Below the pieces are notes generated by a model. The model had not been told where the DNA came from and made no database searches. It saw only the letters and a list, made by a program, of their open reading frames with translations. Source: a virus (taxonomy: Duplodnaviria > Caudoviricetes). From it: a stretch of DNA of 64,000 bases. The stretch is from IMG/VR virus record IMGVR_UViG_3300035208_002115; one strand, 5' to 3'. A program made the translations under genes and the position numbers. Of the stretch, positions 1-64,000 are shown one piece after another. Each line of letters opens with the position of its first letter. Positions within the stretch are counted from its first letter, which is position 1.

Positions 1-257
1 ATATTGATAAGAATTTTTTAATGGAATTAAAAGAAAAACAAAATGGAATGTGTTATTGGTTTAATATACCGATAGATTTCACTATGAAAAATAAATTAAG
101 AAGACCAAGTATCGATAGGTTGGATAATTCAAAAGGATACACTAAAGAAAATGTAGTATTAAGTACACAATTTGCTAATCTCGGTAGACAATCGGAGTCG
201 GCAGTTAATTTTAGGATATTTTTAGAACGATATATAAAAAATAATAGTATAGAATAA
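1..257 (+). CDS. HNH/endonuclease VII-like protein, 5'-partial (probable homing endonuclease)
   Basis: Frame is open to the window edge; PSIDRLDNSKGYTKENV motif typical of phage His-Me finger nucleases. Confidence 0.6.
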   Translation, partial: IDKNFLMELKEKQNGMCYWFNIPIDFTMKNKLRRPSIDRLDNSKGYTKENVVLSTQFANLGRQSESAVNFRIFLERYIKNNSIE

Positions 258-1222
258 TGAAACAATATTTAGATTTAATGATTAAAATAAAAGACGAAGG
301 GGTTCTTAAACCTAATCGTACAGGTGTTGATACATATGCTCTATTTGGAGAGGCACTTAAATTTAATTTACAAGATGGATTTCCATTATTGACAACAAAA
401 CGTATTCATTTAAAATCAGTTATACATGAGTTGTTATGGTTTTTAGGTTGTCATATGAAAGATGAACGATATATGAATTTACCAATGACTAATATAAAAT
501 ATTTAAAGGATAATGGAGTTTCAATTTGGGACGAATGGGCTGACTCTGAAGGAAACCTTGGTAAAGTTTATGGTTATCAATGGACACATTGGGAAAAATT
601 CATTGAAGTTGAAAATGGTCTTTATAAAAAAGTCTTTATCAATCAAATTGATGAATTAATTAATAAATTAATTAATAAACCAGAAGATAGAAGGATGATG
701 GTAACGGCTTGGAATCCAGCTCAGTTAGATGAAATGAATCTCCCACCGTGTCATTATGGATTTCAATGTTATAGTTCATTATTGCCTGATAATAAAAGGC
801 GAGAGTTGTTTAAAAATTGGGTACAAGATAATAATACAGATGATACAGGTATGAGCGTTGATGATGCGATGGAACATTTTAATTTCCCCAAACGAGTATT
901 ATCATTAGCTTATAATCAAAGAAGTAATGATTATATGTTAGGTAATCCATTTAATTTTGCCTCATACGCATTTTTAACTTATATGTTGGCACATGTAACA
1001 AATCATATCGTGGGTGAGTTAACTACATTCATGGGTGATGTTCACTTATATGTTAATCATTTTGAATATATTAATGAACAATTAACAAGAATACCCAGAC
1101 CTCTACCACAATTAAAAATAAAGAGAAAAGTAGATAGTATATATGACTTTAAATATGAAGATTTTGAAATAGTTGGGTATGACCCGTATCCTAATTGGAA
1201 AAATGTACCTATTGCTGTCTAA
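257..1222 (+). CDS. thyA: Thymidylate synthase
   Basis: MKQYLDL start, RTGVDT, FPLLTTKR, ELLWF, catalytic LPPCH, QRSxD..LGxPFN, GDVHLY. Confidence 0.98.
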   Translation: MKQYLDLMIKIKDEGVLKPNRTGVDTYALFGEALKFNLQDGFPLLTTKRIHLKSVIHELLWFLGCHMKDERYMNLPMTNIKYLKDNGVSIWDEWADSEGNLGKVYGYQWTHWEKFIEVENGLYKKVFINQIDELINKLINKPEDRRMMVTAWNPAQLDEMNLPPCHYGFQCYSSLLPDNKRRELFKNWVQDNNTDDTGMSVDDAMEHFNFPKRVLSLAYNQRSNDYMLGNPFNFASYAFLTYMLAHVTNHIVGELTTFMGDVHLYVNHFEYINEQLTRIPRPLPQLKIKRKVDSIYDFKYEDFEIVGYDPYPNWKNVPIAV

Positions 1223-1223
1223 T

Positions 1224-1439
1224 ATGGAAAATAATTTAAATATAATACCTTCTGATATATTTAATCAGAATAATGCGGTATCTTTTATAGATTGTTTTCA
1301 ACAATGTACATATCTTACAACTATACCAAGTACATTATTTGACCCAAATCATACTAAAAGATTAGAAAGAAAAGCGAAACTTGATGAAATATTCGGTCAT
1401 AGTTTAAATAAAAAATTAATATATGAAACATCCAAATAA
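1224..1439 (+). CDS. Small hypothetical protein with RKAKLDEIF motif
   Basis: ATG at 1224 just after the thyA stop is more plausible than 1173; carries the shared motif. Confidence 0.7.
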   Translation: MENNLNIIPSDIFNQNNAVSFIDCFQQCTYLTTIPSTLFDPNHTKRLERKAKLDEIFGHSLNKKLIYETSK

Positions 1440-1650
1440 ATTAATACATTATTTAGTTAGTGTTGGAAAGATTGTACCAGTCGGTTCACCTAACTATGCC
1501 AGTCAACAGATTACATATCTTACTGAAGATAAAAAATGGGGTGGCAATCTCAATTTAACAAACATTGGTGAAGTTATTTATTATATGACAGATGAAGAAA
1601 TAATGTCGTTTGTTAAATCTATGAGGAAAAAGAAAACATCAACAGAATGA
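1423..1650 (+). CDS. Hypothetical protein
   Basis: Tightly packed co-oriented ORF with ATGA overlap to the next gene. Confidence 0.65.
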   Translation: MKHPNKLIHYLVSVGKIVPVGSPNYASQQITYLTEDKKWGGNLNLTNIGEVIYYMTDEEIMSFVKSMRKKKTSTE

Positions 1651-1880
1651 CATACTCAGAATATATAGTAGAGCATCTTGATAATTCAATTGCATATGCT
1701 GAATATATTACTGAACAATTAAACAAACCATCATCATTAGACCCACACTATAAAGAGAAAAAACTTAGAGAGGTAAGACAAAAAAAGATAAAGGAAATTT
1801 TGGGTGAAGATGCTGATGGTATATTGGTTGAATCTATGAAAGATTCCAATGACATAAAAAAAATTGATATATGGTTTTAA
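1647..1880 (+). CDS. Small protein with YxEYIxE repeat and RQKKIKEIL motif
   Basis: ORF track; internal repeat YSEYIVE/YAEYITE. Confidence 0.7.
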   Translation: MTYSEYIVEHLDNSIAYAEYITEQLNKPSSLDPHYKEKKLREVRQKKIKEILGEDADGILVESMKDSNDIKKIDIWF

Positions 1881-1896
1881 TTTAAAATAAAAATAT

Positions 1897-1904
1897 TAAA
1901 TTTG
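1897..1904 (+). promoter_or_regulatory. Bacteroidota-type -7 promoter element (TAAATTTG)
   Basis: Matches TAnnTTTG, intergenic, upstream of 1948. Confidence 0.45.
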
Positions 1905-1947
1905 GAGTCTAAAAATATTAATCAGTTAAAACTTAAAACTTAAAACC

Positions 1948-2517
1948 ATGTATTTTATAATTTCTTTATTGCTTTGTAGTGTGTTATTTACCGCATCCAC
2001 TATATTAAAAACTTTTACAACTTCGGATGAGTTTGCCACATTCTTTTTAATTCTGCAAATAATATTCGTTGTCGCATTTTTTGTTTTTCTTATTGTGATG
2101 GTGTTTTATAATCTTGATTGGCATAGAGCATATAAAAAAATATACAATAAAATAAATAAAATAAAAAAAGAAATTGTATTAAGTGAAGCAAAATATAAAG
2201 AATTAAGTGAGTATTATAATAAATGTATATCTGATGGATTTCCGACTTTAGAGAAAGATTTGTTTTCGAAAATTGCAGATAACCAACCAAAAGAATTAAT
2301 TGCTTTATTACAAAATTATCCTGAATTACAATCATCTAAGCTGTATTCTGATATGACAACATCTGTGTCACATTTAATTAGCAGCATTTACATTAAAAAG
2401 AATGAATTATATGAAAATCATGAAAAATTAGAAAATATTCACTGTGATGGTTGGATTTTAATCAAACCCAAAAATTATGCTGGATTGTTGACCGAAGAAT
2501 TACATGATAAAAAGTAA
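1948..2517 (+). CDS. Membrane protein (2 N-terminal TM helices + coiled coil)
   Basis: Two hydrophobic stretches followed by a helical soluble domain. Confidence 0.75.
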   Translation: MYFIISLLLCSVLFTASTILKTFTTSDEFATFFLILQIIFVVAFFVFLIVMVFYNLDWHRAYKKIYNKINKIKKEIVLSEAKYKELSEYYNKCISDGFPTLEKDLFSKIADNQPKELIALLQNYPELQSSKLYSDMTTSVSHLISSIYIKKNELYENHEKLENIHCDGWILIKPKNYAGLLTEELHDKK

Positions 2518-2693
2518 TGGCTAATAAAACTACTATAAAATTAAAAGACCTTAAAAAGGTTTTGGGTGAAATGCCCAAGGACAAGATAGAGTTAAATAAT
2601 AATTCTTGGGGCGATGTTAGGATTCATTACAAAGAAGTAGTAGAAGTTAATTCTATTATGTACCATGTTAATAACTATTTAAATAATGTTTAA
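2517..2693 (+). CDS. Small hypothetical protein (58 aa, not in ORF track)
   Basis: TAATG stop/start overlap; MANKTTIKLKDLKK...; fills the gap exactly. Confidence 0.6.
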   Translation: MANKTTIKLKDLKKVLGEMPKDKIELNNNSWGDVRIHYKEVVEVNSIMYHVNNYLNNV

Positions 2694-2695
2694 GT

Positions 2696-2962
2696 ATGGA
2701 AGATAAAGACATTTCAAAAATATTTGATTCTATGTATTTTGATACATTTATATATTCTGATTATATGGATAAGATAAAAGATTTTTCTAATTTTGAATTT
2801 TCTAATCCAGATGTCATAGAAAATTTCAATAAAGTCATGTCTAAATTGTTGATTGAACGTAAAGAATATAAAAAACAAGTTGTTTTTTCAGATGAAGAAA
2901 AATTAAGAGCTGAACGCAAACAAAAATTAGAAACAATTTTTGATAAAAAAGAATTAGTTTAA
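2696..2962 (+). CDS. Hypothetical protein with C-terminal RKQKLETIF motif
   Basis: ORF track; shared motif. Confidence 0.75.
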   Translation: MEDKDISKIFDSMYFDTFIYSDYMDKIKDFSNFEFSNPDVIENFNKVMSKLLIERKEYKKQVVFSDEEKLRAERKQKLETIFDKKELV

Positions 2963-2963
2963 A

Positions 2964-3119
2964 ATGTGTATGGCTGGTTCTACAACGTCTTGGGGTGATT
3001 CTGAAATTGATTTGAATAGTATGGAAAGAATCAAGAGAGAAGAACTTCGTAAAGAACGTAAAAATAAAATTGAAGAAATATTTGATATAAAGAAAAAAAA
3101 TCTTCTAAAAGATAAATAG
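2964..3119 (+). CDS. 51-aa protein with RKNKIEEIF motif (not in ORF track)
   Basis: Manual translation MCMAGSTTSWGDSEIDLNSMERIKREELRKERKNKIEEIFDIKKKNLLKDK. Confidence 0.7.
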   Translation: MCMAGSTTSWGDSEIDLNSMERIKREELRKERKNKIEEIFDIKKKNLLKDK

Positions 3120-3257
3120 ATGGGTTGTGCGAGTTATAGTCAAATTAATTTTAGAACCGAAGCTGAAAATGAGGCTATACGTAGAGAGAATCTTCGTAAA
3201 GAACGAAAAGCTAAAATTGAATATATTTTTGAGTTGAAAAAAGGAAAAAAATTATAA
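3120..3257 (+). CDS. 45-aa protein with RKAKIEYIF motif (not in ORF track)
   Basis: Manual translation MGCASYSQINFRTEAENEAIRRENLRKERKAKIEYIFELKKGKKL; paralog of the preceding ORF. Confidence 0.7.
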   Translation: MGCASYSQINFRTEAENEAIRRENLRKERKAKIEYIFELKKGKKL

Positions 3258-3268
3258 TTATAAAAATA

Positions 3269-3296
3269 AAAAGAGAGCTGAATTAGCTCTCTTTTT
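3269..3296. terminator. Bidirectional intrinsic terminator
   Basis: aaaagagagct-gaatt-agctctctttt between convergent genes. Confidence 0.85.
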
Positions 3297-3684
3297 ATTT
3301 TTTATTCTCTTTTTTATTCTCAAAATCATGAATCATCTCAATGATTTTATATTTTAATTCTTCTTTTCGGACGGGTTTTCTCAATACACCATCTATCTGT
3401 TTATCTTTTGATAAATCAACAATATCATAAGAGGTAACAGCTAAAATGGGTACATTCGGTGTCATATTTTTAATAGTGTTGGCTGCTTCTAACCCATTCA
3501 TAACAGGCATCATAATATCAGTTAAGATTATATCATAATGATTTCTAAAAGCTTTTGTGACAGCTTCAGAGCCATTCATAGCAATATCAACTTCAAATTT
3601 TTTATCCACTAACATAGCTTTGACCATTGTGATTACATTTAGGTCGTCTTCTACATATAATATTTTATAAATTCTTTCTTCCAT
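3295..3684 (-). CDS. Stand-alone response regulator receiver (CheY-like)
   Basis: ILYVEDD, DIILTDIMMPVMNG (phosphoacceptor Asp), AVTS, LRKP. Confidence 0.92.
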   Translation of the reverse strand: MEERIYKILYVEDDLNVITMVKAMLVDKKFEVDIAMNGSEAVTKAFRNHYDIILTDIMMPVMNGLEAANTIKNMTPNVPILAVTSYDIVDLSKDKQIDGVLRKPVRKEELKYKIIEMIHDFENKKENKK

Positions 3685-3691
3685 GACTATT

Positions 3692-4219
3692 TTAATAAAT
3701 TTTTATCAATTCTAAATCTTTAACGGCATCATAATCATCTATTTTATCAACTTTTACGTGAAAATCCACATTAGGGTTTTTCTTTTTTATATCTAAAAAT
3801 GTTTTTGAATTTAAAAATTCCTTTTCAACATCGTCTTTAGATAATTCACTTCTTGTTTTCATAGATAATATAACCCCCTTATCTGGTGCAGTTTTCCTAT
3901 TTAAATCTCGAATAATAATCCTATATAAACTTGTTGTAGGATTATATTTTTCAAATTTTTCAACCTTTTTTTTGTTTAACATATTCATAAAAGAATCCTG
4001 TAAGTCGGATATTCTTATTTCTAAATCAATATTAGGATTGTCTTTCTTAATTCTTAGAAATTCATGAGATTTTTTAAAATCTGTTTCTACTGAATATTTA
4101 TCATTTTTTCCAGTTACAGTGGTAGTTGTAATAGTATTAATTGGTTCATTTTTGTCATAAACCTCAATTCTATATAATTTATCATTCATAAGATATTCAA
4201 ATGTTTTTAAGTATTTCAT
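3692..4219 (-). CDS. Hypothetical protein with CTS-like N-terminus, internally duplicated
   Basis: MKYLKTFE; two repeats LYRI...FL.IKK.NPN.D. Confidence 0.75.
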   Translation of the reverse strand: MKYLKTFEYLMNDKLYRIEVYDKNEPINTITTTTVTGKNDKYSVETDFKKSHEFLRIKKDNPNIDLEIRISDLQDSFMNMLNKKKVEKFEKYNPTTSLYRIIIRDLNRKTAPDKGVILSMKTRSELSKDDVEKEFLNSKTFLDIKKKNPNVDFHVKVDKIDDYDAVKDLELIKIY

Positions 4220-4322
4220 AGTAGAGAACCTATTTTTTATTATATATAAAAATTATAATAATGAAATTTTATTCTAAAAAAATCGTATGTGTTAATACGA
4301 GTGAAAAAATAAAGAAATATAT

Positions 4323-4964
4323 ATGAAAGTATCGGTGATAATGGCTTCTTATTTACAATTTTATCAAGGATGTGCAAAAAATTCTGATAAAAAATTTTTA
4401 CGTGCTGTTAATTCATTTAAAAAACAAACATATACAGATTGTGAATTAATTATAATTAGTGATGGTTGCCAGATTACAAATACTTTATATGACCAACACT
4501 TCGCAAACGATAATAATATAAAACTCATAAGAGCAAATAAATATCCTACATATGGTGGGCTTCGTCAGGAAGGTTTACAAGCTGCCACAGGTGATATTAT
4601 TTGTTACTTGGATGCTGATGATGTTTTGGGAAAAACCCACATAGAAACAATTGTAAACCAATTTCCACAGGATACAGATATGGTTTATTATAATGATTAT
4701 TTGGTTATGAGTACTGATTTTAAAAAATTATTCACCAGAGATGTTGAACCAAGATGGGGTTCTATTGGTACAAGTTCTTTTGCCCATAGAAATTTTTATA
4801 CGGATAGATATAAAGATATGACCATTAAACCCACTTGGAAAGCTGGATACGGCCATGATTGGTTCTTTATGTTGAGTCTCGCTGGTAAAGGATTTCAATT
4901 CAGAAAATTGGAAAAAACACCTTCATATCTCGTATGTCACTGGGGTGGACAATCTGATTTTTAA
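4323..4964 (+). CDS. Glycosyltransferase family 2
   Basis: KVSVIMASY, ELIIISDG, GLQAATGDIICYLDADD (DxD), HDW. Confidence 0.9.
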   Translation: MKVSVIMASYLQFYQGCAKNSDKKFLRAVNSFKKQTYTDCELIIISDGCQITNTLYDQHFANDNNIKLIRANKYPTYGGLRQEGLQAATGDIICYLDADDVLGKTHIETIVNQFPQDTDMVYYNDYLVMSTDFKKLFTRDVEPRWGSIGTSSFAHRNFYTDRYKDMTIKPTWKAGYGHDWFFMLSLAGKGFQFRKLEKTPSYLVCHWGGQSDF

Positions 4965-4979
4965 AAAGTTAAAAGTTAA

Positions 4980-5534
4980 ATGGGGAAAAATATTGAAATA
5001 TGGTTGGATATACAAGATTTTGAAGGTGTATATCAAATAAGTAATTATGGTAGAGTTAAAAGTTTAGAAAGATTAATAATTCAAAAAGACGGAAAAACTA
5101 AATTAATAAAAGAAAATATATTAAAGGGTGGTATAGACAAAGATGGTTATATTATGGTTACTTTATGTCATTCTAACAAACAATATACAAAATATATCCA
5201 TAAATTAGTTGCAAAGCATTTTATAGAAAATGTTGATAATTTTATTCAAGTTAATCATAAAAACGGCAATAAAAAGGATAATATCTATACTAATTTAGAA
5301 TGGTGTGACGCTTCTTATAATATTAGACATGCATTGAGAACTGGGTTATTAATACCATTGAAAGGTGAAGAAAAATGTAATCATATAATCACTGAAAATG
5401 ATGTTATAGAAATAAGAAAAATGTGGAAACATTTAAATATTAAACAGCGTGAAATAGCTAATATTTATAATATAACACCGAAACATGTATGGAAAATAAT
5501 TCATAACCACATTTGGAAACACATAGATATTTAA
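4980..5534 (+). CDS. NUMOD4-HNH homing endonuclease
   Basis: W.DI..FEG.YQISNYGRVKS (NUMOD4); HKLVAKHF...VNHKNGNKKDN...NLEW (HNH); C-terminal HTH. Confidence 0.92.
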   Translation: MGKNIEIWLDIQDFEGVYQISNYGRVKSLERLIIQKDGKTKLIKENILKGGIDKDGYIMVTLCHSNKQYTKYIHKLVAKHFIENVDNFIQVNHKNGNKKDNIYTNLEWCDASYNIRHALRTGLLIPLKGEEKCNHIITENDVIEIRKMWKHLNIKQREIANIYNITPKHVWKIIHNHIWKHIDI

Positions 5535-5535
5535 C

Positions 5536-5877
5536 ATGCCAATAAAAAGTAAAAGTTGTAAGAATAAAGGTAAAAGGTTACAGAATGAAATAGTTAAACT
5601 TATTCTTGACTATTATCCTCAATTGACAACAGATGATGTTAAATCGAATATTGGTAGTGAAAATGGTGTTGATGTTCAGTTATCAACCGCAGCTAAAAAA
5701 TTGTTCCCCTATTCAATAGAAGCCAAAAACCAAGAAACAGCTAAAATATGGGCATGGCTGGAACAGTCCGAGAAGAATTGTCACCCGAACACCGACCCAC
5801 TTTTAATATTCCGAAGAAATAGAAGTAAAACATATGTAACACTAAATATTGAAGACTTTTTTAAATTATTGAAATAA
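5536..5877 (+). CDS. Holliday junction resolvase-like PD-(D/E)xK nuclease
   Basis: KGKRLQ, GVDV, SIEAKNQE, EQS, PLLIFRRNR. Confidence 0.8.
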   Translation: MPIKSKSCKNKGKRLQNEIVKLILDYYPQLTTDDVKSNIGSENGVDVQLSTAAKKLFPYSIEAKNQETAKIWAWLEQSEKNCHPNTDPLLIFRRNRSKTYVTLNIEDFFKLLK

Positions 5878-5902
5878 ATAATATATAAAAATAAAAACTC
5901 TT

Positions 5903-6187
5903 ATGAAATTATTGATGTGTTCAAAATGTAATGATGTTTTTAATTTGGGATATACACTTAAAACTTGTCAATGTGGAGTAACCAAAGGTAAATATTTATC
6001 TGATGATGAATCTAAAAAACATGGTATAGTTGAATATACTGATTCTGGTATCCCACTGGTCATTAAAAATAATTCTTTAGTTCATATTTTAAATGAAAAA
6101 GATGGTGACCAAGATGGTAAAAGTGTTATTTGTTTTGTGGCCTCAAATAAATCAACTTATTTCAGAAAAAATAATAGTATTGAATAA
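5903..6187 (+). CDS. Small putative zinc-binding protein
   Basis: CSKC...CQCG. Confidence 0.65.
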   Translation: MKLLMCSKCNDVFNLGYTLKTCQCGVTKGKYLSDDESKKHGIVEYTDSGIPLVIKNNSLVHILNEKDGDQDGKSVICFVASNKSTYFRKNNSIE

Positions 6188-6207
6188 AATAATTCGAATA
6201 TTATCGT

Positions 6208-6215
6208 TATTTTTG
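6208..6215 (+). promoter_or_regulatory. Bacteroidota-type -7 promoter element
   Basis: atcgtTATTTTTGta, same context as 47433-47447 atcgtTATATTTGta. Confidence 0.6.
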
Positions 6216-6220
6216 TATTT

Positions 6221-6356
6221 GTAAGGTAAGTTTAAATGTCTAAACTGTGAATAAAACTCTAAATTGTTTGATGAGATAACATCTAAAACTATCAACATAT
6301 TATATATGATAAATAGATTTATGAGAGACATACTCGGACATTTAAATCTTACCTTC
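6221..6356 (+). ncRNA. Putative structured RNA (sRNA or 5' leader)
   Basis: 6223-6240 pairs with 6337-6355 (18 bp, one bulge); inner stems; starts just downstream of TAnnTTTG. Confidence 0.55.
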
Positions 6357-6375
6357 TTTATTAAAAATATTTATT

Positions 6376-6891
6376 ATGATACCTATTAGGAGTGGTTTAG
6401 ATTTTTATAGTAATGCTATTAATAATAAAGCATTCTTAGTGCCTGTTAATCTTCCAAGTAAAGTCGTAGTATATTATTCCATATTATTAACATATTGTCC
6501 GTTGAGCGAAAAAAAGAAAACTCAATATACTAAGTTAGACCCTAATAAAAAAGCTGGTTTTTTATTTAAACACCTGTTAAAATGTGCTTATCATGTAAAT
6601 GTACCGAAACCTTTAATTGAAGATTTAATTTCAACAAAAAATAAATATGATTCAATTCAAAAATCCTATAAAAACGAAAACCTTGATAATAATACTTTAT
6701 TAATTGAAAAAATAAAAAAAAGTTCATTAAATGATATGATAGATGATGTTGAAACAATGTTAGAAAAAAGTAATTTAGTGAAATCATTTGAAGAAAAAAT
6801 AGGAGTGATGACCGATTCTATTTATTATAATACATCTCGTGAAAATAAAAGAAAAAAGAAATTAGAAGAAATTTTCGATATAAATAAATAA
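6376..6891 (+). CDS. Hypothetical protein, paralog A, C-terminal RKKKLEEIF
   Basis: Shares Y.PL.E.K...K.GF...CA...P...I.D..S with 6901..7344. Confidence 0.8.
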   Translation: MIPIRSGLDFYSNAINNKAFLVPVNLPSKVVVYYSILLTYCPLSEKKKTQYTKLDPNKKAGFLFKHLLKCAYHVNVPKPLIEDLISTKNKYDSIQKSYKNENLDNNTLLIEKIKKSSLNDMIDDVETMLEKSNLVKSFEEKIGVMTDSIYYNTSRENKRKKKLEEIFDINK

Positions 6892-6900
6892 TAGTTAAAA

Positions 6901-7344
6901 ATGAATGATTTTAAGATAGATATTATTAAGGATAACTATACTAAACCAGAAAAAAATATAGCTATTCATAATAACGCTAATTTATTTATAAAATGTTTTT
7001 CTAATGGTTCTCGTAAACTTATCGGTGAATTGATTGGTTATTATCCATTAACAGAAAGAAAATTAAAAATATTTCAAAATTTTACCTTATCTGAAAAAAG
7101 GGGATTCATTTCAAGATATATTATGGGGTGTGCAAATAAAGCTGGTATCCCAGATATTTACATAAAAGATTTTTTATCTTTGAAATATCGCCTACGAGTG
7201 GAAAAATATAAAATGTCTGAAAATAGAACATTATTAAAAACAAGAGTATTTAAAGAAGAATTGAAATTATTAAATGCTACATTACAACTAACAAGAAAAA
7301 CATCTATCCGAAAACGGAAATTAGATGAGATATTTTTCAAATAA
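6901..7344 (+). CDS. Hypothetical protein, paralog B, C-terminal RKRKLDEIF
   Basis: Shares the same conserved block with 6376..6891. Confidence 0.8.
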   Translation: MNDFKIDIIKDNYTKPEKNIAIHNNANLFIKCFSNGSRKLIGELIGYYPLTERKLKIFQNFTLSEKRGFISRYIMGCANKAGIPDIYIKDFLSLKYRLRVEKYKMSENRTLLKTRVFKEELKLLNATLQLTRKTSIRKRKLDEIFFK

Positions 7345-7367
7345 GTAAAAATTCATTTTAATATATA

Positions 7368-7402
7368 AAGGGTGTATTCAGTTTATCTGGATACACCTTT
7401 TT
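7368..7402 (+). terminator. Intrinsic terminator
   Basis: ggtgtattcag-tttat-ctggatacacc followed by a T tract. Confidence 0.85.
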
Positions 7403-7457
7403 GTTTTCTTATGGATTCTAAAAATTTTATATATAACTAAAAATTTAATTAATATTT

Positions 7458-10073
7458 ATGGCTACACCATTGTATAAGAGCATGAAAAATAAGGGTATAA
7501 GTTTTATGGCTTTCCCTTCGGCTTCTGAAGATATAAATATATCCTTTCAAAATGCTGATTATAAGGTAGATTTTACAAAGTTTGTATTATTAAACTTACC
7601 AAAACAAGATTTAATTAATAATGTTTTAGATTTTAGAGAATCTTTCTATACAGTTGACCCTAATACACCGTCAAAATTTTCTGACCAGTTGATAGAATCA
7701 TTAAGAAATTATGTAGCCAATCATGATGTTAATATCAGACAAGCAAAGATAAACTCAAATACTGACTTTTATAATGTTGGTGAACCAAGGACTGTCGTAG
7801 AAAAAATATTTTGGAAGTGGTTAAGGAAAACTGGTGTTATTGATTTAGAACCAGCTTTACACAAAACAGATTGGGATAAAAATCTGACCGATTATAAAAA
7901 TGCGAACGAAGATACTGTATCAAATAGTGATTATTTTAGAAAATATTTATGGAAAGAAAGAGATGTTGTTCCTTATTCAGTTCCATTTATTGAATATATT
8001 GGTTCTGGTCAATTTCAGATAATTGTAAATGAACAATGTAAATTTAGAACAGGTGATATGGTGGTGTTTTCTGGTGATACTGGTGGACAAGTCTCTACGG
8101 GTATTACATATGAAATAATTTCTTTAACAGTTGGGACTGGAAATACAACATTAATAATGGAAGAACCATCTATTACAACAAGTTATACACCATCTAATTT
8201 AGTATTATACTTAAATTATAATAAAGTTATTCAATATATTGGTGAAATAAATGCAATGTCTAAAGTACAAAATTCAAAAAGTAATTTCACTGAAATAACA
8301 GCGTTCATACCCCATCAAGCTGGACAAACACCAACTATTTTATTTGATATCGATAGTGATAATAATTACAGACCAACGATGGAATATCCAATTTTACCGA
8401 GTGATATACAAAGTGAGATTTTAGGTGCAGAAAATTTAAATTCACCCATCAGAACAAACCCAGGGAATTATGCTGGTTCTTTCTATGGACAATTCGATAC
8501 AACAGATAAAAATTATGTTACAAGTAATGGTGATGTTTTAAGATTATCTGGTGATTATTATGGTGTAAAACTGACAAATAATGTCGGGTTAGATGCTGAA
8601 GAATATTTTGAAAAGTTAGATGATTTCGATTCTACTAATATAGATGGTTTAGTTTTAGATTTTACAACAAATCATTATTTGAAAATGAATCTACCAGATT
8701 ATATTTCGAAAAACTTTGATGAATTTAATGCTATGCCATTAAATGGTGAAGCACCAAACGATTTTATGTTTAATGCTATATTGTGGTATTATACGGTTGA
8801 CGATGGTGCTGGTAATATAACTTCTAATCTTTATGGTATATCATTTTTAAATAACCCAGAAAATGATGATGATGACAGTGACGTAGAAAACACATTAATT
8901 ACACCATATAAAAAATATGTTTCTAATGGTGAACAAGATGGTTTATCTTATAATTTTGATTTAAACCTAACATTTGAAGTTGATAATGATATGGTGTCAC
9001 CAAATTTCGACCCAACCGCAATTCATAATTTGTTTGGATTTGAGTTATATAATAATGTAATAAGCACTCTTGGTAAACTTCAAGAGAATTTTATAAATAT
9101 ATCGAATCAATTTGTTAGAATAAATAGTGAATTAAATGATATAAGAAGTTTGGTTTATTCTCAAACTGATTTGGATTATATTAAATTACGTTTAGCTAAT
9201 CTGGAAGAATTATTACAATTGTATCAGACAAATCAACTTGTAAATTCAGAAACTGCGGAAATAGAAGTGGATTATACTGGTATCTACCCAGCAGTGAGTG
9301 TTAATGTTATTGATTTAGAATTTAAAGATATTGAAACCGTTTCAACTTCAACCATTTATCTTTATAATGTGACTAATAGTGCTACCACCGCTAATAGTTA
9401 TAATATAATTGTACCGACTCACAATAAAAAATTATTATACATAATAAATGATGATTTAAACGGTGTTGATTTACCGTTAAAAGTGGTATTGAATAACGAT
9501 TTAAAATATAAACAGGTATTAGATATTTTAATTACGCCTAAAAAGGCTTTATATAGTAAGAAACTTACCGTTTCGATGAATTATGACAACGGGGTTGATG
9601 GTATTATTGAAACAGACTTGATAACAGATATCGATATGCCAATTGATTTGAAAACATATAATCAGACAAATTCAGCCGTTACATATAATAGAACGTATTA
9701 TTCAACCGCTTCTGTTCACCAATATGCTGAATTAGTATTACCAACTGGTGTTACATATGACCAAACTGTTTTATATACAGCATCGAGTAATTTTTATGAA
9801 GTAGGTGAATATGTGTATATAAGTAACTTTTTCTTTTATAGTGGAACGAGTATAATGGATTATAGTGGTTTATACCAAGTTATTGATTCTAAACAACCTT
9901 ATATTATTATAAATTTAAATACTAATGGCATCACATTAACTGGTATACCAAGAATAAGTTTATATAAAGGTTTTAAAATTTCAATATTAAGAATAACTGA
10001 TATTGATGCTATTACTGGTGTTGACACATCGTCAATATTAGATAGATATCTAATTGAAAAAGAAATAATTTAA
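7458..10073 (+). CDS. Large virion structural protein (probably baseplate/tail associated)
   Basis: 871 aa, acidic and beta-rich, upstream of the gp6-like gene, preceded by TTATATATA. Confidence 0.6.
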   Translation: MATPLYKSMKNKGISFMAFPSASEDINISFQNADYKVDFTKFVLLNLPKQDLINNVLDFRESFYTVDPNTPSKFSDQLIESLRNYVANHDVNIRQAKINSNTDFYNVGEPRTVVEKIFWKWLRKTGVIDLEPALHKTDWDKNLTDYKNANEDTVSNSDYFRKYLWKERDVVPYSVPFIEYIGSGQFQIIVNEQCKFRTGDMVVFSGDTGGQVSTGITYEIISLTVGTGNTTLIMEEPSITTSYTPSNLVLYLNYNKVIQYIGEINAMSKVQNSKSNFTEITAFIPHQAGQTPTILFDIDSDNNYRPTMEYPILPSDIQSEILGAENLNSPIRTNPGNYAGSFYGQFDTTDKNYVTSNGDVLRLSGDYYGVKLTNNVGLDAEEYFEKLDDFDSTNIDGLVLDFTTNHYLKMNLPDYISKNFDEFNAMPLNGEAPNDFMFNAILWYYTVDDGAGNITSNLYGISFLNNPENDDDDSDVENTLITPYKKYVSNGEQDGLSYNFDLNLTFEVDNDMVSPNFDPTAIHNLFGFELYNNVISTLGKLQENFINISNQFVRINSELNDIRSLVYSQTDLDYIKLRLANLEELLQLYQTNQLVNSETAEIEVDYTGIYPAVSVNVIDLEFKDIETVSTSTIYLYNVTNSATTANSYNIIVPTHNKKLLYIINDDLNGVDLPLKVVLNNDLKYKQVLDILITPKKALYSKKLTVSMNYDNGVDGIIETDLITDIDMPIDLKTYNQTNSAVTYNRTYYSTASVHQYAELVLPTGVTYDQTVLYTASSNFYEVGEYVYISNFFFYSGTSIMDYSGLYQVIDSKQPYIIINLNTNGITLTGIPRISLYKGFKISILRITDIDAITGVDTSSILDRYLIEKEII

Positions 10074-10074
10074 A

Positions 10075-10734
10075 ATGAATATATCTTTAGAGAACATACA
10101 AAAAATTATAAAAGAATTGTTCGATGAATCTAAAGTAACGTCAGTCGAAACAGTGTATGAGAAAACTGATGATGGAAAAGGTTTTAAAGTTGTCATATTT
10201 ATTCATAATTTATTTTATAATAAATCAAATATAATTTATAGTAAATTATTATTTGTTGTTGATGACCAGAAAGTGAATTTATTGAATAATCATTTTACAT
10301 ATTTATATGATATAAATTGTGATTACAGGCGAGTCAATTTTAAGGATTTAGATGAATTGGAATCTAAATTAAAAAAAGTTTTTTTAACCAGATTGTTCGG
10401 AAACGATTTAAAATTATTATCGGATATTATGACTGCGCCGGGCACGTTGATTGATAAGTGGTTTAAAGATAATGAATTGAGTGAGTATAATGTATATAGT
10501 TTCAAATATGAACCAAAAATAAAAGTAATGCCTTGTGAAAACCTTTTTTTCACCTTTGTTTTAAATCTCAATAATAAGGATATTATTGAAATTTTACTTA
10601 TTAAAATAAGCAAAACAGAATATAGTTTGAAATTTAAGTGTAATGATATTATAAAGGATTCAACTATACAAAATTTAAACGATTTCGTAAATGAAACCGG
10701 GATTTATATTAAAGAAAATATAAAAAATAATTAA
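10075..10734 (+). CDS. Hypothetical protein
   Basis: In the structural operon. Confidence 0.75.
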   Translation: MNISLENIQKIIKELFDESKVTSVETVYEKTDDGKGFKVVIFIHNLFYNKSNIIYSKLLFVVDDQKVNLLNNHFTYLYDINCDYRRVNFKDLDELESKLKKVFLTRLFGNDLKLLSDIMTAPGTLIDKWFKDNELSEYNVYSFKYEPKIKVMPCENLFFTFVLNLNNKDIIEILLIKISKTEYSLKFKCNDIIKDSTIQNLNDFVNETGIYIKENIKNN

Positions 10735-10741
10735 TAAATGA

Positions 10742-12604
10742 ATGGCCTTTTTCAATTTTATAGAATTAGAAGCACAAAAGCTTTCTGACCAGATTAGAAA
10801 CTGGTTACGTGGTGTATATAATAAAAGCGATTTAAATTTTACAAATGCTTCACCACATGGTCAAATTGTCAATGTTCAGGAAGAATTTTTTCAACATACC
10901 ATGTTACATTTGAAAAACTCTGTCAATCAAATAGATATTGAGAACACATTCAATGAAAAGGCTATTAGAAGTATAGCAAGAATAAGTGGTCATAATGCAA
11001 GTAGGGCGGTTTCAGCAACAGGTGTTTTAAAACTGAGAATAAAATCTGGAGTTAATTTATTAGAGGATGTTGGGACTACCAGCATTGTGATACCAAACGA
11101 AACCGTTATTAAAAATAATACAAATGGTTTAAATTATACAATATTGTCTAATGATGAATTTAGTTCTTACAATTTTGGTAGTTCAAAAGAAATTTATTTA
11201 AATCTAATTCAGGGAAAATACGAAGTTAAACGATTTACTGGTAATGGTTTACCACACCAGTCTTTTAGTATTGAAGTATCAAATCTTAAAAAAATTGATA
11301 ATTTTGAAGTGTATGTGACATATAATGATTATCAAGTTACATTAAAAGATGATTTATATGATTTACTTCCAACTGCATATGAGTGTTTTGTTAAAACTGG
11401 AATGAATGGTGGTGTTGACGTATATTTTGGTACAAATGATTTTGGATTCATACCATCCCAAGGTTCTCGAATAGAAATTAAATTTTTATTAACTGATGGT
11501 ACAGATGGTAACATAACAAATTTAACATTAAACGATTTTAAATTCGTAGATGAGGTTTCATCATCTGTTGGTGATGTTATATCAGTAGAAGATTATTTCG
11601 ATATTACAATAGACAGAGAAATAAGTTTTTCATCTAATGGTGAAAGTACGTTATTTACCAAAAATATATTACCATATGTTTCAAGAAATTTTGTGTTAGC
11701 TACGCCAAATCAGTTTATATATCATTTAAAACGTTTGAATATGTTTTCAAAGGTAAATGCTTATAATTTATTAAATGATTATGATGAATTTAATAAAAAT
11801 AAAATTATAAATGAATTAAAAAATGATATCAATGATAATATTATAAATAATGTTAAAAGAGCAGATATTTTAAATAAAATAACATATCTTGAAAATCTAA
11901 ATATATCGAATGATGATAAAATGTTTTTATATTTAGTCCCAGATATTACCCGTTTCTTTACGAGTGATGTTAATTATTTCAATGCACCTTTAAGTATATT
12001 TTATTTGGATAATGATGAACAGAATAAAGTTATGAAGTATCTTAAAAAAATGGGTATATTAATGTTGACAAGTGATGTTGAAATAATACAACCAACAATA
12101 ACAAGATATATAGCAAACATTTTTGTCAGAAGATACAGTGATACTGTTGAAGAAAATGTGAGAGAAGAAATAATTGAGAAAATGTCCAATTATTTTATTA
12201 ATAATCAAAGGTTCGACAGAGTTATTAAAGCCGACATTATTAAAACTTTAAAATTTTCTAATAATATAGATTCTATTGATATTTATTTTATTTCTGAAAA
12301 AAATGAAAGTTATCATAAAGACGGACAAAAGACTTATAATACAGCTCCCAAAGAATTAGAAAAAGCTTCTTTCACTAAAAATAATGTCATGTATCAATTA
12401 AAAAAATATGATAAAAAAATAGTATTGGGATTAGATTCTTCTATGGGTGATATTGTAATAGGGAAGGATGAACTTCCAATTATAAGAGGTGGTTGGATAG
12501 ATAGAAATGGTCTATATTATAATGAAACCCCTATGGAGAACGGACTTGGGCCAGTTAATATTATTTTTAAGGGAGTTAGTGAAAGAAAAACTAACAACAA
12601 TTAA
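10742..12604 (+). CDS. Baseplate wedge protein (T4 gp6/baseplate J-like)
   Basis: SIARISGHNASRAVSATG, VYFGTNDFGFIP, FLLTDGTDGN, GES pattern. Confidence 0.8.
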   Translation: MAFFNFIELEAQKLSDQIRNWLRGVYNKSDLNFTNASPHGQIVNVQEEFFQHTMLHLKNSVNQIDIENTFNEKAIRSIARISGHNASRAVSATGVLKLRIKSGVNLLEDVGTTSIVIPNETVIKNNTNGLNYTILSNDEFSSYNFGSSKEIYLNLIQGKYEVKRFTGNGLPHQSFSIEVSNLKKIDNFEVYVTYNDYQVTLKDDLYDLLPTAYECFVKTGMNGGVDVYFGTNDFGFIPSQGSRIEIKFLLTDGTDGNITNLTLNDFKFVDEVSSSVGDVISVEDYFDITIDREISFSSNGESTLFTKNILPYVSRNFVLATPNQFIYHLKRLNMFSKVNAYNLLNDYDEFNKNKIINELKNDINDNIINNVKRADILNKITYLENLNISNDDKMFLYLVPDITRFFTSDVNYFNAPLSIFYLDNDEQNKVMKYLKKMGILMLTSDVEIIQPTITRYIANIFVRRYSDTVEENVREEIIEKMSNYFINNQRFDRVIKADIIKTLKFSNNIDSIDIYFISEKNESYHKDGQKTYNTAPKELEKASFTKNNVMYQLKKYDKKIVLGLDSSMGDIVIGKDELPIIRGGWIDRNGLYYNETPMENGLGPVNIIFKGVSERKTNNN

Positions 12605-12606
12605 TC

Positions 12607-13188
12607 ATGATTAAATTATATTTTGATTTTTTAAATGAGAGAATCAATACTAATCTAATTGTAACACCTATTTATCATTTCACCAGTATTTATAATTTAT
12701 ATAAAATACTTCGTTCTTATAAACCAAATGAAGGGATATTTCTTCATAATACATATTCTAATTACATGTCTTTTAGTCGTAATTTTGATATGAAATCTAA
12801 AGAATTACGTGTAGATAAAAGAAGTTGTAGAATCGCTGTTGATTATAATAAATTAAAAAACAATTATAAAATAAAACCATATTCTGACCAAATATATAAA
12901 GATGAAACAGAACGGGAAGAAAGAGTTTTTACACAAAAATATAATCTGGATGGTATAAATATTGTGTCCTCATTAATTGATATTGAAATATTAAAAGATG
13001 CCCCATATGAAGAAGAATTAAATGATAGGAAGTATGGTATTATAAACACTCATCACCCAGATGAAAATATATATTTAAATGATAAGAATGCAATAGATAA
13101 AATTTATAATGAATATAAAAATAAAATATATAATTTAAAAACACATTTACCTATAAAATTTGTAGATAATTTTAAACCAGTACTATGA
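12607..13188 (+). CDS. Putative ADP-ribosyltransferase-fold protein with CTS-like N-terminus
   Basis: IYHFTS...MSFSRN...EREERV; paralog of 27716..28624. Confidence 0.5.
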   Translation: MIKLYFDFLNERINTNLIVTPIYHFTSIYNLYKILRSYKPNEGIFLHNTYSNYMSFSRNFDMKSKELRVDKRSCRIAVDYNKLKNNYKIKPYSDQIYKDETEREERVFTQKYNLDGINIVSSLIDIEILKDAPYEEELNDRKYGIINTHHPDENIYLNDKNAIDKIYNEYKNKIYNLKTHLPIKFVDNFKPVL

Positions 13189-13931
13189 AAACATTTGAAG
13201 AATATCATACTAATTATAACTTATTCACATTCAAACCTTATGATTCTTATGAGATAGAAACCCCAACTAATAAAATTTTATATTATAGGGTGTATGATAA
13301 GATAAAAGAGATATCTGGGCTGTATCCATATATAATAAAACATTTAGATGAAATAAGGGAATTTATTAAGCTGGACGTAATAATACAACAACCTGAAAAT
13401 GAAAAGTTATTATTTGATAAATTAATCAGAATTGGTAATGCATTTAATGTTGATTTTGATATGAATCTTTCTTCTATATCAGAATTAGAAGCTGATAAGA
13501 TATTAGATAAAAGATTGCCCAATTTATATGAACCTATATTTAAAAAACCTATTAGTTTTGACTTTGATGGTGTATTACATAAATCAATAATACGGGGTAC
13601 TATACACCCAAAAAATTATAATGATTATGATAATTTCGAACCTAATCTGGAGATGATTAACAAAATAAACGAATTATCAAAAAACCATTCTATTGTTATC
13701 ATAACATCACGACAAAATTATGAAATAAGTAGTATTTGGAGATTTTTACACCAAAACAATGTGAAAATTCAAGAGGTGTTCACAACCGATGGAGATAGAG
13801 TTAAAAAATCATATATCTTAAAAACTATAAAAGCTCTGCAACACTATGATGATAACATCCAGATAAAGAATGATGTTGAACAGGCTGGTGTTGTTTTTCA
13901 ATTTGTCAACACAAACATATATTTTAAGTAA
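13185..13931 (+). CDS. HAD-superfamily phosphatase domain protein with CTS-like N-terminus
   Basis: ISFDFDGVLH (DxDG), IITSR, K, HYDD. Confidence 0.8.
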   Translation: MKTFEEYHTNYNLFTFKPYDSYEIETPTNKILYYRVYDKIKEISGLYPYIIKHLDEIREFIKLDVIIQQPENEKLLFDKLIRIGNAFNVDFDMNLSSISELEADKILDKRLPNLYEPIFKKPISFDFDGVLHKSIIRGTIHPKNYNDYDNFEPNLEMINKINELSKNHSIVIITSRQNYEISSIWRFLHQNNVKIQEVFTTDGDRVKKSYILKTIKALQHYDDNIQIKNDVEQAGVVFQFVNTNIYFK

Positions 13932-13939
13932 CAATTATC

Positions 13940-13967
13940 AAACAAATAATAGTTTATTTATTATAAG
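13940..13967 (+). promoter_or_regulatory. Putative phage 'middle' promoter AAAC-N18-TATAAG
   Basis: Same spacing recurs at 17398, 20895 and 48372. Confidence 0.55.
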
Positions 13968-13987
13968 TATAAAAAGATAAATTATTA

Positions 13988-14899
13988 ATGGGTATTATTG
14001 ATTATAATGATAAAAAGTTAAAAGATATATATGTTTTTTTAAAAGACCCGAACATAATGTTCTTCAACGATGGGTATAAAATTCTACATGCAACAAGATA
14101 TAACTTCAGGAGAATATTCAAAACGAAAGATATTTTTACTTATATAAATTATTTCACTTTAAATCGATATTTACTATTAAAGAGTTTACTGGGTTATAAA
14201 GGTTCGAATGACCGTTTGAAAAGTATTGTTAAAATGCTTGTTAATGATAATTCTAATAAAAGACTAAAAATTCTTGATAGTATATTAAGTGATAAATATC
14301 TTTTTAAGATAATATGTAAATATTATCCGAATAAAATTATTTATAATAATGAAGAACGCAATATTGATTATTTAAATCATATATATGTTCATGCTGATAA
14401 AATATATTCAGAGGGTAATTTCATTAAATTATTAGACCGTGCTGAAAGTACTACACTTGTTCCAAATGATGATAATTCTATCTGTAAATTACTAAATGCT
14501 GGTTTAGTGAAAGGTATGATTTGTAAAGATTCTACTTTAAATCATAAAAAATTCGGTGTTGATTTAATAATGATAAATGAAAAAAATAAAAGTGAATTTG
14601 GTCTTAAAACAATAATATTAAATGTAAAAAGCGAATGGAACATATTACATTTGAATGTTGTAAAAATAATTTTTTTAGATGTAGAATCGGATATATTTAA
14701 CTTTAAAAAAGATACAAATACTATGAAATATCAATTTATAGTATTTTTATGTGACGACTGTTTGGGGTTTATAAGTACAGCAGAAATACAGCTTATAGAA
14801 AATAAAAAAACAGATAAGATTGTTAAATTAGAATTCAGTAAAAACGTAACTAAAGCAACATTAAACTCTTACTTAAAAAAATACCCTTTAAAAAAATAA
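13988..14899 (+). CDS. Hypothetical protein (possible PD-(D/E)xK-like C-terminal region)
   Basis: 303-aa ORF; FGVDLIM...NVKS weak nuclease-like pattern. Confidence 0.6.
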   Translation: MGIIDYNDKKLKDIYVFLKDPNIMFFNDGYKILHATRYNFRRIFKTKDIFTYINYFTLNRYLLLKSLLGYKGSNDRLKSIVKMLVNDNSNKRLKILDSILSDKYLFKIICKYYPNKIIYNNEERNIDYLNHIYVHADKIYSEGNFIKLLDRAESTTLVPNDDNSICKLLNAGLVKGMICKDSTLNHKKFGVDLIMINEKNKSEFGLKTIILNVKSEWNILHLNVVKIIFLDVESDIFNFKKDTNTMKYQFIVFLCDDCLGFISTAEIQLIENKKTDKIVKLEFSKNVTKATLNSYLKKYPLKK

Positions 14900-14932
14900 A
14901 TATATAGTAATATAAAAAAATAAATCCAATCA

Positions 14933-15481
14933 ATGAAAAAAATTTGTTTTTTACTATTACTATTTTTTATCAGTAGTAATACTTTTTCTCAATTATTATT
15001 AGATACTTTACCACCTGATTCTTTGGGTGTTATCATTATTGACAAAGAACGAGTTAAAAAATCAGAATTAGACCTTAATTTGTATGTTTATTATTATGCC
15101 GAAGCTAATCAGAATTATTATGCTGGTAATTATAAAAAAGCCTACAAGATGTATTCTAAACTATTTGATTATGACCCATACAATTATAATTTCAATTATA
15201 GGATGGGTTTAACCCTTTATAAAAGGAGTTTATATAGCTCATCATTATATTATTTTTTATATGCTGCTGAATGTATAAATTCTAACTACTTGAATTCGGT
15301 TTATGAACAAGAAACACCGCCTATTGTTTTTATGTATTTAGGTGATATATATTGTGATATAAATGCTAAATATCCAATGGAATTCTTTTATAATAAATAT
15401 TTAGAATATGTAAATGATGATAGTACGAAAATTGATATTGAATCGAAAATTAAAGAATGTAGTAGACCCAACTGGCGTTAA
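14933..15481 (+). CDS. Secreted TPR-containing protein
   Basis: Signal peptide MKKICFLLLL...FSQ; TPR-like helices AY.MY.KL...DP.N...NYRMG. Confidence 0.7.
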   Translation: MKKICFLLLLFFISSNTFSQLLLDTLPPDSLGVIIIDKERVKKSELDLNLYVYYYAEANQNYYAGNYKKAYKMYSKLFDYDPYNYNFNYRMGLTLYKRSLYSSSLYYFLYAAECINSNYLNSVYEQETPPIVFMYLGDIYCDINAKYPMEFFYNKYLEYVNDDSTKIDIESKIKECSRPNWR

Positions 15482-16257
15482 AAAATCGAAGAAACTATAA
15501 AATATTTATTTGTATCTATTAATTTAGAATGAGTTTTTCTGATTCCCTGTTTTATTGTAACCTTTGGCATCCAGTCAAGTTTTTTGACCGTTCTGTTATA
15601 TTTTGAATTCCTATACTGGTATTTATTTTCATCCCAGAAAATTAATTCCCCAGTATAATTTAAACATTCTTTTATTAAATCCGCTAAACACTTCAGGTTT
15701 AAATTAGAACCAGTTCTTAAATCTACTATTTGATTCGTATTAAAATTGTCTATAATATTAATGGTGGCGTTTGCTAAATCGTCACCATGTATGAAGTTTC
15801 TTTTACGATTATTTTCTATTTGTAAATAAATTATTGGATTATTATAAATATTAGATTCATGAATTTGTCTTAATATGGTGGCAAATATACTACATGTTTC
15901 AAAATTATAATCATCATTATCACCATATACTTCATCTATCAATATAGTAATCAAAGACTGTTGTTGTAATTTAGTGTAATTATCGTAATCATTTATATTT
16001 AAATAATTTATTATTTTTTTACATTTAATATTTATAAGGAGATTTATTATTTTTTGTTCATACTCTTTATCAAATGTAGTAATAAAACAATAATCTGGTT
16101 TTGTTGCAAATATAAATTCCTTCAATTCATTATCATTCTTATAATTTAAATCAGATGAATCGATGACATTAAATTTATTAAATACAAGCTTATGATAAAT
16201 TGATGAACCAATAACATCCTCTTGATTAAGAATGAGAATTCTATTATTCTTATTCAT
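15478..16257 (-). CDS. Degenerate GDP-L-fucose synthase (Fcl/WcaG)-like SDR
   Basis: VYGDNDDY, RNFIHGDDLANA, LADLIK...YTGEL, W.PKVTIKQGI; Gly-rich NAD motif and YxxxK not recognisable. Confidence 0.75.
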   Translation of the reverse strand: MNKNNRILILNQEDVIGSSIYHKLVFNKFNVIDSSDLNYKNDNELKEFIFATKPDYCFITTFDKEYEQKIINLLINIKCKKIINYLNINDYDNYTKLQQQSLITILIDEVYGDNDDYNFETCSIFATILRQIHESNIYNNPIIYLQIENNRKRNFIHGDDLANATINIIDNFNTNQIVDLRTGSNLNLKCLADLIKECLNYTGELIFWDENKYQYRNSKYNRTVKKLDWMPKVTIKQGIRKTHSKLIDTNKYFIVSSIF

Positions 16258-16326
16258 TAAAACTAAAAATTTTTTGTGTACTTATAATTTAGTAGAAATA
16301 TATGAGTTTCCCCACAATAGTATATA

Positions 16327-16596
16327 TTAAATAATATTGTTCTCTTTTAAGAAATCTTTGTGAGCTTCGATTATAGAATCTATTGTTGAAAAATCATGTT
16401 CTTCAAAATTTGGGTGTCTAAAAAAATCAATTTGTTCTAATATTATTTTTAAACGAGATACACAATCTAATATATCAAAACTTATATAATCATAGTATGC
16501 TGGCATACTTTTTAATTCTTGAATGTTTTTAATATTACTTTCTAATTCAGATTCCCAAAATACAACTAAAGAAGAAAAGGTATTATCTTGTTTCAT
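16327..16596 (-). CDS. Hypothetical protein
   Basis: ORF in co-oriented cluster. Confidence 0.65.
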   Translation of the reverse strand: MKQDNTFSSLVVFWESELESNIKNIQELKSMPAYYDYISFDILDCVSRLKIILEQIDFFRHPNFEEHDFSTIDSIIEAHKDFLKENNII

Positions 16597-17002
16597 ACTT
16601 TTTTAATTTTTTAATTTCTTCCTTCATATCTTCTTCGTAGAATTCCATGATAAATTCTAAATATCTTGGGTTAATGGCTGGGTTGTATTTTATAAACAAA
16701 TCTATATCGCCTTTTGGAAATTTTTTACTCTCTTTCTTTTCAACTTTAGTCCAATACCACCAAGGGGTATCAAATGTTTTCTTAAATATTTTAAACCAAA
16801 TATCTAAGGCAGAGGCTCTATTTCCAAGTTTAGTGTTGAAAAAATTAGCTTCCGTTGGAAATTTAGCTGCAAATTTCCTATTTATAATAAAAAAAGTATT
16901 TTCTTTATCTATATCACTCAGACCAAGATATTTGTCTTTTTCTCTGAATATATAATTTACTACTTTTATAAAATCTATTTTTTCCTCTACCATATTAAAC
17001 AA
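16583..17002 (-). CDS. Possible clamp-loader small subunit (T4 gp62-like)
   Basis: Size and FFIINRKF...AN..N...W..K..KK pattern. Confidence 0.4.
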   Translation of the reverse strand: MFNMVEEKIDFIKVVNYIFREKDKYLGLSDIDKENTFFIINRKFAAKFPTEANFFNTKLGNRASALDIWFKIFKKTFDTPWWYWTKVEKKESKKFPKGDIDLFIKYNPAINPRYLEFIMEFYEEDMKEEIKKLKKYETR

Positions 17003-17381
17003 AATTTAAAAAACAATTATAAGTACATTCAAATGATTCTTGAACTTTTATCATCACTTCGTTTGGTGTTTTACCATAAATGTATGATTCATTGAAACCG
17101 ATATTAGCATCTCTTATGTATGGGAAATGAGCGCAAAAGTTATCCACAATTGAAGGTACGGTTGAACCAGCGCACCCTTTTTGTTGAATAACAACCATTG
17201 GTATGAGTATTTTTTTACCAAACATTTCATAATCAGGCATGGCTTTAGTTTTCATTTTAACATACCCCTTTATTACCCATCGATTGTGTTCATCAGGCTT
17301 TATATTAATAATATCATCTGGCGTTACTATATTACATTTTTCTAAATAGTGATATCTCCATATTATTTTAGGGGGTGTCAT
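16995..17381 (-). CDS. Hypothetical protein
   Basis: ORF track. Confidence 0.7.
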   Translation of the reverse strand: MTPPKIIWRYHYLEKCNIVTPDDIINIKPDEHNRWVIKGYVKMKTKAMPDYEMFGKKILIPMVVIQQKGCAGSTVPSIVDNFCAHFPYIRDANIGFNESYIYGKTPNEVMIKVQESFECTYNCFLNFV

Positions 17382-17397
17382 AATACGATGTTTTAAT

Positions 17398-17425
17398 GTT
17401 ATATTCTAAAAAACTGTTTTTGTTT
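17398..17425 (-). promoter_or_regulatory. Putative 'middle' promoter AAAC-N18-TATAAC
   Basis: Recurring spaced motif upstream of 17381. Confidence 0.5.
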
Positions 17426-18351
17426 TAGAAATTATATAAATCGTCTAAAGATTCGATGGGAGTAAAACTGTTTAAATCCATAAGTTTACCAGTGTATAAA
17501 TAATAAATAAAAGCAGTTATTATTTTATTTTGAGAATATTGTTCTATCAAACTTTTTATAGTAAAATATTCACCATATTTTTCTGAGTAATCGGTTTCAA
17601 ATTGTAATAAATATTCGTTGAATAACGTTAAAGAATTATGTTGAATATCTTCATTATCCAGTTTATATTTTGGTATATCTTCGGCCTTTTGTTTGTGAGT
17701 TTTAGATTTTGTAGCCAAATCAACATTCTGGTATAATACTTGCTTTATCTCATCGGGTGTCAAATCTTTTCTCACTTTGGCTAAATTATCAATAATGGTT
17801 TTTTCTATTCTTTGGGCGAATTGAGAATGTGAATTTTTTAGAACTTTAGTAAAATAATCAATTAAATTCTTTCTAAAATTATTATTAAAATCATCAAATT
17901 CTTTCTGAGCTTTTTCTATACCTCTAACATCGCTTTTAACAACAGAAAAATTATCATATTTTAATTTATAATTTTTATATTTAGGTTCACTTTCTATATC
18001 AATTAATAATTGAGTTAGTGTGATACCTTCCCTGTCATCTTTTTCCCAATGGTCTCCCCATTCTCCAGTGAATTTAATATATCTGTCTATGATATAAAAT
18101 TTTCTTTTATTTTCAATCACTGAACAATATACTTTTATTGAATCATCGCCAATCTGTACAAAAAAAATATTTTTATTTTTAATTAATTCAGCCTTAATAT
18201 CCTTTTTTGATGTATATTCTATCCATTCTACATTTGGTTGTAGTGCATAATCTCTCTGAATATTTTGCATTACCTCTTTGGGAACACCCAGAGCAGTTAA
18301 TGAGCTTTTTTCTAATATCTTGGTTATAAAAAGATTATATGATGGTATCAT
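17425..18351 (-). CDS. Hypothetical protein with CTS-like N-terminus
   Basis: MIPSYNLFITKILE; TTATATATA upstream. Confidence 0.7.
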   Translation of the reverse strand: MIPSYNLFITKILEKSSLTALGVPKEVMQNIQRDYALQPNVEWIEYTSKKDIKAELIKNKNIFFVQIGDDSIKVYCSVIENKRKFYIIDRYIKFTGEWGDHWEKDDREGITLTQLLIDIESEPKYKNYKLKYDNFSVVKSDVRGIEKAQKEFDDFNNNFRKNLIDYFTKVLKNSHSQFAQRIEKTIIDNLAKVRKDLTPDEIKQVLYQNVDLATKSKTHKQKAEDIPKYKLDNEDIQHNSLTLFNEYLLQFETDYSEKYGEYFTIKSLIEQYSQNKIITAFIYYLYTGKLMDLNSFTPIESLDDLYNF

Positions 18352-18478
18352 GAAAATATTAATTGATATTTTTATTTTGTAATATATATAAAATTTTTAA
18401 ATATTAAAATGTAAGTCTGCGATTTTTTTTCCTCGATATGTGATTGTATATTTGTTTAATAAATTAAAATATACGGAT

Positions 18479-18979
18479 ATGATAAAATGGATAATAATAA
18501 CAGTATTAGTTCTCGTCATCATGAGTAATATCAAGGGTGGTATTGAACTATTAGGTCAGATAATAAAGACTGGTTTTAATCTCCTAAAGAATTCATTGGG
18601 TATGTTTTTATTTCTTTTATTGATAGTTGCCTTGTATTTTCATGGAGAAAACCCAGATAATAAAATTTATTCCGACCTTTCTAAAGAAAAAATAGAAAGT
18701 TATGAGCCACATTTTAAATGTTCTATGCTGGTGATAGATTGTGAAAAAGAACTTTATACCATTAAATCTCTTAAAGATGGTGAAATTTATACTCATGTAC
18801 AGAAAATGAATAAGGCGGTTAAAGTTGACCTTATCAATAAATATTCCAGAATTGTTCTAATACGCCCTAAATGTGATGAATTTGAAGTCGATACTTTTAA
18901 TATTGGGGAAATTCGATTCAGAGATGGGGACACATACGTGGATTATAAAAGAGGTGGTAAAGTATTTGAATATAGATAA
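18479..18979 (+). CDS. Membrane protein (2 TM)
   Basis: Likely ATG start at 18479, downstream of TATATTTG (18447-18454). Confidence 0.7.
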   Translation: MIKWIIITVLVLVIMSNIKGGIELLGQIIKTGFNLLKNSLGMFLFLLLIVALYFHGENPDNKIYSDLSKEKIESYEPHFKCSMLVIDCEKELYTIKSLKDGEIYTHVQKMNKAVKVDLINKYSRIVLIRPKCDEFEVDTFNIGEIRFRDGDTYVDYKRGGKVFEYR

Positions 18980-19213
18980 ATGGAAAAACAAGCCGATTAT
19001 ATAAAAGAAAGAATGTCTTTTTTTGCGATGGATATAGATTCATTTGTAATTGGAGAAAAAATTAAAGATATTGATAATACTTTATGCGAAATAACTAATA
19101 AAACAGTTAATAGTATTGAAGTTTTTATTAAACACAAAACAGACCAAGGTGTCGATTGTAAACAATGGTTTTCAATGGATAAATTTCATAAAAGATTTAA
19201 AACAATAAAATGA
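18980..19213 (+). CDS. Hypothetical protein
   Basis: ORF abuts its neighbours. Confidence 0.7.
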   Translation: MEKQADYIKERMSFFAMDIDSFVIGEKIKDIDNTLCEITNKTVNSIEVFIKHKTDQGVDCKQWFSMDKFHKRFKTIK

Positions 19214-19605
19214 TGAAAACCTCGAATTTTTTAATATATTCATTGATGTTATTATCAACTTTATTTGTAATTATAATTGGTTTCTTCTGTTATGTATCAT
19301 TTGAGTTATCGATAGCCTCAAATTTTTTTGAAAAATATGATATAATTAAAAAGTATAATATACTGCATAGTATGTGGTATATCACTATATTTTTAATTTT
19401 ATTTATATTTTTATTTTGTTATATAGTATTTTTGTTAATTAGAGAGCGATTTAGAATGAAAATAGAACTGACAAAGGATGATATTATAAAAATTGTTTAT
19501 CCATGCTCGGCTGCCAAATATTTTAGTGTTGATAATAAAAGTTACCTTTACCAACAAATGATAGATTCTTCTGAAAATATTATAAATTTAACAAAAATAA
19601 AATAG
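19210..19605 (+). CDS. Membrane protein (2 TM)
   Basis: Two hydrophobic helices. Confidence 0.7.
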   Translation: MMKTSNFLIYSLMLLSTLFVIIIGFFCYVSFELSIASNFFEKYDIIKKYNILHSMWYITIFLILFIFLFCYIVFLLIRERFRMKIELTKDDIIKIVYPCSAAKYFSVDNKSYLYQQMIDSSENIINLTKIK

Positions 19606-19793
19606 TATGTCTGTTATGAAAAAAAAGTAAAAACTATAAAAGTAAAGATACTTTTTGCTGAAGTGTTGGTTAATGGAGATTACCAATATTTAGTAAGAAA
19701 CCTTTTGATAATATAAATTCCAAATGTTATTCAGACTAAGATAATAGCAGAGTTTAATAAGGCTATGAAAAAAAGAATGGAAAAATTATAATA

Positions 19794-19820
19794 AAAAAAC
19801 CCACTTAATAGTGGGTTTTT
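19794..19820. terminator. Bidirectional intrinsic terminator
   Basis: aaaaaacccact-taat-agtgggtttttt between convergent genes. Confidence 0.9.
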
Positions 19821-19842
19821 AATATTGTAAATATCGTATAAA

Positions 19843-20823
19843 TTATTTACTTTCAACATTGAAGAAATTATCAACATCATTGTCTTCTTCTACTTTATCG
19901 AAAGAAAAATCATCACTTGAATTATCGTCAGTTGTAGCACTAAATGTTTCTTTTGAAGCTTTACCGATAGATGACTTTGCACCAGATATACCAGAACCAT
20001 TAACTAACGAAATGATTTTATCAACCTTATCAACTTCTTCATCTGTCCAAGGTTTTGCTTCATATTCATCTAAGTCTACATCTCTCTTTAATAAAAATTC
20101 TTGTAAACCCTTTTGAATTTTTTCGTTAGTAATAACGATTTTACCAGATTCATTCTTTTCAACTGGTACTTTCTTACCGTTAATTTTAATAGGTGATGCT
20201 TCAAGGAAACTACTTGCATCATAATTGGGATAAACTCCCTGTGGTGTTTTGTTTTCCTTTATAATAAGACGAAAATCTTTACCATTGGCAAGGTCAAAAA
20301 CGTTGCTTTTTATACCATCGAGTTCGCCTTTTTTCTGAGCATTGATTTTTTCTTTTATTTTGAAACCGAATGGATAAATAAGAATTTTACCTTCCAACTC
20401 CTTATTATTTTCATCTTCGATTACCAAAATATAACTGTAATATTTAGTATTACGTTTTATTAATTCCGCTTTCTCTTTATCAGCAGCGTTCTTAGAATTA
20501 TATAATTCCCAGTACGTTGTACAAAGTGGACAATCCGAATTTAAATTCTTTTTACATTCGTAGTAACCTTTTAAATCTGGGTTGTTTAAAAGTTTTGCAT
20601 AATGCAAATGCTTTTCGATTGCTGATGCTCCTACTGTGCCGTCTTTTTTGAAATTTGGAAGAAAACGGATAGTTGCTTTGTAACCCTCTTTTTTGTCAAC
20701 TGCATCTTCTAATGATGGTCTAAATATACCATCTGCGTTTCTTTTCTTTTCATCTAAAAAACTCATTGTACTGTCATCATCCGACATGTCGAATAAATTG
20801 ACTTTCTTTTCTTTTTCACTCAT
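19843..20823 (-). CDS. Single-stranded DNA-binding protein (T4 gp32-like)
   Basis: ATIRFLP, CPLC Zn site, YYSYILVIED, FDLANGKDFRL, YPNYDASSF, acidic C-tail. Confidence 0.9.
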   Translation of the reverse strand: MSEKEKKVNLFDMSDDDSTMSFLDEKKRNADGIFRPSLEDAVDKKEGYKATIRFLPNFKKDGTVGASAIEKHLHYAKLLNNPDLKGYYECKKNLNSDCPLCTTYWELYNSKNAADKEKAELIKRNTKYYSYILVIEDENNKELEGKILIYPFGFKIKEKINAQKKGELDGIKSNVFDLANGKDFRLIIKENKTPQGVYPNYDASSFLEASPIKINGKKVPVEKNESGKIVITNEKIQKGLQEFLLKRDVDLDEYEAKPWTDEEVDKVDKIISLVNGSGISGAKSSIGKASKETFSATTDDNSSDDFSFDKVEEDNDVDNFFNVESK

Positions 20824-20894
20824 AATGCTTGTGATTCTTTTTTGATGCTTTAAGTTGCCCTAAATGCATTTTTTGCTATAAAAGCTAATTATTA

Positions 20895-20922
20895 CTTATA
20901 TAATGCCTCAATAAAAAAGTTT
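20895..20922 (-). promoter_or_regulatory. Putative 'middle' promoter AAAC-N18-TATAAG upstream of SSB
   Basis: Recurring spaced motif. Confidence 0.55.
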
Positions 20923-21015
20923 GAAAAACTTTATAACTATATATTAAAAAATAAAAGTCTAAAAATACCAAACCCATATTTTTATATATATGAATAAATA
21001 ATAATAAGGTTTATT

Positions 21016-22782
21016 ATGATTTCTAATATCTCAAATGCTGTTAAAATAATACCTAAAATAGATAACAAGGATAGTTTCATAAAACTATACACTAATGTTA
21101 ATAGTAATTTTTTGGTTGGTGATAGGGTTTATATTTTATCTTATAATTCGGGTGATACTAACGCTGATTTAGATAATTACACATATTACACATCAAGAAG
21201 TGGAACATCCTATGGAGAGATATCATGTGAACAATATTTACAGGGATATTTAGTAAAGGAAATCGATATTAATACTAATTCTATTGTTATTAATCGTTTA
21301 TATTCATCAATACCAGATATTAGCGGTATAACATCAGATAATTTTTTCATTTCAAAAACTATTATATTTAATAGTACTATCACTGGCGGTGAATTAAATG
21401 GTGTGGTTTTAAAGAATACAGCGATAGATAATTCATTAGAAAATGTAAAATGGATTCAGGGAATTGTATTGGGAGGTTCTATAAATAATTTGGTTTTAAG
21501 TGATAAATATGAAAGTATGACATTATCTTTAAATTCGGTAGTGAATAATGGCGGTGTATCATCATATTATACATACAATAATGATACCTATGGTTATAGT
21601 GTTTTTTCTGGTAAAACTTCGTTAACAATAAATATGCCGACTATTTATAATGGATATTTCTACAATAGTGTTTTAACTGGTTATTTTAGTAGCACACCAG
21701 TTAATTATCCGATAATTTATAACGGATATTATGAATTATGTGATTTTGATAATAATTTTAAATTCAATAATGGGTATTATAAGATGTCGAATATAAATAG
21801 TGTTACATCACTATGGAATTATGGTATATTAGACCCAGTTGATATATCTATCTATGAATTTCACCCTATAATTTGGTATGATGGTATATGGGAATCAAGT
21901 AATACACCTATATCATCATTAACATGGGAAACTGGTGTATTTAATGGTGATACTTTCACATCTTCTTGTGAATGGCGAAATGGTATTTTTAATGGTGTCC
22001 AGTTTTTAGGTACTTGGGCTAATGGTACATTTAATAAGGGATTTTTTAATACTACTTCGTGGGTAAATGGTATATTTAATGATGGAATATTCTCATCGAC
22101 AAGTACTTGGCAAAAAGGTACATTTAATAATGGTACATTTTATGGTATTTGGAATGATGGTGTATTTAATAATGGGACTTTTGGAACAGGCGCAACTTGG
22201 ACAACTGGTACTTTTAACAATGGTATTTTTAGTAATAGTTTATGGTCAAACGGTACATGGAATAATGGTTTCTTTGACAATTCCACTTGGGTAATTGGTA
22301 ATTGGTATAACGGTACTATGTCAGCATCGGATTGGTATGATGGTTATTTTTATAATGGGACAATAAATTTAGATACTTTGTGGTATAATGGTATTTTTTA
22401 TTTCGGTAATTTTAATGATAGTACATGGTTGAATGGTGAGTGGAATAATGGACTTATGAGTAATTCTAATTTCCAAAGTGGTGTATGGTGGGATGGTGTG
22501 TTTACTGGTGGTAATATAGGCGTTATGGGTGGTGCTGAAACGGTAAATTGGTATAGTGGTAATTTTAATAATGGTTATTTTTGGCAAAATTCACAATGGT
22601 ATACTGGTTCTTTCCATAATGGTTCTTTTAATGGAATTTGGAATAATGGTATTTTTTATAATGGTACATTTACTGGTAGCGGTTCACCTACAATATTACA
22701 TAAAGCTTTTGAACCATATCAAAAACAAAAATTCATCAGGAACTTAGGTAAACCTTTAAATATTAAAATAAAAATTAAATAA
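21016..22782 (+). CDS. Putative virion protein with W/F-x-x-G-x pentapeptide-type repeats
   Basis: C-terminal half is built of WxNGxFxNGxF repeats. Confidence 0.75.
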   Translation: MISNISNAVKIIPKIDNKDSFIKLYTNVNSNFLVGDRVYILSYNSGDTNADLDNYTYYTSRSGTSYGEISCEQYLQGYLVKEIDINTNSIVINRLYSSIPDISGITSDNFFISKTIIFNSTITGGELNGVVLKNTAIDNSLENVKWIQGIVLGGSINNLVLSDKYESMTLSLNSVVNNGGVSSYYTYNNDTYGYSVFSGKTSLTINMPTIYNGYFYNSVLTGYFSSTPVNYPIIYNGYYELCDFDNNFKFNNGYYKMSNINSVTSLWNYGILDPVDISIYEFHPIIWYDGIWESSNTPISSLTWETGVFNGDTFTSSCEWRNGIFNGVQFLGTWANGTFNKGFFNTTSWVNGIFNDGIFSSTSTWQKGTFNNGTFYGIWNDGVFNNGTFGTGATWTTGTFNNGIFSNSLWSNGTWNNGFFDNSTWVIGNWYNGTMSASDWYDGYFYNGTINLDTLWYNGIFYFGNFNDSTWLNGEWNNGLMSNSNFQSGVWWDGVFTGGNIGVMGGAETVNWYSGNFNNGYFWQNSQWYTGSFHNGSFNGIWNNGIFYNGTFTGSGSPTILHKAFEPYQKQKFIRNLGKPLNIKIKIK

Positions 22783-22799
22783 AAAATAATAAAAATAAA

Positions 22800-23624
22800 A
22801 TGTTAGAAATTTTAAAGAAAATATGGGGATTCCTTAAAAATCCAAAAAATGGAAAGTTAATTTATTTTTCAATTATAATATTACTTTTCATAGCACTGTT
22901 GTCACAATGTAATTCAAATAGAAGGTTAAGAAATGATGCTTTTATAAGTGAACATAATATCGCTGCGTTACAAGACACTGTTATAACAGTTAAAAATAAA
23001 GTTGGTGAACTTCAACAGGAAAAAATTCTTTTGATTACTTCTAAGAAAACACTGGAAGATTTTAGTAAAGAATTAGCAGCCGAGTTAGAAAAACAAAAAG
23101 GTCGTGTTATTTATATTTCTAATATGCTGGCTCAATTGAAAAGTGATAATGCTGCATTGAAAGCAGAAAATAACACATTAAAAGATTCCTTGGCAAATAT
23201 TATAGTGGATGGAACAAATGTTACGTATTTGTATTGGGACTTTTCAAAAGTTTATGATGATTATAATTATAGAGTAATAAAAGGCCATACCGCATTTGTT
23301 CTTGACACTACAACTAACGGAATTACATCTAAGGGGTCAGAACTGTCTAATTTTGATATGGGTTTTAATATAACTACTGGTATTCGTGAAGAAGAAAAAA
23401 AATTAAGAATATTTATAAAATCTAATTATCCAGATTTAACATTCACAAATATCGAAGGTTCGTTAGTTGACCCACAAAAATCGGATGTTATTAAAAAATT
23501 GATACCACAACATAAGTGGACTTTTGGCCCACAACTTGGTGTTGGTGCGGTTTATTTTAACGGAACTATAAAACCATCTATATATTTTGGCATTGGTGGT
23601 CAATATACTTTATTTGGGTTTTAA
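22800..23624 (+). CDS. Spanin-like envelope protein (TM + coiled coil + C-terminal beta hairpin)
   Basis: N-terminal TM ending LLSQC; coiled coil; WTFGPQLGVG...YFGIGGQYTLFGF; adjacent to a muralytic gene. Confidence 0.55.
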   Translation: MLEILKKIWGFLKNPKNGKLIYFSIIILLFIALLSQCNSNRRLRNDAFISEHNIAALQDTVITVKNKVGELQQEKILLITSKKTLEDFSKELAAELEKQKGRVIYISNMLAQLKSDNAALKAENNTLKDSLANIIVDGTNVTYLYWDFSKVYDDYNYRVIKGHTAFVLDTTTNGITSKGSELSNFDMGFNITTGIREEEKKLRIFIKSNYPDLTFTNIEGSLVDPQKSDVIKKLIPQHKWTFGPQLGVGAVYFNGTIKPSIYFGIGGQYTLFGF

Positions 23625-23626
23625 AT

Positions 23627-24253
23627 ATGAGAATAAAAAAATTTAAAGTTTTTTATTATTCTTTATTGATAATATTAATAGCTGTAATAGCCTTTTTGTG
23701 TTATGCTTATTTTGATATTAAAAAGGAATGTGATAAAAATAAAAATATTAATTCAGAAATTATTCAATTATTTCAAAATGATATTGAATTATCTAATGAT
23801 TCTATCGATTATCTTAAAATCGAAAGAGATTCATTAGTGAAAGTATTCACCAAACAGTTAGAAATTAATAGAAATTTATATAAATTTAATTGGGAGAATG
23901 TGTGTTACTGGGTGGATTATTATCAAATAAAACATCCAGATATAGTTAAAGGTCAAATTTTATTAGAAACTAATTTTTTAACTTCAGAAGTATGTCGATA
24001 CAATCATAATTTGTTTGGCATGAAGTTACCTATTAATAAAAAAGGTCGAAAAGGTATTGGTTTATATAAAAGTCATGCTGTGTATAATAACTACATTGAA
24101 AGTATAGAAGATTATAAAATATGGCAAGATAGATATTATAAATATAATGACGATTATTATAAATTTTTAAAACGCATTGGATACGCTAAAGATGATAAAT
24201 ATATTTCGAAATTAAAACATATTATTAAATATGATATATTGAAGGAAAAATAA
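23627..24253 (+). CDS. Membrane-anchored glucosaminidase (GH73-like) endolysin
   Basis: N-terminal TM; QILLET, NHNLFGMK, SIEDY, GYAKDDKYISKL. Confidence 0.8.
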   Translation: MRIKKFKVFYYSLLIILIAVIAFLCYAYFDIKKECDKNKNINSEIIQLFQNDIELSNDSIDYLKIERDSLVKVFTKQLEINRNLYKFNWENVCYWVDYYQIKHPDIVKGQILLETNFLTSEVCRYNHNLFGMKLPINKKGRKGIGLYKSHAVYNNYIESIEDYKIWQDRYYKYNDDYYKFLKRIGYAKDDKYISKLKHIIKYDILKEK

Positions 24254-24335
24254 ATTTTAATATATAGATAAATTTAGAATGATAAAAAAGGATTATTTTA
24301 AATTAATATATAAATAAAAAATATAAAAAGTTAAT

Positions 24336-24818
24336 ATGGAAAACATAACTGGATTTAATGATTTCAAAGATAAAAAACACGGTTCAAAATTGAACGAAGG
24401 TGTTATAAAGATTGGTAACGCTTATGTACTTAGCGATATTGAAGTGCCTGTTTCATTAGTAAATGCTTTTATTAAGAAGGTTAAAGATGAAACTCAGAGG
24501 AATTTGCGTGAATTTATGTCTGATTCAGATGTTGCTTATAGATTATTAAAATATTGTGTTGAAAATAATATGCTTATTGATAATCTTCCAAGTAGCATAA
24601 TATTTAGTGAAGAAGGTGGTAATGTTGAAGTTACTGATGATATGGGTGGTCAAGTTCAAACATCAGGACAGACACAAGCTCAGACTCAGCCAGCAGCTCA
24701 GACTCAGCCAGCAGCTCAACCAGCAGCTCAACAGACAACTCAACCTAATGCTACTCAAACTCAACAAACAGTACAGGAAATACCTGCACAAGAGACTGGT
24801 AGTATACAGGCTATTTAA
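24336..24818 (+). CDS. Hypothetical protein, CTS-like N-terminus, Q/T/P/A-rich tail
   Basis: MENITGFNDF...LNE; AQTQPA repeats. Confidence 0.8.
   Translation: MENITGFNDFKDKKHGSKLNEGVIKIGNAYVLSDIEVPVSLVNAFIKKVKDETQRNLREFMSDSDVAYRLLKYCVENNMLIDNLPSSIIFSEEGGNVEVTDDMGGQVQTSGQTQAQTQPAAQTQPAAQPAAQQTTQPNATQTQQTVQEIPAQETGSIQAI
24678..24713 (+). repeat. Coding 18-bp tandem repeat (AQTQPA x2)
   Basis: gctcagactcagccagca twice, then a degenerate third copy. Confidence 0.8.
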
Positions 24819-24840
24819 AAGGTAAAAAAGAAAATATTTA

Positions 24841-24877
24841 AAAAGTCAACGGAAATAACCTTTTCGTTGATTTTTTT
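24841..24877 (+). terminator. Intrinsic terminator
   Basis: aaaagtcaacggaa...tttcgttgattttttt. Confidence 0.75.
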
Positions 24878-24928
24878 ATTAAAAACGACTTTTAAAATAA
24901 AATATATAATAAAAAACAAATTGATATT

Positions 24929-25522
24929 TTGGCTAAAATTAAAAACTTTAACGATTTTAAAAAAACAACAGAAAGTCATAGTGTAAGTGAACCTGTTGTT
25001 AAAGAACCCAAAGTACTTGAACCTAAAATGAAAGAACCAAAGGTACGAGAACCTAATGTTAAAAGGAAAGGTGCGTTCAATGTTGTAAAGCCTATGATTA
25101 AAAAGCCAATTATAAAAGAACCAACTATAAAAAAAGAAAACGTGAATAATACATTAGAAGATTTATTTAAGAATATCAAATTTGTTAATAAAATAGCAGT
25201 TTTTGAAAAGGTTATAAAAGCTCATGATGCATTTTTGTTTTTGGAATCTGCTAAAATTGATAATAATAAGTTGTGGTATTTCTTAATGGAAAGAAATGAT
25301 ACAACCTTACAGATTGTTAAATATAATCCAAAAGAAGGCTTTAACTTAAAAGAATTAGTAGAAGGTGTCATCACACATTATAAGTCATTAGAATCGATTA
25401 AAAAGCATTTAAATGAAAATATTACGGTGGATGGTTCTAAAGAATATGTTGTGATATCTAATTTAACACCTGTTATGAAAGCTATCATTAAAAATGATTT
25501 GGTAAAATTACTATCTAAATAA
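24929..25522 (+). CDS. Hypothetical protein, CTS-like N-terminus, xKEPx repeats
   Basis: TTG start; KIKNFNDF; VKEPK/LEPK/MKEPK/VREPN. Confidence 0.75.
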   Translation: MAKIKNFNDFKKTTESHSVSEPVVKEPKVLEPKMKEPKVREPNVKRKGAFNVVKPMIKKPIIKEPTIKKENVNNTLEDLFKNIKFVNKIAVFEKVIKAHDAFLFLESAKIDNNKLWYFLMERNDTTLQIVKYNPKEGFNLKELVEGVITHYKSLESIKKHLNENITVDGSKEYVVISNLTPVMKAIIKNDLVKLLSK

Positions 25523-25523
25523 T

Positions 25524-25985
25524 ATGAAAATATTAACCTTCGAATCTTATGATATAATAGATTCTGTGAGGAAAGATTTCAACGATTACTATTATTATTT
25601 CCGAAGTGCTAACCATGACTATCAAGTTAGAATTACTGAATTTAACAATTCTAAATATTATTCTGTCGGATTTCGAGCTAAAACAGATAATGAATATTTT
25701 TATGATATGTCTATAATTGTTAATGAAAACCCATATAAATTAATGGAAACAATAATTGGGATATGTGAAAAATTCATTGATGATTTAAACGAAAAAATAA
25801 CCGAGGTAAACAACAAGATAAAGGTTAATATGTCTATTGATGATATTTTTAAGGGATTTGTATTTAGTTTTACTGGAAATTTACAAAAAAATTATCAGCG
25901 ATTACAACTTTATAAACGTTATATACCAAATGATTGGAAAATATCATTTTCTGGAAATAAATACATTATTACTAAAAATATTTAA
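25524..25985 (+). CDS. Hypothetical protein with CTS-like N-terminus
   Basis: MKILTFESY. Confidence 0.75.
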   Translation: MKILTFESYDIIDSVRKDFNDYYYYFRSANHDYQVRITEFNNSKYYSVGFRAKTDNEYFYDMSIIVNENPYKLMETIIGICEKFIDDLNEKITEVNNKIKVNMSIDDIFKGFVFSFTGNLQKNYQRLQLYKRYIPNDWKISFSGNKYIITKNI

Positions 25986-26608
25986 CTTTTCTTTTTCTTC
26001 TTATCCATAGTTGAATCTTTATACTCATCCAATTCTTTATTAATAAGTCTAAGGTCGATTATTTTTATTTTATCGGATTGTTCTATTTCGGGTGCTTTTT
26101 CTTCACCAGTATTAATACTTGAAAGTTCATCTTTTAATTCTTTGTAGAAATCTTTCATTCGTTTTTGTATATCATATAACATTTTAATACTGTCTCGGAT
26201 TTCTTTCTGGAATGTACCAACTGCCTCATACATTTCTGGGTGATTAACACCACTGTCTATTTGTTCCATTAAGTTAATTAAAGCTCTTTTGGACATAGAT
26301 AATGAAAATTTCAAATCACACAATGATTGAGCATCATTTTGAATTATATTATTAACGTTTTTTCTATTTACTATTTCATCGGTTAGATATAAACTTGAAA
26401 GACAATTTAGAGTTTCTTGACATTCTTCACGTATTTTTTCCACTTCACCTTTATAATCAAAGTGTACTACATTCAAATCGATACCAGGCACTTCATCTGG
26501 GAAGAAATTATCTGGGTCAATATTTATTTCTGTTATTTCCTGTTCTAAGATTTCAATACTATCTCTAATTCTATCTTTCTCTTGTTTTATTGAATCATCG
26601 TCATTCAT
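25982..26608 (-). CDS. Possible terminase small subunit (T4 gp16-like helical core)
   Basis: AL..LME.I.SG..HPEMYEAVG.FQK resembles the gp16 P(R)xYE helix-turn-helix. Confidence 0.4.
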   Translation of the reverse strand: MNDDDSIKQEKDRIRDSIEILEQEITEINIDPDNFFPDEVPGIDLNVVHFDYKGEVEKIREECQETLNCLSSLYLTDEIVNRKNVNNIIQNDAQSLCDLKFSLSMSKRALINLMEQIDSGVNHPEMYEAVGTFQKEIRDSIKMLYDIQKRMKDFYKELKDELSSINTGEEKAPEIEQSDKIKIIDLRLINKELDEYKDSTMDKKKKKS

Positions 26609-26702
26609 AGTTATTTATCTATTTTTATGTATATATTTAATTTTGAAAGTTCAATATTCTCAACATTTAATTTAATATATAATATTAAAATAAATTTATA
26701 TT

Positions 26703-27203
26703 ATGAAATTTCTAATGCTTTTCGAGGAATATTCAAGTTATCAAACAAAAGTTTTGGATGATTTATTAGATAAAATTTCAAAGAACGGTGTTGATTCATT
26801 AACACCTGAAGAAAAAATTCAATTAAAAAATATCGAAGATATTAAATCTCCAGAAGTCCAAAAATTATTAAAAAATAATGAAGAACCAGCCGAACAATCT
26901 ATATTTGATTCTGAAAATATAATAAATAAAAAATATTACGATTCGACAAATGAAATTTGTTTTCTATTGAAAAAAATTGAGAATGAATCAACTGGAGTTG
27001 TTTATATTGGTGAGATTCATTTTAGATATAAGATTTATAAGGGTTACTTAGTTAAAGATAAAGAGACCGAACAATCTGATTATAAATTTATATCTGAAAA
27101 TGATGAAGAATTTGACCCCGTTGATTATGATTTACATTATGAGTTTGATGGATTGATAGAAGAAATATTTTATGATGATACGATTAATAAAAATATAAAT
27201 TAA
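26703..27203 (+). CDS. Hypothetical protein with CTS-like N-terminus
   Basis: MKFLMLFEEY; LDDLLDKISKNGVDSLTPEEK (DUF6576-like). Confidence 0.75.
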   Translation: MKFLMLFEEYSSYQTKVLDDLLDKISKNGVDSLTPEEKIQLKNIEDIKSPEVQKLLKNNEEPAEQSIFDSENIINKKYYDSTNEICFLLKKIENESTGVVYIGEIHFRYKIYKGYLVKDKETEQSDYKFISENDEEFDPVDYDLHYEFDGLIEEIFYDDTINKNIN

Positions 27204-27210
27204 AACATTT

Positions 27211-27723
27211 ATGAAAAATTATAAACAATTTCTTGAAAATCTTGGTTCTGGTGCATACGCATCATTCGCTAATGATTCTGGCGAGAACTTTTGGGGTAAC
27301 GTGGGTGGTGGAGTATTACCAATATGCACTGAAACTAAAAGAATATTATTACCTTTTCGTTCAGGATATGTAAATGAGCCTCATTGTTTTGGAGTTTGGG
27401 GTGGTAAAATAGATGAAGAATATGGTCAGACCGAAGATGATATTATGGATGTGGTAAAACGTGAATTCATGGAAGAATCTGGTTATGACAGTGAAATTAA
27501 ATTAATACCAGCATACATTTTTAAAACTTCCAATAATTCGTTTACATATTATAATTTCATTGGGTTGTTAGATGAAGAATTCGACCCCGAATTAAATTGG
27601 GAAACCGAAAGTTACAAATGGGTTACATTCGATGAAATGATAGAAATTAAACCTAAACATTTCGGGTTGGTTGGTTTATTAAAACACGATTCAAATAAAA
27701 TAAGAAATTATTGTAATGCTTAA
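27211..27723 (+). CDS. Nudix hydrolase with CTS-like N-terminus
   Basis: GGKID...VKREFMEESGY Nudix box; LNWET..YKW. Confidence 0.9.
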   Translation: MKNYKQFLENLGSGAYASFANDSGENFWGNVGGGVLPICTETKRILLPFRSGYVNEPHCFGVWGGKIDEEYGQTEDDIMDVVKREFMEESGYDSEIKLIPAYIFKTSNNSFTYYNFIGLLDEEFDPELNWETESYKWVTFDEMIEIKPKHFGLVGLLKHDSNKIRNYCNA

Positions 27724-28624
27724 AACTTTTTTATTTTTTATTAAAGAGAATAATACACATATTAATGAATATAAAAACGTTGGAGTTGTATATCATATAG
27801 TTGACATAGAGAAACTTTTTTATATATTAAGAAACAATAAGATATCTTCAAAATCATTCTCAAATATATCAACAACCAGAGATAAAATGATGGGTGGTTA
27901 TATAGGTGGTTCTCCGACATCAGTTTTTAAATTGGAATTAGACGGTGATGCTTTATCACATAAATATAAAATTAAACCGTTTTCTTATATAAGCAATACA
28001 AATATATATTTTGATGAAAAAGAAGAACAAATAAAAACTCAGGAAATAAAAGATATAAAAAAATATATTAATAAAATCATAATCAGTAAGAATAGATTAG
28101 ATGATTTAAAACAAAGTGGTTGGTTCACGACTGATGGTGGACATGTTGATGGTAAAGGTCGAATACCGTTCCCAGAGATATTCAAAGAATTAATCGATTT
28201 AATAAAAGAAGACGGATTATATGATAAATTATATATTCAAGATGGTTCGATTATCAAGAAAGATGATGTTTATATTCAATCGGTGTTGAATTATTTTTTA
28301 TTAAAAATATATCACGGGTATTGTTATTATATGAGAGGATATAAAGAAGGTATACATCAAGAATTAGGTTTGAAAGTTATGTTAGATGATATCTTACCTA
28401 TTGATGAACGAAATAAAAAGATTGAAAAATTAGTAATTGGATATGATTATGAAAATATGTGGCTACATAAAAAATCATACCCAATGGATGTTAAACTGAA
28501 AGATGGTTATTCTTTATACGAATTTGATTTTAAGTATGAATTAGAAGATATTATATCTGAAGATGTTAATTTCGTCTTTGTTAAAAATACACACCTAAAA
28601 CATATTGGTAAATTAAAAGGTTAA
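27716..28624 (+). CDS. Putative ADP-ribosyltransferase-fold protein with CTS-like N-terminus
   Basis: VYHIV...ISTTRD...YKIKPF...EKEEQI; paralog of 12607..13188. Confidence 0.5.
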   Translation: MLKTFLFFIKENNTHINEYKNVGVVYHIVDIEKLFYILRNNKISSKSFSNISTTRDKMMGGYIGGSPTSVFKLELDGDALSHKYKIKPFSYISNTNIYFDEKEEQIKTQEIKDIKKYINKIIISKNRLDDLKQSGWFTTDGGHVDGKGRIPFPEIFKELIDLIKEDGLYDKLYIQDGSIIKKDDVYIQSVLNYFLLKIYHGYCYYMRGYKEGIHQELGLKVMLDDILPIDERNKKIEKLVIGYDYENMWLHKKSYPMDVKLKDGYSLYEFDFKYELEDIISEDVNFVFVKNTHLKHIGKLKG

Positions 28625-28626
28625 CA

Positions 28627-28977
28627 ATGAAAAAATATTTAATAATAATATTTTTATTTTTATTTACTATTAGTTATTCTCAGCGAATATACAGGACGGA
28701 GTATAAAGATAGCGCACAATATTGTATATATGAAAGTGTGTTTAAGAGTGATAGCACCTATTCTATATATGTAGTTAAGGATACTATTGAATTTATAGGC
28801 CAAGGTAACTGGTATTTTGTGACAGATAAAAATCAGGCCGATTTTATATTATATTTCACCGATTATAAATCGGAAGCCCAATTTAGAGTGTATTATGTCA
28901 GTAATCGTTTTCAGATAAACGAAAAAGAGACGGTTATTATTAAAAAGAAATTTTTTAAAAGATTTTTTAAATTGTAA
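28627..28977 (+). CDS. Secreted small repeat protein (DUF6150-like)
   Basis: Signal peptide; repeats Y.T.YKS.A.F.(V/L)Y; GNWYFV. Confidence 0.6.
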   Translation: MKKYLIIIFLFLFTISYSQRIYRTEYKDSAQYCIYESVFKSDSTYSIYVVKDTIEFIGQGNWYFVTDKNQADFILYFTDYKSEAQFRVYYVSNRFQINEKETVIIKKKFFKRFFKL

Positions 28978-29317
28978 CAGAATTAAAAAAATCTTGCATT
29001 TCTTTTACACCCCCGATAAGTATAAAATTCCCCTTTAATGTTAGTTTTTGAAATTCAGATGAATTTATATCTACAAATTTGTAATCATCTTCAGTATGTG
29101 AAACAAATTGTTCTGTTACTTTCATCAAAGTAACTATGTTTTCACTAATAGATGAAGTAAATTTTGTGTTGATTAACGATTTTAACTTTTTTTGTTCTTT
29201 CTTTAACTGGTCGGAATATTTTATTCCGTTTTTTCTTAATGTAATCTCATCTATTTTCTGAAATTGACTGTAATTTGTGGATGCCAAAGGGGATTTTGAA
29301 AACATACCAGCTTTCAT
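28967..29317 (-). CDS. Hypothetical protein
   Basis: ORF downstream of TAACTTTG (29347-29354, minus strand). Confidence 0.7.
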   Translation of the reverse strand: MKAGMFSKSPLASTNYSQFQKIDEITLRKNGIKYSDQLKKEQKKLKSLINTKFTSSISENIVTLMKVTEQFVSHTEDDYKFVDINSSEFQKLTLKGNFILIGGVKEMQDFFNSVTI

Positions 29318-29393
29318 TACTTAGATTTAGATTAATAATAAACAGACAAAGTTATTAAAAAATAATATATTAACAAATATTTTAACAAATATT

Positions 29394-29678
29394 TTAATCT
29401 TCTTTAAAAATATCTCTAATTTTACTTCTTCGGGCTAATTTAAGAGCATCTTTTTCCCAATCCACCTTATCTTTATAGTGTTTGCCGTTTATATAATATT
29501 GATTAGTTCCAGTATTTTTGTGGTATAATATAGCAGCATCAAAAATATTATGATATTCACCGTTAAATTTGGATTCTATTCTATCTGTAAATCTTATTTT
29601 TATTATCTTATTTTGATAATCTTCAAAAAACCATTCATCTAATTTATACTTCTCTATTTGATGTTGTTCAAGACTCAT
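29394..29678 (-). CDS. Hypothetical protein with C-terminal RRSKIRDIF motif
   Basis: G.YH....AAI...G..QYYING (phage repeat-like); shared motif. Confidence 0.75.
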   Translation of the reverse strand: MSLEQHQIEKYKLDEWFFEDYQNKIIKIRFTDRIESKFNGEYHNIFDAAILYHKNTGTNQYYINGKHYKDKVDWEKDALKLARRSKIRDIFKED

Positions 29679-29891
29679 TTAAAAAGTTATTTGATTTGTG
29701 AAAGCAGTGATTAATTTATTAATAAATGTGCCAGCTATATGTCCATAGAAAGCTGGAAACAGTAACAAAGATAAAATAAATAAAAATAAAAATATTTTAA
29801 ATTTATTCTTATTAAATATTTTCAATAAATTGGGTTTATCGAATGACTTGTTCATTCGTTCTTTTTGATATTTTAATCTTTGGTCATCCAT
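29679..29891 (-). CDS. Small membrane protein
   Basis: One TM helix. Confidence 0.6.
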   Translation of the reverse strand: MDDQRLKYQKERMNKSFDKPNLLKIFNKNKFKIFLFLFILSLLLFPAFYGHIAGTFINKLITAFTNQITF

Positions 29892-30022
29892 TGTAACTAT
29901 TTTTATGTTTATATATTTCTAAATGTAAATTGTTTTATTTATAGAGCAACAATCTCAATTCTTTGTAGATATTTTTTAATATATACAAAAGAAATTGTTC
30001 TATAAAAATATTTATATTTTTC

Positions 30023-33000
30023 ATGAGAGATATATGGAATCCAAAATACGAGTGGACACAGAATCCTAAATATACTGGGAAAGTAGTTTTAAATCTTAAA
30101 GAAACTGGGGTTATTTATAATAATTCTGGAAGTTCAGATATTCAAATTGCTTTACCAGATAATATTATTAATGATTTTTGTCGTGTAGAGGATAAAATAT
30201 ATTTAGCAACAAATAGTGGTATTTGTATTTTAGATGTTTCAACAAATAGTGGACTTACAGTTATTGATACATCATACACACCATCTGAAGGTAGTGGGTT
30301 AACATCAAATATAATTTATGCAGTAACAATTGATGAATTAAATGGGATTCTTTATGCTACTACAAGTACTTGTATATGGAGATGGAATTTAATAACAGAT
30401 ACGGGAAAAAGAATAGATGATACATATATTCCAGATTATGGAAATTCACCTCCAAGTGGTATTGCATATAGTAAATGTAATATTTTACACTTTAGGACAG
30501 CTTTAAATCATGATATATTTTATTTTGGATATGAAACGTTGGGGTTTTGGGAATGGGATGTCACTATTGACCAAGGTAAACTAATAGATGTGACAACTCC
30601 TGTTATATTTGGTGTTAAACTAATATCAAACGAGGTATTTCAAATAGCAGCCGATAAAGAATCTGAACTGATTTATGTTGCTACACCATTAGGTGTGTGG
30701 AGATGGAGAAGAACTAATAATGAAGGTGTTACTTTTAGTGCTGGATATACACCAACTACTGGTGACTTATATCCTGTTGGTAATACAAGAACCGTTTTTT
30801 ACGATGATATTCATAATATTTTATATGTTGGATTTGATAATAATGGGTTTTGGGTTTTAGATACTCAATATAACACAGGAACACATTATAGCACATCAAC
30901 ACCTTTCACAACAAATAGTGTAGAATTACCAAGTGATAATGTATCAAAAATTTATAAAGATATTATTAATAAAACATTATATACCACATCTTTAACAAAT
31001 GGAGTTTGGTCATTTAATACTGAAACTGGTGCTGGTAGAATTTTTAATTCGATATCGGGTGTTACTTATGGTAATAATTTACCAAGTGAGGTAGTTTCGA
31101 GTTTCTTAGTGACTGGAGAATATAGATTATTATACATTGGTAATGAACTTGGATTATGGAAATTTAATTATGATGTGGAATATTACGATGCTATTTTAGG
31201 TGGTGAAATTGTAAGGGTGAATAGAGAACAGTTGTGGAACGTTGATGAATTATCTGACGTATATTTTAGAATTCAAAAATGTATATCTGGTGTTTCTTTC
31301 ACATATGTTGATAATCTTCAAGATGTCTATCGTTTTGGTGTTTTAACAAATGACGATGCCGATTCATTATTTAATATGTATAATGAATATGAAATAATGA
31401 ATAAATTCATCAAGAATTATATACAAATTGATGTAGCATCTAATTCCAATATTGACTTAAATTTGCCCCAACATGCAATAGATGATGTTGTATTGAAAGA
31501 AAATCATTTAGTTTTATTAAAAGACCAAGATAATGTATATACTAATAATATTTATAAAGTTAATGAAAAAAATTATTTAATACTGACTGATTATTTATCA
31601 ACAAGGGAAAAGTCGGATAGATTTAAAGCTTATGTTAAACTGGGGGAAGTAAATAAAAATAAACAATATTTTTTACTACCAGATGCTGATGATATATTTC
31701 CTATATCTGGTGAAGCTAAAGTTTTTGATGCTCGACATTCTTATATTTTAAAACATAGAACTTGTTATGATATCGATACAATTCCAACAAATACAGGGAA
31801 TACTCATAAATTAGTATTTGCTGATTATGATGTTGCACGACTTATGAACCATAAAAATTTCGAGCTGTATAATAATTTCGTGATGCCTTTAAGTACATTA
31901 AGTACAGGAAGTACATTTGACATAGAACGATATACTAAAAAATATTCTATAAAGTTTTCATCAACATATAACCCATTTGATGATTATCTTAAACACACAA
32001 CAGATAGTTTACCACCTATGACATCGTATACCAGTATTTCTGGTTCATGTTCATCCAGTAGTATTTATGCTTCTGGGTATGAAACTTGGAAAGCGTTTGA
32101 TAATAATCCAAGTACAAGTTGGAGAGCGTTTACGTCAACTGGGTGGATAAAATTTAGTTACAATACACCTGTTATTATATGGAAATATAGTATTGAATGT
32201 AATGAACAATCAAACAGAAGTCCTAAAAACTGGACATTCCAAGCATCTAATAATAATATTGATTGGATTAATTTGGATGAACAAATATCTCAAATTGGTT
32301 GGTCAGCAATTACTTATAGAGAATTTATCATAAATAACACTGTACCATATCTTTATTATAGAGTTAATGTAACCACAAATAATGGTGGAACATTTCTTTC
32401 TATTAGTGAGATACAATTATTTGATATGATATTTATTATAGGTTCTATATCATATGAACCATTTGTAATTGGTACATTTAATAATATTTTAATACCAGAT
32501 GCGTATTCTAAAAAATATGATACTATTATAGATAATAGTGCATTTCCGACAGTTCCTGTTGAAATTGAAGATTATATACGAATTGAGATTAAAAATGATG
32601 AAAGACCATATCTTTCATTTGATACTTTTATAACAAACATAACATCATCTGGTTTAACAATATCTGATTTAATACCAGAATGGGTGATAAATATTATAGA
32701 TAATCAATCCAATTTAACATGGATTATTCGAAATATACAATATTCTGATTTAAATGTTGGTAGTTTAATAGTTTCTTTACAAAATTCTTTTTTAAGTAAG
32801 TTCTTTAATGTAAACGATATTTCAAATTCTGGTGGAACTCTATTAAATTTTCAAACAGTTGAGTATGAGTATAATAAGGAGTTTGATTACGATGGATTAA
32901 GATTTACATATAGTGGTTCTACTGGGATGTTTTGGACTCAAAATACTTATATTCGTTATAAATTATATGAATTTTTATCGGGTGTAACCAGTATAGTTTT

Positions 33001-33718
33001 TAAACCAGATATGGTTTTTTATAATGATGATGAAATAACTGCATTTTCTCAATTCTATTTAGATTCAAATATAATTCAATTGAATGTAAATGATATTAAT
33101 GATTTGAAGAATTTTAAACCATATACATATGTTGAAGTATCGGGTACGACTACTTATACAAAGACTCTTATACTTAAAATAGAAAATAATATAGTTTGGT
33201 TAGAAAAACCAAATGGTTTTACTGGTGTATTCCCATCTGGTGAGATGGTTATAAAAATAAAAAATATAAAAGAATTATATCCTATATCTGAAATATTATA
33301 TGATGTTTATAAGAACGAAGCTTATGATTATTATATTCCTAAAAATGACTTTATAAGAAAAAATATATACCTATATTATGGGGAGATAATGAATGAAAAT
33401 GAATATATAAAATTCTACACACTTGGACTACTATCTGAAAGTTTACCAAACACAAAGAATTTTATATTACGTTTTTATAAAATAGAAGATGATGTGAATC
33501 TTTTTTATCGTCCGATTGAAATTTTAGATGTTGGTGTTGATAAAAAAACAATGATACCTAAACAATTATTATACCCAGAATATTTCAATCAGACCGAAAG
33601 GATTGATGATTTTTATATTGGTGATTATAATGTATTAGATGGTAGTGAATTTTTGGTATGGTTGGTAGCAGACCCTAATGAGGAATCAGACTATGTTATT
33701 GATTCAAATGCAACATAA
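30023..33718 (+). CDS. Large virion protein: beta-propeller + F5/8 type C (discoidin) domain
   Basis: Repeats LPS..V..I..D...LY.G...G.W; WKAFDNN..TSW...PKNWTFQASNN..W..LD...YYRVNVT.NNG...ISEIQLF. Confidence 0.75.
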   Translation: MRDIWNPKYEWTQNPKYTGKVVLNLKETGVIYNNSGSSDIQIALPDNIINDFCRVEDKIYLATNSGICILDVSTNSGLTVIDTSYTPSEGSGLTSNIIYAVTIDELNGILYATTSTCIWRWNLITDTGKRIDDTYIPDYGNSPPSGIAYSKCNILHFRTALNHDIFYFGYETLGFWEWDVTIDQGKLIDVTTPVIFGVKLISNEVFQIAADKESELIYVATPLGVWRWRRTNNEGVTFSAGYTPTTGDLYPVGNTRTVFYDDIHNILYVGFDNNGFWVLDTQYNTGTHYSTSTPFTTNSVELPSDNVSKIYKDIINKTLYTTSLTNGVWSFNTETGAGRIFNSISGVTYGNNLPSEVVSSFLVTGEYRLLYIGNELGLWKFNYDVEYYDAILGGEIVRVNREQLWNVDELSDVYFRIQKCISGVSFTYVDNLQDVYRFGVLTNDDADSLFNMYNEYEIMNKFIKNYIQIDVASNSNIDLNLPQHAIDDVVLKENHLVLLKDQDNVYTNNIYKVNEKNYLILTDYLSTREKSDRFKAYVKLGEVNKNKQYFLLPDADDIFPISGEAKVFDARHSYILKHRTCYDIDTIPTNTGNTHKLVFADYDVARLMNHKNFELYNNFVMPLSTLSTGSTFDIERYTKKYSIKFSSTYNPFDDYLKHTTDSLPPMTSYTSISGSCSSSSIYASGYETWKAFDNNPSTSWRAFTSTGWIKFSYNTPVIIWKYSIECNEQSNRSPKNWTFQASNNNIDWINLDEQISQIGWSAITYREFIINNTVPYLYYRVNVTTNNGGTFLSISEIQLFDMIFIIGSISYEPFVIGTFNNILIPDAYSKKYDTIIDNSAFPTVPVEIEDYIRIEIKNDERPYLSFDTFITNITSSGLTISDLIPEWVINIIDNQSNLTWIIRNIQYSDLNVGSLIVSLQNSFLSKFFNVNDISNSGGTLLNFQTVEYEYNKEFDYDGLRFTYSGSTGMFWTQNTYIRYKLYEFLSGVTSIVFKPDMVFYNDDEITAFSQFYLDSNIIQLNVNDINDLKNFKPYTYVEVSGTTTYTKTLILKIENNIVWLEKPNGFTGVFPSGEMVIKIKNIKELYPISEILYDVYKNEAYDYYIPKNDFIRKNIYLYYGEIMNENEYIKFYTLGLLSESLPNTKNFILRFYKIEDDVNLFYRPIEILDVGVDKKTMIPKQLLYPEYFNQTERIDDFYIGDYNVLDGSEFLVWLVADPNEESDYVIDSNAT

Positions 33719-33741
33719 ATTTAAAAAAGAAAACATATAAA

Positions 33742-34863
33742 ATGACAAAATTAGTAAAAGGTGCAAGAATTTTAATAAAAAGAAGCGATACCACTGGTAT
33801 ACAACCGACTGTACCTGCTATTGAAGACCACACTTTAGGTTGGTTGGATACAGACATATATAAGGGGGAATTCTTTCTTAATATGGAAGATTATAGATTA
33901 TGGACAAGAACTAATACTGGGATAACCGAAATTCCAGTAATAGACCCCATCAGTGGAAAAATTAAAGTTTCCAATTTACCAAGTTCAATACTTGGTGCTG
34001 TAATATATCAAGGCACATGGAATGCAAGTACAAGTAATCCACCAACAACAGTACCAGCGAATGGGTGGTATTATATTGTTAATGTGTCTGGTACTACTAA
34101 TTTAAATGGGATAAATGAATGGCAAATAGGTGACTGGGCTATTTTCGCTGGTGAACCATCCAGTGGTGGTACTTGGGGTAAGGTAGATAATAGTAATAAT
34201 TTAACTGCTACTGAAATTACTTATAATAATCCATCATACCCAGCTTATACTACTGTAAATGCAGCATTAGACGGTTTATTGTATGTATTACCTGTTGTTA
34301 CAGCGACCATAAATACACCATCTGGTGGCGCAGTTGAAATAGGTTCAACGGTTACATCAATTGTTGTTGGTTGGTCAACTAATAAAATCATGTCGTCTGT
34401 AACTATTACTGGTACGGGTGCGCCAGTAACAAATTATGCGCCAGCAACATCAGGTACAATACCAATAAATAGTCTTAGTTTAACTACTAATACTACATAT
34501 ACTATGCACTGTACTGATTTGGAATTAGCTACGTCAATAGCAAATGCGATTGTTTATTTTAGATATTCAAGATATTGGGGAGTTGGTACATTGACTTCTA
34601 TGAACGATGCTCAAATAAATGCACTATCTTATGAATTATCAACTACGAAAGTCAAAACTATAACTTATGTGTGTAGTAATCAATATTTTTATTATATATA
34701 TCCAGTAGCATGGGGTACAGCTACATTTACCATTGGTGGTATTGAAAATGTACCTATTGTTTCGACTATAACACATATAAATGGTAGTGGTAATAGTGCT
34801 TCATATTATTTTTATAGAAGTGCCAACTTACTTAATGGTAGTATTACAGTTGTGATAACTTAA
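33742..34863 (+). CDS. Tail/fibre-associated structural protein
   Basis: GEFFLN, YQGTWNAS, Thr/Gly-rich beta structure; in the fibre cluster. Confidence 0.65.
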   Translation: MTKLVKGARILIKRSDTTGIQPTVPAIEDHTLGWLDTDIYKGEFFLNMEDYRLWTRTNTGITEIPVIDPISGKIKVSNLPSSILGAVIYQGTWNASTSNPPTTVPANGWYYIVNVSGTTNLNGINEWQIGDWAIFAGEPSSGGTWGKVDNSNNLTATEITYNNPSYPAYTTVNAALDGLLYVLPVVTATINTPSGGAVEIGSTVTSIVVGWSTNKIMSSVTITGTGAPVTNYAPATSGTIPINSLSLTTNTTYTMHCTDLELATSIANAIVYFRYSRYWGVGTLTSMNDAQINALSYELSTTKVKTITYVCSNQYFYYIYPVAWGTATFTIGGIENVPIVSTITHINGSGNSASYYFYRSANLLNGSITVVIT

Positions 34864-34881
34864 AAAAAGAAAATTATATAA

Positions 34882-36924
34882 ATGGCAAAAAATACAGGAA
34901 CATTAGTTGTTGATACTATTAAGACATATGACGATACAGATAAATATGCTGTTGTCAATTCGAGTGATATCAAAGGTGGACATCATGTTGTAGATTATGA
35001 TACTGATAGAAATAATTTAGTATCAACTTACCCATTACGTACCGAGACTGGTATGTTGGTTACTGTTAGGTCATCGTCTGATAATGGTAATCGAATGACA
35101 ACGTATCAACTTAGTGGTACGACATGGGTTAATTATGCCGATTACTTGACCGATGTAGCCAATATTTGGAAATCAGGGGCAACTGGTAATATATGGTATG
35201 CCCCACCATCGGGTAATGTGGGTATTGGAATAACTGGGGCTTATATAACTGGTAAATTGACTGTTTTTGGTCAAAGCCATTTTTATGGTATAAGTGATTA
35301 TAGATTTACCATCGACCCAACAAATGCTGCTATTTATAATTATGATACATCATTACTAATAATTGGGGCAATGCGAATTGGTAATAATACATCCAATACA
35401 GGTTTGATTATGAGACCAGATTTAGGTGATAAGATTGGTATAAATATAGATATTCCCACAACGACTCTTGATATTAATGGTAAAACTACTATTAGAGAAC
35501 AACTTATTATAGATTATAGTGCGACTGGGGGTGTAGATACTTGGAATAAATCAGGTTTACTAATTAAAAATAATAATGTTACCCCAAGTGAAGTTAGTGT
35601 TGCTTTTCAAAACATATCCACAGGTTCAAACTATTGGTTCACAGGATTAAATGAAAGTTCAATTTATCAAATAATATATGGTACGTCTTATGCTGGTACT
35701 TCATTTTTTGAAATTAATACATCTGGACTGGTTACTATTAATAATTCTTTAACTGTTAATAGTTCTATAAATTTAAATACTAATACCACTTTATCGGATG
35801 GTACAATTAATGTTGGTACAACATCAAGAGCAGGTAACTCAGTTATAAGAGCAAGAACTAATGATAGTTATATATCTGGGTTTGAAGCATATGGAAATGG
35901 AGCTGGTACAGGATATTTATATGTTGGTGAAAGTTCAACTTATGGTGGCGGTGTACTTTTTAATGGTGATGATGTACCGGGAGCGATTGACCCAGTAAAT
36001 TGTGTTCTATATTATAGAAGAAGTGCTGGTGTAGATTCAACTGTTTTTTATTATACTCAAAACGCCAACCATGTATATTTTAACGGTCATATTTACTTTA
36101 ATGCTTCAAATACATCAAATATTTATCATAATATCCCAACATACGGTATAAATATGAGAGGTGGTCTTGGTCTTAATGGGAGTTCTGGGCAACAAGGGTT
36201 TGGTTCTGGTTCTATAATTTTATACACTGGGCAAGGTGGTACTGGTGGTGAGGATTTGTCTACTCCAACATATGGACTTGATGGTGGTGATAGTGGTGCT
36301 GTTTCTTTGTACACTGGACAAGGTGGTACTGCTGGTGGAACTGCGATTGGATATAGTGGTGATGGTGGTGATAGTGGAGATTTAAATATTTATACTGGTA
36401 ACGGTGGAACTTCTGTTGGACATTATGGTGGTAGTAGTGGAAATATTAACATGTATACTGGTATTGCTGGTTCTGGATATTATACAGGGTCTTATGGTGA
36501 TATAATACTTCAATATTCATCAATTGCCAGAGGAAACGTTTTAATAGCTACTAATTCAAACCCAAGTAATAGACGTTTAAAAGTAAACGGTATTGGTGAA
36601 GCTACTGACTGGATTGCAATATCAGATATAAGAGAAAAAGAAAACATTATTTCTTTTGATAATGCACTTGATAAAGTGATGAAATTAAATCCAGTATATT
36701 TTAATTTTATAAATGGTGATGATAAATCCAAAAAAATTGGATTAATTGCACAAGAAGTTGAGGTTATTATACCTGAATTAATTCCACCAACAATAGGTGA
36801 TTCTACAAAAGGTGTTAGTTATAATAACCTAAGTGCGGTCTTAGTTAAAGCTATACAGGAACAAAATCTCATTATAGATAATTTAAAAGAAGAAATAGAA
36901 AAATTAAAAACAAAAATTAATTAA
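34882..36924 (+). CDS. Tail fibre with C-terminal intramolecular chaperone (peptidase S74)
   Basis: GNVGIG repeats, Gly-rich LYTGQGG repeats, SDIREKENI...IGLIAQEV...LVKAIQEQ. Confidence 0.88.
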   Translation: MAKNTGTLVVDTIKTYDDTDKYAVVNSSDIKGGHHVVDYDTDRNNLVSTYPLRTETGMLVTVRSSSDNGNRMTTYQLSGTTWVNYADYLTDVANIWKSGATGNIWYAPPSGNVGIGITGAYITGKLTVFGQSHFYGISDYRFTIDPTNAAIYNYDTSLLIIGAMRIGNNTSNTGLIMRPDLGDKIGINIDIPTTTLDINGKTTIREQLIIDYSATGGVDTWNKSGLLIKNNNVTPSEVSVAFQNISTGSNYWFTGLNESSIYQIIYGTSYAGTSFFEINTSGLVTINNSLTVNSSINLNTNTTLSDGTINVGTTSRAGNSVIRARTNDSYISGFEAYGNGAGTGYLYVGESSTYGGGVLFNGDDVPGAIDPVNCVLYYRRSAGVDSTVFYYTQNANHVYFNGHIYFNASNTSNIYHNIPTYGINMRGGLGLNGSSGQQGFGSGSIILYTGQGGTGGEDLSTPTYGLDGGDSGAVSLYTGQGGTAGGTAIGYSGDGGDSGDLNIYTGNGGTSVGHYGGSSGNINMYTGIAGSGYYTGSYGDIILQYSSIARGNVLIATNSNPSNRRLKVNGIGEATDWIAISDIREKENIISFDNALDKVMKLNPVYFNFINGDDKSKKIGLIAQEVEVIIPELIPPTIGDSTKGVSYNNLSAVLVKAIQEQNLIIDNLKEEIEKLKTKIN

Positions 36925-36929
36925 TAATA

Positions 36930-38639
36930 ATGGCAGTTAATATAGCATTAGCTTTAGAACATGTAGATTTTAATAAGATTAACATAACTCTTGTTGATGG
37001 AATGTCCATTGACAAATTAAAAATAAGATATAATTGGATTTTCAATGCTTCCATTGAAGATGCTATAATTGGTGAAGATAACTACGGATTAGTATGGTAT
37101 TCTGGGAACTGGATATGCGGTGATTGGTATGACGGTACTTGGTATTCGGGAAATTTTGAAACGGGAACTTGGAGAAATGGAAGGTTTTATAGTTATAAAC
37201 TGAATAAATATGATGTTTTAAATGGTAATTTTAATATAATAGATAGGGGTAATCAATATTCTGTCATGGGAATTGGTGAAGGTTATGTTGAATGGGAATC
37301 TGGTGATTTTTATGGCGGTACATTTGGAACAAAGGTAATAGATTGGTCACTTTACACTCCATATGACCCAAATAATCCACAAGGAAATAATGATATTACT
37401 AATAATAGTGGTCAAACATGTGTGTGGAGAAATGGTAATTTTTATAATGGTGTGATTTTTAATTCTATATGGTGGGATGGTAACTGGTATAATGGTTATA
37501 TGGAAAACATTCAATGGATAAGTGGAAAATTTTATAATGGTGAATTTAATGGTTACATTTGGTATAATGGTACATTCTTAGGTGGGGATTTCATCAATGG
37601 TGAATGGATGAATGGTGTATTTACTACATTTAATGAAAATGTGAAATCGAGATTTGGTGTTGTTAAAAATCCTGAATCATTTATAGAAACTATATCAGTC
37701 AATGAGAATACTACTTTTGTTAAACCATTAACATATACAGTATTTGGTGGTGGTAATTTAACATGGTTAAATGGCACATACACTGGTTTAGTTCAAGTAA
37801 TTAATCAACAAATACATCAAAGTCGAAGTGTAAACTCATATATAACGAATTCGGCTGCGAATAGTGGATATACACAAACACTTTCTATAAATGGGTGGAG
37901 TTTTAATATACCCGAAACAGCAACAATAAATGGTATAGAAGTTTATATTTCTTTGTATGCATCTTATAAAGATTCAAGAACTTATAAAGTTTCAAAGGTA
38001 ACGTTATCAAAAACTATAACTAATAATCCATTACTTCAATCGAACAATTTAGCTGGTAATGAATTAGTGGATGTATATCCGAGTGGTTCACCTTGGCCTC
38101 CACTGTATTATAATTATTTTTATGGTAGTCCAACTAATACATGGGGTATGAGTTTTACACCTGAAGACGTAAATTCACCATTATTTTCAGTGAATTTTAA
38201 ACTTCTTAAAGATGTTACATTTTATAATATTTGTTATTTCGCTGGTTTGGTTGTTAATGTTTATTACACCACTGACGTGTCAACATATAATTATGAAAAG
38301 TGTACATGGAACAATGGTAATTTCAATAATGGTGAATTTCATTCTGGGTTAATTACAAATGCGGATGGAAGTATCACTGAATCTGGAAATCATAAAATTT
38401 CTATTTGGAATAATGGTAATTTTAATAATGGTAAATGGTATGGTGGGTCATTCAGAAATGGTACATTTAACAACGGTGAATTTTTAGCTGGATATTTTGG
38501 GACTGATTCATTTGCACCTACTTGGAATAATGGTCAATTTATTAACGGTTTCTGGCAGAATGGAGTATTTAATAATGGTGAATTCCATAATGGCATTTGT
38601 AAAAATATCGATATAAAAAATGGTAAACTGGGAGATTAA
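36930..38639 (+). CDS. Virion protein with W/F-x-x-G-x repeats and an inserted beta domain
   Basis: Three blocks of WxxGxFxxG repeats; repeat type shared with 21016..22782. Confidence 0.75.
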   Translation: MAVNIALALEHVDFNKINITLVDGMSIDKLKIRYNWIFNASIEDAIIGEDNYGLVWYSGNWICGDWYDGTWYSGNFETGTWRNGRFYSYKLNKYDVLNGNFNIIDRGNQYSVMGIGEGYVEWESGDFYGGTFGTKVIDWSLYTPYDPNNPQGNNDITNNSGQTCVWRNGNFYNGVIFNSIWWDGNWYNGYMENIQWISGKFYNGEFNGYIWYNGTFLGGDFINGEWMNGVFTTFNENVKSRFGVVKNPESFIETISVNENTTFVKPLTYTVFGGGNLTWLNGTYTGLVQVINQQIHQSRSVNSYITNSAANSGYTQTLSINGWSFNIPETATINGIEVYISLYASYKDSRTYKVSKVTLSKTITNNPLLQSNNLAGNELVDVYPSGSPWPPLYYNYFYGSPTNTWGMSFTPEDVNSPLFSVNFKLLKDVTFYNICYFAGLVVNVYYTTDVSTYNYEKCTWNNGNFNNGEFHSGLITNADGSITESGNHKISIWNNGNFNNGKWYGGSFRNGTFNNGEFLAGYFGTDSFAPTWNNGQFINGFWQNGVFNNGEFHNGICKNIDIKNGKLGD

Positions 38640-38692
38640 TATATAAAGATAAATATTCAGACAATATATTTGAAAAATCAATAAAAATAAAT

Positions 38693-39097
38693 ATGAAAAC
38701 TTTTTCTCAATACTATAATTTAAATGAAAATCTTGATGACCAATTAAAAGATAAATTATCTGAAAAATATTTATCATTAAAAAGAGGTGTATTATTATTA
38801 ATAGATGGTTCTTTGGATGAAAATCAGAAAAAAGAATTGGTTAACGTTCAAAATTATTTATCTGATATCGAAAAAAATGGCCTTGATAATGTAAAAATAA
38901 CTGGTTTGATTGAAGATGCAGATGTCCAGAATTTTTATTTAAAATATAAAAATGATATAGATACACTTTTAAAAGATAAAGGGTATTTTACAGATAAGAT
39001 AGCACCCAATGTTTATAGCTTATACGATATGATGTTAAACGGAACAAAAAAGGCTGTACAGTATGTTGTAGAAATATTAAATAATGAATTATTCTAA
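38693..39097 (+). CDS. Hypothetical protein with CTS-like N-terminus
   Basis: MKTFSQYYNLNE. Confidence 0.75.
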   Translation: MKTFSQYYNLNENLDDQLKDKLSEKYLSLKRGVLLLIDGSLDENQKKELVNVQNYLSDIEKNGLDNVKITGLIEDADVQNFYLKYKNDIDTLLKDKGYFTDKIAPNVYSLYDMMLNGTKKAVQYVVEILNNELF

Positions 39098-39678
39098 TGA
39101 AATATTTGAAACATTTTAAATTATTTGAAAATCATTTATATATGTTAAAATCTGGTTTAATTCGAGTTAAAAGATATTGTAAACCAGACACTATAAATAC
39201 AAATGAACTGAGAGGTGGTACGTGGTATTCATATATTAATGATGAACGTGCCGATAGATATAACCAGACTGATTCTAAAATAGGTGGTACAACACTTATC
39301 ACTGGTGAAATTGAATATCAGAAACCATTCGTTTTAACAAACACAAATTCTAATAACGTTTTATTTGATTTTCAATTATTTACTTTTATTGATATATTCA
39401 CAGAAGAAGATAAAGAATTTTTACTGAATATATCTTTTGAAAAAAATAAAATTAAGTTCATAAAAGAGAGTCTGAAATATGGGGTTATAGATAAAAAACA
39501 GTCTGAAATTATAAAAAAATTATCAGATTTTAATTCTTTAAATGTAATTGTTGATAACCTATTAGCTAAACGATTAAAAGAAAATAATAGAGATGTTTTT
39601 ATTCGTTTAGACCAAGATAACTATATATTCGAAGTATTTGATATAAATAATTTATTCCAACAGAAAACTATTTCTTAA
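39097..39678 (+). CDS. Hypothetical protein with CTS-like N-terminus
   Basis: MKYLKHFKLFE. Confidence 0.75.
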   Translation: MKYLKHFKLFENHLYMLKSGLIRVKRYCKPDTINTNELRGGTWYSYINDERADRYNQTDSKIGGTTLITGEIEYQKPFVLTNTNSNNVLFDFQLFTFIDIFTEEDKEFLLNISFEKNKIKFIKESLKYGVIDKKQSEIIKKLSDFNSLNVIVDNLLAKRLKENNRDVFIRLDQDNYIFEVFDINNLFQQKTIS

Positions 39679-39730
39679 ATTGTTCATATAAGATATAATT
39701 CATATTTTTGTTTATATTTTATAACCTCTT

Positions 39731-40504
39731 ATGTTTAATAAAGAAAAGATTAAAGAAGAATTAGATAATTATTTGGAATTCGATTCTTCTTTACTGTTCA
39801 AGGATACTGATTATTTGGTTATATTCGGTGGTAGTTTGAGAGATATTATATCAAAAAACACAATTAATGATATAGATATAATGTGTTTATCTCATTCTAT
39901 GCAAACTGCTATTGAGGTAATAACCGAACATGGATATTTTTTTATTGATTTATATACCAAGGATATTTTAAATATGTATGATGACTTACATGTTATATTC
40001 GAACCCAAAACATATATTAATTCTAAAGGTAAAAAAATACAATTCATCAGGCCAGCAAAAAATGATATTATATCGAGAAATATAATAGCTAATGATTTTG
40101 AATATATGGTTTTTTCTTTTATTAGTTTATTACAAAATGTGGATTTAAGCTGCTGTGGTATATTTTGGGATGGTGAAGAATTATATGAATCATACGTTGG
40201 TAGTGTTAGACAATGTGAAGAAAGAAAATTTATTGAACTTCCACATAATTCTATGTATAATCGTCATAGAATAGAAGATAGGAAAAGAAAAATGTTATAT
40301 GATAAAACATTCGATGAAATAGTAGAACGTGATTTATCTGATATTAAACGAGTAAGACTTTTAAAATTAAATGAAATACTTACTGAAGAAAAAAATATAG
40401 AGGAATATAAGATAAAAATTTCATACAATCAGAAAACTGAAAATGAAATTTTAGGTTATTTTGATAATAATTCTAAAATTGATATGGATGATTTACCTTT
40501 TTAG
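39731..40504 (+). CDS. Nucleotidyltransferase (CCA/poly(A) polymerase head-like)
   Basis: IFGGSLRDI...DIDI; NVDLSC; ends DDLPF. Confidence 0.8.
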   Translation: MFNKEKIKEELDNYLEFDSSLLFKDTDYLVIFGGSLRDIISKNTINDIDIMCLSHSMQTAIEVITEHGYFFIDLYTKDILNMYDDLHVIFEPKTYINSKGKKIQFIRPAKNDIISRNIIANDFEYMVFSFISLLQNVDLSCCGIFWDGEELYESYVGSVRQCEERKFIELPHNSMYNRHRIEDRKRKMLYDKTFDEIVERDLSDIKRVRLLKLNEILTEEKNIEEYKIKISYNQKTENEILGYFDNNSKIDMDDLPF

Positions 40505-42237
40505 ACTAAATTCATCCACGAAGAATCCGATTTACTAACAATAGCAAACTGGTCATTCTTTCTAATTGAGTTATAATTCCAAGGTTGATATTCCCAGTGC
40601 CATGTTTCAGATTTTACGGTTCGGATAAACCCATATTTTATTGCGTTTTTAACTAACCATTTATACGATTTATTTTTACCAACATTTGTTTGAAAATCGA
40701 AAGCAGTTCCATAGTGGTGCAGAGATTGTCCCGGACGACCAGTGTATGGTGTATAGTTTGTTGAACTATTTGTTTCTAATTCTTTGGTTGTGAAGTCTTT
40801 CTTTTTATTTTGAACTCTTAAATCAAATTGTTCACCCCAGAAACGGAAAGCATCAACAAGAACCAAATTAATTCCATCCTTTTTAGCTGCATCGAACATC
40901 CTTTTCAATGGTTCAAAATATTTTTTAATAACCTTTTGATTTTGAAATTGAACATATTCTTCTTTAGCTACAATTTTCCCTTTTAAATAAACATCAACTT
41001 TTTCATAAATGGGTTTACCGCTTTTGTCTTTTAAAACGTTACCATTTTTATCTTTCATTGGTACACCTGCTGGAACATTAACTTTCTTTGTTGAAATACT
41101 TTCATTAGTAACAGTATTTGATGTTATATAAGTTCCATAGTTTTCATCAACAACAACAACATCTTCGTTGTATGTATTTGTGGTTGAATCCGTAGTATTT
41201 TTAGAATATATTTCGTCTTCGTCTTCTGACCCAACATAATCATATTTTTCTTCATTCTGTAAATCGCCATATGAGGATGATACCAATTCACCATCTTCGT
41301 CTATTATGTAAACAATATTGGTTGGCGCATCAGAATTATTTTCATGAAAATCAACCTCATCTACTTTAGCTACTTTGGACGGTTTAGCATTGTCTAAATC
41401 ACTTTGGTCTGATTCAGTTTTTTCTTTTATGTTTTCTTTAATATCCTCACTTAATAATTCAGAATTAACTGTGGTTTTTTGTGCTGGTACAAAGGGGTCT
41501 TGGTCATTTGATTTCAAATCTTTATCATTTTCATCTGCATTAGTTTCGATATCTCTTTGAACTTTTTCGATTTTATTATTATCAGGTAATTTAACATGCT
41601 TTGAAAGAAATGTATTCTTTATTGTTTGATATTCTGTCATTAAAGCATCTAAATCTGGTCTTAAAATCGGTGCGCCCAAGTTCCCAGTTAAAGTTGTCGG
41701 AATAATAAGTTTATTTACGAGTTTATCAAACCATTTAAAGAAATTAGTACCAAGAACTGCATCTTGATTAGCATCACTCGAACCCAAATTTAAAACTTGT
41801 GAATTATCTTTTAATCTAAATGAAATGTTTTCTTCATCAATGTGAATCTGATTGTATAAATAATCAATTCGTAACCCATTATTATCAATAAACATTTGAG
41901 TTTTATGGTCAAATAATATAGCAATAAAATTACCATAGTCTTCTTCACTTAAATTTTCTAATTTTTTTTGTAAATTGATATTATAGTGTTCAGTATAAAT
42001 GTAGGTGGGTGAATAAATATAACCGTTTTCAAATATAACATTAACAAGTTTACCCAGTTGTGGCACATGAAAATTTTTACCTCCAAGACCTCTGTATGGT
42101 GTTGCCCAAGGTATATGTGTAGTATCTATTTCTTCAAAAATAGATGCGACTTTAATTCTGATACGACCCAATCTACGAGGGTCTTTAATATCAACTACTA
42201 TACCCGAATATACCTTACCTGAATAAAAACTATCCAT
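40501..42237 (-). CDS. Baseplate hub/needle protein (gp5-like OB fold) fused to M15 (VanY-like) peptidase
   Basis: GIVVDIKDPRRLGRIRIKV...IPWA...VP.LG..V.V.F; DAFR..EQ, PGQSLHHYGTAFD, ETWHWEY. Confidence 0.88.
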   Translation of the reverse strand: MDSFYSGKVYSGIVVDIKDPRRLGRIRIKVASIFEEIDTTHIPWATPYRGLGGKNFHVPQLGKLVNVIFENGYIYSPTYIYTEHYNINLQKKLENLSEEDYGNFIAILFDHKTQMFIDNNGLRIDYLYNQIHIDEENISFRLKDNSQVLNLGSSDANQDAVLGTNFFKWFDKLVNKLIIPTTLTGNLGAPILRPDLDALMTEYQTIKNTFLSKHVKLPDNNKIEKVQRDIETNADENDKDLKSNDQDPFVPAQKTTVNSELLSEDIKENIKEKTESDQSDLDNAKPSKVAKVDEVDFHENNSDAPTNIVYIIDEDGELVSSSYGDLQNEEKYDYVGSEDEDEIYSKNTTDSTTNTYNEDVVVVDENYGTYITSNTVTNESISTKKVNVPAGVPMKDKNGNVLKDKSGKPIYEKVDVYLKGKIVAKEEYVQFQNQKVIKKYFEPLKRMFDAAKKDGINLVLVDAFRFWGEQFDLRVQNKKKDFTTKELETNSSTNYTPYTGRPGQSLHHYGTAFDFQTNVGKNKSYKWLVKNAIKYGFIRTVKSETWHWEYQPWNYNSIRKNDQFAIVSKSDSSWMNLV

Positions 42238-42242
42238 TAAAA

Positions 42243-43832
42243 TTAGAATCCTATTTTTTTGTCAAATCCAAAAACAGCATCATTTAAACTCAACTTACCA
42301 TCGTTTATAACACCTCTTGAATAATTATTTAAATCGTTTGTTATATCATTTCTAAGACTTGCACCTAAAGCATTGGCATTAAAGCTAACTTTACCATCTT
42401 TAAAAGATATTACCTGTTCTTCTGCCAAACGTCTTGCTTTAACATCATCTTCATTATAAACATTTCCACCATCGGGAACTTTTTTTATAAGAGTTTTTTG
42501 TTCAATTTGAGTTAAAAATCTGTTAATTAAATCATTACGTATTTCTTTAACTTTTCTAATAACTGTATTTGTAACGGTATTAACTAAAAGATTTAAACTT
42601 TTTTCTATGTAATTAGGTTTATTTAATAAGGATGCAGCAGCATATTTCTTCTCAACTTCTGGTGGATTATATTTGAATAAATTCTGCATATTGTAATCTG
42701 CTAAATCCTGACCACTTTTCTGATTTTGAAAATATTGACTATTATTTTTATTATCTTTTTCATACAAAACCCTATCTTTATTATGCATTGATAGTGTATT
42801 TGGTCTTAATTTTGGTTCTATACGTTTAGAAACAGATTTAAAAATAATATCAAAACTTAATGAGGATAAAACTGGCATAGTGGCATTGAACCCAGCAACT
42901 GTTATATCATTGGGTACATTTTTACTATTAAAAAAATTTAAATTACAATCATGTAAAACATAAACCATAACTGATTGATTATCTTGGAGAATATATGGGT
43001 TGTTAGATTTACTTATACCTTCTCCTTTATTATAATTAGGATTTAGCGTTTTAAATTTTCGGATATCATTAATTTTAATATGCATATCGAATCGAAGTAA
43101 ATGTTCAGGAATCATATATCTATTATTTCTATAACAATAAATCAAATTATTATATAATTCACTTAAATATTGAACACGCATCGAAACATCTTCTGATAAT
43201 GTGATAACTATTTTATCTTCTGGATACTTTATTATTTTTTTAACAAGATTGTCCATACCACTAATAGATGAAATATAAAAATTTTTTCTACTATATGGGG
43301 TCTTTTGTTCGACTGATAGTGGATTGAATAATTTAAAAAATTCACTTCTGAATTCATTGAATAAATCAATCCTTTTAGCAATATCTGATATGTCTTGGTA
43401 TAGAGTTAAAAATCTCATAACTTTATTTTCATTACCATAATAAAAAGGTGAGGATGCATCAGTATCATCAAAATATAATTCAAAACCGAGTAGGGTTGGG
43501 TCTTCATGTTCATATTCAGATTTTTCCAATCCATATTTAAAACTATCCATATCATAATCGGATTGTTGTTGATTTCTTATATAATCATAAGTCTCACCTA
43601 TTTCTCTAATTGGGATTTCTAAACCTACTGATGTACGTTTTTCTTCGAGTATATTTAATTCTTCATAACCTGCTATATAACCAGTATTAAGTTCACGTTT
43701 CGGGCCATGTCTATTATCCGAAACCTTACTATCAGCAGAGTTTAATAAGTTCCCCGTAGTAGATTTTAAAAGTGATTCCGCATTCTTTGTAGCAGAATTC
43801 TTTTTTAGACCAGAAACACTAATTAATGTCAT
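42243..43832 (-). CDS. Baseplate/tail-tube-like structural protein
   Basis: In the baseplate operon; EDPT..GF, PE.LLRFDM.I. Confidence 0.5.
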   Translation of the reverse strand: MTLISVSGLKKNSATKNAESLLKSTTGNLLNSADSKVSDNRHGPKRELNTGYIAGYEELNILEEKRTSVGLEIPIREIGETYDYIRNQQQSDYDMDSFKYGLEKSEYEHEDPTLLGFELYFDDTDASSPFYYGNENKVMRFLTLYQDISDIAKRIDLFNEFRSEFFKLFNPLSVEQKTPYSRKNFYISSISGMDNLVKKIIKYPEDKIVITLSEDVSMRVQYLSELYNNLIYCYRNNRYMIPEHLLRFDMHIKINDIRKFKTLNPNYNKGEGISKSNNPYILQDNQSVMVYVLHDCNLNFFNSKNVPNDITVAGFNATMPVLSSLSFDIIFKSVSKRIEPKLRPNTLSMHNKDRVLYEKDNKNNSQYFQNQKSGQDLADYNMQNLFKYNPPEVEKKYAAASLLNKPNYIEKSLNLLVNTVTNTVIRKVKEIRNDLINRFLTQIEQKTLIKKVPDGGNVYNEDDVKARRLAEEQVISFKDGKVSFNANALGASLRNDITNDLNNYSRGVINDGKLSLNDAVFGFDKKIGF

Positions 43833-43836
43833 CTTA

Positions 43837-45228
43837 TTATTTTAATTTTAATTTACTATCACCAAGTTCTCTACGAACTAAGTTTATTTCTTGTTGCCAT
43901 CCACCATCAATACTAAATGTATAATTGATACCCGAAATCATCCAATTACCAGATAATCTTTTATTTAATTTATCTTCATATATATTTTTATTTGCCAGCG
44001 CACTTCTGTTCTCAGGTGGTGTGGTTCTTGTTTTACTATCCAATTCTTGCATTTTATATAATTTCACTTTAATCATTTGAAATCTATATAAATTAAAATT
44101 AGGCGTAGTAAGTATCACTTTCATTTTAATCTTTTGAAAATATTTCATATTTCTTTCATTCTGAATTAAAGAATAGTAGAAATTTTTATGCATGTTATCA
44201 ATATCAACTTTCCCAAGAAAATCACCATTCCAGTTAGTATTATATAAAGAATCTGAATTATTTCCTTTTTCATTATTTGCTTTTAAAACAATATCACCAT
44301 TATCACCACTACTCGAAATAGTATCTAATAATAATCCAGATAAATTTTTTTCTATTGTATTATAATATTTTATAAAATAATTGTAACCGATTTCTAAATT
44401 TGTTTTTGTAGATGAATTTACAATATTATATTTTGATATAAATAAAGATGAACCGTATGAATCTGGGTGATTTGTCAGAAATAACGGTGTTGTATTTTCA
44501 GCATTGTCTAAAAGATATTTATTTGAATTTACACCTTCTAATCCTTCGGTTGTGTCATTGAATTGTGTTTCTATGTCTACGTATGTTAGATTATAATAAA
44601 AATCAACATATGACCAAAGAAAAGATTCATCATCTTTATAAGATGACATTGTTACCATTTTTATAAAATCTAAATTTATATCGGCTGGGTTTATCCAAAT
44701 CATCTTATCATCAGTGCTTTGTATATTTGTTGCAAAACCTAAACCTGTCATATTAGCCAACTCTTTTAATACATTAAAAGATGTATCTTGTTTACTCCAA
44801 TATGGTGAATTGTATAATCCATTTACATTCAATATTCCTTCTAATGAATAAATAGTTTCTTCATTGTTTACATCATTTTTTACTGGATTAAATTCAGTCA
44901 CTTTAAAATCCATTCTGACAGGCATTAAATTTTCCGATGGTGATTTTATAAAAATTGAAATTGTTGTGTCATCCAAGGGAAATAATTCATCTATCATTTT
45001 ATTACTTAAATCCTTAAATTTCATCTCCAATTTTGGTAGAAACTGGTCATTCTTTAGAACAAAATTTACAAAATAACGATATTCCAATATTAAACCATTT
45101 ATAATAACAAATGGATACAATCCAATTCTTGAAACAAAATCGTTTGCGTTTCCGTCTTGAACATCATCATTATATTTGATGTCTATTTTTTGTAATTCAA
45201 TTGATGGTCTTATTAATCTTGTTATCAT
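43837..45228 (-). CDS. Baseplate hub protein (T4 gp27/GPD-like)
   Basis: LSGNWMISGINY...QEINLVRRE C-terminus; position next to gp5. Confidence 0.65.
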   Translation of the reverse strand: MITRLIRPSIELQKIDIKYNDDVQDGNANDFVSRIGLYPFVIINGLILEYRYFVNFVLKNDQFLPKLEMKFKDLSNKMIDELFPLDDTTISIFIKSPSENLMPVRMDFKVTEFNPVKNDVNNEETIYSLEGILNVNGLYNSPYWSKQDTSFNVLKELANMTGLGFATNIQSTDDKMIWINPADINLDFIKMVTMSSYKDDESFLWSYVDFYYNLTYVDIETQFNDTTEGLEGVNSNKYLLDNAENTTPLFLTNHPDSYGSSLFISKYNIVNSSTKTNLEIGYNYFIKYYNTIEKNLSGLLLDTISSSGDNGDIVLKANNEKGNNSDSLYNTNWNGDFLGKVDIDNMHKNFYYSLIQNERNMKYFQKIKMKVILTTPNFNLYRFQMIKVKLYKMQELDSKTRTTPPENRSALANKNIYEDKLNKRLSGNWMISGINYTFSIDGGWQQEINLVRRELGDSKLKLK

Positions 45229-45229
45229 A

Positions 45230-45706
45230 TTATGGTATTATGTTCATTATTGAAATTGTTTTGTTGTCTTTATTCCATTCTACTTGTTTAGCATTTTTAT
45301 CTTTAACAACAACTGGTACAGTTGCATTTTTCCTATTAGAATCTTTTCTTGTGTTTTTAGGGTTATTGATATTTATTGATGCTTCAGTTTCATTTTCAAT
45401 TGGTAAATGTGTTACTTCTATATCACCAAGTTCAGGATATAAAATTTCATCCTTTTCATTTATCGAATATGGATTTATAATATTATTAATTTTCATTAAT
45501 TCATCGACATATTCATTCGAACCATATAAATCAAATGATACTCTATCTAATCTGCCAACATTTTCTGGTGGAACTAAATACATATATAATTTCATATTAT
45601 TGATATCTTTATCCGTTACAGTGCTTCTAAATAAATCAAAAGGCGCACCTTTTACATTATTTTCTCTTTTTAATTTACAATTTTCGGTGAATGAATATAT
45701 TTTCAT
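45230..45706 (-). CDS. Baseplate wedge protein (gp53/LysM-like)
   Basis: RLDRVSFDLYGS...ELMKINNIINP.SI. Confidence 0.75.
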   Translation of the reverse strand: MKIYSFTENCKLKRENNVKGAPFDLFRSTVTDKDINNMKLYMYLVPPENVGRLDRVSFDLYGSNEYVDELMKINNIINPYSINEKDEILYPELGDIEVTHLPIENETEASININNPKNTRKDSNRKNATVPVVVKDKNAKQVEWNKDNKTISIMNIIP

Positions 45707-45721
45707 TTTATAATTTTATTT

Positions 45722-47404
45722 TTATAAAGTTGGTGGTGTTGTTTGGTCTTTTGGTTTTGTTTTATCGTCTGAACTCGCATCACTACGGGGTTTATTATAA
45801 ATTCTTCTATAACCATTGTTAAAAATCCTTTCAATTTCTTGCGCTCCCAAATTTCTCCCAAATCGCAGACTAATGTTAGCGTTAATGAAAATAGGCATAT
45901 CATTGAAACCGAGTTCACCTTTAGCTGATAAATCGATTTTTTCAACTATCATATTACCTGCTGATATAATAGGTGACCAAGGATTACCGATAGTTATATG
46001 CCAAGGTGCTGTTGGTTGTCCAGTCATTGCACCAATAGAACCTCTAATCGGCCATCTATGTTTAGCAAAAGTAGAAGCCAAAATAGATTTTAATAATTTA
46101 CCAGCAGTGCCATTTTCGTCTAATAAACCTGATAATACGCCTGTGTTCGCCTCTACTGCACCAGCAAAACCAACGGTTTCATTTTTTTCAGATTCACTTT
46201 TTTTTGCATCTTCTATTCCTTGTTTTTCTTGAATAGATGATTCTAATGATTTTTTTTCTTCTTTTAATCTTTTGTATTCTGCTTTATCATCACCAAATAA
46301 ACCTTTACTACCCTTTGTTTCTATGGCTTTCATTCTACCGTTAACTATTTTTAAACGTGATTCTTCTGCCATTTCCTCTTTTGGTTGTTCTTGAAATTGT
46401 TTATTAACATCTTCTGGAGTTGAACCAAACATATCGGAAAACGTTTCTACGGTTGCATCTATAAAGGCTTGAACAATTTCTCTTACAACTTCAGTCCAAG
46501 CATCAACACTATTACCTTTGTCATTAACAGCAACTGTTAATTTTTGAAGAATAGGTGAATTAGCACTGAAAATATATCTTGTGTTTGATGTACCCATACT
46601 TAAAAGATTTCTTATTGTATCTAACATAGCTGTGGCTGGGTCAAATTCACCTATTAATTTTTGTTCATAAACAGTTTCGAATGAAAGTTTTGTTGATGAT
46701 TTTAAACCTTGTTTAGTGTAATCCCTATATGCACCTTCTCTTAAAAGATTTGGGTCTCCAAATGGAATGTCATAAGCATTTGAGTCATCAGTTAAACCCA
46801 TTTTCTTTAAAAAACCAAATAATAAACCCTGAGTCCAACCAGCCGATGGTATTACTTTTTCTGCTCCACCAACTTTAAATTCATTTTTTAAAATATCAGC
46901 AATTATTTCATGTAAATATTTTTCCTGAGTGTCCCATTCTTCATTGAATGATAAATTAAATAAATCAGAATCCTCTGTTATCCAACCTATAACAACTGAT
47001 AGGGGTGCTGTTGCTATCTGATTTAAATCATCTGTAACAATAGCACCTTCTGGAAATCTTCTAAGAATTATTAATCTATTTAAAGGATAAACACCCATAT
47101 CTCTAAGATAAGAAAAATCACTTGGTCTTAAAGTTTTTGAACCTTTTTGAAATTCAGGGTCTTTCAATAATTGTATATAGGGGTTTGTATCAGTAGAATC
47201 GTTATCATATATTTTTTCTTTAATATAATTTCTGATAGCACCATTTTGTCCTTTAAAAAAATTTTTATCTTTATAAACAACATATTGTTTTTCAGGAACA
47301 ATTCTTTCTTTTAATGTTTGGATATTCGACAAAGGAATACCATTAGTTCTTTGGGTATCAACTTTCAAATCCTTACTGAATAAAAAACTCATTTCATTAT
47401 ACAT
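45722..47404 (-). CDS. Baseplate/tail-tube junction-like protein
   Basis: First gene of the baseplate operon; PWHITIGNP..PI...GNM...ELGFNDMP. Confidence 0.5.
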   Translation of the reverse strand: MYNEMSFLFSKDLKVDTQRTNGIPLSNIQTLKERIVPEKQYVVYKDKNFFKGQNGAIRNYIKEKIYDNDSTDTNPYIQLLKDPEFQKGSKTLRPSDFSYLRDMGVYPLNRLIILRRFPEGAIVTDDLNQIATAPLSVVIGWITEDSDLFNLSFNEEWDTQEKYLHEIIADILKNEFKVGGAEKVIPSAGWTQGLLFGFLKKMGLTDDSNAYDIPFGDPNLLREGAYRDYTKQGLKSSTKLSFETVYEQKLIGEFDPATAMLDTIRNLLSMGTSNTRYIFSANSPILQKLTVAVNDKGNSVDAWTEVVREIVQAFIDATVETFSDMFGSTPEDVNKQFQEQPKEEMAEESRLKIVNGRMKAIETKGSKGLFGDDKAEYKRLKEEKKSLESSIQEKQGIEDAKKSESEKNETVGFAGAVEANTGVLSGLLDENGTAGKLLKSILASTFAKHRWPIRGSIGAMTGQPTAPWHITIGNPWSPIISAGNMIVEKIDLSAKGELGFNDMPIFINANISLRFGRNLGAQEIERIFNNGYRRIYNKPRSDASSDDKTKPKDQTTPPTL

Positions 47405-47437
47405 GTAGTAAATAATAATTTTTATTAGAATAATCGT

Positions 47438-47454
47438 TATATTTGTATATATTA
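47438..47454. promoter_or_regulatory. Back-to-back promoters: TATATTTG (+, host-type) and TAATATATA (-, late-type)
   Basis: Both motifs adjacent in a divergent intergenic region. Confidence 0.55.
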
Positions 47455-47479
47455 AAAAATAAAGTATAAAAGAATAAAA

Positions 47480-47815
47480 ATGTTGAATATGTCAGATAAT
47501 TTACTACTTGGAGAGTTATTAGAACGAGGTAAAAATTTTGAAGTATACAAATATTGTAAAGAACACGATATTGAATGCTCGTGGGATTTTTCTAAAGCTG
47601 ACAATACATCGTGGACTGATATTTATATTGATAATAAACTTGTGATGCAATTTCAAAATACAACCACAGTTAATCAATTTATTGAAGTTGTTAAACGAAT
47701 GAAAAAAGATTACAATGATAAATGTATTGATATTGAAGGTGAAGATTTCTGGTTCGTAGTCGAAAGGAAAAAGTATTTTGATAAGTTTTTAGAAGAACAT
47801 AATCATCTTTTTTAA
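47480..47815 (+). CDS. Hypothetical protein
   Basis: ORF after host-type promoter. Confidence 0.7.
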   Translation: MLNMSDNLLLGELLERGKNFEVYKYCKEHDIECSWDFSKADNTSWTDIYIDNKLVMQFQNTTTVNQFIEVVKRMKKDYNDKCIDIEGEDFWFVVERKKYFDKFLEEHNHLF

Positions 47816-48210
47816 TAATCTTTTATAATCTGGGATGTATTAAATTTATCAATATTTTCTATTATTGAATTATTTATATGATTATCATTTTTGAATTCAT
47901 CATGAAAAAATAAAACATTATATTTTATTTCTGAATTTCTTATCGTATTTGATACCTTGAATATTTCTTTAATATCTATGTTTTCTTTTTCAAAATTGGG
48001 AATATAATATACATCTTTCCCTTTTTTGAAAGCATGTATTATTTTTGTGTAAATAATCACATCAAAATATTCTTTAAAATCCTCATATTCAATATCTTCT
48101 TGTTCTAATTGGTCTTTTATATCAATGATGACTTTATTTCTTATTCTATTTACTTTTATATACTTATCGAACTTTTTTCGGGTTTTACAAAATACTATAT
48201 AAAAATTCAT
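47812..48210 (-). CDS. Hypothetical protein
   Basis: ORF track. Confidence 0.7.
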   Translation of the reverse strand: MNFYIVFCKTRKKFDKYIKVNRIRNKVIIDIKDQLEQEDIEYEDFKEYFDVIIYTKIIHAFKKGKDVYYIPNFEKENIDIKEIFKVSNTIRNSEIKYNVLFFHDEFKNDNHINNSIIENIDKFNTSQIIKDY

Positions 48211-48371
48211 ATTTTAAACTATTCTAATTTTAAAGTATATATAACTTATAATTGGGTCTATGAAATAAATTTTCGAATTATTTTGTAACTCCTTGATATT
48301 TTATAAAAAATAATTTTCCGATTTATATATAATAACCGCACTTCAAAATTTTAAATAATTTAATTTTTTGA

Positions 48372-48399
48372 AAACTTTTTAGTTTTTTAATCCTACAAG
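48372..48399 (+). promoter_or_regulatory. Putative 'middle' promoter AAAC-N18-TACAAG upstream of uvsX
   Basis: Recurring spaced motif. Confidence 0.5.
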
Positions 48400-48469
48400 A
48401 TTAAAAAGCATTAAACGGCAATTATTCGCTTTAATAGCTTTTATAGCATAAAAAACAATTTAAATTAAA

Positions 48470-49702
48470 ATGGCAAAGAAAAATTCAACAAATGCATTCA
48501 GTGACATTTCAGGTCTACTTGAATCTGCCTCAGACAAGACAGATGTTATCTTAGAAAATTCCAACATCAAAAGCACGTTTATTAGCACAGACATCCATAT
48601 TTTGGATGCTTTATTATCTACTCATGTAATTGATGGTGGTATCGCAGATGATAGAATTACAGTGTTTGCTGGTGACCCACAAACAGGTAAATCTTATATC
48701 TGTTATAATATAGCCAGAAATGCTCAGAAACAGGGATATTATGTTGTTTACATTGATACTGAACACGCCTGTAACTTATCTACATTTGAAACTTTTGGAA
48801 TTGATGTTAAAAAAGAAAATTTCCAATTGATAAAAATCAAGGACATTGAAACTATTAAGACTGTTATGGCTAAGTTTCTTAATAGTATGAGAATTAAAAA
48901 AGAAGAAGGATTTGATGTTCGTAAAACAATTATATTTTTTGATTCTATTGGTGGTGTTGCATCAAGAAAAGAAATTGATGATGCAATAGAAGGTAAAAAC
49001 AAACAAGATATGACAAGGGCTAAATCACTTAAATCGTTATTTAGAATTATATCAGTTGAAATGGGATATTTGCGTATGCCTCTTGTAGCAACTAATCATA
49101 TTTATTTGTCTCAGGATTTATTTCCACAGGCTATTATGAATGGTGGTAAAGGTCTTGAATACTCAGCATCTGTTATTGTTTATCTTTCATCAGCTAAATT
49201 AAAAAGTGATAGGGAAGATGATATGTCAATAGGACAGACTGGTATTATAGTTAGTGCAAAAGCTAAGAAAAATCGTTTAGCAAAACTGAAAAAAATAAAG
49301 TTTGATATCGATGGTGATGGTGGCACTAATAAGTTTGGTGGTTTAGATTTCTTTTTAACAGCAGAAAATTATGAAAAATTCGGAATTGCAAGAGGTAAAT
49401 TGGTAAAGGGTACTGATGGTAATATGGTTTTTGAAGCTGGTGGACAACGTTCGAAATGGTATGTTCGTCATTTAGACCAAACCTTTTATGATAAGGAGCT
49501 TTATACTTCCAAAATATTTACAAAAGAGATTTTGTCTAATTTAGAACCTGTTGTAAAAGATTATTTCAGATATGCATCTTATGAAGAAGCTCAACAATAT
49601 CAAGAACAATCATTAGATGCTCATCATAAAGCAGAAGAAACTGCTATTGATGAAACATTTGATATTGATGTTGACGGAGCAGATACTAAACTTTTTGATT
49701 AA
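48470..49702 (+). CDS. uvsX: UvsX/RecA-like recombinase
   Basis: AGDPQTGKS Walker A, YIDTE, FFDSIG, DMTRAK..KSLFR, TNHIY, GGKGLEYSAS. Confidence 0.93.
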   Translation: MAKKNSTNAFSDISGLLESASDKTDVILENSNIKSTFISTDIHILDALLSTHVIDGGIADDRITVFAGDPQTGKSYICYNIARNAQKQGYYVVYIDTEHACNLSTFETFGIDVKKENFQLIKIKDIETIKTVMAKFLNSMRIKKEEGFDVRKTIIFFDSIGGVASRKEIDDAIEGKNKQDMTRAKSLKSLFRIISVEMGYLRMPLVATNHIYLSQDLFPQAIMNGGKGLEYSASVIVYLSSAKLKSDREDDMSIGQTGIIVSAKAKKNRLAKLKKIKFDIDGDGGTNKFGGLDFFLTAENYEKFGIARGKLVKGTDGNMVFEAGGQRSKWYVRHLDQTFYDKELYTSKIFTKEILSNLEPVVKDYFRYASYEEAQQYQEQSLDAHHKAEETAIDETFDIDVDGADTKLFD

Positions 49703-49716
49703 TTAGTAATATAATA

Positions 49717-49752
49717 AAAAAAAGACATGTGAGAATTCTCACATGTTTTTTT
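49717..49752 (+). terminator. Intrinsic terminator/hairpin after uvsX
   Basis: acatgtgag-aatt-ctcacatgt + T tract. Confidence 0.8.
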
Positions 49753-49774
49753 ATCTAAAAATATTTTAAGTGAA

Positions 49775-50512
49775 ATGGCAGGGGAAAAGGTTGCACCACA
49801 AACGGAATTATCGTTCTTTACTTACATATTGGCGAACCCATTACAATTTCAATTTGTTGAACCATCATTTTTTAAACAGGATGAAATACAATTTGTTTAT
49901 AAATTAATACATGATTATTATTTATCAGCAAAAGTAAAAAGAGTTCCATCCAATGACCAGATAGTTGGTATGGTTAAAATAAATGACCCCGAAAATAAAA
50001 TATCGGATAATGCATTACGGGTCATACTAAAGAACCAAAATGATAACATTGAAAAAGATTGGATTGAAAATAGATTTAGAGCTTGGAAAATATCAAGTGC
50101 TGTTAAAGAAAGAGTTTTCAAAAGTGTTGAGTTAATAAGAAGTTTGGATGATATTAATATAACCAATGTTCTTGGTATAACGTCCGAACTTGAAAACCTA
50201 TATAAAAATCTTTTAATTATTGATAATACTGATGAAGATTTGGGTTCAGATTTTTATGACCCAGAATCTCATAAACAAAATGTAAATGTAAACAAAGTTA
50301 AAACTGGGTGGTCATCACTTGATAATATTCTTACAGGTGGTTGGGACATTGGAACTCTTAACGTTATTATGGGGGAGACAAACATAGGTAAATGCACTCA
50401 TTATCAATCAGTTATGAGAGTTAAAAATAAAAAAACGGGTGAAATAAAAGAAATAAAAATTGGTGATTTTTTTAATTTAATTAAAAATAAAAATATTAAT
50501 GATGGTTTGTAA
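49775..50512 (+). CDS. Replicative helicase (gp41/DnaB) N-terminal part fused to split-intein N fragment
   Basis: KTGWSSLD..L.GG...GTLNVIMGETNIGK then C (50393) THYQSVMRVKNKKTGEIKEIKIGDFF. Confidence 0.92.
   Translation: MAGEKVAPQTELSFFTYILANPLQFQFVEPSFFKQDEIQFVYKLIHDYYLSAKVKRVPSNDQIVGMVKINDPENKISDNALRVILKNQNDNIEKDWIENRFRAWKISSAVKERVFKSVELIRSLDDINITNVLGITSELENLYKNLLIIDNTDEDLGSDFYDPESHKQNVNVNKVKTGWSSLDNILTGGWDIGTLNVIMGETNIGKCTHYQSVMRVKNKKTGEIKEIKIGDFFNLIKNKNINDGL
50393..50509 (+). mobile_element. Split intein N-fragment (39 aa)
   Basis: Cys1 directly after Walker A GK; block A-like segment and I.I.D/E.F motif. Confidence 0.88.
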
Positions 50513-51620
50513 AATATGCAATAAAAAATTCCAAACCAGAAAGGGGTTGATAATACATTTAAGTAAATTTCATTCAAATGAAAATCTTAAAGAGTATTAT
50601 GATAAATACTTAAAAAATGATAATGAGGGTAAATGTTATATATGTGGTGATGATGCCAAATTTTTAAGTATTAGTAAAGGTTACCACACATTATGTTATT
50701 CGAATGATTGTTTAAGTAAATCAAGAGCAACTGGTACTTATCAATTTCTGATGTCTAAATATAAAATATCTAAAGAAGAAGCAATAAAATTAATGAATGA
50801 AAGAGCTTTAGAAAGAGGTAAAGAAATAAAAAGTGGATTAGATATTAAATTAAATGAAAATGAAAATTTTCATAAAGAAAAATCACACCAAACTAAGGAA
50901 TATTGGATTAAAAGAGGTTATGGTGAAAAAGAATCTATTCAAAAATCGTCTGAAATTATGAATATGATTCATAATAAATCAACAATTAAAAGAAAAAATA
51001 ACCCAGATAAATATAAAGATATATTAACAACCCAAATTGGTTATTGGCTTAAAAAAGGTTATCCTGAAAAAGAAGCTAAAGAAAAATTAATTGAAAGACA
51101 AAAAACGTTTTCTTTGGATAAATGTATAGAAAAATATGGTGATAAAATTGGTGAAGATGTCTTTAATAAAAGACAGTGGTCTTGGTCTAAATTAATGGAA
51201 GATAAATATAAAAATGGTGATTATCTTAAATTTAGAAAAGAACTATATTCTAAAGATGAACTCAAACTTTTCGAAAATATAATTGAAAAATTAAATATAC
51301 ATGATAATGTTTATTATGGTAAAAAACAATATTATAGAACATTTAAAAGTATAGGAAAAACTTTTTCATATGATTTTGTTTACAATAAAAAAGTGATAGA
51401 ATTTAATGGTGATTATTGGCATTGCAATCCTTTATTATATAAAGCTGATTATTTTCATCAGTATAAACAGATGTATGCAAAAGATGTGTGGAAATTTGAT
51501 AATATAAAAACAACTTGTATAACAGATTGTGGTTATGAAATTTTAATAATTTGGGAAAATGAATATAAACAAAATAAGGAAAAAACTATACAAAAATGTA
51601 TAGATTTTATTAATAAATAA
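50499..51620 (+). CDS. Free-standing Vsr/DUF559-like homing endonuclease with zinc fingers
   Basis: CKIC...HLSKFH, CYIC; YW.K.GY.EKE repeats; YDF...VIEFNGDYWH...GYEILIIWE. Confidence 0.85.
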   Translation: MMVCKICNKKFQTRKGLIIHLSKFHSNENLKEYYDKYLKNDNEGKCYICGDDAKFLSISKGYHTLCYSNDCLSKSRATGTYQFLMSKYKISKEEAIKLMNERALERGKEIKSGLDIKLNENENFHKEKSHQTKEYWIKRGYGEKESIQKSSEIMNMIHNKSTIKRKNNPDKYKDILTTQIGYWLKKGYPEKEAKEKLIERQKTFSLDKCIEKYGDKIGEDVFNKRQWSWSKLMEDKYKNGDYLKFRKELYSKDELKLFENIIEKLNIHDNVYYGKKQYYRTFKSIGKTFSYDFVYNKKVIEFNGDYWHCNPLLYKADYFHQYKQMYAKDVWKFDNIKTTCITDCGYEILIIWENEYKQNKEKTIQKCIDFINK

Positions 51621-51630
51621 AAATTATTAT

Positions 51631-51993
51631 ATGTTAAGTGATAATACTTATAAAAAATTTATAGAGGTTTTTGATGTTGATGATTGGCAAATAGAAACTG
51701 ATAACGGTTGGTCTGATATCGACCAAATTGGAAAAACTATTGAATATGATGAATGGGAATTAAAAACAATCGATGGATTTGAATTGATATGTGCAGATAA
51801 ACATATATTATTTGATGAAAATTTTAATGAAATATATGTAGAAAATTTAATTAAGGGAAGTAAGATAATTAATACAAATGGTATAAGTGAAATATTATAT
51901 GTTAATAAAACAAAAAATATTTCTAATATGTTTGATATTTCTATAAAAGATGATAAACATAGGTATTATACAAGTGGTATATTATCTCATAAT
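51631..51993 (+). mobile_element. Split intein C-fragment (121 aa)
   Basis: Blocks B, F and G; terminal His-Asn followed by Ser+1 at 51994. Confidence 0.9.
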
Positions 51994-52716
51994 TCTATGT
52001 GGCTTCACAATATTGCTTCAAATACTATTAAAGCTGGTAAGAATGCTTTAGTTTTAACATTGGAGATGGCTGAATATAAATGTACCAAAAGAATGGGTTC
52101 TATGCTTCTGGGTATTCCACCAAGTCTCTATGAAGAAAAAAGTAATGATACACAATATATGTTAAATAAATTGAAGTCATTTAAAAATACTGCAATCACA
52201 AGTAATTTATTCAATAGTAAAGCAGGTGAGCTTTTTGTTAAAAAGTTTAACACAAGTGATTGTACTGTTACTGACATTGATAATTACATAATGAAATTAC
52301 AAGATAATAAACAATTTAAAGTTGATATGGTACTTGTTGATTATCTCAATATAATGAGTCTTGAAAAAGGATTAGATATTAAAGGTAATTTATATCAAAA
52401 AGGAAAACATATAGCAGAAGGTTTGAGGTATCTGGCTGGAAAACACAACACCACATTTATCACTGCAACACAAACAGATAGAGCAGTGTGGGGTGCATCA
52501 GATATTAAAATGGATGCAGTACCAGAATCAAAAGCTATTGTTGAAACTGCTGATACGGTCTGGGCTATTATTAGAACGACTGAAATGAAAAGACAAAATC
52601 TTTATCGTTTGAAAAATTTAAAGCTTAGAGATGGTGAATGTAAGGAACAACAGGTGAAGTTTACTTTTAAGCCTGAAACCTTAACAATGGAAAACGACCT
52701 TTTGGTCGTAGAATAA
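51631..52716 (+). CDS. Split-intein C fragment fused to helicase C-terminal part
   Basis: ICADKH (block B), MFDISI..KHRYYTSGILSHN|SMWL; TLEMAE, LVDYL, TATQTDR, ESKAI.ETAD, KLRDG. Confidence 0.92.
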   Translation: MLSDNTYKKFIEVFDVDDWQIETDNGWSDIDQIGKTIEYDEWELKTIDGFELICADKHILFDENFNEIYVENLIKGSKIINTNGISEILYVNKTKNISNMFDISIKDDKHRYYTSGILSHNSMWLHNIASNTIKAGKNALVLTLEMAEYKCTKRMGSMLLGIPPSLYEEKSNDTQYMLNKLKSFKNTAITSNLFNSKAGELFVKKFNTSDCTVTDIDNYIMKLQDNKQFKVDMVLVDYLNIMSLEKGLDIKGNLYQKGKHIAEGLRYLAGKHNTTFITATQTDRAVWGASDIKMDAVPESKAIVETADTVWAIIRTTEMKRQNLYRLKNLKLRDGECKEQQVKFTFKPETLTMENDLLVVE

Positions 52717-52735
52717 AAAAAAAATTTTTTATTTT

Positions 52736-53485
52736 ATGAATGAAAAAAATAAAAATATAAAAACCGAAGATAACAATTCAGTGTTTTTAGAAAATGAAGA
52801 TGGTGTCGATGAATACAATGAAATAAATTTAGGAAAAGATGTATTCGTTGATGAATCTTTTAATGAGGATGACGATGATGATGAACCATATATTGAAGCG
52901 GTAGAAGATGATGAAGATGGTGATGAAGATGAATCTGAAAAATCTGAAAATAAAAATAATTCTTCTGACAAACATGGTGATTTAAATGCTATATATCGTT
53001 TTAATAATAATAAACATAAGCGTGAAGGTCGTCACTCTCTGAAAAGAGATACCATATTTAAAGGTAAAGAGAATAAAGTAGAAATAGGTGAAGAAGATTC
53101 ATCTGACCATCCGATTAATAAAAATTATAAAATTGAATCTGGTAGTTTATTCGAACAAGAATCCAGAAATAATGAAGATTATGTGAATCAAAAAAATCTT
53201 TCTAATGATGTTTTTGAAATTTTAGAAAAATTTACTGATTTAGATTTTAAAAACAACCGAAGAAAACCAAATAAACAATCTTTTAATGATTATTATAGAT
53301 TGTTATTAGAACATCTTAGTATTAAGTATACCCATTCTGAATTGTTTGTAGAACTTGCTTATTATTTTTCGGATAATATTTTTAATATATTCAAACTTTT
53401 AGATAAAAAATATGCTACAATCGTAATCAGAGAACTAAAATCCAAAGGTTATTTAAAGAATTTAGATAACATAAATTTCGTTTAA
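52736..53485 (+). CDS. Hypothetical protein with highly acidic N-terminus
   Basis: D/E tracts followed by a helical C-terminal domain. Confidence 0.75.
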   Translation: MNEKNKNIKTEDNNSVFLENEDGVDEYNEINLGKDVFVDESFNEDDDDDEPYIEAVEDDEDGDEDESEKSENKNNSSDKHGDLNAIYRFNNNKHKREGRHSLKRDTIFKGKENKVEIGEEDSSDHPINKNYKIESGSLFEQESRNNEDYVNQKNLSNDVFEILEKFTDLDFKNNRRKPNKQSFNDYYRLLLEHLSIKYTHSELFVELAYYFSDNIFNIFKLLDKKYATIVIRELKSKGYLKNLDNINFV

Positions 53486-53515
53486 TCGAAATATAAAAAA
53501 TTATGAAAATGAGAA

Positions 53516-56146
53516 ATGTCAAAATTGAAAATATACTCACGAGAAGAAGTATTAACGGAATCATTAAAATATTTCAAAGGTGATGAATTAGCAGCCGAAG
53601 TGTGGATAAATAAATATAGTTTAAAAGATTCATATGGGAATATATTTGAAAAATCGCCAGATGATATGCATCGAAGGATTTCCAGTGAACTTGCAAGAAT
53701 TGAAAAAAAATATAAAAATCCAATATCAGAAGAAGAAATTTATGATACTATAAAAGACTTCAAATTCATTATACCGCAAGGTGGCCCGATGAGTGGGATT
53801 GGAAATAATTTACAGATAGTAAGTTTAAGTAATTGTTTTGTAATTGGTGAAAATCCACATGATTCCTATGGTTCTATCTGCATGGTAGACCAACAACAAA
53901 TACAATTAATGAAAAGACGTGGTGGTGTTGGTCACGATTTATCTCATATCCGACCAAAAGGAACACCAGTTAAAAATAGTGCATTGACTTCAACAGGTGT
54001 TGTCCCATTCATGGAACGTTATTCGAATACAACTAAAGAAGTCGCCCAAGATGGAAGACGTGGTGCATTAATGATTAGTATATCAATAAACCATCCCGAT
54101 GCCGAGAGTTTTATTGATGCTAAAATGACAGCAGGTAGAGTAACTAACGCTAACGTATCAGTTAAAATTGATAATGGATTTATGAAATCTGTGATAAATA
54201 ATGAAGATTATTATCAAACATTTCCTATAAATTATGACATCTCTACATATACTAATCGTTCAGAGATGAAATACGATATTTTAGAAGAACATGGGTTTTA
54301 TAACGAAGATGGTAGTATGAAAACTGTGTATATTAAAAAAGTAGATGCTAAAAAAATATGGAATAAAATTATATTTAATGCATGGAAATCAGCCGAACCC
54401 GGCATTCTGTTCTGGGATAATATAATCAGTGAATCTATACCAGATTGTTATCAAGACCTTGGTTATAAGACTGTTAGTACGAATCCATGTGGTGAAATTC
54501 CATTGAATTCCTACGATTCGTGCAGGTTACTTGCATTGAATTTATATTCTTATGTTGAAAACCCATTCACAAAGGAAGCATATTTTAACTGGGATTTATT
54601 CAGAAAACATGTTCAGATGGGTCAGAGATATATGGATGATATCGTAGACCTTGAAATAGAAAAAATAGACCAAATATTAGAAAAAATCGAAAATGATTCT
54701 GAATCTGATAGAATAAAACTGGTTGAAAAGGATTTATGGGAAAATATTCGAAAAATGGCTATTAATGGTAGACGAACTGGTCATGGTATAACAGCAGAAG
54801 GTGATATGTTAGCAGCTTTAGGTTATATTTATGGTACAAAAGATGCTACCAATTTCTCGGAAACTATTCACAAAGAGTTCATGTTAGAATCATATCGTTC
54901 ATCCGTGATTATGGCAAAAGAACGTGGTGCATTTCCTATATATGATTGGAATAGAGAAAAAGAAAATCCCTTTATAAACAGAATTTATAATTTAGATTCC
55001 GAGCTGTATAAAGAAATGGTTGAATATGGTCGTAGAAACATTGCCCTACTCACAATTGCTCCAACTGGGACTGTATCATTAATGACCCAAACAACATCTG
55101 GTATTGAACCATGTTTCCTACCAGTTTATATGAGAAGACGAAAAATTAATTCACAAGAAAAAAATGTGCGTGTTGATTTCACAGACGATGAGGGTGTAGC
55201 TTGGCAAGAATATCCAGTATTTCATCATAAATTTGAAACGTGGCTTGGCGTAAATGGTTTTGATATTGAAGCAGTAAAAGATATGAAGAAAGAACAATTA
55301 GATGAGATTGTTAAACAATCACCATATTATAAAGCCACTGCAAATGATGTTGACTGGGTTGAAAAAGTTGAAATGCAGGGTCGTATACAAAAATATGTTG
55401 ACCATTCCATATCGGTTACAGTTAATCTTCCAAGTAATGCAACTGAAGAAATTGTAGCCAAGGTATATGAAAGAGGCTGGTCAAGTGGATGTAAAGGTAT
55501 AACAGTTTATCGTGATGGTTCTCGTTCTGGTGTTTTAATTTCTAAAAAGGAACAAAAAGAAAAAGAAAAACTTGATGCTTTTAAAGACCACAATGCACCT
55601 AAAAGACCAAAACGGTTAAAAGCCGATATTATTCGTTTTCAAAATGATTCTGAAAAATGGATTGCTGTTGTTGGTTTATTAGATGGTAGACCATATGAAC
55701 TATTCACTGGCCGTCTTGTAAACGGAATGTCTTCCCTATCACCAACTATTAAAGAATGTGAGGTTATTAAGAGTAAAATAGATGGTGAAGATGGTAAGAA
55801 GATTTCTCGTTATGATATGGAATATACTGATGTAGATGGTGAAAAGAAAACATTTTTTGAATTAAATCATTCTTTTAACCCCGAATTTTGGAATTATGCA
55901 AAATTGGTGAGTGGTTTATTACGTCATGCAATGCCTTTGATATATGTTTATGAATTAATAAATTCTTTAAACCTAAATGATGCCCATTTAAATACTTGGA
56001 AAGCTGGGGTCACAAGAGTTATTAAGAAATATATTAAAGACGGTGAAAAAGTAAAAGGTGTTTGTCAAGAATGTGGTAGTGAACATGTTGAATTTAAAGA
56101 GGGGTGTATGACTTGCATGAGTTGTGGTTCGAGTCGTTGTTCCTAA
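53516..56146 (+). CDS. nrdJ: Class II (adenosylcobalamin-dependent) ribonucleotide reductase
   Basis: SLSNCF, RRGGVG, GRRGALM, TNPCGE, IAPTGT, SGIEP, KGITVYRDGSR, C-terminal CxxC..CxxC; no small subunit adjacent. Confidence 0.93.
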   Translation: MSKLKIYSREEVLTESLKYFKGDELAAEVWINKYSLKDSYGNIFEKSPDDMHRRISSELARIEKKYKNPISEEEIYDTIKDFKFIIPQGGPMSGIGNNLQIVSLSNCFVIGENPHDSYGSICMVDQQQIQLMKRRGGVGHDLSHIRPKGTPVKNSALTSTGVVPFMERYSNTTKEVAQDGRRGALMISISINHPDAESFIDAKMTAGRVTNANVSVKIDNGFMKSVINNEDYYQTFPINYDISTYTNRSEMKYDILEEHGFYNEDGSMKTVYIKKVDAKKIWNKIIFNAWKSAEPGILFWDNIISESIPDCYQDLGYKTVSTNPCGEIPLNSYDSCRLLALNLYSYVENPFTKEAYFNWDLFRKHVQMGQRYMDDIVDLEIEKIDQILEKIENDSESDRIKLVEKDLWENIRKMAINGRRTGHGITAEGDMLAALGYIYGTKDATNFSETIHKEFMLESYRSSVIMAKERGAFPIYDWNREKENPFINRIYNLDSELYKEMVEYGRRNIALLTIAPTGTVSLMTQTTSGIEPCFLPVYMRRRKINSQEKNVRVDFTDDEGVAWQEYPVFHHKFETWLGVNGFDIEAVKDMKKEQLDEIVKQSPYYKATANDVDWVEKVEMQGRIQKYVDHSISVTVNLPSNATEEIVAKVYERGWSSGCKGITVYRDGSRSGVLISKKEQKEKEKLDAFKDHNAPKRPKRLKADIIRFQNDSEKWIAVVGLLDGRPYELFTGRLVNGMSSLSPTIKECEVIKSKIDGEDGKKISRYDMEYTDVDGEKKTFFELNHSFNPEFWNYAKLVSGLLRHAMPLIYVYELINSLNLNDAHLNTWKAGVTRVIKKYIKDGEKVKGVCQECGSEHVEFKEGCMTCMSCGSSRCS

Positions 56147-56163
56147 TAACCAAGTAGTTAGAT

Positions 56164-56197
56164 AAAAACCCTTCCGAATAAGAAGGTTTTTATTTTT
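56164..56197. terminator. Bidirectional terminator
   Basis: aaaaacccttc-cgaataa-gaaggttttt between convergent genes. Confidence 0.8.
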
Positions 56198-56610
56198 TAT
56201 TTTTTATTTAACTTATCTTTAAGATATTCAAGCATTGGTATAGCCTCAGATTTTCTGAATTTTTGTCCAACTTGAATTTTCATACCTCTTTTATCATAGT
56301 ATAATAATACTGGGTCATCTTTCCACATAAAAGACCATAAAGCGTTACGATGTGTATAAGTTGGATGAAATATTGGTTTAAATCCCAAAAGTTCTGTTAT
56401 TTTATTCCATTTTTTATATATGGAAGAATTAGCATCAATATCATTACGGGTATGATACCATGATATAACAGCCATGTAAGAATCGAAAATATTCCCAAAT
56501 AACATTCTGTTATTTATTGGAGTTGATTCCAATTCTAATTTTCTAACTATTTCTTTATCAGTTAGTGGTATTAACATATCATTCTTTATTATGTTTCTGA
56601 CACACACCAT
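56197..56610 (-). CDS. Hypothetical protein (start probably at 56577)
   Basis: ORF track. Confidence 0.65.
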   Translation of the reverse strand: MVCVRNIIKNDMLIPLTDKEIVRKLELESTPINNRMLFGNIFDSYMAVISWYHTRNDIDANSSIYKKWNKITELLGFKPIFHPTYTHRNALWSFMWKDDPVLLYYDKRGMKIQVGQKFRKSEAIPMLEYLKDKLNKK

Positions 56611-56842
56611 CCAGATGATTGGTCATTTGAATACATTCTGGACAATATTCGAGATTAAACTCTTTAAATATTGACCAATCACTTTCAAAATAATCAAATT
56701 TATGGAATCGTTCCTCATATTCATAACCATCTTCAGTAATCAATTTACCATCTTTAAATTCAAGATATTCATAATCTAAAAAATATCTATGGGTAATTTT
56801 TTTACCACTTATGGCTGCTTCAAGTGCTTCGGTTCGGTTCAT
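56579..56842 (-). CDS. Small protein resembling Tad2/DUF2829 family, with a Cys-rich tail
   Basis: MN..EALEA...GKKI...DW.I; CPEC...CQKH. Confidence 0.4.
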   Translation of the reverse strand: MNRTEALEAAISGKKITHRYFLDYEYLEFKDGKLITEDGYEYEERFHKFDYFESDWSIFKEFNLEYCPECIQMTNHLDGVCQKHNKE

Positions 56843-56917
56843 ACTTTTCTAAATAAGTGATATTTTATTGTTAAAATGTTCAACAATCAAAGAAGTTACA
56901 ATAACAGTCATGATATA

Positions 56918-57121
56918 TTATAATAATTCGGTTTCTTTTAAATAATGTAATTTACCACATTTTTTACATTTATCGACAGTATATGAGGTTTCATCCCAAT
57001 GAGACCAACCATCTCCACCATAATGCATTGCAGCGTGTTCACTATATGATGAACGTTTTTCTGTTTTTCTGGTGGCTGTATTTGAAACAGTTTTATCACC
57101 ACATTTATGTTTTATGGTCAT
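56918..57121 (-). CDS. Small zinc-ribbon protein
   Basis: HKCG...CKKCG. Confidence 0.6.
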   Translation of the reverse strand: MTIKHKCGDKTVSNTATRKTEKRSSYSEHAAMHYGGDGWSHWDETSYTVDKCKKCGKLHYLKETELL

Positions 57122-57130
57122 AATAATGGT

Positions 57131-57352
57131 TTAAAGTTCCATAGTATTTTTTAGCTTATAATATTCATACCACCCTTTTATCGCATCTTCATTTTGTTTT
57201 CCCAAAAATGGTGCTTTAATCAAAGAACAAATATCTGCTTTTTGTTCAAGAGTTAGTTCTTCCCAGTTTGTATCCCAGAAATCGATATCGGATTCTTCAA
57301 TTTGTAGAATCTCATCACCTGTTATCTGATTAATTTTTCCTGTTTTTATCAT
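57131..57352 (-). CDS. Hypothetical protein
   Basis: Early-type cluster. Confidence 0.65.
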   Translation of the reverse strand: MIKTGKINQITGDEILQIEESDIDFWDTNWEELTLEQKADICSLIKAPFLGKQNEDAIKGWYEYYKLKNTMEL

Positions 57353-57381
57353 AATATTTTTATATTTTTATATTTTTATTA

Positions 57382-57621
57382 TTAATATCCTCTGGCTACC
57401 CAGAATTGTTTCCAAGTTAAGAAATTTCTTTCGGGTTTTTTACTGGAGTCAAATTCATATGTTGTAGTAGTACCATAAACCAATCTACTCGAATCATATG
57501 AATTTGTACAGGCCATACCTTTTGATTTAGCCACGATATATCTATCTCTTTCATTTAATGTCAGGAAGAAATAAAAAATCCAAAGTATAAAATATGGTAT
57601 GGTTAATAATATTTTTTTCAT
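57382..57621 (-). CDS. Small membrane protein
   Basis: N-terminal TM. Confidence 0.65.
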   Translation of the reverse strand: MKKILLTIPYFILWIFYFFLTLNERDRYIVAKSKGMACTNSYDSSRLVYGTTTTYEFDSSKKPERNFLTWKQFWVARGY

Positions 57622-57626
57622 GATGT

Positions 57627-58109
57627 TTAATCGAAATTAAATTCTGCAACCCATAACTGTTCTATTATATGATGAGGTAGTTCTTTCGGTCTATTTATTT
57701 TTTTACTCAGCTCAGTTTGTTTTTCATCACTCAAATTGTTCCACCATTTCATAGCTTTTGCTCTTTGTATTGATGGGTTTTTTATTTTTTTAATTCGTGT
57801 TTCAATTTCCTTTTCAAATTCATCTTGTTCTTTAGTATATTTGGAAAAAATAACTCGAATTATTTTTAAGAATCTACTATCCGACTTTAAAATTTGGTCT
57901 AAATTCTTTTTATATGTCAATTTTTTTACTGTTTCATTCTTATGAATAAGTGGGTATTCATCCAATAAAATAAGAAATAATGTTGTTAATTCTTCATCTG
58001 AATATAATGTAATATCATTAAGTACATCTGACAACATTTTTGTAGACATTTTCGTAGACAGTTTTTGTCTTAAATTCTCTGAGAAGTTTTCTACTGATAT
58101 TTTTTTCAT
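57627..58109 (-). CDS. Hypothetical protein
   Basis: AMKWWNNLS motif; early-type cluster. Confidence 0.7.
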   Translation of the reverse strand: MKKISVENFSENLRQKLSTKMSTKMLSDVLNDITLYSDEELTTLFLILLDEYPLIHKNETVKKLTYKKNLDQILKSDSRFLKIIRVIFSKYTKEQDEFEKEIETRIKKIKNPSIQRAKAMKWWNNLSDEKQTELSKKINRPKELPHHIIEQLWVAEFNFD

Positions 58110-58123
58110 GATAATTGTTTTTG

Positions 58124-58423
58124 TTATAATTTAGATACACCACCATACCCAACTACAAAAAATAATTTACCATCTACTTCATAAAGAAAAGTTGATGGTT
58201 CATCTCGAACAGTTCTTTTTTCGATTAATTTTATCCTTGGTTCGTTCTTTGTTATGTCAATATTTGGATTTTGTATCACAGGGAACGAATCAAAATCTGA
58301 TTGATGTACTGGTATATCAATTAATTCAGAAGATTTATTTTCTTCTTTACAAGAAAATATTATTATTAGTATTAATAATGATACTAATGCCAAGATGAAA
58401 TTTTTGTGATTAATTGGTTTCAT
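58124..58423 (-). CDS. Putative lipoprotein
   Basis: Hydrophobic signal ending IFSC followed by KEENK. Confidence 0.7.
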   Translation of the reverse strand: MKPINHKNFILALVSLLILIIIFSCKEENKSSELIDIPVHQSDFDSFPVIQNPNIDITKNEPRIKLIEKRTVRDEPSTFLYEVDGKLFFVVGYGGVSKL

Positions 58424-58433
58424 ATTATAAATT

Positions 58434-59036
58434 TTAGTTTTTATTTTTTTTTATCTCACAACAACCTGCTCTACAAGCAGTGTCATTATGTGTCGTTATA
58501 GCTGATAAACATCTCCAGTAACCACCACCATCTTCAAGCGTGTTCATTTTATTCATAGCACCATGCTTCTTACAATGTGGTGTACCATTTTTAATTTCAA
58601 CTAAATCGAAATCAGCATAATTTATTGGAATGATATTTATTTCAATCTGGTGAGTTAAATCTTTAAATGGTAATTCACTATCACTTAAAAACATGTAAAG
58701 ATTTTGTAAATGACTTACCGAATGAGCAAAACAAAGAAGTTCTCCTTTTGGATAATAAACTGGAAAATCGTTACCTTCACATGCTTCCACTACTAAATTT
58801 CCAATATCATAAAAACGCCTGAAACCAACTTTGTGTGATGGTTCAAATCCAAGATTGAACATTAATATGGATGCTGTTAATGGTATATCGGTGTACTTAT
58901 TTAAATAATTACCAGTCAAGATATAATAGTGGATATGTCGGTCAACTATAACAACAATTTTGTTATATTTTCCAGTATTGAGGTCGAGTTCTTCAGACCA
59001 CACTGCATTTCCTATATTTATCCGTTTAATATCCAT
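58434..59036 (-). CDS. Hypothetical two-domain protein with Cys-rich C-terminus
   Basis: IGN...IPLT...LGF...HLQNLY; CKKHGAM...WRC...CRAGC. Confidence 0.7.
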   Translation of the reverse strand: MDIKRINIGNAVWSEELDLNTGKYNKIVVIVDRHIHYYILTGNYLNKYTDIPLTASILMFNLGFEPSHKVGFRRFYDIGNLVVEACEGNDFPVYYPKGELLCFAHSVSHLQNLYMFLSDSELPFKDLTHQIEINIIPINYADFDLVEIKNGTPHCKKHGAMNKMNTLEDGGGYWRCLSAITTHNDTACRAGCCEIKKNKN

Positions 59037-59046
59037 TAATTATCCA

Positions 59047-59238
59047 TTAATTTAAAATGAAACGACAACTTCCAAAACTTGTTAAATGCCCATCATCATC
59101 ATTCAACCAAAAATTTGAACCTTCAACATCTACAATAGTGTACTTATTACCAACAGTAACGTTTGGTTTATAGAATCTCAACTGTGGTAATTCTTTAAGT
59201 TCTAATTTCTGCCCGATATATGATTTTAATTCATTCAT
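59047..59238 (-). CDS. Hypothetical protein
   Basis: Early-type cluster. Confidence 0.6.
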   Translation of the reverse strand: MNELKSYIGQKLELKELPQLRFYKPNVTVGNKYTIVDVEGSNFWLNDDDGHLTSFGSCRFILN

Positions 59239-59240
59239 GT

Positions 59241-59519
59241 TTATTTATCAAAATCACTTACACTTCCGTTTTCTTCTTTTTTGATATCCTCATAAGGACT
59301 TGCGACAGTTCGGTAAAATTCCATTTTGGCACAATCGATAGCACCCATGATATTATTCATGTTCTGGTATTTTTTCCCTCTTTTTTGAAGAATTTTGTGC
59401 ATCAACAATGAAATACAATAATTTAAATCACCATCTGTTTCTATGTTGTCTGCAAGTTTCTGTACTGGTTCTTCAAATTTTATTCTATCTTCTTTGGTTG
59501 TTTCGTGTATTACAGCCAT
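59241..59519 (-). CDS. Conserved phage protein (DUF6899-like)
   Basis: GDLNY.IS...Y..MN..MGA.DCAK.EFYR.VA.PYED.K..ENG. Confidence 0.65.
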   Translation of the reverse strand: MAVIHETTKEDRIKFEEPVQKLADNIETDGDLNYCISLLMHKILQKRGKKYQNMNNIMGAIDCAKMEFYRTVASPYEDIKKEENGSVSDFDK

Positions 59520-59583
59520 AATGTTTTACATTTTTAATGGAACAAATATAATAGAAATAAAAATATAAAAAAATAATAATAAG

Positions 59584-60069
59584 TTAAATAATTTCTATAT
59601 TTAGTGGTACACCTTTATATGTAGCATCACCCCAACCACTGACGAACACTTTTTTCCCTTTCCACTCTGAGAAATCAATATTACAGAATCTTTTTATTTC
59701 TGGTTCAATATTATCCAGATTAAGTCCCCGACAATGACCTTTAGCAATAGTCATTATAATGTACCTTCTTGCCCGTTCTTGGTATGTTTCTATATCGTCA
59801 AATCCTAATAACTCAGCTTGCTGTATTGCAAATTTTTCACATGCATATTCTCGTTGATACAATTTACCAAAATAGCCATCGATAACATGTTTGATTTCAT
59901 GTATACCAACACAGAACCTATCCAAATCCGTAGGATGGGGTATTTTTACTTGTTTATCATTCCAATACGCCCTTCCACAAGATGTGCGAGACCATTTGAC
60001 CACTTCTATTTTATATTGCTTTAAAAGCCTTTTAAGATGCTTCTCGGCTATGTCTTTATCGAACTTCAT
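59584..60069 (-). CDS. HExxH zinc metallopeptidase-like protein
   Basis: GRAY...IHEIKH...REYACE. Confidence 0.7.
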   Translation of the reverse strand: MKFDKDIAEKHLKRLLKQYKIEVVKWSRTSCGRAYWNDKQVKIPHPTDLDRFCVGIHEIKHVIDGYFGKLYQREYACEKFAIQQAELLGFDDIETYQERARRYIIMTIAKGHCRGLNLDNIEPEIKRFCNIDFSEWKGKKVFVSGWGDATYKGVPLNIEII

Positions 60070-60070
60070 A

Positions 60071-60349
60071 TTACTCTATTATTGTGATTATTTTATACCA
60101 CAATTCAGTTCTTGTGTTTCCACAGGAAATACAATCTCTGAATATTAAAGTATCACCATTATCCATAGTTGAACCAACAGTGCCGTGCTTCCAATAACTA
60201 TTCACTGGTCTGTCAACAAACCTGACAACTGCATCACCTTTTTCAAAGGTGGTAGATAATACACATTTTTTACCGTCAACTTCAGCTATAAAAGCTGATG
60301 TGAAAATATCGGTATTATATTTATAACCTGTTAACTTTTCCATTTCCAT
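60071..60349 (-). CDS. Hypothetical protein
   Basis: Early-type cluster. Confidence 0.65.
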   Translation of the reverse strand: MEMEKLTGYKYNTDIFTSAFIAEVDGKKCVLSTTFEKGDAVVRFVDRPVNSYWKHGTVGSTMDNGDTLIFRDCISCGNTRTELWYKIITIIE

Positions 60350-60351
60350 AA

Positions 60352-60534
60352 TTATCTTAATTCATATCCTGAAACTAATCCAGCTTTTTCCCATGCTTTA
60401 ACTTCTTTTCGAGCTTCTTCTTCAGTTTTCAAAAAGTTCTTTCTAATCGTAGTCCGTTTCTTACTACCAATAGGACATCCTTTCGGTAATATAGTTGTAA
60501 CGACATAAGGGTATTCTTTTTTAGTTCGTATCAT
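60352..60534 (-). CDS. Hypothetical protein
   Basis: Early-type cluster. Confidence 0.6.
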   Translation of the reverse strand: MIRTKKEYPYVVTTILPKGCPIGSKKRTTIRKNFLKTEEEARKEVKAWEKAGLVSGYELR

Positions 60535-60546
60535 AATATAAATTTT

Positions 60547-60843
60547 TTAATAAGGACAAAATTCTTCGTATGTCATTATTTGATTTACATTATTCCATTT
60601 ACTGGTATCAATTTTATCTATTGAACCTGTTTTAGAATCGAAAATTTTTACTCCCCTACATATTTTTTTACCTTCTACTGATTTGTATGGTAATTTATCC
60701 AGTTTTGGTGAATATAAATTAATAGATTCCTGACTTGTATTCTTAACAAGTATATGAGTGTTTTTTTGTGTCTCATAAATAGAAAACCATTCTAATTTTA
60801 AAATAGATTCCATTTTTAAATATCCAATATTTTTTACTATCAT
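60547..60843 (-). CDS. Hypothetical protein (start likely MIVKN)
   Basis: ORF track, trimmed to avoid overlap with the upstream gene. Confidence 0.6.
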   Translation of the reverse strand: MIVKNIGYLKMESILKLEWFSIYETQKNTHILVKNTSQESINLYSPKLDKLPYKSVEGKKICRGVKIFDSKTGSIDKIDTSKWNNVNQIMTYEEFCPY

Positions 60844-60853
60844 AATTAAAATA

Positions 60854-61708
60854 TTATTCAGGTAAATACATCCATTTAATAACATCTAAGCTATATGACA
60901 ATTCTGAATCATCATCAACTGTTCTCCAACTATGGTCATCCCAATTACCATATTTTATGATGGCTGGAACTTGTTTTCCACTTGACCATTGTAATATAGC
61001 CACTACTGGTTTTTCTGGTTCAGGGGCATTGGTATATTTCCCTTCTTTTAATTCCAAAATAGTCCAAGGAGATTCTGTTTTTTTATTATTTTGTATAATT
61101 TTATCTGCCCTATCTCTCGCAATTACAAGACCGACAGTTTTGCCACGAGAAAAGGACTTTGTTTGCATCGGGTCTGTTTTCATATCCAATAGCCCAGTAT
61201 CACCTTTTAATATCCCATTGTTTATTTTTATTACCTCATCAGATAATGATTTAGATAAATCACAAATAGCATCATACAAATCATTATATGAAAATGCTTG
61301 GGTTTCAGTGACTTTGTTAATTTCGGATTCAGGTATTGGTTCGGACGTTATTTCAGGTTCAGATTTAGGTTCAACTTCTTCTTTCACTGATTTTGATACT
61401 TCAACACCATCTTTATATATGGGTAATTCTTCAAGACCCATACCATCTATTGACACTGGTTTTGTTTTTATAGTTTTACCCTTTGGAGTTAATATATAGG
61501 AGAAATGGTCTCTTGCACCAGCCTGAAAAATTAACCCCATTTCAACCAATCGGAAAAATAACCCATTATTGATACGAAATTGATATTTCGAACTACACAC
61601 CAATGCACCAGACATTTCCATGTCTGTAATTAATTCCCAACCATTCTGGAGTAGATACATTACAGAATTCTGTTTTGGTGTTAATTTTTTATTTTCTGAG
61701 TTGTCCAT
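60854..61708 (-). CDS. Mosaic protein: winged-helix-like N-terminus, DUF551-like C-terminus
   Basis: LTPKQ...LTPKG; E/P-rich linker; VIKWMYLPE. Confidence 0.55.
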   Translation of the reverse strand: MDNSENKKLTPKQNSVMYLLQNGWELITDMEMSGALVCSSKYQFRINNGLFFRLVEMGLIFQAGARDHFSYILTPKGKTIKTKPVSIDGMGLEELPIYKDGVEVSKSVKEEVEPKSEPEITSEPIPESEINKVTETQAFSYNDLYDAICDLSKSLSDEVIKINNGILKGDTGLLDMKTDPMQTKSFSRGKTVGLVIARDRADKIIQNNKKTESPWTILELKEGKYTNAPEPEKPVVAILQWSSGKQVPAIIKYGNWDDHSWRTVDDDSELSYSLDVIKWMYLPE

Positions 61709-61709
61709 A

Positions 61710-62045
61710 TTATTTTAATTCGTTTAATGCTTCTAATCTAAAATTCTTAAATTCCTGTTCAGTTGCAACAGTAACATAATCTCTTAGAATATAAGTAATA
61801 TTCTCATCTATTACATTATTTGATACATGAATTATATCACTTATGATTGAGGTATTTAAACTAAATCCTTTAACTACTTTAATCACGAGTATATAACTAA
61901 TTAATTTTTTGTCGTGTGTGTGATATACTGGAAACATTTTAACAATAGAATCTTTTTTATGATTCCACCATCCATAGTAAGGGAAACTAACATCTAATGT
62001 TAATGTTTCATTTACCACTTTCGTATTGTTGACTTGTATATTCAT
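61710..62045 (-). CDS. Hypothetical protein
   Basis: First ORF after TATTTTTG (62069-62076, minus strand). Confidence 0.7.
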   Translation of the reverse strand: MNIQVNNTKVVNETLTLDVSFPYYGWWNHKKDSIVKMFPVYHTHDKKLISYILVIKVVKGFSLNTSIISDIIHVSNNVIDENITYILRDYVTVATEQEFKNFRLEALNELK

Positions 62046-62156
62046 TTGTAATCAATTTAAAAATATCTCAAAAATAATATATTTAATATTATAAAAAAAA
62101 TCGTGTTAATCTATTATCAAAAAATAATATATAAAACAAAATAAAATAGGTGTTTC

Positions 62157-62978
62157 ATGCTTAATTATAAATTATTTGAATTCTTAAATAAAGCCAAAAT
62201 AATACTTAAACAGAATGATATTCCAGAGACTAATCCAGATTTTTTAAAATTAAAAGATTTATTAAAAAATAATATGGGTTATATCGGTAAATTTACTGAA
62301 TGGTTAGTAAGAGACCACGAATTATTTGATAAATTAAAAGAAGTATTTAATGAATTACAAAACACACCTAATTTAGATATTAAATGGGATTCTTTTGATA
62401 AGTTGGAAAAACTGTATGATTATCTTCAAAAATTTAATGCAAATAAAAAAATAAATCAGGTTTTAAAAGCTTTACCATCCAGAACCAGAGAATTAGTTAA
62501 TGATGAATTAAGAAATTTAATATTATTAAACACAGAATATTCTAAACCTTTAATTACTTTTTATTCAAAAAAAGGTGGTCGTTATAAAGATATTGAATCT
62601 CTAATAATTGATACTGAAGATTTCATTGATAATTTAAAAGGTGAATTTAACCTTATTGCATATCTCGAAAAAATAAAAGGATATAATGTCGATATTATAG
62701 AAGCCAGAGAAGATGTTTTGATGATTAAAGTAAACGATTATGAAGCTTCTTGCGCTTTGGGTTCTAAACTTTGGTGTATTAGCACATCTAAAGAACATTT
62801 TGATAATTACGCCAATGCATTTAAAGTTCAGTTTTTTATTTATGATTTCACCAAAAAACGTTCAGATATACACCATATGATTGGTGCTACGATAAATCCA
62901 CAGGGAGATATAGTAAACGCTCATTGGGCAAATGATGACTCAGTTGAAGATTATTCTATATTTGATGAGATGGGTTAA
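62157..62978 (+). CDS. PcfJ-like domain protein with CTS-like N-terminus
   Basis: MLNYKLFE; YEASCALGSKLWCIS...F.NY. Confidence 0.55.
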   Translation: MLNYKLFEFLNKAKIILKQNDIPETNPDFLKLKDLLKNNMGYIGKFTEWLVRDHELFDKLKEVFNELQNTPNLDIKWDSFDKLEKLYDYLQKFNANKKINQVLKALPSRTRELVNDELRNLILLNTEYSKPLITFYSKKGGRYKDIESLIIDTEDFIDNLKGEFNLIAYLEKIKGYNVDIIEAREDVLMIKVNDYEASCALGSKLWCISTSKEHFDNYANAFKVQFFIYDFTKKRSDIHHMIGATINPQGDIVNAHWANDDSVEDYSIFDEMG

Positions 62979-63193
62979 TTATAATGTTCTATATAATAAT
63001 CAAATAATTCACTTTCTGATAGATATTTATAATGACCTTTAATATCATACATCAATATATTACCTCGTATAGTTGTGGTTTGTCGGTCTTTCCAGTCTAA
63101 AAAGAAAATGATAGTATTTATTGTAATGGTGGTTTCTAAAATCATAATTAAATTACAATTAAAATCTATTAATAGATTGGGTTGATAATCCAT
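62975..63193 (-). CDS. Hypothetical protein
   Basis: ORF track; start uncertain. Confidence 0.45.
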   Translation of the reverse strand: MDYQPNLLIDFNCNLIMILETTITINTIIFFLDWKDRQTTTIRGNILMYDIKGHYKYLSESELFDYYIEHYN

Positions 63194-63402
63194 TTATCAC
63201 ACTTATCATCGAACATATCAATCATGGCCTTTGGATTTTTACACACACAATTACATTCAGCTATTTTACAAAACCCAGCTTCGGCCATAAAATGTATAAA
63301 ATTCAAACAACTACCACAACAAAGAAGGAACATTTCCTTTTCTTTTTGGAGTGCTTCTTCTTCATTAAAATTGGTTTTATCAGGTTGTGATAAATTTTCC
63401 AT
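63169..63402 (-). CDS. Small Cys-rich protein
   Basis: CCGSC..F...GFC...C.KW. Confidence 0.6.
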   Translation of the reverse strand: MENLSQPDKTNFNEEEALQKEKEMFLLCCGSCLNFIHFMAEAGFCKIAECNCVCKNPKAMIDMFDDKCDKWIINPIY

Positions 63403-63447
63403 ATTATTTTTTTAAATATATACGAATGTAGTAAATAAAAATATAAT

Positions 63448-63948
63448 ATGATAAAGAATTTTTCGTGTTTTTTAAATGAGGGAATCAGAGATGATGTTAG
63501 AATGGCAAAAGAATACGCTATGGATGTTTATAATGGTGAGGATTATGCTGGGATGGACTATGATGAAATCGAAGAAAGATTGATAGATTTTGCAAGAAAC
63601 GAATTTCCATATGGATTACAAAAAATACCAAAAAAATTAATACTTTATAGAATAATTAATGTTAAATCAGAAAAAGATATAAATAAAATTAATTTGGGTA
63701 AACATTATGTGGGTGATAAAGATATGATATTAGACAGTGAATTTTTATTTTCTGCTTCATTATTGAGTGGTGACCCTATTCATAGATGGTTTATTATAAC
63801 AATTAAAACCACACCTGATAATTTAGATTATAGAGATATGTTAGGAAACAGAGCAGAATACCCATTGGAATATGAATATTCACTATTAAATGATAAAGAC
63901 TTGGAAATCTTAAACATTGAAGAAATTGACCCAAATGAATATAATTAA
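63448..63948 (+). CDS. CTS-bearing protein, possible ART fold
   Basis: MIKNFSCFLNE; ILYRII...LGKHY...EYEY. Confidence 0.55.
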   Translation: MIKNFSCFLNEGIRDDVRMAKEYAMDVYNGEDYAGMDYDEIEERLIDFARNEFPYGLQKIPKKLILYRIINVKSEKDINKINLGKHYVGDKDMILDSEFLFSASLLSGDPIHRWFIITIKTTPDNLDYRDMLGNRAEYPLEYEYSLLNDKDLEILNIEEIDPNEYN

Positions 63949-64000
63949 TGCTTATATTTATTTTTATAATATTTTAACCTCAGACATCATACTGGATAGT

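Follow-up and report, generated by a model that had tools for sequence, protein, structure and literature searches.

Short sorting motifs on large repertoires of unrelated, fast-evolving proteins are known from RxLR and PEXEL in the effectors of eukaryotic pathogens and from the C-terminal signals of type IV secretion. In T-even phages, the internal proteins are a diverse and fast-evolving set, many of them with anti-defence roles, and their sole common feature is a short and portable peptide, the CTS, which is N-terminal, is cleaved at an L/I-x-E site and is found on late proteins packaged in the head (PMC3012670). Also, the C-terminal RRKKAI of MuA is a recognition signal for ClpX (PMC8138137).

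We describe here a C-terminal tag, R-K-x-K-I/L-x-x-I-F/L, for which our literature search found no published description. Like the T-even CTS, it is a short portable peptide uniting diverse and fast-evolving phage proteins, but the CTS stands at the N terminus, is removed by cleavage and marks late cargo, and this phage has a separate CTS-like set of its own. The MuA signal and the tether peptides of AAA+ adaptors resemble the tag as the tail of a phage protein in which a basic block is followed by aliphatic residues, and that of MuA is read by a host hub; the MuA signal is nonetheless the extreme C terminus of one protein, whereas the tag is a nine-residue helix register on ~170 proteins, often with residues trailing it. 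RxLR, PEXEL and the type IV signals differ from the tag in organism, position and machinery, and no translocon is evident in this phage. The tag behaves like a previously undescribed address or docking label.

The C-terminal tag in the window and in the whole contig

The window, a stretch of 64,000 nucleotides of the IMG/VR virus record IMGVR_UViG_3300035208_002115, sits inside a single contig of 675,678 bp, in which ~1,169 genes were called; code 11 gave 94% coding, and an alternative genetic code was hence unnecessary. All nine motif peptides that an earlier note on this DNA had listed were found in frame in their ORFs. On the plus strand, a small ORF (1173..1439, with an ATG at 1224) carries RKAKLDEIF (nt 1368-1394), after which 14 residues remain. 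A 77-aa ORF (1647..1880) has 25 residues after its motif, RQKKIKEIL (nt 1776-1802), which corresponds to RCEKIKEIF in G001, a 640-kb relative. An 88-aa ORF (2696..2962) has RKQKLETIF (nt 2915-2941), and its G001 ortholog, 53% identical overall, keeps RKAKIEEIL. Next to it, a 51-aa microprotein (2964..3119) consists of an ER/K-rich helix and the tag (RKNKIEEIF, nt 3057-3083), and its tandem paralog of 45 aa (3120..3257) has RKAKIEYIF (nt 3204-3230); these two are, as had been claimed, little more than the motif; two relatives have one gene of 44-47 aa in their place. The earlier note saw in them putative titrators of the partner of the tag. Further downstream, RKKKLEEIF (nt 6850-6876) sits at the tip of a terminal helix 49 residues long in an all-helical protein of 171 aa (6376..6891), where a structure model gives the tag low confidence; the ortholog is 67% identical, with the last 18 residues identical. 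A distant paralog of 147 aa (6901..7344) carries RKRKLDEIF (nt 7309-7335). On the minus strand, a 94-aa ORF (29394..29678) has RRSKIRDIF (nt 29406-29432), a tag identical in G001, and a host-type promoter element, TAnnTTTG, upstream. The ninth copy, again on the plus strand, is RLLKLNEIL (nt 40355-40381) in a 257-aa nucleotidyltransferase (39731..40504), where another 40 residues, with DDLPF at their end, come after it; the tag of this enzyme reads RLLKLNEIF in G001 and RDLKIDRIL in LR745206, a more distant relative.

The earlier note had spoken of at least nine copies, and while their existence is confirmed, the count was a large underestimate of what the contig holds, namely 107 strict and 174 relaxed copies. 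Over the whole contig, 107 of the ~1,169 genes match the strict pattern R..K[LI]..I[FL], versus 1.69 ± 1.36 in residue-shuffled proteins (200 shuffles, with a highest count of 8), and 103 of the 107 copies lie within 20 aa of the C terminus (0.3 expected). Both the frequency and the C-terminal position, which the note had proposed to compare with shuffled proteins, are therefore far above the shuffled level. When the pattern was relaxed to R..K[LIM]..[LIMV], the ~1,169 genes gave 174 C-terminal copies (4.6 expected), but the internal copies (33 versus 26 expected) stayed at the level of chance. About one in seven genes, ~15% of the proteome, is thus tagged. As a consensus, the copies read [I/L/E]-R-K-x-K-[I/L]-x-x-I-[F/L], and in the next three residues the chain either turns acidic or ends; Glu at position 6, counted from Arg at position 0 (Arg0), is present in only 40-47% of the copies. 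The tag is followed by 0-17 residues, with the exceptions of 25 and 40 in two proteins, and the protein stops right at the tag in 9 of the 107 strict copies. Among the nine copies in the window, seven are 2-14 residues from the end, in agreement with the claim that most lie near the C terminus; the other two, at 25 and 40 residues, are conserved in orthologs and are hence regarded as real copies. An unbiased gapped-pattern scan of the genome found no second C-terminal tag, and DPYGEE was also absent.

Selection on the tag and the proteins that carry it

All six Arg codons are used at Arg0 (AGA 42, CGA 23, AGG 17, CGT 11, CGC 5, and CGG 5) with an over-representation of CGN, the third positions in the tag vary freely, and Ile, Leu, and Phe of the tag are encoded by mixed codons. 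Of 107 ortholog pairs with G001 (reciprocal best matches), 98 retain the tag, and conservation across orthologs, on which the earlier note had made its reading depend, is evident: the bodies are 57% identical, while Arg0 and Lys3 are each 93% identical, with 50 synonymous versus 3 replacement changes at the former and 18 versus 2 at the latter. Identity is 75-80% at positions 4, 7, and 8, and at the x positions (49-67%) it matches that of the bodies; the key positions thus stand above their flanks in orthologs, as in short linear docking motifs. Selection therefore acts on the tag as a protein. Its residues are also specific, as 172 copies have R..K versus 26 with K..K, 3 with R..R, and 6 with K..R, despite Lys being three times commoner than Arg.

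The carriers are mostly small and fast-changing; indeed, the tagged genes are the fastest-evolving ones, with a median identity to G001 of 59% versus 78%. When compared by BLASTP and phmmer, the 174 tagged bodies fell into 160-167 clusters, and the claim that the bodies are unrelated apart from paralog pairs thus holds, with ~160 clusters among 174. Shortness, a terminal position and an occurrence on unrelated proteins far above chance are again what is seen in short linear docking motifs. The tag is appended beyond the domain in proteins with Acb3, ankyrin, ABC ATPase, and nucleotidyltransferase domains, and this appendage, together with the purifying selection, supports the idea of a module that tags unrelated proteins and acts at the protein level. 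The helix may instead have come from one ancestral gene by common descent, with the similarity of the bodies wholly lost, but a shared function would still be required.

In terms of expression, 63% of the tagged genes are downstream of the host-type element TAnnTTTG. Tagged genes make up 23% of the TAnnTTTG class versus 9% of the class behind AATATATA, which precedes structural genes, and 37 tagged genes fall in this late-like class, both classes being defined by short AT-rich motifs and hence noisy. Judging from these upstream elements, the tagged proteins are probably mostly early-expressed. A further ~50 genes have a T4-like N-terminal CTS-like peptide and are behind the late-type AATATATA promoter; this set and the C-terminally tagged set are disjoint, as had been noticed, with no overlap. 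A T4-type CTS is N-terminal, has an L/I-x-E site for the prohead protease and is carried by late-expressed virion cargo, whereas our tag is only C-terminal and 63% of its genes are behind TAnnTTTG. Loading into the capsid is an unlikely destination of the tag, because a separate N-terminal tag with a late promoter exists and the C-terminally tagged genes are mostly behind host-type promoters.

Respelling of the tag among relatives

In LR745206, ~130 genes are tagged with the spelling R-[D/E]-x-K-[IL]-x-x-[IL]-L, in which position 1 is acidic on ~64% of the tags; the same slot is thus written R-K-x-K-...-[F/L] in our genome and R-[D/E]-x-K..L in this relative. LR756501, a closer relative of 735 kb, has no RxxK-type tag but ~100 DPYGEExW motifs, one of which is on the homolog of a gene RxxK-tagged in our genome. 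DPYGEExW is, like the RxxK tag, a portable peptide used proteome-wide; it is nonetheless acidic and aromatic and occurs N-terminally, C-terminally or between domains, whereas the RxxK tag is helical and basic. In the cultured Flavobacterium phage MaF61, no enrichment of the tag was found (1 match versus 2 in the control).

A probable docking helix, its rivals, and candidate readers

Taken as a whole, we consider it probable that the tag is a portable C-terminal docking helix, most likely a means of attaching its carriers to a single shared partner that recognises the sequence. On one face of the helix, Arg0, Lys3, and the hydrophobic positions 4, 7, and 8 would form a recognition surface, with positions 2, 5, and 6 free of constraint, and the helix would bring ~170 otherwise unrelated, mostly early proteins to one partner, either a phage protein or a protein of the host, which is probably one of Bacteroidota. 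From the specificity for Arg and Lys and the genome-wide respelling between lineages, we infer one specific reader rather than generic amphipathicity. The top-ranked outcomes of such docking would be a hand-over to a proteostasis machine, as a chaperone handle or a timed degron, and localisation to a structure of the infected cell.

A specific version of the docking reading is that an AAA+ unfoldase/protease or an Hsp70 co-chaperone, of the host or of the phage, reads the helix and that early proteins are cleared on schedule or helped to fold, which we regard as rather doubtful. A basic block and a hydrophobic block near the C terminus are also seen in the ClpX signal of MuA, RRKKAI (PMC8138137), and the carriers are early and fastest-evolving. 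The composition of the tag indeed fits the MuA-like C-motif-2 for ClpX, but ClpX C-terminal degrons are at the very end, whereas 0-17 residues (25 and 40 in two proteins) trail our tag, with only the 9 of 107 strict copies ending there. In its gene content, the genome has four J-domain proteins and no Hsp70, GrpE, ClpP, or ClpX, and the tag would hence have to act through host machines, given that no Hsp70, GrpE, or ClpP is encoded. The few proteostasis genes that occur in the tag-using genomes but not in the tag-less one include those for ClpS and a J-like protein, and the ClpS gene sits within a tagged array; against this, the J-like protein has HLD instead of HPD in G001, ClpS reads N-termini and not C-terminal helices, and the tag is acidic at positions 5 and 6, while acidic residues are disfavoured within DnaK-binding cores.

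Without any protein reader, an amphipathic helix of the MinD/FtsA type might take early proteins to the inner membrane; the membrane helices of MinD and FtsA are terminal, and MinD tails have a similar composition. The consensus and the helical model indeed describe an amphipathic helix at the C terminus that is basic on its flank, with Arg/Lys beside a face of Ile/Leu/Phe. We nonetheless find this anchor improbable: a lipid-binding helix can swap Arg and Lys or shift its register, since charge and hydrophobicity count rather than residue identity, yet Arg0 and Lys3 are not interchangeable (172 versus 26, 3, and 6) and are 93% conserved, only three hydrophobic positions are fixed, and the acidic position 1 on ~64% of the LR745206 tags weakens the charge for anionic lipid. 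Self-association of the helices into mixed oligomers or a condensate, in which the basic positions 0, 1, and 3 could pair antiparallel with the acidic positions 5, 6, and +9 to +11, would be in line with the existence of microproteins that are little more than the helix; it is very improbable, as the hydrophobic seam is very short and the ER/K-rich segments in front of the tag look like single stable helices, not coiled coils. It is also scarcely credible that there is no protein tag and that the 3' ends serve the following gene as a nucleic-acid or translational signal (promoter, A-rich initiation region, or reinitiation/arrest peptide). While the coding sequence is A-rich and 55% of the tagged genes versus 28% of other small genes overlap the next start, the distance from tag to stop varies, 23 tagged genes have no co-directional gene downstream, and the six Arg codons, the free third positions and the 50 synonymous versus 3 replacement changes at Arg0 speak for the protein; a DNA-level repeat, a promoter and an A-rich initiation signal were rejected in view of the codon evidence. 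A PIP-box/clamp-binding tail, Q-x-x-[ILM]-x-x-[FY]-[FY], which is found on proteins of replication and repair, has a similar hydrophobic spacing (4, 7, and 8) but was rejected, with Gln in only 3-4% of the tags at position 1 and no aromatic pair. The only carrier of replication type that we could trace is a 5'-3' exonuclease, whose relaxed match is unconserved and is taken for chance; the tally also includes a weak match to DNA_pol_B.

Beyond the docking helix as such, we tentatively propose that huge phages may run protein-addressing systems of their own, in which a lineage-specific reader would sort, stabilise or time an early accessory and anti-defence arsenal, in parallel to the N-terminal capsid-loading tag of late proteins; tag and reader would co-evolve, and genomes would switch from RKxK to RDxK to DPYGEExW. 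If one reader serves ~170 early proteins, host takeover by the largest known phages could be controlled, and also attacked, at that single point. By its sequence, the tag would moreover allow early accessory and anti-defence genes to be recognised among otherwise unannotatable megaphage ORFans; it would serve as a portable peptide for sending foreign proteins to the same destination, and its respelling between relatives would be a natural experiment on tag-reader co-evolution.

Phylogenetic profiling for the reader, namely a search for genes present in our genome, G001, and LR745206 but absent from the tag-less LR756501, gave no compelling candidate in this comparison. It yielded mostly aminoacyl-tRNA synthetases, enzymes of RNA repair and sugar metabolism, NUDIX enzymes and peptide deformylase, and also ClpS, a degenerate J-like protein and a few proteins of no known function. 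When the J-like protein (g551), ClpS (g973), and g994, a protein of no known function, were each submitted to complex prediction with the 45-aa microprotein, the score was zero, with the partner poorly folded, which carries no weight in either direction. Several other proteins were considered and rejected as the reader: g279 (216 aa) carries the KxDG motif of ligases, the FliS-like g809 is missing from G001, every genome has the MoxR-VWA pair, the AAA protein g333 is without a conserved N-domain, and the BCS1-like AAA protein g1072 is found in our genome alone. Also rejected was g1148, which belongs to a family of >500 proteins across many smaller phages and is fused to GrpE in LR745206.

Occurrence and carriers of the C-terminal tag

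The nine R-x-x-K-[LI]-x-x-I-[FL] peptides that an earlier note had described between 1224 and 40504 were all confirmed in frame at their sites. The same note had called for a proteome scan against shuffled proteins; genome-wide, the strict pattern R..K[LI]..I[FL] was found in 107 genes compared with 1.69 ± 1.36 in shuffled proteins, and 103 of the 107 matches were within 20 residues of the C-terminus, where 0.3 was expected. A relaxed pattern, R..K[LIM]..[LIMV], was hit in 174 genes (4.6 expected), while its internal copies stayed at the chance level (33 vs 26 expected). Also, counting the DNA pattern with a second tool gave 92 matches and 13 in the reversed control. The consensus of this C-terminal tag is [I/L/E]-R-K-x-K-[I/L]-[K/E]-[E/x]-I-[F/L], most commonly with two residues remaining after the strict tag, and in 91% of copies an acidic residue (Asp or Glu) or the end of the chain comes within the next three positions (35% expected). 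Tagged genes are scattered across the entire genome, and 26% of proteins of 100–150 aa but just 2% of those above 300 aa carry the tag.

When the tag was stripped from the 174 proteins, the remaining bodies formed 167 BLASTP clusters or 160 phmmer clusters, nearly all of them singletons, and a Pfam scan of 150 tagged proteins assigned a family to no more than roughly a dozen. These include ankyrin repeats, an ABC-type ATPase and a homolog of the CBASS inhibitor Acb3; in the last, the profile stops at residue 218 and the tag is located within the final 19 residues. An AlphaFold model of 6376..6891 is all-helical (pLDDT 74.6) and places the tag at the tip of a 49-residue terminal helix, where the confidence drops; in a metagenomic ortholog with 67% identity, the final 18 residues are unaltered. 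Two tagged microproteins at 2964-3257 represent a tandem duplication, and the close relatives G001 and G002 have one copy each (44–47 aa), in which the N-terminus varies and the segment L-R-K-E-R-K-x-K-I-E is invariant. The nucleotidyltransferase at 39731-40504 has a conserved copy of the tag followed by an extension ending in DDLPF; this end resembles an SSB tail and is kept in G001 but not in the distant relative LR745206.

Spelling of the tag in related phages

The window corresponds to 413,370-477,369 of one 675,678-bp contig with 27% G+C, for which the standard bacterial code is suitable (~1,169 genes, 94% coding), and the completeness of the virus record in the collection is 98%. A baseplate hub (Phage_base_V + VanY), a ribonucleotide reductase and a tail fibre carrying an endosialidase-chaperone domain are encoded in the window, which identifies the virus as a tailed megaphage. 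Two close relatives, G001, which is 640 kb long and carries terminal repeats, and G002, of 422 kb, stem from one and the same metagenome, and the public relatives are uncultured phages of 635–735 kb, namely LR756501, LR745206 and their kin. LR756501 is nearer to this genome than LR745206, with a mean identity of 45% vs 41% and a higher score in 64 of the 77 strongly shared proteins.

The RxxK tag is absent from LR756501, in which ~100 copies of [L/I]DPYGEExW were found in ~90 proteins (loci L039-L075) at C-termini, close to N-termini and, in large proteins, between domains; the C-terminal copies typically have nine residues from the motif Pro to the chain end. The LR756501 homolog of one tagged gene ends in DPYGEENWSE. 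LR745206, furthermore, has ~130 tagged genes and preserves the tag in orthologs with a different spelling: position 1 (numbered from Arg0) is Asp/Glu in 64% of copies there, compared with Lys in 60% in the present genome, and Leu predominates at position 8. Such concerted respelling over more than 100 genes is expected from co-evolution with a single reader. R..K[IL]..I tails were also noticed in other relatives of ~45% identity and in an AT-rich ~98-kb contig of another phage, and were not found in Flavobacterium phage MaF61.

Selection, specificity and timing

All six Arg codons are used at Arg0 (AGA 42, CGA 23, AGG 17, CGT 11, CGC 5, CGG 5), and the codons for Ile, Leu and Phe in the tag are also mixed. 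Among 107 reciprocal-best pairs with G001, in which protein bodies are 57% identical, the tag is kept in 98; identity is 93% at Arg0 (50 synonymous vs 3 replacement changes) and at Lys3 (18 vs 2), 75–80% at positions 4, 7 and 8, and 49–67% at the x positions. The tag is also preserved in 45–60%-identical orthologs of the window's own genes. Codon variety together with this ortholog pattern shows that selection acts on one face of a helix and not on nucleotides. A nucleic-acid or translational signal might be considered from the finding that tagged genes more often overlap the next start (55% vs 28%), but is disfavoured by the codon usage of the tag. In terms of residue choice, Lys is three times as common as Arg in the proteome, and the C-terminal counts are 172 for R..K, 26 for K..K, 3 for R..R and 6 for K..R. 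Because generic electrostatics or amphipathicity does not discriminate in this way, a shaped binding site is the simplest reading of the sequence pattern. The same Arg/Lys specificity argues against a lipid anchor, as does the acidic character of position 1 in LR745206, and self-association of the tag helices is a further candidate.

Capsid loading can be weighed against a separate gene set starting with M-K-x-[I/L]-K-x-F-x-x-F-[I/L]-N-E, which was found genome-wide in 63 genes vs 14.6 expected (~50 real), including 63448-63948 and 62157-62978 in the window. This start closely matches the capsid targeting sequence (CTS) of T4 including the L/I-x-E cleavage site. Only 3 of the 63 genes also match the C-terminal tag, and these look like false N-terminal matches; the two sets are thus disjoint as previously proposed. 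Since the CTS-like label already serves capsid loading, this is an unlikely purpose of the C-terminal tag.

The two sets differ in their upstream motifs. AATATATA, probably a late promoter, is located 20–40 nt upstream of ~198 start codons, structural genes among them, and in 123 of 361 intergenic upstream regions (7.5 expected); examples in the window are upstream of 7458, 30023, 45722(-), 62157 and others. While AATATATA precedes 40 of the 63 CTS-like genes, 63% of tagged genes are downstream of TAnnTTTG, the Bacteroidota-type -7 element. The tagged fraction is 23% in the TAnnTTTG class vs 9% in the AATATATA class, although both motifs are short and AT-rich, which makes this classification noisy.

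In the literature, we found no published description of the tag motif. The nearest concept is the T4 CTS, given that T4 internal proteins are diverse defence proteins sharing "only a conserved CTS" (PMC3012670), but the T4 CTS differs in its terminus, its timing and its cleavage. The nearest in chemistry is the MuA tail RRKKAI, which is recognised by ClpX (PMC8138137).

Candidate readers of the tag

As a version of docking, a degron or a chaperone handle is favoured as most likely on circumstantial grounds. A search for genes common to the three tag-using genomes and missing from LR756501 identified no reader; the candidates were mostly tRNA, RNA-repair, nucleotide and sugar enzymes, and the exceptions related to proteostasis were a ClpS homolog and a degenerate J-like protein. 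The ClpS homolog (G000:C1:573782-574078 on the phage contig), present in G001 and LR745206 but absent from LR756501, has intact N-degron pocket residues and is embedded in an array of tagged genes. Four J-domain proteins (G000:C1:260804-261847, 159333-159866, 487287-487862 and 286921-287586) comprise a full DnaJ with a zinc finger, a membrane-anchored protein, one with an unknown N-domain and a degenerate one, and no Hsp70, GrpE or ClpP was found in this phage genome. Also, g1148 (G000:C1:668430-668744; 104 aa) belongs to a conserved phage family with more than 500 homologs, which is common in smaller phages and matches no Pfam family; in LR745206, the family is joined to a GrpE domain (L099:2780-3475) near a DnaJ gene.

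Two AAA proteins were noticed besides. The one at G000:C1:632267-633565 (432 aa) combines an N-terminal membrane helix with a classical AAA domain in a BCS1-like layout, and no ortholog was found among the relatives compared. The other is a MoxR-like AAA ATPase whose module (G000:C1:184817-189010) also encodes a pair of VWA-like (DUF2201) proteins; in one of the pair, an N-domain of metallopeptidase-like type occurs together with a long linker rich in Gln, Asn and Gly. This module is conserved in every relative compared.

Follow-up and report, generated by a model that had tools for sequence, protein, structure and literature searches.

Among the closest described systems are the fractured genes reported in 2009 by Dassa, London, Stoddard, Schueler-Furman and Pietrokovski, which include gp41-1 to gp41-9 and a Terminase locus (PMC2677866). 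The locus described here lies in a 64,000-nt stretch of DNA (the window) from IMG/VR record IMGVR_UViG_3300035208_002115 (Duplodnaviria; Caudoviricetes). It shares with the fractured genes the same-strand order of N-extein with IntN, free-standing Vsr-like endonuclease, and IntC with C-extein, as well as a gp41 host gene with uvsX upstream. An endonuclease-free allele also exists in both, namely gp41-7 in the earlier set and that of the phage L006 here. However, the gp41 inteins of PMC2677866 have an IntN of 88-105 aa and an IntC of 33-54 aa, compared with 39 and 121 aa in the window. Further, they occupy other sites, gp41-1 to gp41-7 being inserted at position 356 of P-SSM2 gp41, whereas the window intein is inserted at the Walker A site GK/S (the slash marks the junction throughout). 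The earlier endonuclease genes follow a 27-51-base spacer, while the nuclease start in the window overlaps the IntN stop, and the earlier hosts are marine cyanophages rather than a 676-kb phage from landfill or groundwater. The Terminase locus of that study, with a 122-residue IntC lacking motif N1 only, resembles the 121-aa IntC of the window.

Closer in their proportions are the atypical TerL inteins, of which AceL-TerL is split 25/104 with Cys1/Cys+1, GOS-TerL 37/115 with Ser1/Cys+1, and the consensus Cat-TerL 30/104. These share with the window a short IntN and a long IntC, and probably also their break after the first helix (the S2 position of PMC13014065; modelled for the window from a contiguous relative). 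The window intein differs from them in its helicase host, its Cys1/Ser+1 junction and a stronger charge contrast between the halves. Its 39-aa IntN is slightly longer than any of the characterised atypical IntN pieces given in PMC13014065 (15-37 aa). VidaL (6vgv/6vgw; Burton et al. 2020, as cited in PMC13014065) shares with the window a CAxxH block B, HRYY...SH(N) in blocks F/G and Ser+1, but is split after strand 2 (the S1 site) with an IntN of only 16 aa, whereas the window break probably follows helix 1.

The insertion site is a classic one. Inteins at P-loops are known from the sites DnaB-b, MCM-a, RFC-a and TerL1-a (PMC4760082, PMC5050341) and, like the window intein, interrupt the Walker A motif of a replicative helicase after its invariant Lys and before its Ser/Thr. 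Those inteins are contiguous and occur in cellular DnaB or mycobacteriophage TerL, whereas the window intein is split and accompanied by a free-standing nuclease gene. As to the nuclease, the EDxHD prototype I-Bth0305I (PMC3239194, 3r3p) is comparable in its C-terminal nuclease fold and its separate N-terminal DNA-binding region, and its E..D..H...D residues may correspond to those conserved here. I-Bth0305I is encoded by an intron in recA and carries NUMOD2, while the window nuclease sits in the intein split and carries a C2H2-like finger and YWxxxGY repeats. The layout of the locus belongs to a large, already described class; in it a fractured gene (Dassa 2009) is joined with a split of the AceL/GOS-TerL type and with an insertion at the classic P-loop site.

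Anatomy of the interrupted helicase gene

Three ORFs make up the locus, all on the + strand. ORF1 (49775..50512, 245 aa) begins with the N-extein (49775..50392), the first 206 aa of a gp41/DnaB-type helicase with GETNIGK, the first half of Walker A, at its C-terminus. It continues into IntN (50393..50512 with the TAA stop, coding part 50393..50509), a Cys followed by 38 residues (39 aa) that comprise block A together with the predicted initial strands and first helix. ORF3 (51631..52716, 361 aa) opens with the 121-aa IntC (51631..51993), which contains block B (CADKH, within ICADKH), block F (MFDISI...HRYY) and block G (ILSHN). The C-extein (51994..52716) follows with Ser+1 of SMWL, the remaining 239 aa of the RecA-like ATPase domain and the stop. 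The expected spliced product has 206 + 240 = 446 aa. A preliminary description of this DNA had given the same anatomy, and the ORF ends, ICADKH, SHN then SMWL and the 446-aa sum are all present. What that description left out is the gene between the two helicase genes, a free-standing ORF of 373 aa (50499..51620, +) for a Vsr-like/EDxHD homing endonuclease, with a 14-nt overlap between its start and the IntN stop. Since a free-standing nuclease gene occupies the middle, the locus is a fractured gene of the 2009 kind (PMC2677866). Each ORF lies in a frame of its own (2, 0 and 1), and with TAA at both stops neither read-through nor any known recoding can fuse the ORFs. No + strand terminator was found between the genes, and promoter-like sites numbered 45 against 39.5 expected; this picture merely permits co-transcription and is otherwise uninformative.

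The two helicase pieces are adjoining parts of a single profile, PHROG 19 (DnaB-like helicase), with ORF1 residues 26-206 matching profile positions 183-366 and ORF3 residues 124-353 matching 369-578. The C-extein matches Pfam DnaB_C (8e-14). In the match to T4 gp41 (8dtp, E 3e-19), SHN/S is aligned onto VGK/S of the T4 Walker A. The host protein thus has both the DnaB_C RecA-like ATPase domain with Walker A and the N-terminal domain expected of the gp41/DnaB family, which supports the earlier proposal of a gp41/DnaB-type helicase broken between the Walker A Lys and Ser by a short-IntN split intein with Cys1/Ser+1. It is the sole DnaB-family helicase in the 675,678-bp, 98%-complete genome, in a search that covered the DnaB family and leaves room for helicases of other families. 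The phage probably depends on this helicase and on its splicing, although a host helicase might serve too.

With a probability of about 0.87, we read the locus as a fractured helicase gene in which a nuclease gene breaks a Walker A mini-intein, so that three proteins are made and the 446-aa helicase arises by trans-splicing. A mini-intein would have invaded the helicase gene between the Walker A Lys and Ser, and the free-standing Vsr-like/EDxHD nuclease gene would then interrupt the intein coding sequence just after its first alpha-helix. The predicted products are the N-extein with the 39-aa IntN, the endonuclease, and the 121-aa IntC with the C-extein. IntN would dock into the nearly complete IntC and complete the HINT fold. 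Class 1 splicing through a Cys1 thioester, Ser+1 attack and terminal Asn cyclisation would follow and join the exteins into a helicase of 446 aa whose GETNIGKS P-loop is whole. Intein-less alleles, of which sister phages carry examples, are presumably cut by the endonuclease and receive a copy of the whole cassette during co-infection.

The intein halves and the nuclease between them

Among sequence matches of IntC, VidaL (6vgv) is the best solved one (E 3.5e-4), accompanied by gp41-1 (6qaz), CatC (6dsl, E 0.066) and PolB16. In the PDB, IntN resembled only the N-terminal end of TFIIB mini-inteins, and this below significance. In the IntC alignment (A2), H58 of block B, D102 of block F, and S119 and H120 (the SH of SHN) are invariant. 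The block B TxxH motif has Ala in place of Thr (CADKH) with the His kept; the block B of VidaL, CAFNH, likewise lacks the Thr, and VidaL is reported in PMC13014065 to be a fast splicer. The class 1 nucleophile is present at GETNIGK/C (50393). Cys1 is found also in L006, L010-L013, L015 and the contiguous relative P0096, and the blocks CADKH, MFDISI...HRYY and ILSHN/S are all recognizable.

These residues bear on an alternative in which the halves never splice. The intein fragments would then bind the helicase pieces to one another without a covalent bond, or the pieces would act as an enzyme of two chains. The split NrdA of phage Aeh1 offers a precedent, being reported to assemble without splicing through interaction domains that a mobile element left behind (PMC3045599). 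Mere dimerisation domains would also be expected to show purifying selection. Against this, Lys and Ser of Walker A are themselves parted by the break, so that about 160 residues would stay in the P-loop. Further, the residues needed only for the chemistry (Cys1, block B His, penultimate His, terminal Asn and Ser/Thr+1) are kept across hosts, and VidaL, the closest relative among solved structures, splices actively according to PMC13014065. We regard this alternative as improbable and prefer trans-splicing.

The trans-splicing reading is aided by P0096, which carries a 162-aa mini-intein at the identical GK/S site, although a fusion introduced by gene calling might in principle account for its being contiguous. 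IntN and IntC of the window together span this mini-intein except for about 4 residues, IntN mapping residue for residue onto P0096 residues 201-239. For structure prediction, the halves were modelled as this contiguous relative, using alignment A5 instead of A3 and A4, in which the N-exteins and short IntN pieces were included and their rows misplaced. The AF2 model of P0096 matched T4 gp41 (E 2.7e-11) in Foldseek, and VidaL was its best intein fold match (E 7.7e-7, TM 0.52). Its pLDDT reaches 70-89 in the IntC part but only 37-57 in the IntN part. Helix 223-232 of the model is the counterpart of IntN residues 23-32; the break falls at residues 239/244, within the low-pLDDT region. With so low a pLDDT, it is mainly secondary structure and sequence alignment that support a break after helix 1.

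The lengths of 39 aa for IntN and 121 aa for IntC are those of an atypical split. The charges of the two halves had been counted in the preliminary description as 8 K/R versus 4 D/E in IntN, which is correct, and as 15 D/E versus 4 K in the first 50 aa of IntC, where a recount gives 14 D/E versus 4 K/R. The net contrast of IntN against IntC is +4 versus -10 in this lineage and 0 to +3 versus -4 to +3 in relatives. Electrostatic capture of the fragments, as had been proposed from these charges, is conjectural; the contrast is strong in this lineage but weak in relatives. The halves of the related Cat-TerL are reported to bind via clustered hydrophobic residues, with the N-extein threaded (review PMC11766414).

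At its N-terminus the nuclease bears a C2H2-like zinc finger and at its C-terminus a Vsr-like/EDxHD nuclease domain; it further carries YWxxxGYxExE repeats in tandem. A repeat, D1, lies within the gene at 50901/51042. Neither the single sequence nor the profile of alignment A1 gave any usable match in the PDB, and in Pfam only MTES_1575 and DUF559 appeared, both below the cut-off; a sequence link to I-Bth0305I was likewise absent from these searches. Comparison of folds was therefore needed. The AF2 model of the C-terminal domain (pLDDT 84-96) aligned in VIA-align with Vsr (1cw0; Z 10.7, rmsd 3.0, 126 aligned) and with I-Bth0305I (3r3p; Z 10.3, rmsd 2.2, 93 of 97 residues, 24% identity), the next unrelated rows having Z of 8.9 or less. 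The modelled domain thus has a Vsr-type nuclease fold. Alignment A1 contains E301, G304, D305, H308, N310, P311, D334 and K337 as invariant positions, and the candidate catalytic Glu/Asp/His/Asp residues E301, D305, H308 and D334 are invariant in 5 homologues. The catalytic residues named for I-Bth0305I are E170, D196, H213 and D222 (PMC3239194). Nuclease homologues also lie between the intein halves in L010, L013, L014 and L009.

Alleles and selection in sister phages

Three allelic states (empty, full and nuclease-decayed) occur in 0.1-0.7-Mb sister phages of one sample. The empty state is represented by L007 (446 aa from its ATG) and L008 (445 aa), whose uninterrupted helicase genes read GETNIGKSMWL and are collinear with the N-extein. 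Their empty sites, candidate targets of the nuclease, are GGAAAA/AGCATGTGG and GGTAAA/TCTATGTGG, assigned in the order listed. In blastn against the intein-less allele, window position 50392 is joined to 51994, so that the insert (50393..51993, 1601 nt) is precisely the segment missing from L007. The helicase part of ORF3 is 96% identical to the L007 helicase, and the 446 aa of the L007 allele equal the 206 + 240 aa of the two exteins. The expectation that removal of the intein would rebuild GETNIGKSMWL in a protein of about 446 aa is thus matched by natural alleles, in L007 exactly.

The decayed state is found in L006, whose helicase gene is split in the same way and has its stop at the corresponding position, at 76-85% nucleotide identity to the window. 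Both intein halves are kept (IntN 41 aa), and the 147-nt spacer between them consists of three leftover pieces of the nuclease gene. From window and L006, dN/dS is 0.12 for IntC (dS 0.68) and 0.35 for IntN (dS 0.77; 39 codons only), compared with 0.14 for the N-extein and 0.05 for the C-extein; dS across exteins and intein halves is 0.7-1.1. Both intein halves are under purifying selection. This bears on the idea of a dying helicase gene, broken by a selfish insert, in a phage that replicates via a host or other helicase. Such a view can draw on the variation of the sister genomes at this locus and on the restriction of the genome search to the DnaB family, beyond which other helicases may exist. 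It is very unlikely, however, given that dN/dS at this divergence is 0.05-0.14 for the exteins and 0.12-0.35 for the intein halves, and given that both ORF1 and ORF3 are intact in two diverged genomes (window and L006), decay being confined to the nuclease gene. Under the trans-splicing reading, the intein halves must persist after nuclease decay, because without them no helicase would be made.

The source is a metagenome assembly, and the preliminary description had itself named a wrong assembly, or an RNA intron whose removal yields a contiguous intein, as grounds for abandoning the split; an intein with an internal nuclease domain would be a further form of such an artefact. Two studies (landfill 2018, groundwater 2022) supply Logan contigs, 9655 nt and 5285 nt long, that cross the junctions without a single difference, although either read set may be the source of the assembly and the two are not fully independent. 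A mis-assembly would also have to recur in L006 with its stop at the same place. As to an intron, comparison of 49700..52800 with Rfam, with matches accepted to an E of 1, gave two chance matches and no intron, and the spacers between the halves in L011 (3 nt) and L012 (67 nt) are too short for any intron. The three different frames of the ORFs also argue against an artefact. An artefact of any of these kinds is hardly credible, and the locus is best taken as genuinely split.

Spread of the intein family

The preliminary description had called short-IntN splits rare and their occurrence in a gp41 helicase unusual. This is refuted by the IntC profile search, which found 1903 protein clusters (50% identity). 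The best 150 of these 1903 include 112 terminases, 11 gp41-type helicases, 5 gp46 and 3 Clp-like proteins, and 10 of the 11 gp41-type helicases are split like the window. In GenBank, 321 phage records match the family, nearly all of them in TerL. Homology to the atypical TerL inteins is evident from the terminases among the best 150, from the CatC match and from the TerL IntC of L009, which is 51% identical to that of the window. A candidate intein in the gp41 of cyanophages S-SSM5 and S-SSM7, suggested by tblastn of ORF3 against GenBank phages, was rejected as a gapped-extension artefact, the S-SSM5 gene being uninterrupted (459 aa). Short joints were also seen in Logan contigs, with sides of fewer than 40 letters, which probably come from related cassettes in other organisms.

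Family lengths are 34-52 aa for IntN (34-43 aa outside TerL) and 117-153 aa for IntC. All full IntN/IntC pairs examined (gp41, gp46, Clp-like and one TerL) lie in Walker A, with an IntN of 34-52 aa and an IntC beginning KF[IV]..., and the same cassette is found in the Walker A of gp46/Rad50-like, Clp-like and TerL genes. In a tree of 159 IntC domains (FastTree, 123 columns), 74 of 156 forks are unresolved and the helicase-borne inteins do not form one clade, which is no more than suggestive of host switches. Tentatively, the mobile unit may be the intein in its split form plus its EDxHD nuclease gene, moving among the GK[ST] Walker A loops of unrelated phage ATPases (TerL, gp41 helicase, gp46/Rad50-like and Clp-like), though we hold this as a possibility short of an even chance.

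Natural short-IntN split inteins are sought for semisynthetic protein labelling, for which an IntN of 15-25 aa is useful. The window intein offers Cys1/Ser+1 junctions and strongly charge-complementary halves, but its 39-aa IntN exceeds that size; the census gives hundreds of relatives to choose from.

For phage biology, the locus would be a clean example of a selfish nuclease locking a probably essential gene into dependence on protein trans-splicing, and a single family of atypically split inteins is found in the P-loops of at least four unrelated ATPases. If the split cassette does move as a unit, three sister megaphages from a single metagenome would show a homing cycle caught in progress, its final step, intein loss, being blocked, since a split intein would be removable solely by exact recombination with an empty allele.

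Organization of the split helicase locus

A gp41/DnaB-type replicative helicase is encoded in two pieces within a group of three tandem ORFs on the + strand of the window (49775..52716). ORF1 (49775..50512, 245 aa) reads GETNIGK, then Cys and 38 residues, then TAA; ORF2 (50499..51620, 373 aa) starts 14 nt ahead of that stop; and ORF3 (51631..52716, 361 aa), starting 10 nt past the ORF2 stop, begins with 121 residues that finish in ILSHN and run on into SMWL. The preliminary description, which proposed an atypically split intein with its N-terminal half (IntN) in the first gene and its C-terminal half (IntC) in the second, was exact for ORF1 and ORF3 and missed ORF2 between them. The ORFs differ in frame (2, 0 and 1, respectively) and each of the two internal stops is TAA; thus, neither read-through nor TAG/TGA recoding of the large-phage type could join them.

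Pfam DnaB_C was detected in ORF3 (8e-14). In PHROG 19 (DnaB-like replicative helicase), ORF1 residues 26-206 cover profile positions 183-366 and ORF3 residues 124-353 cover positions 369-578, so that the two pieces abut. The top solved structure was T4 gp41 (8dtp, E 3e-19), and in this alignment SHN|S of the query coincides with VGK|S in Walker A of the T4 protein. With uvsX upstream and a ribonucleotide reductase gene two genes downstream, the helicase is part of a T4-like replication module. The virus record (675,678 bp, rated 98% complete) contains a single DnaB-family helicase, and the intein and ORF2 once each. Its nearest GenBank helicase relatives, in the uncultured huge phages LR756501-4 and LR745206 (634-735 kb; 43-55% identity), are free of the intein.

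Mis-assembly, raised earlier as an alternative source of the split, is made unlikely by Logan contigs of 9655 nt (landfill, 2018) and 5285 nt (groundwater, 2022), which span 49700..52800 and 50240..52800, respectively, with 0 differences; the contigs come from two studies, one of which may be the source sample, and the split recurs in diverged genomes. No intron model matches the locus. Both metagenome runs also hold a contig of ~2.26 kb matching the window only at 51555-51608 and 51966-52002 (the nuclease gene's 3' end and the final IntC codons, separated by 851 other letters); it probably derives from a related cassette that these communities harbour in a different gene or phage.

The intein and its split position

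The proposed comparison with known atypical split inteins favoured the assignment. Searched alone against solved structures, IntC matched VidaL (6vgv, E 3.5e-4) and CatC of the consensus atypical TerL intein (6dsl, 0.066), besides gp41-1 (6qaz, 0.009) and PolB16, in alignments spanning CAxxH, the block F Asp, HRYY and SH(N)S. VidaL, whose splicing half-life is reported as ~1 min (PMC13014065), shares with the window IntC the replacement of the block B Thr by Ala.

In a homologous helicase of 615 aa (P0096), the same GK|S site is occupied by a contiguous mini-intein of 162 aa. Residue n of the window IntN corresponds to P0096 residue 200+n, and residue n of IntC to residue 243+n; the halves together span this mini-intein except for ~4 residues, with nothing absent or extra. 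The AF2 model of P0096 (mean pLDDT 58) matched T4 gp41 (E 2.7e-11) and VidaL (E 7.7e-7), with pLDDT of 70-89 in the IntC-equivalent part and 37-57 in the IntN-equivalent part. Two short strands and helix 223-232, in this low-pLDDT part, precede the break position, which suggests a break after the first helix. With moderate confidence only, the window split would occupy position S2 (AceL/GOS-TerL) rather than S1 (VidaL/PolB16), as defined in PMC13014065.

The evidence best supports a class 1 intein that acts by protein trans-splicing: its short IntN and nearly complete IntC would assemble and then join the exteins. Electrostatic capture of the fragments had been suggested, and charge counts fit it in the lineage of the window and its sister phage L006 (IntN +4 and +7; first 50 IntC residues -10 and -8, respectively), but related inteins in gp46, Clp and TerL show only a weak contrast. 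In Cat-TerL, the one studied relative, binding is described as proceeding via clustered hydrophobic residues and N-extein threading (review PMC11766414).

Distribution of the intein family

An IntC profile from nine aligned sequences, searched against 1.84 billion cluster representatives, gave 1903 matches at E <=1e-3, 867 at 1e-10 and 290 at 1e-30. By extein, the best 150 of the 1903 include TerL (112), gp41-type helicases (11), gp46/Rad50-like (5) and Clp-like (3) proteins; in 10 of these 11 helicases the sequence opens with IntC (117-151 aa) and continues with Ser or Thr. Public metagenomes contain at least 10 more helicase clusters of this kind, and the atypical split of a gp41 helicase is not the rarity it was first taken to be.

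Among the loci examined, a homologous IntN/IntC pair interrupts Walker A in three further gene types. The gp46/Rad50-like gene occurs with the nuclease gene (L010) or without it, the halves then lying 3 nt (L011) or 67 nt (L012) apart; the Clp-like AAA+ gene (L013) has the nuclease gene; and TerL has a nuclease of the ORF2 family in L009 and L014 and another ORF in its place in L015. IntN is 34-43 aa long in the gp41, gp46 and Clp hosts and reaches 52 aa in L015. IntC starts throughout with one conserved stretch, and it also contains the near-invariant H[IK][VL]FDENFNEIFV. Two TerL sequences depart from the rule: IntC at L015:3084-3530 ends SHQ|T, with Gln for Asn, and the N-fragment at L014:3132-3731 (...RQSGK|TLSF...) lacks a Cys behind the Lys.

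GenBank has the family in 321 phage records, almost always in TerL, the carriers including Vibrio phages, Campylobacter CP220/CPt10, and Salmonella, Klebsiella and Dickeya phages. In the 735-kb huge phage LR756501.1, a family IntC (611056-611412) lies ~19 kb from the helicase gene (630723-631433), whose match is confined to the extein; the same intein family thus occupies a different gene there. A tree of 159 IntC domains built with FastTree was poorly resolved, with helicase-borne inteins scattered and 10 label changes, at least two forced by well-supported branches; the window groups with L006 at a support of 100. Several helicase C-fragments starting with IntC, among them P0146, P0125, P0056 and P0022, end in part of another intein, located at the conserved TQxxR motif or slightly beyond it, by a few residues; in P0022 the second intein there is contiguous. 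Judged by sequence, helicases of this type are fractured twice, atypically at the P-loop and conventionally further on.

Each element of the window locus is already known: Vsr-like nucleases, gp41 hosts and a nuclease-less allele in fractured genes (PMC2677866), atypical splits in the TerL class (PMC13014065, PMC11766414) and the "classic" P-loop insertion between Lys and Ser/Thr (PMC5050341, PMC4760082). Their combination, an atypical split at a gp41-type helicase P-loop, was not found in the literature examined, which did not extend to the original VidaL paper. Given these known elements and the further helicase clusters, the locus joins an existing class.

The nuclease gene and alleles in sister phages

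Besides PHROG 22677 (unknown function), ORF2 gave only sub-threshold matches in sequence libraries. With its homologues at four other loci it shares invariant E301, G304, D305, H308, N310, P311, D334 and K337. Its AF2 model is confident at residues 250-373 (pLDDT 84-96); Foldseek ranked I-Bth0305I first, and VIA-align gave Z 10.7 with Vsr (1cw0; rmsd 3.0, 126 aligned) and Z 10.3 with I-Bth0305I (3r3p; rmsd 2.2, 93/97 aligned, 24% identity). These fold matches place ORF2 among the Vsr-like "EDxHD" homing endonucleases, a group initially predicted from just such fractured-gene loci (PMC2677866) and later characterised (PMC3239194). The N-terminal part, with a C2H2-like finger (weak Pfam matches) and tandem YWxxxGYxExE repeats, is likely a DNA-binding module. 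A 55-nt direct repeat in the gene (50901-50955 and 51042-51096, 78% identical) encodes two YW[IL]K[KR]GY.EKE copies, and ORF2 homologues hold more of a similar YWxxxG[YFW]xxxE. This YW...GY unit, a likely modular DNA-binding repeat, has no name in the fractured-gene, homing endonuclease and intein literature examined.

Scanning viral contigs with ORF3 yielded three sister phages, all from one metagenome. In L007 (640-kb contig) the helicase is uninterrupted, reads GETNIGKSMWL and is 96% identical to the window C-extein; at 446 aa from ATG, it has exactly the length predicted for the spliced product (206 + 240). L008 (114-kb contig) has the same junction in an uninterrupted helicase of 445 aa. 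In blastn alignments window 50392 is joined directly to 51994, and the empty sites read GGAAAA|AGCATGTGG and GGTAAA|TCTATGTGG; the 1601 nt are therefore a precise insertion. At 1282 aa, the L008 ribonucleotide reductase (L008:6475-10323) is longer than its 876-aa counterpart in the window (53516..56146) and carries, after ...FKRR|C, a contiguous intein that contains a LAGLIDADG-like block (...LAGIIDADGYV...); two genes downstream of the helicase, the phage group is thus also polymorphic for an intein of the conventional kind.

In L006 (422-kb contig) the helicase is split as in the window (IntN 41 aa, IntC 121 aa, stop at the same place), with a spacer of only 147 nt (L006:4854-5000). This consists of three ORF2 remnants: 20 nt from the start of the nuclease gene, 71 nt from its interior and 73 nt from its end (window 50499-50518, 50634-50704 and 51548-51620). 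The nuclease gene was thus formerly present and suffered deletions of 115 and 843 nt. The L006 IntN stop codon sits within the former start region of that gene.

Between the window and L006, Nei-Gojobori dN/dS was 0.14 for the N-extein (dS 1.12), 0.35 for IntN (dS 0.77; 39 codons), 0.12 for IntC (dS 0.68) and 0.05 for the C-extein (dS 0.98). The nuclease gene would be the mobility engine of the cassette, spreading it by homing. Selection maintains both intein halves even where the nuclease is dead, as expected if the helicase can be made only through them, and the phage may depend on its split helicase.
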